64,000 nt of DNA from the NCBI GenBank assembly GCA_965655095.1, contig OZ296658.1:60574001-60638000 (forward strand), in the 5' to 3' direction. Below, in pieces: positions 1-64,000 of this stretch. The translations under genes and the position numbers were made by a program. Under the pieces are notes generated by a model that saw nothing but the letters and a program-made list of their open reading frames with translations, did not search any database and was not told the origin of the DNA. How positions within the stretch are numbered: position 1 is the first letter of the stretch; each line of letters begins with the position of its first letter. This stretch comes from Haplodiscus bocki (lineage: Eukaryota).

Positions 1-240
1 TATTCGAACCCCACCAATTTGTTGGAAAAAAAAAATCAGGGAGCGTTTTTTCGGCTTTCTTCAATTGATTGGCAACAAAAATGTTTCCAAAATTTTTCTG
101 CACCTCCCAATACAAATGTTATACTCCAAAAAAAATTAAAAATCTGGGTAAATGTTTACTTGGTTTTTTGGTAGAATCACTTTCCACATAATATTAGTGG
201 AACTTGCTCGATATATTCACAAGTAATCCACTGGAGCGAA

Positions 241-908
241 TGTTGCCAAGCTCAGCGTCAGCTCTGGGTCTCAGTTGTGAGGCAAAGTAAACTTCAAGTG
301 GCTTTTTATTGTGTCTGATTTCCAATTAGAATCCATTTGATAAATCGAGCGAGGAATTAATGGTCCGCTAGTTTCCAGTTGGTGAAGTTAACCTCGCAGT
401 TTTAAATTCAGCTTCCACACACGCCATATTGGTTGCTGTAACCCACTATAAAGCACACGGACTTTCTTTGAAATAGTTTATTCGCTTTGGTCTTGGTTGG
501 TCCTTCCAGTGGGCCAGGTGCTGTTTACAAAAAAAGATCTTCGCTTCAAGTTTTGCTGTAGTTCACCAGCGGAGGCAACTTTTCTTTCGAGCTGTTTTTA
601 GTTTTTCCCTTCCGTCCAAGGCCTAGTTTTTTGCCTGCATACTAAAGTTGCCTAGACTTTGCTCAAGCGTTCACGATGTTTTCCATGAAAAGATTACCGT
701 GACTTGTTCTCTAGCTTGCACGTTTGTTTTAGTTCAACATTAACAGAATTGACCGCTAAAGTTGGTTGCGCTACCTAATATTATATATACACACTTTGGT
801 TAAGTGAACTTTTGTTTGTTTGTGAAATCTGTAAGTTTGATAGTACATCTTTACCTCCTTTATCAGCAATACTTCTCGAGATTTGCGCTGGTGTTCCCTT
901 GGCGCAAA
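241..908. repeat. Monomer A of the trimeric HOR (first full example, 668 bp)
   Basis: Starts at anchor TGTTGCCAAGCTCAGCGTCAGCTCTGGGTCTCAGTTGTG and then carries GATTTCCAATTAGAATCCATTTGAT, CAGTTGGTGAAG and GCTTCCACACACGCCATATTGGTTGCTGTA. These blocks are collinear with B and C. The start phase is my arbitrary choice. Confidence 0.9.
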
Positions 909-1576
909 TGTTGCCATGCTCAGCTACGCCTCTGGGTCTTTGTTGTGGTTCAGTTGATTATGAGTCACATCGTTTGTTTGCATGAGTTCCATTTGGAGTC
1001 CATTTGATGTCTCGAGCGGGAATAATAATGCTTGGTTGTTATTAGTTGGTCAATGTTTACCTGCAAAACTGAGATTTGCTTCCAGATACGCTGTATTGAT
1101 TACTGCGATATGTTGCGATACAGAGGAGAGTTTCTTAACTTCATTTGAGCGCTGTCCTCTGGTTAATTGTTCAAGTTGGTAAGAGTACGCCCCAATAGGA
1201 CGCTTTGCTCTGAGACTCACACAATTACACCTGCTTGAGAAAAAAGTCCATCACAGTCGTTTTTGTTTTTTTCACTCGCTCCCAGCTCGCGTTTGTGCTC
1301 TCATGCTGAAGTTACTACCTAGGTTTTGTCCATGCATCTTTGATTTCTTGCAATAAAAATGTCAGGTGGCCTAAATGCTAGCTCTTTTGCTGGTTTCAGT
1401 TAAACAACAGTCGAAACTTCTCCAAAAGTTGTATATTTTTGCACCACACAATTATTAAACCTGAGACAACACAATTCGTCTCAAATTGATTCTTCAGTAG
1501 TTTTGGCAGCACCTCTTCGCCTTTCAAAGAAAGATATAGTTGCTCAATACGTTCACTGGTGTGTCGTTGGTGCAGA
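909..1576. repeat. Monomer B of the trimeric HOR (first example, 668 bp)
   Basis: Anchor TGTTGCCATGCTCAGCTACGCCTCTGGGTCTTTGTTGTG matches A at 32 of 39 positions. TGAGTTCCATTTGGAGTCCATTTGATGTCTCGAGCG matches A at 29 of 36. It also carries TAGTTGGTCAA and GCTTCCAGATACGCTGTATTGATTACTG. Confidence 0.9.
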
Positions 1577-2226
1577 TATTGCCAGTTTCAGCTTCGCTGG
1601 TCAGTCTAAATTTTGAGAAAAGGTATGTTGGATTACTGTGAGCCCAAGTTCCGATGAGAAACCGACTCTTTTCACAATCAAGAAAAAAGTGGTTGGTTCT
1701 TTTCTGTTGGTTAGCTTAGACAGGCAATTTATATTTTTGCCTCCCGGCACAAGTTTTGAGAACTGTACTCCACAAAGACGAACTGCTTCTTTTTCAAACA
1801 TTTTATGCGCCTTCTTGCTGTTTGATTACTTCTTTTGGCCAAGTTTTGCTCACAAAAAAGAGCTTCATTTTGATATTTGCTCAGAATATACCTTCTGTGG
1901 CAATTGTAAAGTTGTTGTTTTTTTCCCTCTTTCACGTTCATTTACAGTACACATTTGTGTCTACGTAAGAATTGTTCCTAGATTTTATTCGAACCCCATC
2001 AATTTGTTTGAAAAAGTTTATCAGGGAGCGTTTTTTTCGGTTTTCTTCAATTGATTGGCAACAAAATTAATTCCAAATTTTTTCTGCACCTCCCAATACA
2101 ATTGTTATAGTCCGAAAGAAAATTGAACTCTGTGTAAATGTTTACTTCGTTTTTTGGTAGAATCACTTTCCACATAATATTAGTGGAACTTGCTCGATAT
2201 AATCACAAGTAATCCACTGGAGCGAA
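1577..2226. repeat. Monomer C of the trimeric HOR (first example, 650 bp; ~660 bp in most units)
   Basis: Anchor TATTGCCAG(G/T)TTCAGCTTCGC, followed by AGTTCCGATGAGAAACC and CTGTTGGTTAGC at offsets matching the A and B blocks. It is the most diverged of the three. A typical unit has anchors at 30171, 30839, 31508 and 32170 (668, 669, 662 bp). Confidence 0.85.
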
Positions 2227-5200
2227 TGTTGCCAAGCTCAGCGTCAGCACTGGGACTCAGTTGTGAGGCAAAGTAAACTTCAAGTGGCTTTTTAGTGTGT
2301 CTGATTTCCAATTAGACTCCATTTGATTTCTCGAACGAGGAATTAATGGTCCGCTAATTTCCAGTTGGTGAAGTTAACCTTGCAGTTTCAAATTCAGCTT
2401 CCACACACGCCAGAGTTTTTGCTGTAACCCACTTTAAAGCGCACGGCTCTTCTCTGAAAAGGTTTATTCGCTTTGGTCTTGGTTGGTCCCCCAAGTGGGC
2501 CACGTTCTGTTTGCAAAAAAAGACCTTCGCTTCAAGTTTTGCTGCAGTTCACCAGCGCAGGCAAGTTTTCTTTCGAACTGTTTTTGGTTTTATCCTTCCG
2601 TACAATTCCTACTTTTGTGCCTGCATACTAAAGTTGCATAGACTTTGCTCAAGCGTTCACGATGTTTTCCATGGAAAGAATACTGTGGCTTGTTTTCCAG
2701 CTTGCACGTTTGTTTTAGTCCAACATTAACAGAATTGACCGCTAAAGTTCGTTGCGCTACTTAATATCAAATATATACACCTTAGTTGGGTAAACTTTTG
2801 TTTGTTTGTGAAATCTGTAAGTTTGATAGTACATCTTTACCTTCATTATCAGCAATACTTCTCGAGATTTGCGCTAGTGTTCCCTTGGCGCAACTGTTGC
2901 CATGCTCAGCTTTACCTCTGGGTCTTTGTTGTGGTTCAGTTGATTATGAGTCACATCGTTTCTTTGCAAGAGTTCCATTTGGAGTCCATTTGATGTCTCG
3001 AGCGGGAATATTGTTGCTTGGTTGTTATTAGTTGGTCAATGTTTACCTGCAAATCTGACATTTGCTTCCAGATACGCTGTATTGATTACTGCCATACGGT
3101 GAGATACAGAGGAGAGTTTTTTTAACTTCATTTGAGCGCTGTCTTTTGGTTAATTGTTCAAGTTGGTAAGAGTAGGCCCCTAAAGGACGCTTTGCTCCGA
3201 CTCTCGCACAATTACACCTGCTTGAGAAAAAAGTCCATCACAGTCGTTTTTGTTTTTTCCACTCGCTCCCAGCTCGCGTTTGTGCTCTCATGCTGAAGTT
3301 ACTACCTAAGTTTTGTCCATGCATCTTTGATTTCTTACAATAAAAATGTCAGGTGGCCTAGTTCCTAGCTCTTTTGCTGGTTTCAGTTAAACAACAGCCG
3401 AAACTTCTCCAAAAGTTGTATATTTTTGCACCACACAATTATTAAACCTGAGACAACAGAATTCGTGTCGAATTGATTCTTCAGTAGTTTTGGCAGCACC
3501 TCTTCTCCATTCAAAATAAGATATAGTTGCTCAATACGTCCACTGGTGTGTCGTTGGTGCAGATAATGCCAGGTTCAGCTTCGCTTGTCGGTCTAAATTT
3601 TGAGAAAAGTTTTGTTGGATTACTGTGTGCCCAATTTCCGATAAGAAACCGACTCATTTCACAATCAAGCAAAAATTGCTTGGTTCTTTTCTGTTGGTTA
3701 GCATAGACAGGCAAGTTTTAGTTTTGCATCCCGGCACAAGTTTTGAGAATTGTACTCCACAAAGACGAACTGCTTCTTTTTCAAACATTTTATGCGCCTT
3801 CTTGCTGTTTGATTACTTCTTTTGGCCAAGTTTTGCTCACAAAAAAAGAGCTTCATTTTGAGATTTGCTCAGAATATACCTTCTGTGGCATTTGTAAAGT
3901 CGTTGTTTTTTTCCCTTTTTCACGTTCATAAACAGTTCACATTTGTATCTACGTAAGAATTGTTCCTAGATTTTATTCGAACCCCATCAATTTGTTAGAA
4001 AAAATTTATCAGGGAGCGTTTTATTCGGCTTTCTTCAATTGATTGGCAACAAAATTAATTCCAAATTTTTTCTGCACCTCCCAATACAATTGTTATACTC
4101 CAAAAGAAAAATGAAATCTGTGTAAATGTTTACTTGGTTTTTTGGTAGAATCACTTTCCACATAAAATTAGTGGAACTTGCTCGATATAAACACAAGCAA
4201 TCCACTGGAGCGAATGTTGCCAAGCTCAGCGTCAGCACTGGGTCTCAGTTGTGAGGCAAAGTAAACTTCAAGTGGCTTTTTAATGTGTCTGATTTCCAAT
4301 TAGAATCCATTTGATATCTCGAACGAGGAATTAATGATCCGCTACTTTCCAGTTGGTGAAGTTAACCTTGCAGTTTTAAATTCAGCTTCCACACACGCCA
4401 GAGTTTTTGCTGTAATCAGCTTTAAAGCACACGGCTTTTCTTTGGAAAGGTTTATTCGCTTTGGTCTTGGTTGGTCCCCCAAGTGGGCCACGTTCTGTTT
4501 GCAAAAAAAGACCTTCGCTTCAAGTTTTGCTGTAGTTCACCAGCGGAGGCAACTTTTCTTTCGAGCTGTTTTTGGTTTTTCCCTTCCGTACAATTCCTAC
4601 TTTTGTGCCTGCATACTAAAGTTGCATAGACTTTGCTCAAGCGTTCACGCTGTTTTCCATGGAAAGAACACCGTGGCTTGTTTTCCAGCTTGCACGTTTG
4701 CTTTAGTTCAACATTAACAGTATTGACCGCTAAAGTTGGTTGCGCTACTTAATATCAAATATACACACCTTAATTGAGTAAACTTTTGTTTGTTTGTGAA
4801 ATCTGTAAAGTTGATAGTACATCTTTACCTTCATTGTCAGCAATTCTTCTCGAGATTTGCGCTAGTGTTCCCTTGGCGCAAATGTTGCCATGCTCAGCTA
4901 CACCTCTGGGTCTTTGTTGTGGTTCAGTTGATTATGAGTCACATCGTTTGTTTGCATGATTTCCATTTGGAGTCCATTTGATGTCTCGAGTGGGAATAAT
5001 AATGCTTGGTTGTTATTAGTTGGTCAATGTTTACCTGCAAAACTGAGATTTGCTTGCAGATACGCTGTATTGATTACTGCGATATGCTGCGATACAGAGG
5101 AGAGTTTTTTAACTTCATTTGAGTGCTGTCTTCTGGTTAATTGTTCAAGTTGGTAAGAGTACGCCCTAATAGGACGCTTTGCTCCGACACTCGCACAATT

Positions 5201-8200
5201 ACACCTGCTTGAGAAAAAAGTCCAACAGAGCCGTTTTTGATTTTTCCACTCGCGCCCAGCTCGCTTTTGTGCTCTCATGCTGAAGTTACTACCTAGGCTT
5301 TGTCCATGCATCATTGATTTCTTGCAATGAAAATGTCAGGTGGCCTAATTGCTAGCTCTTTTGCTGGTTTCAGTTAAACAACAGCCGAAACTTCTCCAAA
5401 AGTTGTATATTTTTGCACCACACACTTATTACACCTGAGACAACAGAATTCGTGTCAAATTGATTCTTTTGTAGTTTTGGCAGCACCTCTTCGCCATTTA
5501 AAATAAGATATAGTTGCTCAATATTTTCACTGGTGTGTCGTTGGTGCAGATATTGCCAAATTCAGCTTCGCTTGTCGGTCTAAGTTCTGAGAAAAGGTAT
5601 GTTTGATTTACTTTGTGCGCAAGTTCCGATGAGAAACCGACTCATTTCACAATCAAGCAGACTTTGGTTGCTTCTTTTCTGTTGGTTAGCTTAGACAGGC
5701 AAAATTTATTTTTGCATCCCGGCACAAGTTTTGATAACTGTACTCCACTAAGACGAATTGCTTCTTTTTCAAACAGTTGATGCGCCTTGATGCTGTTTGA
5801 TTACTTCTATTGGCCAAGTTTTGCTCACAAAAAAAGAGCTTCATTTTGATATTTGCTCAGTATATACCTTCTGTGGCAAATGTAAAGTCGTTGTTCTTTT
5901 CCTTCTTTCACGTTCACTTACAGTTCACAATCGTGTCTACGTAAAAATTGTTCCTAGATTTTAATCAAACCCCATCAATTTGTTGGAAAAAGTTAATCAC
6001 GGGGCGTTTTTTCAAACTTTTGTCTTTCTTCAATTGATTGTCGACAAAATTCATTCCAGATTTGTTCTGCACCTCCCAATACAATTGTTTTATTCCAAAA
6101 GTAAATTGAATTTTGTGTAATTGTTTACTTGGTTTTTTGGTAGAATCACTTTCCCCATAACATTAGTTGAACTTGCTCGATAAAATCACAAGTAATCCAC
6201 TGTCACGGATGTTGCCAAGCTCAGCGTCAGCTCTGGGTCTCAGTTGTGAGGCAAAGTAAACTTGAAATAGATTTTTGGCAGGTCTGATTTCCAATTAGAA
6301 TCCATTTGATATCTTGAGCGAGGAATTAATGGTCCGCTAGTTTCAAGTTGTTGAAGTTATCCTCGCAGTTTTAAATTCAGCTTCCACACACGTCATATTG
6401 GTTGCTGTAACCGACTATAAAGCACACGGAATTTCTTTGAAAAAGTTTCTTCGCTTTGGTCTTGGTTGGTCCGTCCAGTGGGTCAGGTTCTGTTTACAAA
6501 AAAACCTTCGCTCCAAGTTTTGCTGTAGTTCACCAGCGGATGCAAGTTTTCTTTCGAACTGTTTTTGGTTTCACCCTTCCGTACAATTCCTACTTTTGTG
6601 CCCGCATACTAAAGTTGCATAGACTTTGCCCAAGCGTTCACGATGTTTTCCATGGAAAGAAAACCGTGGCTTTTTTTCCAGCTTGCACGTTTGTTTTAGT
6701 TCAACATTAACAGAATTGACCGCTAAAGTTGGTTGCGCTTGTTAATATCAAATATATACACCTTAGTTGAGTAAACTTTTGTTTGTTTGTGAAATCTGTA
6801 AGTTTGATAGTTTATATTTACCTTCTTTATCAGCAATACTTCTCGAGATTTGCGCTGGTGTTCCCTTGGCGCAAATGTTGCCATGCTCAGCCACACATCT
6901 GGGTCTCTGTTGTGGTTCAGTTGATTATGAGTCACATCGCTTGTTTGCATGAGTTCCATTTGGAGTCCATTTAATGTCACGAGGAGGAATAATGTTGCTT
7001 GGTTGTTATTAGTTGGTCAATGTTTACCTGCAAAACTGAGATTTGCTTCCAGATACGCTGTATTGATTACTGCGATACGGTGCGATGCAGAGGAGAGTTT
7101 TTTCTAACTTCATTTGAGCGCTGTCTTTTGGTTAATTGTTCAAGTTGGTAAGAGTACGCCCCAATAGGACGCTTTGCTCCGACTCTCGCACAATTACACC
7201 TGCTTGAGAAAAAAGTCCATCACAGTCGTTTTTGTTTTTTCCACTCGCTCCCAGCTCGCGTTTGTGCTCTCATGCTGAAGTTACTACCTAAGTTTTGTCC
7301 ATGCATCTTTGATTTCTTACAATAAAAATGTCAGGTGGCCTAGTTCCTAGCTCTTTTGCTGGTTTCAGTTAAACAACAGCCAAAACTTCTCCAAAAGTTT
7401 TATATTTTTGCACCACACAATTATTAAACCTGAGACAACAGAATTCGTGTCAAACTGATTCTTGAGTAGTTTTGGCAGCACCTCTTCGGCATTTAAAATA
7501 AGATATAGTTGCTCAATATTTTCACTGGTGTGTCGTTGTTTGAGATATTGCCAGGTTCAGCTTCGCTGGTCGGTCTAAATTTTGAGAAAAGTTATGTTGG
7601 ATTACTGTGTGCCCAATTTCCGATGAGAAACCGACTCATTTCACAATCAAGCAAAAATTGCTTGGTTCTTTTCTGTTGGTTAGCTTTGACAGGCAAGTTT
7701 TAGTTTTGCATCCCGGCACAAGTTTTGAGAACTGTTCTCCACAAAGACGACCTGCTTCTTTTTCAAACAGTTGATGCGCCTTCATGCTGTTTGATTATTT
7801 CTATTGGCCAAGTTTTGCTCACAAAAAAAGAGCTTCATTTTGATATTTGCTCAGAATATACCTTCTGTGGCAAATGTAAAGTAGTTGTTCTTTTCCCTCT
7901 TTCACGTTCACTTACAGTTCACATTTGTGTCTACGTAAAAATTGTTCCTAGATTTTAATAGAACCCCATCTACTTGTTGGAAAAACTTAATCACGGGGCG
8001 TTTTTTCAAACTTTCGGCTTTCTTCAATTGATTGTCGACAAAATTCATTCCAGATTTGTTCTGCATCTCCCAATACACTTGTTTTAATCCAAAAGTAAAT
8101 TGAATTTTGTGTAATTGTTTACTTAGTTTTTTGGTAGAATCACTTTCCCCATAACATTAGTTGAACTTGCTCGATAAAATCACAAGTAATCCACTGTCAC

Positions 8201-11200
8201 GGATGTTGCCAAGCTCAGCTTCAGCTCTGGGTCTCAGTTGTGAGGCAAAGTAAACTTGAAATAGATTTTTAGTAGGTCTGATTTCCAATTAGAATCCATT
8301 TGATATCTTGAGCGAGGAATTAATGGTCCGCTAGTTTCAAGTTTTTGAAGTTAACCTCGCAGTTTTAAATTCAGCTTCCACGCACGCCATATTGGTTGCT
8401 GTAACCCAATATAAAGCACACGGATTTTCTTTGAAAGGGGTTATACGCTTTGCTCTAGGTTCGTCCTTCCAGTGGGTCAGGTTCTGTTTACAAAAAAACC
8501 TTCGCTCCAAGTTTTGCTGTAGTTCACCAGCGGAGGCACGTTTTCTTTCGAACTGTTTTTGGTTTTGCCCTTACATACAATTCCTACTTTTGTGCCTGCA
8601 TACTAAAGTTGCATAGACTTTGCTCAACCAATCACGATGTTTTCCATGGAAAGAATATCGTGGCTTGTTTTCCAGCTTGCACGTTTGTTTTGGTTCAACA
8701 TTAACATAATAGACCGCTAAAGTTGGTTGCGCTACTTAATATCAAATACATACACCTTAGTTGAGTAAACTTTTGTTTGTTTGTGAAATCTGTAAGTTTG
8801 ATAGTATATCTTTACCTTCGTTATCAGCAATACTTCTCGAGATTTGCGCCAGCGTTCCCTTGGCGCAAATGTTGCCATGCTCAGCTACACCTCTGGGTCT
8901 TTGTTGTGGTTCAGTTGATTATGAGTCACACCGTTTGTTTGCATGAGTTCCATTTGGAGTCCATTTGATGTCTCTAGCGGGAATAATAATGCTTGGTTGT
9001 TACTAGTTGGTCAATGTTTACCTGCAAAACTGAGATTTGCTTGCAGATACTTTGTATTGATTACTGCGATATGTTGCGATACAGAGGAGAGTTTCTTAAC
9101 TTCATTTGAGCGCTGTCTTCTGGTTAGTTGTTCAAGTTGGTAAGAGTACGCCCCAATAGGACGCTTTGCTCCGACAATCGCACAATTACACCTGCTTGAG
9201 AAAAAAGTCCATCACAGCAGTTTTTGTTTTTTCCACTCGCTCCCAGCTCGCGTTTGTGCTCTCATGCTGAAGTTACTACCTAAGTTTTGTCCATGCATCT
9301 TTGATTTCTTACAATAAAAATGTCAGGTGGCCTAGTTCCTAGCTATTTTGCTGGTTTGAGTTAAACAACAGCCAAAACTTCTCCAAAAGTTTTATATTTT
9401 TGCACCACACAATTATTAAACCTGAGACAACAGAATTCGTGTCAAATTGATTCTTGAGTAGTTTTGGCAGCACCTCTTCGGCATTTAAAATAAGATATAG
9501 TTGCTCAATATTTTCACTGGTGTGTCGTTGGTGCAGATATTGCCAGGTTCAGCTTCGCTGGTCGGTCTAAATTTTGAGAAAAGTTATGTTGGATTACTGT
9601 GTGCCCAATTTCCGATGAGAAACCGACTCATTTCACAATCAAGCAAAAATTGCTTGGTTCTTTTCTGTTGGTTAGCTTTGACAGGCAAGTTTTAGTTTTG
9701 CATCCCGGCACAAGTTTTGAGAACTGTTCTCCACAAAGACGAACTGCTTCTTTTTCAAACAGTTGATGCGCCTTCATGCTGTTTGATTATTTCTATTGGC
9801 CAAGTTTTGCTCACAAAAAAAGAGCTTCATTTTGATATTTGCTCAGAATATACCATCTGTGGCAAATGTAAAGTCGTTGTTCTTTTCCCTCTTTCACGTT
9901 CACTTACAGTTCACATTTGTGTCAACGTAAAACTTTTTCCTGAATTTTATTCGAACCCCATCAATTTGTTGGAAAAAGTTAATCATGGGGCGTTTTTTCA
10001 AACATTCGGCTTTCTTCAATTGATTGGCAGCAAAATTAATTCCAAATTTTTTCTGCACCTCCCAATACAAATGTTATACTCCAAAAGAAAATTGAAATCT
10101 GTGTAAATGTTTACTTGGTTTTTTGGTAGAATCACTTTCCCCATAACATTAGTTGAACTTGCTCGATAAAATCACAAGTAATCCACTGTCACGGATGTTG
10201 CCAAGCTCAGCGTCAGCTGTGGGTCTCAGTTGTGAGGCAAAGTAAACTTGAAATAGATTTTTGGTAGGTCTGATTTCCAATTAGAATCCATTTGATAAAT
10301 CGAGCGAGGAATTAGTGGTCCGCTAGTTTCGATTTGGTGAAGTTAACCTCGCAGTTTTAAATTCAGCTTACACACACGCCATATTGGTTGCTGTAACCCA
10401 CTATAAAGCACACGGACTTTCTTTGAAAAGGTTTATTCTCTTTGGTCTTGGTTGGTCCTACCAGTGGGCCAGGTTCTGTTTACACAAAAGACCTTCGCTT
10501 CAAGTTTTGCTGTAGTTCAACAGCGCAGGCAACTTTTCTTTCGAGCTGTTTTTAGTTTTTCCCTTCCGTTCAAGGCTTAGTTTTTTGCCTGCATACTAAG
10601 GTTGCCTAGACTTTGCTCAAGCGTTCACGATGTTTTCCATGCAAAGATTACCGTGGCTGGTTTTCCAGCTGGCACCTTTGTTTTAGTTGAACAACAACAG
10701 AAATGACCGCTAAATTTGGTTGCGCTACCTGATATTAAATATACACACCTTGGTTGAGTAAACTTTTGTTTGTTTGTGAAATCTGTAAGTTTGATAGTAT
10801 ATCTTTACCTTCTTTATCAGCAATACTTCTGGAGATTTGCGCTAGTATTCGCTTGGCGCAAATGTTGCCATGCTCAGCTACGCCTCTGGGTCTTTGTTGT
10901 GGTTCAGTTAACTATGAGTCACATCGTTTGTTTGCATGAGTTCCATTTGGAGTCCATTTGATGTCTCGAGCGGGAATAAAGTTGCATGGTTTTTATTAGT
11001 CGGTCAATTTTTACCTGCAAAACTGAGATTTGCTTCCAGATACGCTGTATTGATTACTGCGATATGGTGCGATACAAAGGAGAAATTTTTTACCTTCATT
11101 TGAGCGCTGTTTTTTGGTTAATTGTTCAAGTTGGTAAGAGTACTCCCCAAAAGGACGCTTTGCTCTGCGACTTGCACAATCACACCTGCTTGAGAAAAAG

Positions 11201-14200
11201 TCCATCACAGTCGTTTTTCTTTTTTCCACTCGCTCGCAGCTCGCATTTGTGCTCTCATGCTGAAGTTGCTACCTAAATTTTCTCCTTGCATCTTTGATTT
11301 CTTGCAATAAAACTATCAAGTGGCCTAGTTGCTAGCTTTTATGCTGGTTTCAGTTGAACAACAGCCGAAATTTTTCAAAAAGTTGAATTTTTTTGCACCA
11401 CAAAATTATTAAACCTGAGACAACAGATTTCGTGTCAAATTGAGTCTGCAGTAGTTTTGGTAGCACCTCTTCGCCATTCAAAATGAGATATAGTTGCTCA
11501 ATATGTTCACTGGTGTGTCGTTGTTGCAGATATTGCCAGGTTCAGCTTCGCTTGTCGGTCTAAGTTGTGAGAAAAGCTATGTTTGACTTTTGTGTGCCCG
11601 AGTTCCGATGAGAAGCCGACTCATTTCACAATCAAGCAAAATTTGGTCGCTTCTTTTTTGTTGGTTAGCTTAGACAGGCAAGTTTTAGTTTTGCATCCCG
11701 GCACAAGTTTTGATAACTGTACTCCACAAAGACGAACTGCTTCTTTTTCAAACATTTTATGCGCCTTCTTGCTGTTTGATTACTTCTATTGGCCCACTGT
11801 TGTTCACAAAAAAAAGCTTCATTTTGATATTTGCTGAGAATATACCTTCTGTGGCAAATGTAAAGTCGTTGTTTTTTTCCCTCTTTCACGTTCATTTACA
11901 GTTCACAATTGTGTCTACGTAAAAATTTTTCCTAGATTTTATTCGAACCACATCAATTTGTTGGAAAAAGTTAACAGCGAGCAATTTTTTTTACTTTTTC
12001 GGCTTTCTTCAATTGATTGGCAACAAAATTATTTCCAATTTTTTTCTGCACCTCCCAATACAATTGTTATACTCCAAAAGAAAATTGAAATCTGTGTAAT
12101 TGTTTACTTGGTTTTTTGGTAGAATCACTTTCCACATAATATTAGTGGAACTTGCTCGTTATAATCAGTAATCCACTGGAGCGAATGTTGCCAAGCTCAG
12201 CGTCAGCTCTGGATCTCAGTTGTGAGGCAAAGTAAACTTCAAGTGACTTTTTAGTGTGTCTGATTTCCAATTAGAATCCATTTGATAAATCGAGCGAGGA
12301 ATCAATGGTCCGCTAGTTTCGATTTGGTGAAGTTAACCTCGCAGTTTTAAATTCAGCTTCCACACACGCCATATTGGTTGCTGTAACCCACTATAAAGCA
12401 CACGGACTTCCTTTGAAAAAGTTTATTCGCTTTGGTCATGGTTGGTCCTTCCAGTGGGCCAGGTTCTGTTTACAAAAAAAGACCTTCGCTTCACGTTTTG
12501 CTGTAGTTCACCAGCGCAGGTAACTTTTGTTTCGGGCTGTTTTTAGTTTTTCCCCTCCTTTCAAGGCGTAGTTTTTCGCCTGCATACTAAAGTTGCCTAA
12601 ACTTTGCTCAAGCGTTCGCGATGTTTTCCATGAAAACATTACCGTGGCTGTATTTCCAGCTTGCACTTTTGTTTTAGGTGAACAACAACAGAATTGACCG
12701 CTAAAGTTGGTTGCGCTACCTAATTTTAAACATACACACCTTGGTTGGGTAAACTTTTGTTTGTTTTTGAAATCTGTAAGTTTGATAGTATGTTTTTACC
12801 TTCTTTATCAGCAATACTTCTCGAGATTTGCGCTGGTGTTCCCTTGGCGCAAATGTTGCCATGCTCAGCTACGCCTCTGGGTCTTTGTTGTGGTTCAGTT
12901 GATTATGAGTCACATCGTTTGTTTGCATGAGTTCCATTTGGAGTCCATTTGATGCCTCGAGCGGGAATAATGTTGCTTGGTTGTTATTAGTTGGTCAATT
13001 ATTACCTGCAAAACTGAGATTTGCTTCCAGACACGCTGTATTGACTACTGCTATACGGTGCGATACAGAGGAGAGTTTTTTTAAACTTAATTTGAGGGCT
13101 GTCTTTCGGTTAATTGTTCAAGCTGGTAAGAGTACTCCCCAAAAGGACGCTTTGCTCTGCGACTTGCACAATTACACCTGCTTGAGAAAAAGTCCATCAC
13201 AGTCGTTTTTTTTTCCACTCGCTCGCAGCTCGCATTTGTGCTCTCATGCTGAAGTTGCTACCTAAATTTTCTCCTTGCATCTTTGATTTCTTGCAATAAA
13301 ACTATCAAGTGGCCTAATTGCTAGCTTTTATGCTGGTTTCAGTTGAACAACAGCCGAAATTTTTCAAAAAGTTGAATTTTTTTGCACCACAAAATTATTA
13401 AACCTGATACAACAGATTTCGTGTCAAATTGAGTCTGCAGTAGTTTTGGTAGCACCTCTTCGCCATTCAAAATGAGATATAGTTGCTCAATATGTTCACT
13501 GGTGTGTCGTTGTTGCAGATATTGCCAGGTTCAGCTTCGCTTGTCGGTCTAAGCTGTGAGAAAAGCTATGTTTGACTTTTGTGTGCCAGAGTTCCGATGA
13601 GAAACCGACTCATTTCACAATCAAGCAAAATTTGGTCGCTTCTTTTTTGTTGGTTAGCTTAGACAGGCAAGTTTTAGTTTTGCATCCCGGCACAAGTTTT
13701 GATAACTGTACTCCACAAAGACGAACTGCTTATTTTTCAAACATTTTATGCGCCTTCTTGCTGTTTGATTACTTCTATTGGCCCACTTTTGTTCACAAAA
13801 AAAGCTTCATTTTGATATTTGCTGAGAATATACCTTCTGTGGCAAATGTAAAGTCGTTGTTTTTTTCCCTCTTTCACCTTCATTTACAGTTCACAATTGT
13901 GTCTACGTAAAAATTTTTCCTAGATTTTATTCGAACCACATCAATTTGTTGGAAAAAGTTAACAGGGAGCAATTTTTTTTACTTTTTCGGCTTTCTTCAA
14001 TTGATTGGCAACAAAATTATTTCCAATTTTTTTCTGCACCTCCCAATACAATTGTTATACTCCAAAAGAAAATTGAAATCTGTGTAATTGTTTACTTGGT
14101 TTTTTGGTAGAATCACTTTCCACATAATATTAGTGGAACTTGCTCGTTATAATCAGTAATCCACTGGAGCGAATGTTGCCAAGCTCAGCGTCAGCTCTGG

Positions 14201-17200
14201 ATCTCAGTTGTGAGGCAAAGTAAACTTCAAGTGACTTTTTAGTGTGTCTGATTTCCAATTAGAATCCATTTGATAAATCGAGCGAGGAATCAATGGTCCG
14301 CTAGTTTCGATTTGGTGAAGTTAACCTCGCAGTTTTAAATTCAGCTTGCACACACGCCATATTGGTTGCTGTAACCCACTATAAAGCACACGGACTTTCT
14401 TTGAAAAAGTTTATTCGCTTTGGTCATGCTTGGTCCTTCCAGTGGGCCAGGTTCTGTTTACAAAAAAAGACCTTCGCTTCAAGTTTTGCTGTAGTTCACC
14501 AGCGCAGGTAACTTTTGTTTCGGGCTGTTTTTAGTTTTTCCCCTCCTTTCAAGGCGTAGTTTTTCGCCTGTATACTAAAGTTGCCTAAACTTTGCTCAAG
14601 CGTTCACGATGTTTTCCATGAAAACATTACCGTGGCTGTATTTCCAGCTTGCACTTTTGTTTTAGGTGAACAACAACAGAATTGACCGCTAAAGTTGGTT
14701 GCGCTACCTAATTTTAAATATACACACCTTGGTTGGGTAAACTTTTGTTTGTTTTTGAAATCTGTAAGTTTGATAGTATGTTTTTACCTTCTTTATCAGC
14801 AATACTTCTCGAGATTTGCGCTGGTGTTCCCTTGGCGCAAATGTTGCCATGCTCAGCTACGCCTCTGGGTCTTTGTTGTGGTTCAGTTGATTATGAGTCA
14901 CATCGTTTGTTTGCATGAGTTCCATTTGGAGTCCATTTGATGCCTCGAGCGGGAATAATGTTGCTTGGTTGTTATTAGTTGGTCAATTATTACCTGCAAA
15001 ACTGAGATTTGCTTCCAGACACGCTGTATTGACTACTGCGATACGGTGCGATACAGAGGAGAGTTTTTTTAAACTTCATTTGAGGGCTGTCTTTCGGTTA
15101 ATTGTTCAAGCTGGTAAAAGTACCTCCAATAGGACGCTTTGCACTGAGACTCGCACAATTACACCTTCTTGAGAAAAAAGTCAATCACAGTCGTTTTTCT
15201 TTTTTCCGCTCGCTCCCAGCTCGCATATGTGCTCTCATGCTGAAGTTGCTACCAAGATTTTGTCCATGCATCTTTGATTTCTTGCAATAAAACTGTCACG
15301 TGGCCTAATTGCGAGCTCTAATGCTGGTTTCAGTTAAAAAACAGCCGAAATTTTTCCAAAAGTTGTATATTTTTGCACCACACAAATTTTGAACCTGAGA
15401 CAACAGAATTCGGATCAAATTGATTCTTCAGTAGTTTTGGTAGCACCTCTTCGACTTTCAAAAAAGGATATAATTGCTCAAAATGTCCACTGGTGTATCG
15501 TTGGTGCAGATATTGCCAGGTTCAGCTTCGCTTGTCGGTCTAAAATTTGAGAAAAGCTATGTTTGTCTTACTGTGTGCCCAAGCTCCGATGAGAAACTGA
15601 CTCATTTCACAATCAAGCAAAAATTGGTTGGTTCTTTTCTGTTGGTTAGCTTAGACAGGCAAGTTATATTTTTGCATCCCGGTACAAGTTTTGATAACTG
15701 TACTCCACAAAGACGAACTGCTTCTTTTTCGAACGTTTTATGCGCCTTCTTGTTGTTTGATTACTTCTATTGGCCAAGTTTTGCTCACAAAAAAAAGCTT
15801 CATTTTGATATTTGCTGAGAATATACCTTCTGTGGCAAATGTAAAGTCGTTGTTTGTTTCCCTCTTTCACGTTCATTTACAGTTCACATTTGTGTCTGCG
15901 TAAGAATTGTTCCTAGATTTTATTCGAACCCCATCAACTTGTTGATAAAAGTTAATCAGTGAGCATTTTTTTTTACTTTTTCGGCTTTCTTCAATTGATT
16001 GGCAACAAAATTAATTCCAAATTTTTTCTGCACCTCCCAATACAATTGTTGTACTCCAAAAGAAAATTGAAATCTGTGTAAATGTTTACTTGGTTGTTTG
16101 GTAGAATCACTTTCCACATAAAATTAGTGGAACTTGCTCGATATAATCACAAGTAATGCACTGGAGCGAATGTTGCCAAGCTCAGCGTCAGCACTGCGTC
16201 TCAGTTGTGAGGCAAAGTAAACTTCAAGTGGCTTTTTAGTGTGTCTGATTTCCAATTAGAATCCATTTGATATCTCGAACGAGGAAATAATGGTCCGCTA
16301 CTTTCCAGTTGGTGAAGTTAACCTTGCAGTTTTAAATTCAGCTTCCACACACGCCAGAGTTTTTGCTGTAACCCACTTTAAAGCACACGGCTTTTCTTTG
16401 AAAATGTTTATTCGCTTTGGCCTTGGTTGGTCTTTTCCAGTGGGCCAGGTTCTGTTTACAAAAAAGACCTTCGCTTCAAGTTTTGCTGTAGTTCACCAGC
16501 GCAGGCAATTTCAATTTTTCTTTCGAGCTGTTTTAATTTTTCCCTTCTGTTCAAGGCCTAGTTTTTTGCCTGCATACTAAAGTTGCCTAGACTTTGCTCA
16601 AGCGTTCACGATGTTTTCCATGGAAAGATTACCGTGGCTGGTTTTCCAGCTTGCACTTTTGTTTTAGTTGAACAACAACAGAAATGACCGCTAAAGTTGG
16701 TTGCGCTAGCTAATATTAAAAATACACACCTTGGTTGAGTCAACTTTTGTTTGTTTGCGAACTCTGTGAGTTTGATAGTACATCTTTACCTTCTTTATCA
16801 GCAATACTTCTCGAGATTTGCGCTGGTGTTCCCTTGGCGCAAATGTTGCCATGCTCAGCTACGCCTCTGGGTCTTTGTTGTGGTTCAGTTGATTATGAGT
16901 CACATGGTTTGTTTGCATGAGTTCCATTTGGAGTCCATTTGATGTCTCGAGCTGGAAAAATAATGCTTGGTTTTTATTAGTTGGTCAATTTTTACCTGCA
17001 AAACTGAGATTTGCTTCCAGATACGCTGTATTGATTACTGCGATACGGTGCGATACAAAGGAGAAATTTTTTAACTTCATTTGAGCGCTGTTTTTTGGTT
17101 AATTGTTCAAGTTGGTAAGAGTACGCCCCAATAGGACGCTTTGCTCTGAGACTCGCACAATTACACCTGCTTGAGAAAAAATTCCATCACAGTCGTTTTT

Positions 17201-20200
17201 CTTTTTTCCACTCATTCGCAGCTCGCATTTGTGCTCTCATGCTGAAGTTGCTACCAAGATTTTGTCCATGCATCTTTGATTTATTGCAATAAAACTGTCA
17301 CGTGGCCTAATTGCGAGCTCTAATGCTGGTTTCAGTTAAATAACAGCCGAAATTTTTCCAAACGTTGTATATTTTTGCACCACACAAATTTTGAACCTGA
17401 GACAACAGAATTCGGATCAAATTGATTCTTCAGTAGTTTTGGTAGCACCTCTTCGCCTTTCAAAAAAGGATATAATTGATCAAAATGTCCACTGGTGTGT
17501 CGTTGGTGCAGATATTGCCAGGTTCAGCTTCGCTTGTCGGTCTAAAATTTGAGAAAAGCTATGTTTGACTTACTGTGTGCCCAAGCTCCGATGAGAAACC
17601 GACTCATTTCACAATCAAGCAAAAATTGGTTGGTTCTTTTCTGTTGGTTAGCTTAGACAGGCAAGTTATATTTTTGCATCCCGGTACAAGTTTTGATAAC
17701 TGTACTCCACAAAGACGAATTGCTTCTTTTTCGAACGTTTTATGCGCCTTCTTGTTGTTTGATTACTTCTATTGGCCAAGTTTTGCTCACAAAAAAAGAG
17801 CTTCATTTTGATATTTGCTGAGAATATACCTTCTGTGGCAAATGTAAAGTCGTTGTTTGTTTCCCTCTTTCACGTTCATTTACAGTTCACATTTGTGTCT
17901 GCGTAAGAATTGTTCCTAGATTTTATTCGAACCCCATCAATTTGTTGATAAAAGTTAATCAGTGAGCATTTTTTTTACTTTTTCGGCTTTCTTCAATTGA
18001 TTGGCAACAAAATTAATTCCAAATTTTTTCTGCACCTCCCAATACAATTGTTATACTCCAAAAGAAAATTGAAATCTGTGTAAATGTTTACTTGGTTTTT
18101 TGATAGAATCACTTTCCACATAATATTAGTGGAACTTGCTCGATATAATCACAAGTAATGCACTGGAGCGAATGTTGCCAAGCTCAGCGTCAGCACTGCG
18201 TCTCAGTTGTGAGGCAAAGTAAACTTCAAGTGGCTTTTTAGTGTGTCTGATTTCCAATTAGAATCCATTTGATATCTCGAACGAGGAATTAATGGTCCGC
18301 TACTTTCCAGTTGGTGAAGTTAACCTTGCAGTTTTAAATTCAGCTTCCACACACGCCAGAGTTTTTGCTGTAACCCAATTTAAAGCACACGGCTTTTCTT
18401 TGAAAATGTTTATTCGCTTTGGTCTTGGTTGGTCTTTCCAGTGGGCCAGGTTCTGTTTACAAAAAAGACCTTCGCTTCAAGTTTTGCTGTAGTTCACCAG
18501 CGCAGGCAATTTTTCTTTCGAGCTGTTTTAATTTTTCCCTTCCGTTCAAGGCCCAGTTTTTTGCCTGCATACTAAAGTTGCCTAGACTTTTGCTCAAGCG
18601 TTCACGATGTTTTCCATGAAAAGATTACCGTGGCTGGTTTTCCAGCTTGCACATTTGTTTTAGTTGAACAACAACAGAAATGACCGCTAAAGTTGGTTGC
18701 GCTAGCTAATATTAAAAATACACAACTTGGTTGAGTAAACTTTTGTTCGTTTGCGAATTCTGTGAGTTTGATAGTACATCTTTACCTTCTTTATCAGCAA
18801 TACTTCTCGAGATTTGCGCTGGTGTTCCCTTGGCGCAAATGTTGCCATGCTCAGCTACGCCTCTGGGTCTTTGTTGTGGTTCAGTTGATTATGAGTCACA
18901 TCGTTTGTTTGCATGAGTTCCATTTGGAGTCCATTTGATGTCTCGGGCTGGAAAAATAATGCTTGGTTGTTTTTAGTTGGTCAATTTTTACCTGCAAAAC
19001 TGAGATTTGCTTCCAGATACGCTGTATTGATTACTGCGATACGGTGCGATACAAAGGAGAAATTTTTTAACTTCATTTGAGCGCTGTTTTTTGGTTAATT
19101 GTTCAAGTTGGTAAGAGTACGCCCCAATAGGACGCTTTGCTCTGAGACTCGCACAATTACACCTGCTTGAGAAAAAATTCCATCACAGTCGTTTTTCTTT
19201 TTTCCACTCATTCGCAGCTCGCATTTGTGCTCTCATGCTGAAGTTACTACCTAAATTTTCTCTTTGCATCTTTGATTTCTTGCAAGAAAACTGTCAAGTG
19301 GCATAATTGCTAGCTTTTATGCTGGTTTCAGTTGAACAACAGCCGAAATTTTTCCAAAAGTTGTATTTTTTTGCACCACAAAATTATTAAACCTGAGACA
19401 ACAGAATTCGTGTCAAATTGAGTCTGCAGTAGTTTTGGTAGCACCTCTTCGCCATTCAAAATGAGATATAGTTGCTCAATATGTTCACTGGTGTGTCGTT
19501 GTTGCAGATATTGCCAGGTTCAGCTTCGCTCGTCGGTCTAAGTTGTGATAAAAGCTATGTTTGACCTACTGTGTGCCCAAGTTCCGATGAGAAACCAACT
19601 CATTTCACAATCAAGCAAAATTTGGTTGCTTCTTTTCTGTTGGTTAGCTTAGACAGGCAAGTTTTAGTTTTGCATCCCGGCACAAGTTTTGATAACTGTA
19701 CTCCACAAAGACGAACGGCTTCTTTTTCAAACATTTTATGCGCCTTCTTGCTGTTTGATTACTTCTATTGGCCAAGTTTTGTTCACAAAAAAAAGAGCTT
19801 CATTTTGATATTTGCTCAGAATATACCTTCTGTGGCAAATCTAAAGTCGTTGTTTTTATCCCTCTTTCACGTTCATTTACAGTTCACATTTGTGTCTACG
19901 TAAAAATTGTTCCTAGATTTTACTCGAACCTCATCAATTTGTTGGAAAAAAAAAATCAGGGAGCGTTTTTTTTACTTTTTCGGCTTTCTTCAATTGATTG
20001 GCAACAAAATTGATTCCAGATTTGTTCTGCACCTCCCAATACAATTGTTTTACTCCAAAAGTAAATTGAAATCTGTGGGAATGTTTACTTGGTTTTTTGG
20101 TAGAATCACTTTCCACATAATATTAGTGGAACTTGCTCGTTATAATCACAAGTAATCCACTGGAGCGAATGTTGCCAAGCTCAGCGTCAACTCTGGGTCT

Positions 20201-23200
20201 CAGTTGTGGAGCAAAGTAAACATCAAGTGGCTTTTAAGTGTGTCTGATTTCCAATGAGAATCCATTTGATAAATCGAGCGAGGAATTAATGGTCCGCTAG
20301 TTTCCAGTTGGTGAAGTTAACCTCGCAGTTCTAAATTCAGCTGCCACACACGCCATATTGGTTGTCGTAACCCACTATAAAGCACACGGACTTTCTTTGA
20401 AAAAGTTTTTTCGCTTTGGTCATGGTTGGTCCTTCCAGTGGGCCAGGTTCTGTTTACAAAAAAAAGACCTTCGCTTCAAGTTTTGCTGTAGTTCACCAGC
20501 GCAGGTAACTTTTGTTTCGGGCTGTTTTTAGTTTTTCCCATCCTTTCAAGGCCTAGTTTTTTGCCTGCATACTAAAGTTGCCTAGACTTTGCTCAAGCGT
20601 TCACGATGTTTTCCATGAAAATATTACCGTGGCTGGTTTTCCAGCTTGCACTTTTGTTTTAATTGAACAACATTAAAAATGACCGCTAAAGTTGGTTGCA
20701 CTACTTAAAATCAAACATATACACCATAGTTGAGTAAACAATTGTTTGTTTGTGAAATCTGTATTTTTGACAGTACATCTTTACCTTCTTTATCGGCAAA
20801 ACTTCTCGAGATTTGCGCTAGTGTTCCCTTGGCGCAAATGTTGCCATGCTCAGCTACGCCTCTGGGACTTTGTTGTGGTTCAGTTGATTATGAGTCACAT
20901 CGTTTGTTTGCATGAGTACAATTTGGAGTCCATTTGATGTCTCGAGCGGGAATTTTGTTGCTTGGTTGTTATTAGTTGGTCAATTTTTACCTGCAAAACT
21001 GATATTTGCTTCCAGATACGCTGTATTGACTAGTGCGATACGGTGCGATACAAAGGAGAAAATTTTTAAAATCATTTGAGCGCTGTTTTTTGGTTAATTG
21101 TTCAAGTTGGTAAGAACACGCCCCAATAGGACGCTTTGCTGTGAGACTCGCACAGTTACACCTGCTTGAGAAAAAATTCCATCACAGTCGTTTTTCTTTT
21201 TTCCACTCACTCCCAGCTCGCATATGTGCTCTCATGCTGAATTTACTACCTAGATTTTGTCCATGCATCTTTAATTTCTTGCAATAAAACTGTCACCTGG
21301 CCTAATTGCTAGCTCTTATGCTAGTTTCAGTTAAATCACAGTCGAAATTTTTCCAAAAGTTGTATATTTTTGCAACACACAATTTTTGAACCTGAGACAA
21401 CAGAATTCGTGTCAAATTGATTCTTCAGTAGTTTTGGTAGCACCTCTTCGCCATTCAAAATACGATATAGTTGCTCAATTTGTTCACTGCTGTGACGATG
21501 GTGCAGATATTGCCAGGTTCCGCTTCGCTTGTCGGTCTAAGTTGTGAGAAAAGGTATGTTTGACTTACTGTGTGCCCAAGTTCCGATGAGAAACCGACTC
21601 ATTTCACAATCAACCAAAATTTGGTTGGTTCTTTTCTGTTGGTTAGCTTAGACAGGCAATTTATACTTTTGCATCCCGGCACAAGTTTTGATAACTGTAC
21701 TCCACAAACACGAACTGCTTCTTTTTCAAACATTTTATGCGCCTTCTTGCTGTTTGATCACTTCTATTGGCCAAGTTTTGCTCACAAAAAGAAGAGCTTC
21801 AATTTGATATTCGCTGAGAATATACCTTCTGTGGCAAATGTAAAGTCGTTGTTTTTTTCCCTCTTTCACGTTCATTAACAGTTCACATTTGTGTCTACGT
21901 AAAAATTGTTCCTACATTTTACTCGAACCCCATCAATTTGTTGGAAAAAGTTAATCAGGGAGCATTTTTTTTACTTTTTCGGCTTCCTTCAATTGATTGG
22001 CAACAAAATTAATTCCAAACTTTTTCTGCACCTCCCAATACAATTGTTATACTCCAAAAGAAAATTGAAATCTGTGTAAATGTTTACTTGGTTTTTTGGT
22101 AGAATCACTTTCCACATAATATTAGTGGAACTTGCTCGTCATAATCACAAGTAATCCACTGGAGCGAATGTTGCCAAGCTCAGCGTCAGCTCTCGGTCTC
22201 GGTTGTGGAGCAAAGTAAACATCAAGTGGCTTTTTAGTGTGTCTGATTTCCAATTAGAATCCATTTGATAAATCGAACGAGGAATTGATGGTCCGCTAGT
22301 TTCGAGTTGGTGAAGTTAACCTGGCAGTTTTAAATTCAGCTTCCACACACGCCATATTGGTTGCTGTAACCCACTATAAAGCACACGGACTTTCTTTGAA
22401 AAAATTTCCTCGCTTTGGTCTTGGTTGGTCCTTCCAGTGGGCCAGGTTCTGTTTACAAAAAAAGACCTTCGCTTCAAGTTTTGCTGTAGTTCACCAGCGC
22501 AGGCAACTTTTCTTTCGAGCTGTTTTTAGTTTTTCCCCTCCTTTCAATGCCTAGTTTTTTACCTGCATACTAAAGTTGCCTAGACTTTGCTCAAGCGTTC
22601 ACGATGTTTTCCATGAAAAGATTACCGTGGCTGGTTTTCCAGCTTGCATTTTTGTTTTAGTTGAAGAACAACAGAAATGACCGCTAAAGTTGGTTGCGCT
22701 ACCTAATATTAAATATACACACCTTGGTTGAGTAAACTTTTGTTTGTTTGCGAACTCTGTGAGTTTGATAGTACATCTTTACCTTCTTTATCAGCAATAC
22801 TTCTCGAGATTTGCGCTGGTGTTCCCTTGGCGCAAATGTTGCCATGCTCAGCTACGCCTCTGGGTCTTTGTTGTGGTTCAGTTGATTATGAGTCACATCG
22901 TTTGTTTGCATGAGTTCCATTTGGAGTCCACTTGATGTCTCGAGCGGGGATAATGTTGCTTGGTTGTTATTAGTTGGTCAATTTTTACCTGCAAAACTGA
23001 GATTTGCTTCCAGATACGCTGTATTTACTAGTGCGATACGGTGCGATACAAAGGAGAAAATTTTTAAATTCATTTGAGCGCTGTTTTTTGGTTAATTGTT
23101 CAAGTTGGTAAGAACACGCCCCAATAGGACGCTTTGCTCTGAGACTCGCACAATTACACCTGCTTGAGAAAAAAGTCCATCACAGTCGTTTTTCTTTTTT

Positions 23201-26200
23201 CCACTCACTCCCAGCTCCCATATGTGCTCTCATGCTGAATTTACTACCTAGACTTTGTCCATGCATCTTTGATTTCTTGCAATAAAACTGTCACGTGGCC
23301 TAATTGCTAGCTCTTATGCTGGTTTCAGTTAAATAACAGTCGAATTTTTTCCAAAAGTTTTATATTTTTGCACCACACAATTTTTGAACCTGAGACAACA
23401 GAATTCGTGTCAAATTGATTCTTCAGTAGTTTTGGTAGCACCTCTTCGCCATTCAAAAAAAGATATAGTTGCTCAATATGTTCATTGCTGTGTCGAAGGT
23501 GCAGATATTGCCAGGTTCCGCTTCGCTTGTCGGTCTAAGTTGTGAGAAAAGGTATGTTTGACTTACTGTGTGCCCAAGTTCCGATGAGAAACCGACTCAT
23601 TTCACAATCAACCAAAATTTGGTTGGTTCTTTTCTGTTGGTTAGCTTAGACAGGCAATTTATACTTTTGCATCCCGGCACAAGTTTTGATAACTGTACTC
23701 CACAAACACGAACTGCTTCTTTTTCAAACATTTTATGCGCCTTCTTGCTGTTTGATCACTTCTATTGGCCAAGTTTTGCTCACAAAAAGAAGAGCTTCAA
23801 TTTGATATTCGCTGAGAATATACCTTCTGTGGCAAATGTAAAGTCGTTGTTTTTTTCCCTCTTTCACGTTCATTAACAGTTCACATTTGTGTCTACGTAA
23901 AAATTGTTCCTAGATTTTACTCGAACCCCATCAATTTGTTGGAAAAAGTTAATCAGGGAGCACTTTTTTTACTTTTTCGGCTTTCTTCAATTGATTGGCA
24001 ACAAAATTAATTCCAAACTTTTTCTGCACCTCCCAATACAATTGTTATACTCCAAAAGAAAATTGAAATCTGTGTAAATGTTTACTTGGTTTTTTGGTAG
24101 AATCACTTTCCACATAATATTAGTGGAACTTGCTCGTCATAATCACAAGTAATCCACTGGAGCGAATGTTGCCAAGCTCAGCGTCAGCTCTCGGTCTCAG
24201 TTGTGGAGCAAAGTAAACATCAAGTGGCTTTTTAGTGTGTCTGATTTCCAATTAGAGTCCATTTGATAAATCGAACGAGGAATTGATGGTCCGCTAGTTT
24301 CGAGTTGGTGAAGTTAACCTCGCAGTTTTAAATTCAGCTTCCACACACGCCATATTAGTTGCTGTAACCCACTAAAAAGCACACGGACTTTCTTTGAAAA
24401 AACTTCCTCGCTTTGGTCTTGGTTGGTCCTTCCAGTGGGCCAGGTTCTGTTTACAAAAAAAGACCTTCGCTTCAAGTTTTGCTGTAGTTCACCAGCGCAG
24501 GCAACTTTTCTTTCGAGCTGTTTTTATTTTTTCCCCTCCTTTCAATGCCTAGTTTTTTGCCTGCATACTAAAGTTGCCTAGACTTTGCTCAAGCGTTCAC
24601 GATGTTTTCCATGAAAAGATTACCGTGACTTGTTCTCCAGCTTGGACGTTTGTTTTAGTTCAACATTAACAGAATTGACCGCTAAAGTTGGTTGCGCTAC
24701 CTAATATTATATATACACACCTTGGTTGAGTAAACTTTTGTTTGTTTGTGAAATCTGTAAGTTTGATAGTACATCTTTACCTTCTTTATCAGCAATACTT
24801 CTCGAGATTTGCGCTGGTGTTCCCTTGGCGCAAATGTTGCCATGCTCAGCTACGCCTCTGGGTCTTTGTTGTGGTTCAGTTGATTATGAGTCACATCGTT
24901 TGTTTGCATGAGTTCCATTTGGAGTCCACTTGATGTCTCGAGCGGGGATAATGTTGCTTGGTTGTTATTAGTTGGTCAATTTTTACCTGCAAAACTGAGA
25001 TTTGCTTCCAGATACGCTGTATTTACTAGTGCGATACGGTGCGATACAAAGGAGAAAATTTTTAAATTCATTTGAGCGCTGTTTTTTGGTTAATTGTTCA
25101 AGTTGGTAAGAACACGCCCCAATAGGACGCTTTGCTCTGAGACTCGCACAATTACACCTGCTTGAGAAAAAAGTCCATCACAGTCGTTTTTCTTTTTTCC
25201 ACTCACTCCCAGCTCCCATATGTGCTCTCATGCTGAATTTACTACCTAGACTTTGTCCATGCATCTTTGATTTCTTGCAATAAAACTGTCACGTGGCCTA
25301 ATTGCTAGCTCTTATGCTGGTTTCAGTTAAATAACAGTCGAATTTTTTCCAAAAGTTTTATATTTTTGCACCACACAATTTTTGAACCTGAGACAACAGA
25401 ATTCGTGTCAAATTGATTCTTCAGTAGTTATGGTAGCACCTCTTCGCCATTCAAAATAAGATATAGTTGCTCAATATGTTCATTGCTGTGTCGATGGTGG
25501 TGCAGATATTGCCAGGTTCTGCTTCGCTTGTCGGTCTAAGTTGTGAGAAAAGGTATGTTTGACTTACTGTGTGCCCAAGTTCCGATGAGAAACCGACTCA
25601 TTTCACAATCAACCAAAATTTGGTTGGTTCTTTTCTGTTGGTTAGCTTAGACAGGCAATTTATACTTTTGCATCCCGGCACATGTTTTGATAACTGTACT
25701 CCACAAACACGAACTGCTTCTTTTTCAAACATTTTATGCGCCTTCTTGCTGTTTGATCACTTCTATTGGCCAAGTTTTGCTCACAAAAAGAAGAGCTTCA
25801 ATTTGATATTCGCTGAGAATATACCTTCTGTGGCAAATGTAAAGTCGTTGTTTTTTCCCTCTTTCACGTTCATTAACAGTTCACATTTGTGTCTACGTAA
25901 AAATTGTTCCTAGATTTTACTCGAACCCCATCAATTTGTTAGAAAAAGTTAATCAGGGAGCATTTTTTTTTACTTTTTCGGCTTTCTTCAATTGATTGAC
26001 AACAACATTAATTCCAAACTTTTTCTGCACCTCCCAATACAATTGTTATACTCCAAAAGAAAATTGAAATCTGTGTAAATGTTTACTTGGTTTTTTGGTA
26101 GAATCACTTTCCACATAATATTAGTGGAACTTGCTCGATATAATCACAAGTAATCCACTGGAGCGATTGTTGCCAAGCTCAGCGTCAGCTCTGGGTCTCA

Positions 26201-29200
26201 GTTGTGAGGCAAAGTAAAATTCAGGTGGCGTTTTAGTGTGTCTGATTTCCAATTAGAATCCATTTGATAAATCGAGCGAGGAATTAATGGACCGCTAGTT
26301 TCCAGTTGGTGAAGTTAATCTCCCAGTTTTAAATTCAGCTTCCACACACGCCATATTGGTTGCTGTAACCCACTATAAAGCACACGGACTTTCTTTGAAA
26401 AAGTTTTTTCGCTTTGGTCTTGGTTGGTCCTTCCAGTGGGCCAGGTTCTGTTTACAAAAAAAGACCTTCGCTTCAAGTTTTGCTGTAGTTCACCAGCGCA
26501 TGCAACTTTTCTTTCGAGCTGTATTTAGTTTTTCCCCTCCTTTCAAGGCCTAGTCTTTTGCCTGCATACTAAATTTGCCTAGACATTGCTCAAGCGTTCA
26601 CGATGTTTTCCATGAAAAGATTACCGTGGCCGGCTTTCCAGCTGGCACTTTTGTTTTAGTTGAACAACAACAGAAACGACACGCTAAAGTTGGTTGCGCT
26701 ACTTCATATTAATGATATACACCTTAGTTGAGTTAACTTTTGTGTACCTGTGAAATCAGTAAGTTTGATAGTACATCTTTACCTTCATTATCAGCAATAC
26801 TTCTCGAGGTTTGCGTTTGTGTTCCCTTGGCGCAAATGTTGCCATGCTCAGCTACGCCTCTGTGTTTTTGTTGTGGTTCAGTTGATTATGAGTCACCACG
26901 TTTGTTTGCATGAGTACGATTTGGAGTCCATTTGATGTCTCGAGCGGGAATATTGTTGCTTGGTTGTTATTAGTTGGTCATTTTTTACCTGCAAAACAGA
27001 GATTTGCTTCCAGATACGCTGTATTTACTAGTGCGATACGGTGCGATACAAAGGAGAAAATTTTTAAATTCATTTGAGCGCTGTTTTTTGGTTAATTGTT
27101 CAAGTTGGTAAGAACACGCCCCAATAGGACGCTTTGCTGTGAGACTCGCACAGTTACACCTGCTTGAGAAAAAAGTCCATCACAGTCGTTTTTCTTTTTT
27201 CCACTCGCTCGCAGCTCGCATTTGTGTTCTCATGCTGAAGTTACTACCTAAATTTTCTCCTTGCATCTTTGATTTCTTGCAATAAAACTGTCACCTGGCC
27301 TAATTGCTAGCTCCTATGCTGGTTTCAGTTAAATAACAGTCGAAATTTTTCCAAAAGTTGTATATTTTTGCACCACACATTTTTTGAACCTGAGACAACA
27401 GAAATCGTGTCAAATTGAGTCTGCAGTAGTTTTGGTAGCACCTCTTCGCCATTCAAAAAGAGATATAGTTGCTCAATATGTTCACTAGTGTGTCGTTGCT
27501 GCAGATATTGCCAGGTTCAGCTTCGCTCGTCGGCCTAAGTTGTGATAAAAGCTATGTTTGACCTACTGTGTGCCCAAGTTCCGATGAGAAACCAACTCGT
27601 TTCACAATCAAGCAAAATTTCAAAATTTGGTTGCTTCTTTTCTGTTGGTTAGCTTATACAGGCAAGTTTTAAATTTGCATCCCGGCACAAGTTTTGATAA
27701 CTGTACTCCACAAAGACGAACTGTTTCTTTTTCAAACATTTTATGCGCCTTCCTGCTGTTTGATTACTTCTATTGGCCAAGTTTTGATCACAAAAAAAGA
27801 GCTTCTTTTTGATATTTGCTCAGAATATACCTTCTGTTGCAAATGTAAAGTCGTTGTTTTTTTCCCTCTTTCACGTTCATTAACAGTTCACATTTGTGTC
27901 TACGTAAAAATTGTTCCTAGATTTTATTCGAACCCCATCAATTTGTTGGAAAAAGTTAATCAGGGAGCGGTTTTTTTAATTTTTCGGCTTTCTTCAATTG
28001 ACTGGCAACAAAAATATTTCCAGATTTTTTCTGCACCTCCCAATAAAATTGTTATACTCCAAAAGAAAATTGAAATCTGTGTAAATATTCACTTGGTTTT
28101 TTGGTAGAATCACTTTCCACATAATATTAGTGGAACTTGTTCGTCATAATCCCAAGTAATCCACTGGAGCGAATGTTGCCAAGCTCAGCGTCAGCTCTGG
28201 GTCTCAGTTGTGGAGCAAAGTAAATATCAAGTGGCTTTTTAGTGTGTCTGATTTCCAATTAGAATCCATTTGATAAATCGAGCGAGGAATTCATGGTCCG
28301 CTAGTTTCGGGTTGGTGAAGTTAACCTCGCAGTTTTAAATTCAGCTTCCACACACGCCATATTGGTTGCTGTAACCCACTATAAAGGACACGGACTTTCT
28401 TTGAAAAAGTTTCCTCGCTTTGGTCTTGGTTGGTCCTTCCAGTGGGCCAGGTTCTGTTTACAAAAAGGACCTTCGCTTCAAGTTTTGCTGTAGTTCACCA
28501 GCGCAGGCAACTTTTCTTTCGAGCTGTTTTTAGTTTTTCCCCTCCTTTCAATGCCTAGTTTTTTGCCTGCATACTAAAGTTGCCTAGACTTTGCTCAAGC
28601 GTTCACGATGTTTTCCATGAAAATATTACCGTGGCTGGTTTTCCAGCTTGCACTTTTGTTTTAGTTGAACAACAACAGAACTGACCGCTGAAGTTGGTTG
28701 CGCTACCTAATATTAAATATACACACCTTGGTTGAGTAAACTTTTGTTTGTTTGTGAAATCTGTAAGTTTGATAGTACATCTTTACCTTCTTTATCAGCA
28801 ATAATTCTCGAGATTTGCGTTCGTGTTCCCTTGGCGCAAATGTTGCCATGCTCAGCTACGCCTCTGGGTCTTTGTTGTGGTTCAGTTGATTATGAGTCAC
28901 ATCGTTTGTTTGCATGAGTACGATTTGGAGTCCGTTTGATGTCTCGAGCGGGAATATTGTTGCTTGGTTGTTATTAGTTGGTCAATTTTTACCTGCAAAA
29001 CTAAGATTTGCTTCCAGATACGCTGTATTGACTAGTGCGATACGGTGCGATACAAAGGAGAAATTTTTAAGCTTCATTTGAGCGCTATTTTTTGGTTAAT
29101 TGTTCAAGTTGGTAAGAGTACGCCCCAATACGACGCCTTGCACTGAGGCTCGCACAATTACACCTGCTTGAGAAAAAAGTCCATCACAGTCGTTTTTCTT

Positions 29201-32200
29201 TTTTCCACGCGCTCCCAGCTCGCATATGTGCTCTCATGCTGAATTTACTACCTTGATTTTGTCCATGCATCTTTGATTTCTGGCAATAAAACTGTCACGT
29301 GGCCTAATTGCTAGCTCTTATGCTGGTTTCAGTTAAATAACAGTCGAAATTTTTCCAAAAGTTGTATATTTTTGCACCACACCTTTTTTGAACCTGAGAC
29401 AACAGAATTAGTGTCAAATTGATTCTTCAGTAGTTTTGGTAGCACCTCTTTGCCATTCAAAAAAAGATATACTTGCTCAATATGTTCACTGCTTTGTCGA
29501 TGGTGCAGATATTGCCAGGTTCCGCTTCGCTTGTCGGTCTAAATTGTGAGAAAAGGTATGTTTGACTTACTGTGTGCCCAAGTTCCGATGAGAAACCAAC
29601 TCATTTCACAATCAATCAAAATTTGGTTGCTTCTTTTCTGTTGGTTAGCTTAGACAGGCAAGTTTTAATTTTTCATCCCGGCACAAGTTTTGATAACTGT
29701 ACTCCACAAAGACGAACTGTTTCTTTTTCAAACATTTTATGCGCCTTCTTGCTGTTTGATTACTTCTATTGGCCAAGTTTTGCTCACAAAAAGAAGAGCT
29801 TCAATTTGATATTCGCTGAGAATATACCTTCTGTGGCAAATGTAAAGTCGTTGTTTTTTTCCCTCTTTCACGTTCATTTACAGTTCACATTTGTGTCTAC
29901 GTAAAAATTGTTCCTAGATTTTATTCGAACCCCATCAATTTGTTGGAAAAAGTTAATCAGGGAGCATTTTTTTTACTTTTTCGGCTTTCTTCAATTGATT
30001 GGCAACAAAAATAATTCCAAATTTTTTCTGCACCTCCCAATACAATTGTTATACTCCAAAAGAAAATTGCAATCTGTGTAAATGTTTACTTGGTTTTTTG
30101 ATAGAATCACTTTCCACATAATATTAGTGGAACTTGCTCGATATAATCACAAGTAATCCACTGGAGCGAATGTTGCCAAGCTCAGCGTCAGCTCTGGGTC
30201 ACAGTTGTGAGGCAAAGTAAATTTCAAGTGGCGTTTTAGTGTGTCTGATTTCCAATTAGAATCCATTTGATAAATCGAGCGAGGAATTAATGGACCGCTA
30301 GTTTCCAGTTGGTGAAGTTAATCGCGCAGTTTTAAATTCAGCTTCCACACACGCCATATTGGTTGCTGTAACCCACTATAAAGCACACGGACTTTCTTTG
30401 AAAAAGTTTTTTCGCTTTGGTCTTGGTTGGTCCTTCCAGTGGGCCAGGTTCTGTTTACAAAAAAAGACCTTCGCTTCAAGTTTTGCTGTAGTTCACCAGC
30501 GCATGCAACTTTTCTTTCGAGCTGTTTTTAGTTTTTCCCCTCCTTTCAAGGCCTAGTCTTTTGCCTGCATAATAAAGTTGCCTAGACTTTGCTCAAGCGT
30601 TCACGATGTTTTCCATGAAAAGATTACCGTAGCTGGTTTTCCAGCTGGCACTTTTGTTTTAGTTGAACAACAACAGAAATGACCGCTAAAGTTGGTTGCG
30701 CTAGCTAATATTAAATATACACACCTTGGTTGAGTAAACTTTTGTTTGTTTGCGAACTCTGTAAGTTTGATAGTACATCTTTACCTTCTTTATCAGCAAT
30801 ACTTCTCGAGATTTGCGCTGGTGTTCCCTTGGCGCAAATGTTGCCATGCTCAGCTACGCCTCTGGGTCTTTGTTGTAGTTCAGTTGATTATGAGTCACAT
30901 CGTTTGTTTGCATGAGTTCCATTTGGAGTCCATTTGATGTCTCGAGCGGGAATAATGTTGCTTGGTTGTTGTTATTTGGTCAATTTTTCCCTGCAAAACT
31001 GAGATTTGCTTCCAGATACGCTGTATTGATTACTGCGATACGGTGCGATACAAAGGAGAAATTTTTTAACTTCATTTGAGCGCTGTTTTTTGGTTAATTG
31101 TTCAAGTTGTTAAGAACACGCCCCAAAAAGACGCTTTGATCTGAGACTCGCACATTTACACCTGCTTGAGAAAAAAGTCCATCACAGTCGTTTTTCTTTT
31201 TTCCACTCACTCCCAGCTGGCATATGTGCTCTCATGCTGAATTTACTACCTAGATTTTGTCCATGCATCTTTAATTTCTTGCAATAAAACTGTCACGTGG
31301 CCTACTTGCTTGCTCTTATGCTGGTTTCAGTTAAATAAGAGTCGAAATTTTTCCAAAAGTTGTATATTTTTGCACCACACATTTTTTGAACCTGAGACAA
31401 CAGAAATGGTGTCAAATTGATTCTTCAGTAGTTTTGGTAGCACCTCTTTGCCATTCAAAATAAGATATAGTTGCTCAATATGTTCACTGCTTTGTCGATG
31501 GTGCAGATATTGCCAGGTTCCGCTTCGCTTGTCGGTCTAAATTGTGAGAAAAGGTATGTTTGACTTACTGTGTGCCCAAGTTCCGATGAGAAACCAACTC
31601 ATTTCACAATCAATCAAAATTTGGTTGCTTCTTTTCTGTTGGTTAGCTTAGACAGGCAAGTTTTAATTTTGCATCCCGGCACAAGTTTTGATAACTGTAC
31701 TCCACAAAGACGAACTGCTTCTTTTTGAAACATTTTATGCGCCTTCTTGCTGTTTGATTACTTCTATTGGCCAAGTTTTTCTCACAAAAAGAAGAGCTTC
31801 AATTTGATATTCGCTGAAAATATACCTTCTGTGGCAAATGTAAAGTCGTTGTTTTTTTCCCTCTTTCACGTTCATTTACAGTTCACATTTGTGTCTACGT
31901 AAAAATTGTTCCTAGATTTTATTCGAACCCCATCAATTTGTTGGAAAAAGTTAATCAGGGAGCATTTTTTTTTACTTTTTCGGCTTTCTTCAATTGATTG
32001 GCAACAAAAATAATTCCAAATTTTTTCTGCACCTCCCAATACAATTGTTATACTCCAAAAGAAAATTGCAATCTGTGTAAATGTTTACTTGGTTTTTTGA
32101 TAGAATCACTTTCCACATAATATTAGTGGAACTTGCTCGATATAATCACAAGTAATCCACTGGAGCGAATGTTGCCAAGCTCAGCGTCAGCTCTGGGTCT

Positions 32201-35200
32201 CAGTTGTGAGGCAAAGTAAACTTCAAGTGGCGTTTTAGTGTGTCTGATTTCCAATTAGAATCCATTTGATAAATCGAGCGAGGAATTAATGGACGGCTAG
32301 TTTCCAGCTGGTGAAGTTAATCTCGCAGTTTTAAAATCAGCTTCCACACACGCCATTTTGGTTGCTGTAACCCACTATAAAGCACACGGACTTTCTTTGA
32401 AAAAGTTTTTTCGCTTTGGTCTTGGTTGGTCCTTTCAGTGGGCCAGGTTCTGTTTAGAAAAAAAGACCTTCGCTTCAAGTTTTGCTGTAGTTCACCAGCG
32501 CATTCAACTTTTCTTTCGAGCTGTTTTTAGTTTTTCCCCTCCTTTCAAGGCCTAGTCTTTTGCCTGCATACTAAAGTTGCCTAGACTTTGCTCAAGCGTT
32601 CACGATGTTTTCCTTGAAAAGATTACCGTGGCTGGTTTTCCAGCTGGCACTTTTGTTTTAGTTGAACAACAACAGAAACGACACGCTAAAGTTGGTTGCG
32701 CTACTTCATATTAAATATATACACCTTAGTTGAGTAAACTTTTGTGTACTTGTGAAATCAGTAAGTTTGATAGTACATCTTTACCTTCATTATCAGCAAT
32801 ACTTCTCGAGATTTGCGCTAGTGTTCCCTTGGCGCATATGTCGCCATGCTCAGCAACGCCTCTGAGTCTTTGTTGTTGTTCAGTTGATTATGTGTCATAT
32901 CATTTGTTTGCATGAGTTCCATTTGGAGTCCATTTGATGTCTCGAGCGGGAATAATGTTGCTTCGTTGTTATTATTTGGTCAATTTTTCCCTGCAAAACT
33001 GAAATTTGCTTCCAGATACGCTGTATTGATTACTGCGATACGGTGCGATACAAAAGAGAAATTTTTTAACTTCATTTGAGCGCTGTTTTTTGTTTAATTG
33101 TTCAAGTTGTTAAGAACACGCCCCAAAAAGACGCTTTGCTCTGAGACTCGCACATTTACACCTGCTTGAGAAAAAAGTCCATCACAGTCGTTTTTCTTTT
33201 TTCCACTCACTCCCAGCTCGCATATGTGCTCTCATGCTGAATTTACTACCTAGATTTTGTCCATGCATCTTTGATTTCTTGCAATAAAACTGTCACGTGG
33301 CCTAATTGCTAGCTCTTATGCTGGTTTCAGTTAAATAACAGTCGATATTTTTCCAAAAGTTGTATATTTTTGCACCACACATTTTTTGAACCTGAGACAA
33401 CAGAAATCACGTCAAATTGATTCTTCAGTGGTTTTGGTAGCACCTCTTCGCCATTCGAAATAAGATATAGTTGCTCAATATGTTCACTGCTTTGTCGATG
33501 GTTCAGGTATTGCCAGGTTCCGCTTCGCTTGTCGGTCTAAATTGTGAGAAAAGGTATGTTTGACTTACTGTGTGCCCAAGTTCCGATGAGAAACCGACTC
33601 ATTTCACAATCAACCAAAATTTGGTTGGTTCTTTTCTGTTGGTTAGCTTAGACAGGCAAGTTTTAATTTTGCATCCCGGCACAAGTTTTGATAACTGTAC
33701 TCCACAAAGACGAACTGTTTCTTTTTCAAACATTTTATGCGCCTTCTTGCTGTTTGATTACTTCTATTGGCCAAGTTTTTCTCACAAAAAGAAGAGCTTC
33801 AATTTGATATTCGCTGAAAATATACCTTCTGTGGCAAATGTAAAGTCGTTGTTTTTTTCCCTCTTTCACGTTCATTAACAGTTCACATTTGTGTCTACGT
33901 AAAAATTGTTCCTAGATTTTACTCGAACCCCATCAATTTGTTGGAAAAAGTTAATCAGGGAGCATTTTTTTTACTTTTTCGGCTTTCTTCAATTGATTGG
34001 CAACAAAAATATTTCCAAATTTTTTCTGCACCTCCCAATACAATTGTTATACTCCAAAAGAAAATTGCAATCTGTGTAAATGTTTACTTGGTTTTTTGAT
34101 AGAATCACTTTCCACATAATATTAGTGGAACTTGCTCGATATAATCACAAGTAATCCACTGGAGCGAATGTTGCCAAGCTCAGCGTCAGCTCTGGGTCTC
34201 AGTTGTGAGGCAAAGTAAACTTCAAGTGGCGTTTTAGTGTGTCTGATTTCCAATTAGAATCCATATGATAAATCGAGCGAGGAATTAATGGACGGCTAGT
34301 TTCCAGTTGGTGAAGTTAATCTCGCAGTTTTAAATTCAGCTTCCACACACGCCATATTGGTTGCTGTAACCCACTATAAAGCACACGGACTTTCTTTGAA
34401 AAAGTTTTTTCGCTTTGGTCTTGGTTGGTCCTTTCAGTGGGCCAGGTTCTGTTTAGAAAAAAAGACCTTCGCATCAAGTTTTGCTGTAGTTCACCAGCGC
34501 ATTCAACTTTTCTTTCGAGCTGTTTTTAGTTATTCCCCTCCTTTCAAGGCCTAGTCTTTTGCCTGCATACTAAAGTTGCCTAGACTTTGCTCAAGCGTTC
34601 ACGATGTTTTCCATGAAAACATTACCGTGGCTGTATTTCCAGCTTGCACTTTTGTTTTAGGTGAACAACAACAGAATTGACCGCTAAAGTTGGTTGCGCT
34701 ACCTAATTTTAAATATACACACCTTGGTTGGGTAAACTTTTGTTTGTTTTTGAAATCTGTAAGTTTGATAGTATGTTTTTACCTTCTTTATCAGCAATAC
34801 TTCTCCAGATTTGCGCTGGTGTTCCCTTGGTGCAAATGTTGCCATGCTCAGCTACGCCTCTGGGTCTTTGTTGTGGTCAGTTGATTATGAGTCACATCGT
34901 TTGTTTGCATGAGTTCCATTTGGAGTCCATTTGATGTCTCGAGCTGGAAAAATAATGCTTGGTTGTTTTTAGTTGGTCAATTTTTACCTGCAAAACTGAG
35001 ATTTGCTTCCAGATACGCTGTATTGATTACTGCGATACGGTGCGATACAAAGGAGAAATTTTTTAACTTCATTTGAGCGCTGTTTTTTGGTTAATTGTTC
35101 AAGTTGTTAAGAACACGCCCCAAAAAGACGCTTTGATCTGAGACTCGCACATTTACACCTGCTTGAGAAAAAAGTCCATCACAGTCGTTTTTCTTTTTTC

Positions 35201-35843
35201 CACTCACTCCCAGCTCGCATATGTGCTCTCATGCTGAATTTACTACCTAGATTTTGTCCATGCATCTTTGATTTCTTGCAATAAAACTGTCACGTGGCCT
35301 AATTGCTAGCTCTTATGCTGGTTTCAGTTAAATAACAGTCGAAATTTTTCCAAAAGTTGTATATTTTTGCACCACACATTTTTTGAACCTGAGACAACAG
35401 AAATCGTGTCAAATTGATTCTTCAGTAGTTTTGGTAGCACCTCTTCGCCATTCGAAATAAGATATAGTTGCTCAATATGTTCACTGCTTTGTCGATGGTT
35501 CAGGTATTGCCAGGTTCCGCTTCGCTTGTCGGTCTAAATTGTGAGAAAAGGTATGTTTGACTTACTGTGTTCCCAAGTTCCGATGAGAAACCGACACATT
35601 TCACAATCAACCAAAATTTGGTTGGTTCTTTTCTTTTGGTTAGCTTAGACAGGCAATTTATATTTTTATATCCCGGCACAAGTTTTGATAACTGTACTCC
35701 ACAAAGACGAACTGCTTCTTTTTGAAACATTTTATGCGCCTTCTTGCTGTTTGATTACTTCTATTGGCCAAGTTTTGCTCATAAAACGAAGAGCTTCAAT
35801 TTGATATTCGCTGAGAATATACTTTCTGTGGCAAATGTAAAGT

Positions 35844-36181
35844 AGTTGTTCTTTTCCCTCTTTCACGTTCACTTACAGTTCACATTTGTGTCTACGTAAA
35901 AATTGTTCCTAGATTTTAATAGAACCCCATCTACTTGTTGGAAAAACTTAATCACGGGGCGTTTTTTCAAACTTTCGGCTTTCTTCAATTGATTGTCGAC
36001 AAAATTCATTCCAGATTTGTTCTGCATCTCCCAATACACTTGTTTTAATCCAAAAGTAAATTGAATTTTGTGTAATTGTTTACTTAGTTTTTTGGTAGAA
36101 TCACTTTCCCCATAACATTAGTTGAACTTGCTCGATAAAATCACAAGTAATCCACTGTCACGGATGTTGCCAAGCTCAGCT
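35844..36181. other. Patch identical to 7883-8220 (candidate long-range gene-conversion tract)
   Basis: Shares all distinctive variants of the unit near 8 kb (TTTTAATAGAACCCCATCTACTT, AAAACTTAATCACGGGG, GTCGACAAAATTCATTCC, CTGTCACGGATG, CTCAGCTTCAGC). The otherwise near-identical sister unit at 37.8-38.2 kb lacks them. Confidence 0.85.
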
Positions 36182-39100
36182 TCAGCTCTGGGTCTCAGTT
36201 GTGGAGCAAAGTAAACATCAAGTGGCTTTTTAGTGTGTCTGATTTCCAATTAGAATCCATTTGATAAATAGAGCGAGGAATTAATGGTCCGCTAGTTTCG
36301 AGTTGGTGAAGTTAACCTCGCAGTTTTAATTTCAGCTTCCACACACGCCATATTGGTTGCTGTAACCCACTAAAAAGCACACGGACTTTCTTTGAAAAAA
36401 TTTCCTCGCTTTGGTCTTGGTTGGTCCTTCCAGTGGGCCAGGTTCTGTTTACAAAAAAAAGACCTTCGCTTCAAGTTTTGCTGTAGTTCACCAACGCAGG
36501 CAACTTTTCTTTCGAGCTGTTTTTAGTTTTTCCCTCCTTTCAAGGCCTAGTCTTTTGCCTGCATACTAAAGTTGCCTAGAGTTTGCTCAAGCGTTCACGA
36601 TGTTTTCCATGAAAAGATTACCGTGGTTGGTTTTCCAGCTGGCACTTTTGTTTTAGTTGAACAACAACAGAAACGACACGCTAAAGTTGGTTGCGCTACT
36701 TCATATTAAATATATACACCTTAGTTGAGTAAACTTTTGTTTGTTTTTGAAATCTGTAAGTTTGATAGTATGTTTTTACCTTCTTTATCAGCAATACTTC
36801 TCGAGATTTGCGCTGGTGTTCCCTTGGCGCAAATGTTGCCATGCTCAGCTACGCCTCTGGGTCTTTGTTGTGGTTCAGTTGATTATGAGTCACATCGTTT
36901 GTTTGCATGAGTTCCATTTGGAGTCCATTTGATGTCTCGAGCTGGAAAAATAATGCTTGGTTGTTTTTAGTTGGTCAATTTTTACCTGCAAAACTGAGAT
37001 TTGCTTCCAGATACGCTGTATTGATTACTGCGATACGGTGCGATACAAAGGAGAAATTTTTTAACTTCATTTGAGCGCTGTTTTTTGGTTAATTGTTCAA
37101 GTTGTTAAGAACACGCCCCAAAAAGACGCTTTGATCTGAGACTCGCACATTTACACCTGCTTGAGAAAAAAGTCCATCACAGTCGTTTTTCTTTTTTCCA
37201 CTCACTCCCAGCTCGCATATGTGCTCTCATGCTGAATTTACTACCTAGATTTTGTCCATGCATCTTTGATTTCTTGCAATAAAACTGTCACGTGGCCTAA
37301 TTGCTAGCTCTTATGCTGGTTTCAGTTAAATAACAGTCGAAATTTTTCCAAAAGTTGTATATTTTTGCACCACACATTTTTTGAACCTGAGACAACAGAA
37401 ATCGTGTCAAATTGATTCTTCAGTAGTTTTGGTAGCACCTCTTCGCCATTCGAAATAAGATATAGTTGCTCAATATGTTCACTGCTTTGTCGATGGTTCA
37501 GGTATTGCCAGGTTCCGCTTCGCTTGTCGGTCTAAATTGTGAGAAAAGGTATGTTTGACTTACTGTGTTCCCAAGTTCCGATGAGAAACCGACACATTTC
37601 ACAATCAACCAAAATTTGGTTGGTTCTTTTCTTTTGGTTAGCTTAGACAGGCAATTTATATTTTTATATCCCGGCAAAAGTTTTGATAACTGTACTCCAC
37701 AAAGACGAACTGCTTCTTTTTGAAACATTTTATGCGCCTTCTTGCTGTTTGATTACTTCTATTGGCCAAGTTTTGCTCATAAAACGAAGAGCTTCAATTT
37801 GATATTCGCTGAGAATATACTTTCTGTGGCAAATGTAAAGTCGTTGTTTTTTTCCCTCTTTCACGTTCATTTACAGTTCACATTTGTGTCTACGTAAAAA
37901 TTGTTCCTAGATTTTATTCGAACCCCATCAATTTGTTGGAAAAAGTTAATCAGGGAGCATTTTTTTTACTTTTTCGGCTTTCTTCAATTGATTGGCAACA
38001 AAAATAATTCCAAATTTTTTCTGCACCTCCCAATACAATTGTTATACTCCAAAAGAAAATTGAAATCTGTGTAAATGTTTACTTGATTTTTTGATAGAAT
38101 CACTTTCCACATAATATTAGTGGAACTTGCTCGATATAATCACAAGTAATCCACTGGAGCGAATGTTGCCAAGCTCAGCGTCAGCTCTGGGTCTCAGTTG
38201 TGGAGCAAAGTAAACATCAAGTGGCTTTTTAGTGTGTCTGATTTCCAATTAGAATCCATTTGATAAATAGAGCGAGGAATTAATGGTCCGCTAGTTTCGA
38301 GTTGGTGAAGTTAACCTCGCAGTTTTAATTTCAGCTTCCACACACGCCATATTGGTTGCTGTAACCCACTAAAAAGCACACGGACTTTCTTTGAAAAAAT
38401 TTCCTCGCTTTGGTCTTGGTTGGTCCTTCCAGTGGGCCAGGTTCTGTTTACAAAAAAAAGACCTTCGCTTCAAGTTTTGCTGTAGTTCACCAACGCAGGC
38501 AACTTTTCTTTCGAGCTGTTTTTAGTTTTTCCCCTCCTTTCAAGGCCTAGTCTTTTGCCTGCATACTAAAGTTGCCTAGAGTTTGCTCAAGCGTTCACGA
38601 TGTTTTCCATGAAAAGATTACCGTGGTTGGTTTTCCAGCTGGCACTTTTGTTTTAGTTGAACAACAACAGAAACGACACGCTAAAGTTGGTTGCGCTACT
38701 TCATATTAAATATATACACCTTAGTTGAGTAAACTTTTGTGTACTTGTGAAATCAGTAAGTTTGATAGTACATCTTTACCTTCATTATCAGCAATACTTC
38801 TCGAGATTTGCGCTAGTGTTCCCTTAGCGCATATGTTGCCATGCTTAGCTACGACTCTGGGTCTTTGTTGTGGTTCAGTTGAAAATGATTTACATCTTTT
38901 GTTTGGATGATTTTCATTTGGAGTCCATTTGATGTCTCGAGCGGGAAAATTGTTGCTTGGTTGTTTTTAGTTGGTCAAATTCTACCTGCGAAACTGAGAT
39001 TTTCTCCTGACACGCTGTATTGATTGCTGCGATACGTTGAGACGCAGAGAAGAGTTTTGTTTAACTACATTTGAGCGCTGTTTTGTTGGTTAACTGATCA

Positions 39101-42100
39101 ATTTGGCATGAATACACTCCCATTAGGACTTTCTGCTCCGATACTCGCACAATTTCCACTGCTTGAGAAAAAAGTCCATCACAGTCGTTTTTCTTTTTTC
39201 CACTCGCTCGCAGCTCGCATTTGTGTTCTCATACTGAAGTTACTACCTAAACTTTCTCCTTGCATCTTTGATTTCTTGAAATAAAACTGTCAAGTGGCCT
39301 AATTGCTAGCTTTTATGCTGGTTTCAGTTGAACAACAGTCGAAATTTTTCCAAAAGTTGTAATTTTTTGCACCACAAAATTATTAAACCTGAACCAACAG
39401 AATTCGTGTCAAATTGAGTCTGCAGTAGTTTTGGTAGCACCTGTTCGCCATTCAAAAAGAGATATAGTTCCTCAATATGTTCACTAGTGTGTCGTTGGTG
39501 CATATATTGCCAGGTTCAGCTTCGCTCGTCGGTCTAAGTTGTGAGAAAAGCTATGTTTGACCTACTGTGTGCCCAAAATCCGATGAGAAACCAACTCATT
39601 TCACAATCAATCAAAATTTGGTTGCTTCTTTTCTGTTGGTTAGCTTAGACAGGCAAGTTTTAATTTTGCATCCCGGCACAAGTTTTGATAACTGTACTCC
39701 ACAAAGACGAACTGTTTCTTTTTCAAACATTTTATGCGCCTTCTTGCTGTCTGATTACTTCTATTGGCCAGGTTTTGATCACAAAAAAAGAGCTTCTTTT
39801 TGATTTTTGCTCAGAATATACCTTCTGTGGCAAATGTAAAGTCGTTGTTTTTTCCCTCTTTCACGTTCATTTACAGTTCACATTTGTGTCTACGTAAAAA
39901 TTGTTCCTAGATTTTATTCGAACCCCATCAATTTGTTGGAAAAAGTTAATAGGGAGCGTTTTTTTTACTTTTTCGGCTTTCTTCAATTGATTGGCAGCAA
40001 AATTAATTCCAATTTTTTTCTGCACCTCCCAATACAATTGTTATACTCCGAAAGAAAATTGAAATCTGTGTAAATGTTTACTTGATTTTTTGGTAGAATC
40101 ACTTTCCACAAAATATTAGTGGAACTTGCTCGACATAATCACAAGTAATCCACTGGAGCGAATGTTGCCAAGCTCAGCGTCAGCTCTGTGTCTCATTTGT
40201 GGAGCAAAGTAAACATCAAGTGGCTTTTTAGTGTGTCTGACTTCCAATTAGAATCCATTTGAGAAATCGAGCGAGGAATTAATGGTCCGCTAGTTTCGAG
40301 TTGGTGAAGTTAACCTCGCAGTTTTAATTTCAGCTTCCACACACGCTATATTGGTTGCTGTAACCCACAAAAAAGCACACGGACTTTCTTTGAAAAAATT
40401 TCCTCGCTTTGGTCTTGGTTGGTCCTTCCAGTGGGCCAGGTTCTGTTTACAAAAAAAGACCTTCGCTTCAAGTTTTGCTGTAGTTCACCAACGCAGGCAA
40501 CTTTTCTTTCGAGCTGTTTTTAGTTTTTACCCTCCTTTCAAGGCCTAGTCTTTTGCCTGCATACTAAAGTTGCCTAGACTTTGCTCAAGCGTTCACGATG
40601 TTTTCCATGAAAAGATTACCGTGGCTGGTTTTCCAGCTGGCACTTTTGTTTTAGTTGAACAACCACAGAAATGACCGCTAAAGTTGGTTGCGCTACTTCA
40701 TATTAAATATATACACCTTAGTTGAGTAAACTTTTGTGTACTTGTGAAATCAGTAAGTTTGATAGTACATCTTTACCTTCATTATCAGCAATACTTCTCG
40801 AGATTTGCGCTAGTGTTCCCGTAGCGCATATGTTGCCATGCTCAGCTACGACTCTGGGTCTTTGTTGTGGTTCAGTTGAAAATGATTTATATCTTTTGTT
40901 TGGATGAGTTTCATTTGGAGTCCATTTGATGTCTCGAGCGGGAAAATTGTTGCTTGGTTGTTATTAGTTGGTCAAATTCTACCTGCGAAACTGAGATTTT
41001 CTCGTGACACGCTGTATTGATTGCTGCGATACGTTGCGACGCAGAGAAGAGTTTTGTTTAACTTCATTTGAGCGCTGTTTTGTTGGTTAACTGTTCAATT
41101 TGGCATGAATACACTCCCATTAGGACTTTCTGCTCCGATACTCGCACAGTTTCACCTGCATAAGAAAAAAATCCATCACAGTCGTTTTTCTTTTTTCCAG
41201 TCGCTCGCAGCTCGCATTTGCCTTCCCATGCTGAAGTTACTACCTAAATTTTCTCCTTGCATCTTTAATTTCTTGCAATAAAACTGTCAAGTGGCCTAAT
41301 TGCTAGCTTTTATGCTGGTTTCAGTTGAACAACAAACGAAGTTTTTCCAAAAGTTGTATTTTTTTGCACCACAAAATTATTAAACCTGAAACAACAGAAT
41401 TCGTGTCAAATTGAGTCTGCAGTAGTTTTGGTAGCACCTCTTCGCCATTCAAAAAGAGATATAGTTGCTCAATATGTTCACTAGTGTGTCGTTGGTGCAG
41501 ATATTGCCAGGTTCAGCTTCGCTCGTCGGTCTAAGTTGTGAGAAAAGCTATGTTTGACCTACTGTGTGCCCAAGTTCCGATGAAAAACCAACTCATTTCA
41601 CAATCAAGCAAAATTTGGTTGCTTCTTTTCTGTTGGTTAGCTTAGACAGGCAAGTTTTAATTTTGCATCCCGGCACAAGTTTTGATAACTGTACTCCACA
41701 AAGACGAACTGTTTCTTTTTCAAACATTTTATGCGCCTTCTTGCTGTTTGATTACTTCTATTGGCCAAGTTTTGATCACAAAAAAAGAGCTTCTTTTTGA
41801 TATTTGCTCAGAATATACCTTCTGTGGCAAATGTAAAGTCGTTGTTTTTTTCCCTCTTTCACGTTCATTAACAGTTCACATTTGTGTCTACGTAAAAATT
41901 GTTCCTAGATTTTATTCGAACCCCATCAATTTGTTGGAAAAAGTTAATCAGGGAGCAATTTTTTTTTACTTTTTCGGCTTTCTTCAATTGATTGGCAACA
42001 AAATTATTTCCAATTTTTTTCTGCACCTCCCAATACAATTGTTATACTCCAAAAGAAAATTGAAATCTGTGTAATTGTTTACTTGGTTTTTTGGTAGAAT

Positions 42101-45100
42101 CACTTTCCACATAATATTAGTGGAACTTGCTCGAAGTAATCACAAGTAATCCACTGGAGCGAATGTTGCCAAGCTCAGCGTCAGCTCCGTGTCTCAGTTG
42201 TGGAGCAAAGTAAACATCAAGTGGCTTTTTAGTGTGTCTGATTTCCAATTAGAATCCATTTGATAAATCGAGCGAGGAATTAATGGTCCGCTAGTTTCGA
42301 AATGGTGAATTTAACCTCGCAGTTTTAAATTCAGCTTCCACACACGCCATATTGGTTGCTGTAACCCACTAAAAAGCACACGGCTTTTCTTTGAAAAGGT
42401 TTATTCGCTTTGGTCTTGGTTGGTCCTTCCAGTGGGCCAGGCTCTGTTTACAAAAAAAGACCTTCGCTTCAAGTTTTGCTGTAGTTCACCAGCGAAGGCA
42501 ACTTTTCTTTCGAGCTGTTTTTAGTTTTTTCCCTCCTTTCAAGGCCTAGTTTTTTGCCTGCATACTAAAGTTGCCTAGACTTTGCTCAAGCAATCACGAT
42601 GTTTTCCATGAAAATATTACCGTGGCTGGTTTTCCAGCTTGCACTTTTGTTTTAGTTGAACAACAACAGAAATGACCGCTAAAGTTGGTTGCGCTACTTC
42701 ATATTAAATATATACACCTTAGTTGAGTAAACTTTTGTGTACTTGTGAAATCAGTAAGTTTGATAGTACATCTTTACCTTCATTATCAGCAATACTTCTC
42801 GAGATTTGCGCTAGTGTTCCCTTAGCGCATATGTTGCCATGCTCAGCTACGACTCTGGGTCTTTGTTGTGGTTCAGTTGAAAATGATTTACATCTTTTGT
42901 TTGGGTGAGTTTCATTTGGAGTCCATTTGATGTCTCGAGCGGGAAAATTGTTGCTTGGTTGTTTTTAGTTGGTCAAATTCTACCTGCGAAACTGAGATTT
43001 TCTCCTGACACGCTGTATTGATTGCTGCGATACGTTGCGACGCAGAGAAGAGTTTTGTTTAACTTCATTTGAGCGCTGTTTTGTTGGTTAACTGTTCAAT
43101 TTGGCATGAATACACTCCCATTAGGACTTTCTGCTCCGATACTCGCACAGTTTCACCTGCTTGAGAAAAAAGTCCATCACAGTCGTTTTTCTTTTTTTTT
43201 ATCCAGTCGCTCGCAGCTCGCATTTGTGTTCTCATGCTGAAGTTACTACCTAAATATTCTCCTTGCATCTTTGATTTCTTGCAATAAAACTGTCAAGTGG
43301 CCTAATTGCTAGCTTTTATGCTGGTTTCAGTTGAACAACAGTCGAAATTTTTCCAAAAGTTGTATTTTTTTGCACCACAAAATTATTAAACCTGAAACAA
43401 CAGAATTCGTGTCAAATTGATTCTTTTGTAGTTTTGGTAGCACCTCTTCGCCATTCAAAAAGAGATATAGTTGCTCAATATGTTCACTAGTGTGTCGTTG
43501 GTGCAGATATTGCCAGGTTCAGCTTCGCTCGTCGGCCTAAGTTGTGAGAAAATCTATGTTTGACCTACTGTGTGCCCAAGTTCCGATGAGAAACCAACTC
43601 ATTTCACAGTCAAGCAAAATTTGGTTGCTTCTTTTCTGTTGGTTAGCTTAGACAGGCAAGTTTTAATTTTGCATCCCGGCACAAGTTTTGATAACTGTAC
43701 TCCACAAAGACGAACTGTTTCTTTTTCAAACATTTTATGCGCCTTCTTGCTGTTTGATTACTTCTATTGGCCAAGTTTTGATCACAAAAAAAAGAGCTTC
43801 TTTTTGATATTTGCTCAGAATATACCTTCTGTGGCAAATGTAAAGTCGTTGTTTTTTTCCCTCTTTCACGTTCATTAACAGTTCACATTTGTGTCTACGT
43901 AAAAATTGTTCCTAGATTTTATTCGAACCCCATCAATTTGTTGGAAAAAGTTAATCAGGGAGCGTTTTTTTTTAATTTTTCGGCTTTCTTCAATTGATTG
44001 GCAACAAAATTATTTCCAGATTTTTTCTGCACCTCCCAATACAAATGTTATACTCCAAAAAAATTGAATTCTGGGTAAATTTTTACTTGGTTTTTTGGTA
44101 GTATCACTTTCCACATAATATTAGTGGAACTTGCTCGATATAATCACAAGTAATCCACTGGAGCGATTGTTGCCAAAGTCAGGGTCAGCTCTGGGTCTCA
44201 GTTGTGGAGCAAAGTAAACATCAAGTGGCTTTTTAGTGTGTCTGATTTCCAATTAGAATCCATTTGATAAATCGAGCGAGGAATTAATGGTCCGCTAGTT
44301 TCGAGTTGGTGAAGTTAACCTCGCAGTTTTAAATTCAGCTTCCACACACGCCATATTGGTTGCTGTAACCCACTAAAAAGCACACGGACTTTCTTTGAAA
44401 AAACTTCCTCGCTTTGGTCTTGGTTGGTCCTTCCAGTGGGCCAGGTTCTGTTTACAAAAAAAAGACCTTCGCTTCAAGTTTTGCTGTAGTTCACCAGCGC
44501 AGGCAACTTTTCTTTCGAGCCGTTTTTAGTTTTTTTCCTCCTTTCAAGGCCTAGTTTTTTGCCTGCATACTAAAGTTGCCTAGAATTTGCTCAAGTGTTC
44601 ACATTGTTTTCCATGAAAAGATTACCGTGGCTGGTTTTCCAGCTTGCATTTTTGTTTTAGTTGAACAACAACAGAAATGACCGCTAAAGTTGGTTGCGCT
44701 ACCTAATATTAAATATACACACCTTGGTTGAGTAAACTTTTGTTTGTTTGCGAACTCTGTGAGTTTGATAGTACATCTTTACCTTCTTTATCAGCAATAC
44801 TTCTCGAGATTTGCGCTGGTGTTCCCTTGGCGCAAATGTTGCCATGCTCAGCTACGCCTCTGGGTCTTTGTTGTGGTTCAGTTGAAAATGATTTACATCT
44901 TTTGTTTGGGTGAGTTTCATTTGGAGTCCATTTGATGTCTCGAGCGGGAAAATTGTTGCTTGGTTGTTTTTAGTTGGTCAAATTCTACCTGCGAAACTGA
45001 GATTTTCTCCTGACACGCTGTATTGATTGCTGCGATACGTTGCGACGCAGAGAAGAGTTTTGTTTAACTTCATTTGAGCGCTGTTTTGTTGGTTAACTGT

Positions 45101-48100
45101 TCAATTTGGCATGAATACACTCCCATTAGGACTTTCTGCTCCGATACTCGCACAGTTTCACCTGCTTGAGAAAAAAGTCCATCACAGTCGTTTTTCTTTT
45201 TTTTTATCCAGTCGCTCGCAGCTCGCATTTGTGTTCTCATGCTGAAGTTACTACCTAAATTTTCTCCTTGCATCTTTGATTTCTTGCAATAAAACTGTCA
45301 AGTGGCCTAATTGCTAGCTTTTATGCTGGTTTCAGTTGAACAACAGTCGAAATTTTTCCAAAAGTTGTATTTTTTTGCACCACAAAATTATTAAACCTGA
45401 AACAACAGAATTCGTGTCAAATTGATTCTTTTGTAGATTTGGTAGCACCTCTTCGCCATTCAAAAAGAGATATAGTTGCTCAATATGTTCACTAGTGTGT
45501 CGTTGGTGCAGATATTGCCAGGTTCAGCTTCGCTCGTCGGCCTAAGTTGTGAGAAAAGCTATGTTTGACCTACTGTGTGCCCAAGTTCCGATGAGAAACC
45601 AACTCATTTCACAGTCAAGCAAAATTTGGTTGCTTCTTTTCTGTTGGTTAGCTTAGACAGGCAAGTTTTAATTTTGCATCCCGGCACAAGTTTTGATAAC
45701 TGTACTCCACAAAGACGAACTGTTTCTTTTTCAAACATTTTATGCGCCTTCTTGCTGTTTGATTACTTCTATTGGCCAAGTTTTGATCACAAAAAAAGAG
45801 CTTCTTTTTGATATTTGCTCAGAATATACCTTCTGTGGCAAATGTAAAGTCGTTGTTTTTTTCCCTCTTTCACGTTCATTAACAGTTCACATTTGTGTCT
45901 ACGTAAAAATTGTTCCTAGATTTTATTCGAACCCCATCAATTTGTTGGAAAAAGTTAATCAGGGAGCGTTTTTTTTAATTTTTCGGCTTTCTTCAATTGA
46001 TTGGCAACAAAATTATTTCCAGATTTTTTCTGCACCTCCCAATACAAATGTTATACTCCAAAAAAATTGAATTCTGGGTAAAGTTTTACTTGGTTTTTTG
46101 GTAGTATCACTTTCCACATAATATTAGTGGAACTTGCTCGATATAATCACAAGTAATCCACTGGAGCGATTGTTGCCAAAGTCAGGGTCAGCTCTGGGTC
46201 TCAGTTGTGGAGCAAAGTAAACATCAAGTGGCTTTTTAGTGTGTCTGATTTCCAATTAGAATCCATTTGATAAATCGAGCGAGGAATCAATGGTCCGCTA
46301 GTTTCGATTTGGTGAAGTTAACCTCGCAGTTTTAAATTCAGCTTCCACACACGCCATATTGGTTGCTGTAACCCACTAAAAAGCACACGGACTTTCTTTG
46401 AAAAAACTTCCTCGCTTTGGTCTTGGTTGGTCCTTCCAGTGGGCCAGGTTCTGTTTACAAAAAAAAGACCTTCGCTTCAAGTTTTGCTGTAGTTCACCAG
46501 CGCAGGCAACTTTTCTTTCGAGCCGTTTTTAGTTTTTTTCCTCCTTTCAAGGCCTAGTTTTTTGCCTGCATACTAAAGTTGCCTAGAATTTGCTCAAGTG
46601 TTCACATTGTTTTCCATGAAAAGATTACCGTGGCTGGTTTTCCAGCTTGCATTTTTGTTTTAGTTGAACAACAACAGAAATGACCGCTAAAGTTGGTTGC
46701 GCTACCTAATATTAAATATACACACCTTGGTTGAGTAAACTTTTGTTTGTTTGCGAACTCTGTGAGTTTGATAGTACATCTTTACCTTCTTTATCAGCAA
46801 TACTTCTCGAGATTTGCGCTGGTGTTCCCTTGGCGCAAATGTTGCCATGCTCAGCTACGCCTCTGGGTCTTTGTTGTGGTTCAGTTGATTATGAGTCACA
46901 TCGTTTGTTTGCATGAGTTCCATTTGGAGTCCATTTGATGTCTCGAGCGGGAAAATTGTTGCTTGGTTGTTTTTAGTTGGTCAAATTCTACCTGCGAAAC
47001 TGAGATTTTCTCCTGACACGCTGTATTGATTGCTGCGATACGTTGCGACGCAGAGAAGAGTTTTGTTTAACTTCATTTGAGCGCTGTTTTGTTGGTTAAC
47101 TGTTCAATTTGGCGTGAATACACTCCCATTAGGACTTTCTGCTCCGATACTCGCACAGTTTCACCTGCTTGAGAAAAAAGTCCATCACAGTCGTTTTTCT
47201 TTTTTTTTATCCAGTCGCTCGCAGCTCGCATTTGTGTTCTCATGCTGAAGTTACTACCTAAATTTTCTCCTTGCATCTTTGATTTCTTGCAATAAAACTG
47301 TCAAGTGGCCTAATTGCTAGCTGTTATGCTGGTTTCAGTTGAACAACAGTCGAAATTTTTCCAAAAGTTGTATTTTTTTGCACCACAAAATTATTAAACC
47401 TGAAACAACAGAATTCGTGTCAAATTGAGTCTGCAGTAGTTTTGGTAGCACCTCTTCGCCATTCAAAAAGAGATATAGTTGCTCAATATGTTCACTAGTG
47501 TGTCGTTGGTGCAGATATTGCCAGGTTCAGCTTCGCTCGTCGGTCTAAGTTGTGAGAAAAGCTATGTTTGAACTACTGTGTGCCCAAGTTCCGATGAGAA
47601 ACCAACTCATTTCACAGTCAAGCAAAATTTGGTTGCTTCTTTTCTGTTGGTTAGCTTAGACAGGCAAGTTTTAATTTTGCATCCCGGCACAAGTTTTGAT
47701 AACTGTACTCCACAAAGACGAACTGTTTCTTTTTCAAACATTTTATGCGCCTTCTTGCTGTTTGATTACTTCTATTGGCCAAGTTTTGATCACAAAAAAA
47801 AGAGCTTCTTTTTGATATTTGCTCAGAATATACCTTCTGTGGCAAATGTAAAGTCGTTGTTTTTTTCCCTCTTTCACGTTCATTAACAGTTCACATTTGT
47901 GTCTACGTAAAAATTGTTCCTAGATTTTATTCGAACCCCATCAATTTGTTGGAAAAAGTTAATCAGGGAGCGTTTTTTTAATTTTTCGGCTTTCTTCAAT
48001 TGATTGGCAACAAAATTATTTCCAGATTTTTTCTGCACCTCCCAATACAAATGTTATACTCCAAAAAAATTGAATTCTGGGTAAATTTTTACTTGGTTTT

Positions 48101-51100
48101 TTGGTAGTATCACTTTCCACATAATATTAGTGGAACTTGCTCGATATAATCACAAGTAATCCACTGGAGCGATTGTTGCCAAAGTCAGGGTCAGCTCTGG
48201 GTCTCAGTTGTGGAGCAAAGTAAACATCAAGTGGCTTTTTAGTGTGTCTGATTTCCAATTAGAATCCATATGATAAATCGAGCGAGGAATTAATGGTCCG
48301 CTAGTTTCGAGTTGGTGAAGTTAACCTCGCAGTTTTAAATTCAGCTTCCACACACGCCATATTGGTTGCTGTAACCCACTAAAAAGCACACGGACTTTCT
48401 TTGAAAAAACTTCCTCGCTTTGGTCTTGGTTGATCCTTCCAGTGGGCCAGGTTCTGTTTACAAAAAAAGACCTTCGCTTCAAGTTTTGCTGTAGTTCACC
48501 AGCGCAGGCAACTTTTCTTTCGAGCCGTTTTTAGTTTTTTTCCTCCTTTCAAGGCCTCGTTTTTTGCCTGGATACTAAAGTTGCCTAGACTTGGCTCAAG
48601 TGTTCACATTGTTTTCCATGAAAAGATTACCGTGGCTGGTTTTCCAGCTTGCATTTTTGTTTTAGTTGAACAACAACAGAAATGACCGCTAAAGTTGGTT
48701 GCGCTACCTAATATTAAATATACACACCTTGGTTGAGTAAACTTTTGTTTGTTTGCGAACTCTGTGAGTTTGATAGTACATCTTTACCTTCATTATCAGC
48801 AATAATTCTCGAGATTTGCGTTGGTGTTCCCTTGGCGCAAATGTTGCCATGCTCAGCTACGCCTCTGGGTCTTTGTTGTGGTTCAGTTGATTATGAGTCA
48901 CATCGCTTGTTTGCATGAGTTCCATTTGGAGTCCATTTGATGTCTCGAGCGGGAAAATTGTTGCTTGGTTGTTTTTAGTTGGTCAAATTCTACCTGCGAA
49001 ACTGAGATTTTCTCCTGACACGCTGTATTGATTGCTGCGATACGTTGCGACGCAGAGAAGAGTTTTGTTTAACTTCATTTGAGCGCTGTTTTGTTGGTTA
49101 ACTGTTCAATTTGGCATAAATACGCTCCCATTAGGACTTTCTGCTCCGATACACGCACAATTTCACCTGCTTGAGAAAAAAGTCCATCACAGTCGTTTCT
49201 TTTTTCCACTTGCTCCCAGCTCGCGTATGTGCTCTCATGCTGAATTTACTACCTAGGTTTTGTCCATGCATCTTTGATTTCTGGCAATAAAACTGTCACG
49301 TGGCCTAATTGCTAGCTCTTATGCTGGTTTCAGTTAAATAACAGCCGTAATTTTTCCAAAAGTTGTATATTTTTGCACCACACAATTATTAAACCTGAGA
49401 CAACAGAATTCGTGTCAAATTGGTTCTTCAGTAGTTTTGGCAGCACCTCTTCGCCATTTAAAATAAGATATAGTTGCTCAATATTTTCACTGGTGTGTCG
49501 TTGGTGCAGATATTGCCAGGTTCAGCTTCGCTTGTCGGTCTAAGCTGTGAGAAAAGGTATGTTTGACTTACTGTGTGCCCAAGTTCCGATGAGAAACCGA
49601 CTCATTTCACAATCAACCAAAATTTGGTTGGTTCTTTTCTGTTGGTTAGCTTAGACAGGCAATTTATATTTTTGCATCCCGGCACAAGTTTTGATAACTG
49701 TACTCCACAAAGACGAACTGTTTCTTTTTCAAACTTTCTATGCGCCTTCTTGCTGTTTGATTACTTCTATTGGCCAAGTTTTGCTCACAAAAAAAGAGCT
49801 TCATTTTGATATTTGCTGAGAATATACCTTCTGTGGCAAATGTAAAGTCGTTGTTTTTTTCCCTCTTTCACGTTCATTTACAGTTCACATTTGTGTCTAC
49901 GTAAAAACTGTTCCTAGATTTTATTCGAACCCCATCAATTTGTTGGAAAAAGTTAACAGGGAGCGTTTTTTTACTTCTTCGGCTTTCTTCAATTGATTGG
50001 CAACAAAATTGATTCCAATTTTTTTCTGCACCTCCCAATACAATTGTTATACTCCGAAAGAAAATTGAAATCTGTGTAAATGTTTACTTGATTTTTTGGT
50101 AGAATCACTTTCCACATAATATTAGTGGAACTTGCTCGTCATAATCACAAGTATTCCACTTGAACGAATGTTGCCAAGCTCAGCGTCAGCTCTGGGTCTC
50201 AGTTGTGAGGCAAAGTAAACTTCAAGTGGCTTTTTAGTGTGTCTGATTTCCAATTAGAATTCATTTGATAAATCGAGCGAGGAATTAATGGTCCGCTAGT
50301 TTCCAGTTGGTGAAGTTAATCTCGCAGTTTTGAATTCAGCTTCCACACACGCCATATTGGTTGCTGTAACCCACTATAAAGCACACGGGCTTTCTCTGAA
50401 AAAGTTTTTTCGCTTTGGTCTTGGTTGGTCCTTACAGTGGGCCAGGTTCTGTTTACAAAAAAGACCTTCGCTTCAAGTTTTGCTGTAGTTCACCAGCGCA
50501 TGCAATTTTTCTTTCGAGCTGTTTTTAGTTTTTCCTTTCCGTTCAAGGCCTCGTTTTTTGCCTGCATACTAAAGTTGCCTAGACTTTGCTCAAGCGGTCA
50601 CGATGTTTTCCATGAGAAGATTACCGTGGCTGGTTTTCCAGCTTGCACTTTTGTTTTAGTTGAACAACAACAGAAACGACCCGCTAAAAATGGTTGCGCT
50701 ACCTCATATTAAATATATACACCTTAGTTGAGTAAAGTTTTGTGTACTTGTGAATTCAGTAAATTTGATAGTACATCTTTACCTTCATTATCAGCAATAA
50801 TTCTCGAGATTTGCGTTGGTGTTCCCTTGGCGCAAATGTTGCCATGCTCAGCTACGCCTCTGGGTCTTTGTTGTGGTTCAGTTGATTATGAGTCACATCG
50901 TTTGTTTGCATGAGTTCCATTTGGAGTCCATTTGATGTCTCGAGCGGGAAAATTGTTGCTTGGTTGTTTTTAGTTGGTCAAATTCTACCTGCGAAACTGA
51001 GATTTTCTCCTGACACGCTGTATTGATTGCTGCGATACGTTGCGACGCAGAGAAGAGTTTTGTTTAACTTCATTTGAGCGCTGTTTTGTTGGTTAACTGT

Positions 51101-53199
51101 TCAATTTGGCATAAATACGCTCCCATTAGGACTTTCTGCTCCGATACACGCACAATTTCACCTGCTTGAGAAAAAAGTCCATCACAGTCGTTTCTTTTTT
51201 CCACTCGCTCCCAGCTCGCGTATGTGCTCTCATGCTGAATTTACTACCTATGTTTTGTCCATGCATCTTTGATTTCTGGCAATAAAACTGTCACGTGGCC
51301 TAATTGCTAGCTCTTATGCTGGTTTCAGTTAAATAACAGCCGTAATTTTTCCAAAAGTTGTATATTTTTGCACCACACAATTATTAAACCTGAGACAACA
51401 GAATTCGTGTCAAATTGGTTCTTCAGTAGTTTTGGCAGCACCTCTTCGCCATTTAAAATAAGATATAGTTGCTCAATATTTTCACTGGTGTGTCGTTGGT
51501 GCAGATATTGCCAGGTTCAGCTTCGCTTGTCGGTCTAAGCTGTGAGAAAAGGTATGTTTGACTTACTGTGTGCCCAAGTTCCGATGAGAAACCGACTCAT
51601 TTCACAATCAACCAAAATTTGGTTGGTTCTTTTCTGTTGGTTAGCTTAGACAGGCAATTTATATTTTTGCATCCCGGCACAAGTTTTGATAACTGTACTC
51701 CACAAAGACGAACTGTTTCTTTTTCAAACTTTCTATGCGCCTTCTTGCTGTTTGATTACTTCTATTGGCCAAGTTTTGCTCACAAAAAAGAGCTTCATTT
51801 TGATATTTGCTGAGAATATACCTTCTGTGGCAAATGTAAAGTCGTTGTTTTTTTCCCTCTTTCACGTTCATTTACAGTTCACATTTGTGTCTACGTAAAA
51901 ACTGTTCCTAGATTTTATTCGAACCCCATCAATTTGTTGGAAAAAGTTAACAGGGAGCGTTTTTTTTTTACTTTTTCGGCTTTCTTCAATTGATTGGCAA
52001 CAAAATTGATTCCAAATTTTTTCTGCACCTCCCAATACAATTGTTATACTCCGAAAGAAAATTGAAATCTGTGTAAATGTTTACTTGATTTTTTGGTAGA
52101 ATCACTTTCCACATAATATTAGTGGAACTTGCTCGTCATAATCACAAGTATTCCACTTGAACGAATGTTGCCAAGCTCAGCGTCAGCTCTGGGTCTCAGT
52201 TGTGAGGCAAAGTAAACTTCAAGTGGCTTTTTAGTGTGTCTGATTTCCAATTAGAATTCATTTGATAAATCGAGCGAGGAATTAATGGTCCGCTAGTTTC
52301 CAGTTGGTGAAGTTAATCTCGCAGTTTTGAATTCAGCTTCCACACACGCCATATTGGTTGCTGTAACCCACTATAAAGCGCACGGACTTTCTCTGAAAAA
52401 GTTTTTTCGCTTTGGTCTTGGTTGGTCCTTACAGTGGGCCAGGTTCTGTTTACAAAAAAGACCTTCGCTTCAAGTTTTGCTGTAGTTCACCAGCGCATGC
52501 AATTTTTCTTTCGAGCTGTTTTTAGTTTTTCCTTTCCGTTCAAGGCCTCGTTTTTTGCCTGCATACTAAAGTTGCCTAGACTTTGCTCAACCGGTCACGA
52601 TGTTTTCCATGAGAAGATTACCGTGGCTGGTTTTCCAGCTTGCACTTTTGTTTTAGTTGAACAACAACAGAAACGACCCGCTAAAAATGGTTGCGCTACC
52701 TCATATTAAATATATACACCTTAGTTGAGTAAACTTTTCTGTACTTGTGAAATCAGTAAGTTTGATAGTACATCTTTACCTTCATTATCAGCAATACTTC
52801 TCGAGATTTGCGCTAGTGTTCCCTTAGCGCATATGTTGCCATGCTCAGCTACGACTCTGAGTCTTTGTTGTGGTTCAATTGAATATGATTCACATCGTTT
52901 GTTTCGATGAGTTCCATTTGGAGTCCATTTGATGTCTCAAGCGCGAAAAGCGTTGCTTGGTTGTTATTAGTTGGTCAAATTCTACCTGCGAAACTGAGAT
53001 TTTCTTCCTGACACGGTGTATTGATTGCTGCGATACGTTGCGACGCAGAGAAGAGTTTTGTATAACTTCATTTGAGCGCTGTTTTGTTGGTTAATTGTTC
53101 AATTTGGCATGAATACACTCCCATTAGGACTTTCTGCTCCGATACTCGCACAATTTCACCTGCTTGAGAAAAAAGGCAATCACAGTCGTTTTTTTTCCA

Positions 53200-56156
53200 T
53201 TAATTCCCAGCTGGCATTTCTGCTATCATACTGAAATCACTTCCTAGATTTTCTTGATGCATTTTTGATTTTCTACAATAAAACCAGCACGTTGCCTTTT
53301 TGCTTGCTCTTATGCTGGTTATAGTTAAATAACAGCCGAAATTTTTCAAAAAGTTGTATATTTTTGCACCAGATAATTATTAAACCTGAGAAAACAGAAT
53401 TCGTGTGAAATTGATTCTTCAGTAGTTTTGGTAGCACCTCTTCCCCATTCAAATAAAGATATAGTTGCTCAACCTGTTCACTGATGTGTCGTTGGTGCAG
53501 ATATTGCCAGGTTCAGCTTCGCTTTTCTGACTTAGTTGAGAAAAAATAGCTTTGACCTCCTATGTGCATGAGTTCCGATTAGAGTCCGTCTGATTTCACG
53601 ATCAAGCAAATTTTTTGTTGCCTGTTTCCAGTTTGTTAACTTAGACAGGCAAGTTTTATTTTTGCTTCACGGCGCAAGTTTCGATAACCGTACTCCACAA
53701 TGAGACGAACTGATTTCTTATCAAACAGTTTATGAGCTTTCATGCTGTTCGATTAATTCAGTTGGCCATGTTTTGCTGGCAACAAGAGCTTCATTCAGAG
53801 ATCTGCTATGATGATACTTACGATGGCAAAAGTCACTTCATTGTAATTTTCCGTGTATCTGTTCATTTTCAGAAGGCATCTGTCTCTCCGTTACAAACGT
53901 GCCTATGTTTTGTTCAAGCTTCCTCAAATTGTTGCTGAAAAATGATCAAGGAGCATATTATCTGAACTTTTGCTTGCTTTAATTATCTGACAGTAGGAGT
54001 CACTCCTGTAACTTTTTGCGCCTCTTTTTATATTTATTTTAAACCGGAAAACAGTTTTAAGATCTGAGTAATTGTTTAGTGGGTTGTTGTGGTAGAATCG
54101 TTTTCCCTTCAATATCATTGGAACTTGCTCGAAATGTTCACAAGAAAACCACTGGTGGAAATTTTGCCGAACTCAGCTTCAACTCTGCCTCCCAGCTGTG
54201 AACAAAAAAACTTGAAAGAGCTTTTCAGTGAGTGTGATTTCCATTTAGAATCCATTTGATATCTCGAGCAGGAAATCAATGGTCTGCTAGTTTGCAGTTG
54301 GTGAAGTTATAATCCCAGTATTGAATTTGGTTCCGACACACGCCACATTGTTTGCTGTTTCCCACTTTTAGTCACGCTGACTTTCATTGAAATGGTGTAT
54401 AGGCTTTGGTCTTGGTTGATCTTTCAGTGGGCCAGGTCACGCTCACAAGAAAAGCATCGCTTCGAGACTTGCTGTAGTTAACTTGCAGAGGCAAGTTTTG
54501 TATCGAACTCTTTGTTTTTTTTTCCATCCGTTCACAGCTGGCGATTGTGCTTCGTTACTAAAGTTGCCTAGATTTTCTTTATGCGTTCTCAATGTCTTAC
54601 CAAAAAACAATACCGTGGTCTCATTTTCAGCTTGCACGTTGATCTTAGAGATAAAACAACAGAATTGACCGCTATAGGTAATTGCGCAAATTAACAATAC
54701 AAATCAACACTTCAGTTAAGTGAACTTCTTCGTATTTTTTCAATCAGTGATTTTGGTGGTACAGTTTCACCTTCATTATCAGCAATACTCCACGAGATGT
54801 TCCCTATTGTTCCCGTGGCGCAAGTGATGCCAAGCTCGGCTTCGCTTCTGTGTCCTCGTTCTTGGTGAAGGTGAATTCGAGCTACATCTTTTGTTTGTCT
54901 GAGTTTCAGTTGGAGTCCATCCGATTTCTCCAGCGAGAAAACGTAGGTTGGTTGTTTTGAGTTAATTAAAATTTCTTTGCAAAACATTGTTCCGCTTCCT
55001 GACACGCTGCATTGATTGCTGCGAAGCGTTGCGATACAGAGAAGAGTTTTGTTTTATTTCTTCTGAGCGCTCTTGTGTTGCTTGCATGTTCATAATTGGT
55101 AAAAGTACGCCCCGAGATTTGCGCAATTACACCTGCTTGAGGGTAATCCATCACAGTCCTTTTGTATTTTTCCATTCGTTGACAGCTCGTCTTTGTGCTG
55201 TGATACTGAAGTTACTACCGAGTTCTTAGTTACTACCGAGTTCTTCCTCAAGCATTTTTTATCTCTTGCAATAAAATTCTCTTTTGGGCTAGTTGCAAGC
55301 TCTTATGCTAGTTTTTGTTAAATAACAGCCGAAATATTTCCAATACTTGTTATATTTTGCTGTAGATAGTTATTAAACCTGAACCAACAGAATTCGTGTC
55401 TGATTGATTCTTCAGTAGTTTTGGTAGTACTTCTTCGCACTTCAAAATAGGATATAGTTGAATATGTCCCTTGGTCTGTCGGTGGCGCAAGTAATGCCAA
55501 GCTCAGTTTCGCTTTTCTGTCTATGATGTGAGAAAAACATCGTTTGACCTACTGTGTGCAAAAGTTTCCATGAGAGTCCGTCTGATTTCTTGATTTGGCA
55601 AACTTAGGTCGTTCTTTTTCGGTTGGTTAGCCTATACAGGCAAATTTTACTTTTGCTTTCCGTTACAGTTTCGATAACTGTAATCCATTACAAGACAAAC
55701 TGATTTCTTTTAAAACAGGTTATACGACTTCATGCTGGTTGGTTGTTTCAGTTGGCAATATTTTTCTCACAAAAAGAGCTTCATTTGGAGATCCGCCAAG
55801 ATTACACTTACGGTGGCAATTGTCACGTCGTTTCATTTTTGCTTCTTGTTGTTTTTTCACAGTCCGCATTTCTTTCTACTTAAGAAACGTGCCTTGCCTT
55901 GATTCTAATCAAATCCCATCAACTTGTTGCATAAAATTAATCAAGGGGCGTTTTTTTCGAACATCCGGTTTTTTTCAATTGGTTGACGACAAAATTCGCT
56001 CCAGTAGTTTTCTTCACCTCTCAATATAATTGTTATCCACCGGAAAAATCTTTTAAGATCTGTGTAATTTTTTAGTAGTTGTTGTGGAAGAATCGTTTTC
56101 CCTTCAACATCATTGGGACTTGCTCAATATGTTCACCAGAAAACCACTGGTGCAAG
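53200..56156. repeat. Diverged layer of the array that still follows trimer order (end of B, then C, A, B, C)
   Basis: Anchors at 53502 (C), 54162 (A), 54825 (B) and 55492 (C). Collinear with the 2-kb unit but with far more substitutions and indels than any upstream copy. Confidence 0.9.
55210..55245. repeat. Perfect 18-bp tandem duplication (AGTTACTACCGAGTTCTT x2) inside a diverged B monomer
   Basis: Read directly from the sequence. The homologous site is single-copy in all upstream units. Confidence 0.92.
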
Positions 56157-59100
56157 TGTTGCCAAGCTCAACGTTGGCTCTGCGTCTCAGTTATGAGACA
56201 AAGCAAGTTTGAAGTAGCTTTCTAGTGCGCCTAATTTCCAAAAAGAACTGATTTGATATCTCGAGCGAGGAATTGTTTGTCCGCTGTTTTCATTTTGCGA
56301 AGCTAGACCTGTCAAATTGAGTTTTGCTTCAAGACATGCCTTAGTGGTTAATGTATTGAACTATAAGGAAAACAGTTGTCTTTTGAAATTGTTCATACGC
56401 TTTTTTCTTGTTTGGTTCTCTCAATGCTCCAGGTTATGCTCACTCTAAAGAGCTTTGGTTCGAGACTTGTATTAGTTCAGTTGCAGAAGCAAGTGTTTTA
56501 TCTTACTATTTTTTCGTTTTTTTTTCATCCGTTCACAGCTCAAACTTTTGTCTAGATATTTAAGATGCATTTTCCTAGACTTATCTCATGCGTTCAGGAT
56601 TACTCCCGAAAAACTGATCCCATGGCCTATTAGCCAGCCTGGAAACTTGTTTCTTTTAAAAAACAATAGAAATTACTCCTACAGCTGGTTTTGCTGCATA
56701 ATCCTACTCAAATCCACGTGAGATTATTCAACTTCCGTGCATCAGTTTACCCAGTAAAAATGCTGGTAGCGTTCTTTTTCAATGTCAAATTAACTTGCTT
56801 GCTTCGTTCACCAGTGTTCCGTTGATAGCAGACTTGCCAAGCTCAGCATCACCTATGTGTCTCATTTGTGAGGCAAAGTAAACTTGAAGTAGTTTGCTAG
56901 TGTGGGTGATTTCCATTTCGATTGCATTTGATTTCTCGAGCAGGAAACTAGTGGTCCGCTAGTTTCCAGTTGTAGAATTTATACTCGCAGTAATAAATTT
57001 AGCTTCCGCATACGCCATTTTGGTTGCTGTAATCCATTATAAAGCACACGGACTTCCTTTGAAATGGTTTATAATCTTAAGTCTTGGTTGGTCCCTCCAG
57101 TGGGCCGGGTTCTGCTTGCAAAAAAAAGCTTCGCTTCGAGTTTTGCTGTAGTTCATTTGCCGATGCAATTGTTATCTCGTGCTTTTTTTCGTTTTTTCCA
57201 TCCATTCACAGCCTAAATTTGTTCCTGCATATTAAAAGTGCCAAGACTTTGTTCATGCGTTCACGATAATTTCCTAAAAATTGATCCCGTGGCTATTAGC
57301 TATTTTAGTTGAATACCACTAGAATTATCTCCTAAAGTTTTCTCCAGTCGAGAATTGTAGGTAAACGCATCTGAGATAATTAAACAGACGAGCATTTGTT
57401 TGATCAGTAGTTTAGCTGGTAGTGTTTCCTTTTCAAAGTCCATTATATTTGCTAGTTAAGTTCACTAATGTTCCGTTGGCTGCACTCTTGTAAAAATCAG
57501 TCCCGCCTCTCTGTTTTTGTTTTGGTTAAAGGTTTATTTGAGCTACCTCATTTGTGTGTGGGTGAGTTCTAATTGGAGTCCACTTGATGTCTCGAGCAAG
57601 GAATTTTTGGTTAGATGTTTTCAGTTGGTCAGGTTCTTTTGCAATAGGAAGTTCTGCTTCCAGACACGTTGTATTGGTTGCTGCGATGCGTTGCAAGACA
57701 GAAAAAGTTTTTCGCTTCTTTCCTGCGCTGTTGTTTTGGTTGGCAGTTCAGAATGGCCTGAATACGCTTTAGATTGGACGCTTTGTTCCGAGACATGCTA
57801 CAAAGACACTTGTGCGAGGAAAACTCCATCACATTTTTTTCCATCCGTTCACAGCTAATATTTAGGCCCTCATACTAAATTTGTTTCAATTCCGTTGATG
57901 CGCTTTTAGTTTTTTGCAGGAAAAAGATCGCTTGGCCTAGTGCCACTCGCATGCTAGTTTTGGTTATTTATCGATTACAAAAACTCCAATGGTTGTAGAA
58001 ATTCCTTCCATATAATTTCTAGAATCAGGACAACAGAACTTCTGTCAAATTGACCACTCGGTATTTTGGTAGTACTTTCCCTCCTTAATGTCAGTTATAG
58101 CTGCTCGATATGTTCATTGCTTTTTTGTTAGTTCAGGTTGTCTCCAGTTCAGCTTCGCGTCTGTGGCTCAGTTTTGAGTAAAGCTAAATTGGACTACCAC
58201 GTTTGCGTGCTTGGTTTTCGATTAGAGTTCATTTGATGTCTCGATACCGCAAATGGTGGTAGTTTGTTTTCAGGTGGTTAGTTTGGAGAACCAAGGTTTG
58301 GCTTTGTTTCTCCAAACGCTATTTTGATAACAGTAATGCACTCTGTGACAGACTGACTCCGTTTCAAACAGTTCTTACGCTTTCATTGTGGTTGGCCTTG
58401 TTTTGCTTCAAATTAGAGCTTCAAGTCAAGACCTTTTATGATTAAATTTCCGGAGGCAAATGTCAAGTCATACTGTTTTCCCTTTTTCCGTTAAAATTAC
58501 AGTTTGCTCTTGTGCCTGGATAAAAAGTTAGGCCTAGATTTTCATTGAAGCCCCTCACTTTGTTGCAGGAAATTGATCGAAAGCATGTTTTTTTAGACTC
58601 TTGGTTCCCTTTAATTGAATTACAATAGAAGTCAGTACTGTATTTTATTGTCCCTGTTTGTATAACATATAACAACAAAGTTAAATTATTTCCTCTGTCT
58701 TTGTTTGGTTTGTTGTTTTTGTAAAACCACTTTTCCTTTAAAATCAGTTGACTTTGCTGGATATCATCTCAAAATTTCCGTAGGCGCAAGTGTTGCAACG
58801 CTTATTTCGGCGTCCCTGTCTTGATTGCGAAACAAAATAAAAATGAAGTAGTTTGTCGGTGTGCATCATTTCCAATAGAAATTTGTTTGATATCTCGAAC
58901 GAGGAACTGTTGGTTCGCTGTTTCCAGTTGGTGAAGTTGGACTTGCAAACTTGAATTTGGTTTCAAGAGATCAAGACATGCCATATTTGTTTCTCGAATC
59001 CACTTTGAGACGAACTGATTTCATTTAAAATGTTTCATATGCTTTTGTCTTGGTTGGTTTTCTCAATGCTCCAGGTTATGCTCACACTAAACAACTTCGG

Positions 59101-59464
59101 ATCGAGACTTACTGTAGTTCAGCTGCGGAAGTAAATATTTCAGCATAGTCCGATTTCTCTTTTTCCTAGTCCTTTTAGGCTCGTGATCCCGCCTAATTAC
59201 TGAAAAATGCGTAGATTTTTTCATGCAGCTTCAATTTGTTGCAAAAAAATCAACCAAGTGGCTTTTTTTCAGTCCCATTGGTTGATTTAAAAACAGATGA
59301 AGCAAATTAACTCCCTTAGACGTTTCCGCTGGAAAACTCAACAGTTGAAAACCTGAGTTACATGAATTTTTGTTCTTTGTTGGATCAGTGGTTTGGTAGC
59401 TCCGTTTCCTTTCCGAAACTAGCATCCCTCATCGTTTTACTCACCGATGTTGTGTTCGTTCAAA
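56157..59464. repeat. Older layer with monomer order D-A-B-C-D (relic of a ~2.64-kb tetrameric period)
   Basis: Anchors at 56157 (D), 56832 (A), 57486 (B), ~58138 (C) and 58791 (D). The two D monomers share an exact 25-mer, TCTCAATGCTCCAGGTTATGCTCAC (56419-56443 = 59061-59085), and TCAAGACATGCC. I did not see either in the homogeneous array. Confidence 0.75.
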
Positions 59465-60790
59465 TGTTGCCAGGCGCAGCCTCGTCTCTGTGTCTTATTT
59501 GTAGACATGGTCAATTTGAAGTACGGCGTTTGTGTGGCTAACTTCCAATGAGGTCCCAATTGATGTCTTCGGTGACAAAATCTTGGTTGGTTGTTTTCAG
59601 TTGGTCATGCTAAGCTGGAATTTTTCAGTTTAGCTTCCAGGCACGCTTCTTTGATTGCTGTAATCAACGATGAGAAAAAGTGATTTCATTCCGAAACATT
59701 TATAAGCTTCTTTGTTGAAGTTTTTTTTTCTACGTTGGCCAGGTTTTCATCGCAAACACGAGCTTTGCAGACAGACTTGCTTTAGTTACAAATGCAAAAG
59801 CAATTGGTGTAACGTTTGGATTTTTCGCTTTTGTCCATTTGTGTACACCCGCCGTTTTTGCCTACAAAACAAAAAGCCTCATTTTGTTGAAAACAGGTGA
59901 TTTGCGGCCAGTGTTTTACTTTTTTTGCTGGTTTCATTTAAAAAGTAGCAAATGTCACTCCTGTACTATTGTGCGCCCGTTGTCATAACATATATACACT
60001 CCTCAATTTATATAAATCTTGAGTATTTGCTCCAAAAGTTGCGTTAGTTGCATTTCTTTCAAAAATAGTTTAAATTGCTCCAAATGTTCAAAAGTAGTCC
60101 ACTGGCGCAAGTATTGCTACGCTCAGCTTCGCCTCTGTTTTTTGTGCGCGAGGCACACTGAATCTGAATTAGGTTCTGAGCGTGCCTGATTTCCAAAGAG
60201 CGTCCACTTGATAGTTCGAGATAGAAGTTGTTGATTCGGTTTTTCCAGTTAGTGAAATTAGGCTGGCAAAGCTGATATTCGATTTCCAGATACGCCATAT
60301 TGATTGCTGTAATATACTATGAGAAGAACTGACTTCAATCCAATAGAATTTCACACGTTTTTCAGGTGGTTCTTTCGGTTTGCCAGATTAGGCTCACATC
60401 AAAGAGCGTCTCATCGGGATTGCTGTAGTTGTACTTGCGAAGGCAAGTGTTGTATCATACTCTTTTTTCTTTTTGCGATCGTTCACAGCTTACATTTGTG
60501 CCTACATACTAGAATTGCGTAGACTTTTGTTATGCGTTCTCGATAACATCCAAAAAACTGATCTCACAGCAGCCTACTTTCCAGCCTGGAGAGTTCAATT
60601 AGTCAAGTAACACAAAACTCAACCCTTTTTGTTATTTTCGTTCGCTACTTTCACATATATACACCTCAGTAAATTGACCTTCAGTGCAGTTGTATAAACA
60701 GTAGTTTTGGTGTTACAATTTCCACTTCAAAATTTCAAAGAAGTATCAGTTTCGAGAGCACTGGCAGTTGTGTTGTTGCAACTGAATTTC
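59465..60790. repeat. Terminal, highly diverged monomers and the right end of the array
   Basis: Anchors at 59465 (TGTTGCCAGGCGCAGC) and 60112 (TATTGCTACGCTCAGCTTCGCCTCTG) have mixed A/B/D features. The last clear satellite block is CAGTAGTTTTGGT at ~60700, and similarity is lost by ~60790. The end point is approximate. Confidence 0.8.
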
Positions 60791-61476
60791 TGTGAAGAGC
60801 GCCGTGGGTAGGAAGCTGCATTTTTTTCGATTTCTCGCGGAACTTATTGGTTCAGAGATAGGACCCATGGTTGTTCTTGATCTCATCCATTGGCAGAAGT
60901 AAAAGGAAGACGGATGGCTTTGTTTAACCTTCAAGAGAAAGTAATAATTTTAGAATCCACTTTCCGCTGATTCAGTTTCAAATGGACAAAGTAAATTTCA
61001 CTGAAGACCATCCCGATTATTGTCACTTCAGTTTACTTCCATTGACTGTTAAACCAAAAATACAAGGTCAATTTAGGATACAGTGGGAATGAGTCCGGAC
61101 TAATTGTTCATGAAAAGTACATCTTGCAGTATTGAAAATTGTCAGACGATGATTGCAATCTAAACTTTACGGCATCTGACTGATTTGGAAGGGAGTTTCC
61201 GGCTTCGGGGAAGGTGAATTTATTGCTTCGATTTTCAAACTGTTAAATTGTTGGATCATTTAATATTTTTGAACACATTTCCTTGGTTATACCATACATT
61301 GAAAGACACTTAGAAACGGAAGAACTTTTTTATTTTCCTTTGAGGCGAATAACATAATTTTTTCAACTTAAGAAAACACAATAGAATTTTATAATTTCAA
61401 ATTGATCAGAAGAGTTTTCATCGTTTCATAGATGGGACTCTCGACGCCTACAGTTCGGCTAAATTAGCTAAGCGTA

Positions 61477-62319
61477 TCAAATTCTCGATCGCGGCGGAAA
61501 TGCATGAACTTGAAGGCAAAGCAAATGCTGCCGGATGACTGAATAAAAACAGAAGTCATGAGAGTTGTCATTAAAGTCATCCGGAACATAGAAGTCTTGA
61601 GCGGCATTGGGAAAGAAGTGGAAGAAGTGGCTTGAAGAACAGTGAGTCCTGGTTCGGGTAACAACTAAAAGAATTCTTGTAGTTCTGACGAAGCTGGAAC
61701 GAGTTAGACTTTTGCATCTGCTTGAGTTTTCATTCGTCAGAAGATAAACCATCAAGCAAAGAGAAATCACCATCTTGAAAAGTTCAGGGGATCCATTGAC
61801 AATCCCAAAATTGTAGATTTTGAGTTTCATCTGATTTTCGGGCACTATTGCTCTGTGATGATTTGAGGAGAGTAAGTTGTTGAGTTGATTGACTGAAATG
61901 TAACGAGACAAGAAAAATTCCCGGATTTGGTTCTTTTCAAAAAACAGGTAATTCTGTTGTTTGTTCCGCTTTTGCTTTTCCAGCAAACCATGATTGGTGA
62001 CAGAAGAATGAATTTGTCACTCTGAAAAATTAGCATTTCTCTGATACACTGTTTTCTGACTTTTTTTGCATGAAGATATGGGAGTGTCGAAAGCTAGAGT
62101 TGGAAATATTAACGTGGAGATATATCCGAAACGGTTCAACCAGGCTTCAAAAAACGTGTGCCGATATAGGTAACTGTTTAGTTTCAATGGAGGTGGACAA
62201 TTGATGAAGATTGGGTTTTTGAAGCCAGTGCGTGGCAAAAAAATACAAAGAAGGCGAATTTTATGATGATTTACGACTGGGTTATGTGCGTGAGGAAGTG
62301 AAGATTGTTTATGTTTTTG
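61477..62319 (-). pseudogene. Possible decayed coding frame (~281 codons with one internal TGA), product unknown
   Basis: ORFs 62017-62238 and 61477-61986 are in the same frame, joined by TGA plus QIHSSVTNHG, and the frame stays open upstream to 62319. There is only a faint resemblance to retroelement integrase cores (FFEAWLNRFG; NHGLLEKQKR). It could be a chance or antisense shadow frame. Confidence 0.15.
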
Positions 62320-63430
62320 TTAAGGTTGCAATTGTGATGGAGTTCTCTAACTTCTGAAGAAGGACCTGAAATGAAAAGGCAAAACGTTACACCGATCAAC
62401 ATGTGCTCTTGTTGCGTGGAAAGGAAAGTCGAGAAACAGAAGAAGTCACTTTCGCGGTTATTACTGTGCCAAGAGACACTCTAGAAGATAACTTGAACGA
62501 GATTTGTTGTTTGAAGTTGAACATGGTAATCGAATGCAAAGTTTTTGAAATTTGATCCAGCAAAAACCAAAGTACTAGAGTTTGCTGTTTACAGATTAAC
62601 CGCCATGAGATGGACCATAGAACTATATCTCAGAAAATTTATTTATGTCGGGTTCAGAGTTGAGCAAGGTGGATAGAAATTTACAAAGGGTCAGTTTTTA
62701 ATTTCCAAGCTAATAAAAAACTCATTATGAAATAGTTTTGAAACGGAAGCCTATATTTTCTGCTGGCCATTATAAGAACATTATTTTTTGAGGAAAATAG
62801 GTAGTAAAATTTTGAGTGTCAACATCTTCAGAGAGGTGGAGTGTCAATTTCAGTGATATTAATTTGGAATGTGAGTGGCAGGTTCGATTATTTTTCGAGA
62901 GAGAATACAAAAAAGTGTTCAAAAAAATTTACGAGGTAGAACTTCACCGAACAAATCAAGAAAGTCAAGTTGGTTTTGATAGAGATCTTTGGATTTCGTA
63001 TCAGCTCTTGGATGTCACCGGTGAAACTTATGGAAACTCGAACTTGAGATTAAGCCGATTAAAGACGTATTGCAATTTTCCCAATTAGGAAACATTTCTA
63101 TTAATTTTAGATTGACTGGAAGAGAGCTACAACTTCATGCTCGAGAATTAACAGTAAATAATCAACTTACAGAATAAACAGTAATTGTTGAGATTTTTTA
63201 AAAAACTGCGCGAGCAAAGGTTACCGTGAGTTTCTTTTCTGTACCGAAGAGGATCATGAAGGCGCTATTGATTTTGTGACTTTTGAAAAAAACTTTCCGT
63301 TGAACCCAACTCTTAGTATTTATACGGTGATGGACTATCTCCACGTTTCCTGCTGAATAAAAGATGAAGGCTAATCAATTAGGATTTCCGTATCAATATG
63401 GAAAGAATTTAGGAGTTTTTGCCGGAAGGC

Positions 63431-63474
63431 GAAAAAAGTTGTACTTTTTTCATACCAAAAGTTGTACTTTTTTG
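63431..63474. repeat. Two direct copies of AAAAGTTGTACTTTTTT, each with dyad symmetry
   Basis: GAAAAAAGT-TGT-ACTTTTTTC (63431-63451) is a 9-bp inverted repeat with a 3-nt spacer. A second copy, CAAAAGTTGTACTTTTTTG, lies at 63456-63474. Confidence 0.7.
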
Positions 63475-64000
63475 AATAACGAGGACATATGAGCGTAGTG
63501 ATATGAGGCAGTTAGCATAAAAATTAATTGGTCTTTTTGTAGAGTTTTTAGGTTTTGATATCTGATCCCATTTGTCGGCAAAATTTGCAAACGAAACGTT
63601 CGTAAAGAGATGACAAAAGCGAGTTGTAAATTCTCTCTTTGGCAACAACTTGGGAAGTACCCATACTGATCTCAAAAATGTGGGGTCTGGCAGCTTTTCA
63701 AATCTTCATCGTTGACAGTGTTGACGCCACGTGAAAGTTTGTCGAAGGTGAGTTGAGAAGAATGGGGTGACAAGCAATTTTTTTTGTTTCGCCTTCTGGT
63801 AAAAACTGTATATATCGGAGTCAAGTGGAAAACATGGATTGAATGAAAAAATTATGATTTCCTTTGCAATGAAGAAAATTTAGGTTGTCAAAGGCTCGCT
63901 AACAAGAAGTGAAGTAAGAGTTTAGAAGCCATCTTGGGACATGATGTCGAACATAGAGAGTCACAAACAAACTCAGATTGAAAACTTTTGAGTTTGAGAT

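What the first reader, a model, noticed from the sequence alone, without database searches (positions are those of the whole stretch)
241..53200. The 2-kb unit is a higher-order repeat of three very long (~665-bp) diverged monomers
Seen: three homologous anchors per unit, spaced about 668, 669 and 662 bp. Short blocks are about 80% identical between A and B and are separated by poorly alignable segments, while whole 2-kb units are far more similar to each other than A, B and C are. Established: this is the defining HOR architecture of primate alpha satellite, whose monomer is 171 bp, so these monomers are about four times longer. Inference: a centromeric or pericentromeric HOR satellite built from unusually long monomers. 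This is my best candidate for an undescribed system in the window.
Basis: partly seen in the sequence, partly recalled or inferred. Interest (0 to 1): 0.72.

Follow-up and report, generated by a model that had tools for sequence, protein, structure and literature searches.

The report
Three-monomer satellite seeded by a transposon
The 2-kb tandem repeat really is built from three old, diverged ~667-bp copies, but each copy is an older ~290-bp satellite piece joined to a common ~0.4-kb jumping-gene copy, and it sits at essentially one ~106-kb locus, so it is an ordinary transposon-seeded satellite with no sign yet of being a centromere.

Summary
Observation confirmed. The window holds 26 full ~1,997-bp units (mean pairwise identity 92%). 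Each unit has three homologous monomers, A, B and C (668, 669 and 660 bp). They are about 55-66% alike and score z = 32-50 against shuffles. Monomers group into clean A, B and C clades.

The "unusually long monomer" is composite. About 375 bp of it is a near full-length copy of a dispersed ~425-bp non-autonomous element with at least 4,431 candidate copies genome-wide. The other ~290 bp is one monomer of an older satellite. That older satellite survives, without the element, as a 35-kb array of 1.69-kb units directly to the left. It reads straight across the insertion site, so it serves as an empty site.

The array has 159 monomers over ~106 kb on a 92-Mb chromosome, with a young core and older layers at both edges. 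The only other copy is a 5-kb piece on another chromosome, next to an assembly gap.

There is no coding potential, RNA family match or unusual DNA structure. The centromere reading is untested and unsupported.

This is a known kind of repeat: a transposon-seeded composite satellite with a higher-order repeat. Earlier notes of this scan report similar single-locus layered macrosatellites elsewhere in this genome, and one follow-up covers this array's right edge.

The parts
1..53501 (+). Homogenised core of the 2-kb A-B-C higher-order repeat. This is the part inside the window; the core starts about 29.5 kb upstream of the window.
   Evidence: Units are 92-97% identical to the window consensus. 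Strict ABC order.
24167..26165 (+). Representative unit: monomer A 24167-24834, B 24835-25499, C 25508-26165
   Evidence: nhmmer decomposition with the three-monomer profile
24490..24860 (+). Transposon-derived part of monomer A, a near full-length copy of the dispersed ~425-bp element
   Evidence: Profile of 5 dispersed copies, positions 10-402 of 403, E=1.4e-47
25150..25527 (+). Transposon-derived part of monomer B
   Evidence: Profile positions 5-397 of 403, E=9.8e-27
25833..26193 (+). Transposon-derived part of monomer C. Its 3' end is the anchor at the start of the next unit.
   Evidence: Profile positions 21-402 of 403, E=4.6e-16
24861..25149 (+). Locus-specific ~290-bp 'spacer' of monomer B, which is one monomer of the older satellite
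   Evidence: Genome search found 48 first-look candidates; the 40 that were scored all lie in this array or the C5 copy. It is homologous to sub-repeats of the neighbouring 1.69-kb array.
241..280 (+). It consists of the last ~28 nt of the element (3' hairpin region) plus the first ~12 nt of the spacer.
   Evidence: Alignment of 12 dispersed 3' ends with the three monomer junctions. The dispersed copies diverge from each other right after the ...CTCTG(TG) end.
52166..56154 (+). Two progressively older A-B-C units at the right edge. Identity to the consensus is 85% then 75%, and it falls from 95% to 76% within the first of these units.
56157..60764 (+). Oldest layer: seven monomers in the order A-A-B-C-A-C-B, 66-77% to the best type. 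The outermost monomers are equally far from A, B and C.
60765..64000 (.). Non-repeat right flank
   Evidence: No monomer or element profile hit. The one long ORF tested here (61,480-62,016, minus strand) had no Pfam domain.

Best explanation
This is a non-coding, essentially single-locus macrosatellite with a true higher-order repeat, and its history can be read from the sequence.

(1) An older satellite of ~290-bp monomers occupied this site. It survives as 22 units of a 1.69-kb repeat directly to the left.

(2) One copy of an abundant ~425-bp non-autonomous interspersed element inserted between two of those monomers.

(3) The insertion was flanked by homologous satellite monomers. Unequal exchange between them duplicated 'element + one monomer' and created a new ~667-bp composite repeat. 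This step is inferred.

(4) The composite copies diverged to about 55-66% identity, giving types A, B and C.

(5) The A-B-C trimer (2.0 kb) was then amplified and kept homogenised by unequal crossing-over and gene conversion, mostly in the middle of the array. This left older, more diverged trimers and then ambiguous monomers at both edges.

The most likely present state is inert repeat DNA or heterochromatin. No function is shown.
For: - Tandem structure and monomer homology.
- A, B and C clades that include the old layers.
- The dispersed element has sharp ends (query 314-317 to 738), copies 76-83% alike and at least 4,431 first-look candidates on many chromosomes.
- Its profile matches consensus positions 316-695 (E=7.5e-50), 984-1359 (4.5e-39) and 1663-2023 (1.4e-21), covering profile positions 5/10-402 of 403.
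- All 159 monomers carry the element part on the + strand, and none is found in 15 kb of left flank or 13 kb of right flank.
- The spacer is confined to this array and the C5 copy.
- The left 1.69-kb array lies at C11:60,493,262-60,528,652. It has no element part but contains 5-6 spacer-like pieces per unit.
- A spacer-dimer profile with the element removed aligns as one hit across the insertion site, E=6e-21, with only 12 extra bases at the site.
- The spacer and element parts are about equally diverged among A, B and C (54-62% against 53-58%), as expected if they were duplicated together.
- There is no ORF longer than 138 aa in the array, no tRNA and no Rfam hit, and the DNA fold z-score is 0.3.
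- Contigs from two samples cover the edge with 0-5 differences.
Against: - The step from insertion to the first duplication is inferred. A rolling-circle concatemer origin is not excluded.
- The profile of the dispersed element rests on only 5 copies, because no more loci could be fetched.
- Only 2 of 151 columns that are invariant in the dispersed copies show a change shared by A, B and C. Direct support for a single captured copy is therefore thin and rests mainly on position and on equal divergence.
- The left array beyond C11:60,514,001 was seen only as search coordinates.
- Function was not tested in any way.
Confidence: 0.8

Rival explanations
1. The array is the functional centromere or pericentromere of chromosome C11. 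On this reading it is one of a set of chromosome-specific satellites.
For: It has a layered structure with a young core and old edges. It lies at an interstitial position, 60.5 of 91.8 Mb. Chromosome-specific long-monomer centromeric satellites exist in Vicia faba, where four repeats of 1.7-2.0 kb were confirmed by CenH3 ChIP (PMC5895790). Earlier unchecked notes of this scan list other single-locus layered macrosatellites in this genome.
Against: The array is only ~106 kb, plus 35 kb of the older array. No chromatin data exist. Layering arises in any array that is homogenised from its centre. There is no unusual dyad symmetry. The same genome has ~175-bp higher-order-repeat satellites that are at least as good candidates (unchecked).
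Confidence: 0.1
2. The first tandem copies arose as a rolling-circle concatemer. On this reading a Helitron/Helentron-type element read through its 3' terminator into ~290 bp of flanking satellite, and the circular intermediate was copied several times before integration.
For: The element has a 3' terminal hairpin 5-7 nt from its end. In the copies read by eye, T lies on both flanks and 3 of 4 copies have no target duplication. Earlier notes report Helentron-type elements with internal repeats in this genome (unchecked). All element parts point the same way.
Against: The element's class is not established. The 9/10-bp terminal inverted repeat is matched by 128 of 1,000 shuffles, and one copy has an 8-bp direct duplication. 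The composite period equals one old monomer plus the element, which simple unequal exchange within the old array explains without extra assumptions.
Confidence: 0.12
3. Three independent, site-specific insertions of the element went into three neighbouring old monomers, and the 2-kb block was then amplified.
For: The element parts of A, B and C are each closer to the dispersed consensus (58-67%) than to each other (53-58%), and only 2 derived changes are shared.
Against: The insertion point is the same in all three monomers. The spacers are as diverged as the element parts, whereas independent later insertions should leave the element parts more alike than the spacers. No element is present in any of the left-array units examined, about nine in 15 kb. 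All three share the GCG-to-GCC change in the hairpin arm.
Confidence: 0.03
4. Assembly artefact, or the internal repeat block of one giant transposon copy.
For: The C5 copy abuts a 200-N scaffold gap. Earlier notes describe arrays inside overgrown transposon copies elsewhere in this genome (unchecked).
Against: The 134 kb examined on C11 has no N. The units differ by 1-12% in an ordered, layered way that collapse or duplication errors would not produce. Contigs from two samples match the edge. No transposon protein domain or element end was found in the flanks examined.
Confidence: 0.04

Closest known systems
Primate alpha-satellite higher-order repeats
   Same: The array is tandem, and its repeat unit is a fixed series of diverged homologous monomers. 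Unit-to-unit identity (92%) is far above monomer-to-monomer identity (55-66%). Monomers cluster by their position in the unit. A young homogeneous core is flanked by older, more diverged layers.
   Different: The monomer is 667 bp and composite, not ~171 bp. The array lies at a single ~106-kb locus instead of being megabase arrays on every chromosome. No centromere protein binding is known. The units are less homogeneous (88-99%) than active human arrays. The comparison with alpha satellite rests on my general knowledge.
Transposon-derived and composite satellite DNAs (review PMC12628747; TE tandems as satellite seeds, PMC5932611; tandem-repeat-containing MITEs in a clam, PMC3879986)
   Same: Part of the monomer is a recognisable copy of a dispersed mobile element, and the array grew by tandem amplification of that copy together with other DNA.
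   Different: Here a whole element plus exactly one monomer of a pre-existing satellite forms the new monomer, and the empty-site version of the old satellite survives next door. The published cases mostly involve internal repeats of the element, element dimers, or shuffled remnants of several elements.
Long-monomer, mostly single-locus satellites of Vicia faba (687-2,033 bp) and Solanum (up to 5.4 kb) (PMC5895790)
   Same: The units are of kilobase scale, usually one locus per family, and some derive from transposons (in Solanum).
   Different: Those are plant satellites, and the V. faba repeats mostly lack internal subrepeats and any detectable similarity to other genomic sequences. Four of them are shown to bind CenH3, which is untested here.
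Helentron-associated non-autonomous elements (HINE / DINE-1 type), as a possible class for the dispersed element only
   Same: Both are short, very abundant and non-coding, with a hairpin a few bases from the 3' end. One copy (L036) is interrupted by a tandem array. The flanks are mostly T with no target duplication.
   Different: Subterminal inverted repeats are not significant. No autonomous partner was examined. One copy shows an 8-bp direct duplication, which would fit a retroposon better. The class therefore stays open.

Membership tests
Higher-order-repeat satellite (architecture, not the alpha-satellite sequence family) | Head-to-tail tandem array of a multimeric unit | tested here: met
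   There are 53 units (159 monomers), all on the + strand, with a period of 1,986-2,006 bp.
Higher-order-repeat satellite (architecture, not the alpha-satellite sequence family) | The unit consists of n homologous but diverged monomers | tested here: met
   A, B and C are 65-67% identical pairwise, z = 32-50 against dinucleotide shuffles. 263 of 676 columns are identical in all three.
Higher-order-repeat satellite (architecture, not the alpha-satellite sequence family) | Units are much more alike than the monomers within a unit, and monomers form clades by position | tested here: met
   92% against 55-66%. The A, B and C clades have support 90, 100 and 94.
Alpha satellite (sequence family) | ~171-bp monomer related to the primate alpha consensus, with a CENP-B box in some monomers | tested here: not met
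   The monomer is 660-669 bp and composite. Only a weak ~113-bp periodicity was found, and none at 171 bp (z=1.3 at 169 bp). No sequence comparison with alpha satellite was made.
Centromeric satellite | Occupied by CENP-A/CenH3 nucleosomes at the primary constriction | not testable with these tools
   No chromatin or cytological data are available. No RNA or ChIP runs were listed.
Centromeric satellite | Either shared by the centromeres of many chromosomes, or the dominant array of its chromosome | tested here: inconclusive
   The satellite was found only on C11 (~106 kb) and as a 5-kb gap-adjacent piece on C5. The rest of C11 was not surveyed for larger arrays.
Transposon-derived composite satellite | Part of the monomer is homologous to a dispersed mobile element over that element's full length, with its own ends | tested here: met
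   Profile positions 5/10-402 of 403, E down to 7.5e-50. The element has sharp ends and at least 4,431 candidate copies. The dispersed copies diverge from each other exactly after the end that lies inside the anchor.
Transposon-derived composite satellite | A related sequence without the element (empty site) | tested here: met
   The element-free spacer-dimer profile aligns in one piece across the site in the neighbouring 1.69-kb array, E=6e-21. That array has no element hit.
Helentron-type non-autonomous element (class of the dispersed element) | 3' terminal hairpin, subterminal inverted repeats, insertion between T and T without target duplication, and an autonomous partner with the same ends | tested here: inconclusive
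   The hairpin is present. The 9/10-bp inverted repeat is not significant, being matched by 128 of 1,000 shuffles. The flanks were judged by eye on 4-12 copies.

The most novel reading that the evidence does not exclude
This array may be one of a set of chromosome-specific, transposon-seeded, layered macrosatellites that serve as the centromeres of this invertebrate's chromosomes. That would give a non-model animal lineage a centromere type like that of Vicia faba or potato, and a dated record of how a transposon insertion remodelled a centromeric satellite.
Probability: 0.08. Interest if true: 0.7.

Novelty: new member of a known kind. Interest (0 to 1): 0.33.

Why it matters
The locus is a clean worked example of how a satellite changes its period. 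The old 290-bp satellite, the inserted element, the composite 667-bp monomer, the trimeric higher-order repeat and the layered edges can all still be read in about 140 kb of contiguous sequence. That makes it useful for teaching or for modelling satellite turnover, and it is a candidate region for chromatin profiling in this species. It does not reveal a new kind of system. It also removes the main reason the finding looked exceptional, because the "four-times-longer monomer" is explained by the insertion.

Tried and rejected
- **TRF on the window.** It found nothing because its longest period is 500 bp. K-mer offsets and BLAST were used instead.
- **Coding repeat.** No ORF in the array exceeds 138 aa.
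- **RNA gene array.** There was no Rfam gathering hit and no tRNA in the window. The dispersed element gave no credible Rfam hit at E<=10, so no tRNA, 5S or 7SL head was found.
- **Structured or dyad-rich DNA.** The monomer fold z-score is 0.30, and only short chance-level inverted repeats were found.
- **Spacer as part of a dispersed element.** The two spacers searched (A and B) gave 57 and 48 candidates; the 40 scored in each search all lie in the array or the C5 copy.
- **Link to the ~116-122-bp tandem repeat near some dispersed copies.** nhmmer found no hit at E<=10.
- **Search with the whole 1.69-kb unit.** A 261-bp piece worked.
- **Organism identity.** It was not established. A V-ATPase subunit d exon near one dispersed copy gave only the family, with no useful taxa. 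Earlier notes disagree between coral and acoel worm.
- **Copy number from reads.** The runs are held as contigs only. The tool warns that summed word depth (core ~300-2,000, unique edge ~35) is not a copy number, so I use it only as being consistent with tens of copies.
- **Big protein searches and structure tools.** They were not used because nothing here is coding.
Full report
**What is in the window.** The window is 39% G+C and T-rich on the + strand along almost its whole length. TRF reports nothing because its longest period is 500 bp. The k-mer offset histogram is dominated by offsets of 1,986-2,007 bp and their multiples. BLAST of the first unit finds 26 full head-to-tail units from 241 to 52,165 at 90-93% identity. 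Beyond that there is one copy at 84%, one at 73%, and fragments out to about 60.3 kb. In a MAFFT alignment of the 26 units, pairwise identity is 88-99% (mean 92%). Neighbours average 95%, and there are visible blocks of local homogenisation.

**The three-monomer claim.** K-mer offsets within 2.2 kb show clear secondary peaks at 664-671 and 1,326-1,335 bp for k = 6, 8 and 10.
- The 1,997-bp consensus splits into A (668), B (669) and C (660).
- Pairwise global alignments give 65-67% identity over 620-641 columns. Scores are 200-247 against about 10 +/- 5 for dinucleotide shuffles, so z = 32-50.
- The three align almost without gaps along their whole length.
- A profile of the three monomers cuts the full array into 159 monomers, all on the + strand. 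Their order is strictly A-B-C except at the extreme edges.
- In a FastTree tree of 165 monomers the A, B and C types each form one clade (support 90, 100, 94). These clades include the old edge layers and the C5 copies; only three outermost monomers fall outside.

**Extent and layering.** The window is G000:C11:60,574,001-60,638,000 on a 91.8-Mb contig. With 60 kb fetched upstream and 10 kb downstream, the array runs from C11:60,528,861 to 60,634,764 (window 60,764). That is about 106 kb without any N.
- A core of about 42 units is 90-97% identical to the window consensus.
- On the left there are about six units at 76-81%, then older monomers.
- On the right there is one unit at 85%. Within it, identity falls from 95% in A to 76% in C.
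- Next comes one unit at 75%, then seven monomers (A-A-B-C-A-C-B) that become equally distant from all three types.

This agrees with earlier notes on the same window.

**Genomic distribution.** Genome searches with a whole unit and with two 290-bp sub-segments (the A and B spacers) find only this array and one other place, C5:7,091,614-7,096,695. The C5 piece is 5.08 kb (2.55 units). It is 96.7% identical to the C11 units around the window start and ends at a 200-N scaffold gap. The satellite is thus essentially single-locus, with about 53 units. Contigs from two samples of one study hold the edge region with 0-5 differences. The tool warns that depth from contigs is not a copy number. The roughly 10-60-fold higher summed word depth over the core is merely compatible with tens of copies.

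**What the monomer is made of.** The whole-unit search also gave short hits on many chromosomes, all to the end of one monomer and the start of the next.
- I fetched ten such loci. They share a discrete element whose copies all end at the same base and then diverge into unrelated flanks.
- A genome search with one copy returned at least 4,431 first-look candidates. The 40 scored copies are 76-83% identical and share sharp limits about 425 bp apart.
- A profile of five copies matches the consensus unit at 316-695 (E=7.5e-50), 984-1359 (4.5e-39) and 1663-2023 (1.4e-21). These matches cover profile positions 5/10-402 of 403, so each monomer holds a nearly complete element.
- All 159 monomers carry the element in the same orientation, and there is none in the flanks.
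- The anchor is the element's 3' terminal hairpin region plus about 12 nt beyond it.

**The other ~290 bp.** This spacer has no dispersed relatives. The monomer profile does, however, pick up its positions 32-323 repeatedly in the 15 kb to the left of the array.
- That region is a second tandem array with a 1.69-kb unit. It has 22 units at C11:60,493,262-60,528,652, again at a single locus.
- It has no element hit but contains five or six diverged spacer-like pieces per unit.
- I built a profile from spacer dimers with the element cut out. It aligns as one hit (positions 12-484, E=6e-21) across the point where the element sits in the 2-kb array, with only 12 extra bases there.

I read this as an empty site. 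The old satellite predates the element, and the element inserted between two of its monomers.

**History and mechanism.**
- Shown: the order of the layers, the composite nature of the monomer, the empty site, and the A/B/C clades.
- Inferred: once the element sat between two homologous satellite monomers, unequal exchange between those monomers duplicated "element + one monomer". This set the new 667-bp period.
- In one multiple alignment the spacers (54-62%) and the element parts (53-58%) are about equally diverged among A, B and C. This fits co-duplication better than three later insertions. All three also share a change in one hairpin arm.
- The element parts are each closer to the dispersed consensus (58-67%) than to each other, and only 2 of 151 invariant columns carry a change shared by A, B and C. 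The first duplications therefore probably followed the insertion quickly.
- After long divergence, the trimer became the unit of amplification and homogenisation, with the youngest copies in the middle.

**Class of the dispersed element.** It has a hairpin at each end. The 3' hairpin lies 5-7 nt from the end, and the end varies by a GT. By eye, T lies on both flanks and three of four copies have no target duplication, but one copy has an 8-bp direct duplication. One copy is interrupted by a ~122-bp tandem array. The 9/10-bp inverted repeat between the 5' end and the 3' subterminal region is not significant. No RNA-gene head was found. Earlier notes report Helentron-type elements in this genome (unchecked). 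I leave the class open between Helentron-type and SINE-like.

**Function.** The array has no ORF longer than 138 aa, no RNA family or tRNA, and no unusual single-strand DNA structure. No RNA run holds it. Nothing speaks for or against a centromere beyond the layered architecture and an interstitial position. The size (106 + 35 kb) and the single-locus distribution fit the many locus-specific macrosatellites noted elsewhere in this genome (unchecked) at least as well.

**Comparison with the literature.**
- Satellites with 0.7-2.0-kb monomers, mostly at single loci, are described in Vicia faba, where four of them were confirmed by CenH3 ChIP. The same paper cites units of up to 5.4 kb, often transposon-related, in Solanum (PMC5895790).
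- Origins of satellites from transposons, including composite monomers, are reviewed in PMC12628747.
- Transposon tandems as seeds for satellites are shown in PMC5932611.

The present case is a new member of that known kind. Its distinguishing point is that every intermediate stage is preserved in one contiguous locus.

**Limits.** The organism was not identified; earlier notes disagree between coral and acoel worm. No more genome loci could be fetched. The left end of the 1.69-kb array is known only from search coordinates.

Noticed in passing
L011-L012 (G000:C11:60,493,262-60,528,652, left of the window): A second single-locus tandem array of 22 units of 1.69 kb lies directly beside the 2-kb array in the same orientation. 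Some units are 98-99% identical. Each unit holds 5-6 diverged copies of the ~290-bp spacer and no transposon part.
   Followed up: partly
L012-L013 (window -38,778 to -31,350): In the old left layer, pairs of 2-kb units recur as a ~3.76-kb second-order repeat. One unit of each pair lacks ~220 bp across the C/A junction (consensus 1906 joined to 131). Identical BLAST scores show that the pair was copied as a block.
   Followed up: no
L018 5414-5613 and 5614-10695 (G000:C5:7,091,414-7,096,695): The only copy on another chromosome (2.55 units, minus strand) starts at a 200-N scaffold gap and ends in unique DNA inside monomer B. Its true size is unknown. It is closest (96.7%) to the C11 units at window -4,497 to +580.
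   Followed up: partly
window 1-53,000 (monomer alignment): There is a weak ~113-bp periodicity inside the 667-bp monomer (one sixth of its length). It gives z=4.6, with 0 of 2,000 column permutations as high, and a k-mer offset bump at 115-117 bp. The best internal match is offset ~132 within the spacer. It remains unexplained.
   Followed up: partly
L034:3771-5169, L036:1322-1679, L033:4-412: A ~116-122-bp tandem repeat lies near, or in L036 inside, three of the ten dispersed-element loci fetched. It has no detectable similarity to the 2-kb satellite or to the 1.69-kb unit.
   Followed up: partly
L032:1879-2481(-), L033:1328-2425(-), L034:180-1070(-): Copies of the dispersed element lie beside ordinary genes: a V-ATPase subunit d exon, a cation-ATPase C-terminal domain and a WD40 protein. 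The element is therefore not confined to repeat-rich regions.
   Followed up: no
L016 (window -13,546 to -13,068): One core unit carries a 152-bp deletion (consensus 479 joined to 632) inside the transposon-derived part of monomer A.
   Followed up: no
L010:1205-1645: One dispersed-element copy is flanked by an 8-bp direct duplication (AAGTAAAT) and lacks the last G(TG) of the usual 3' end, unlike three other copies that have no duplication.
   Followed up: no
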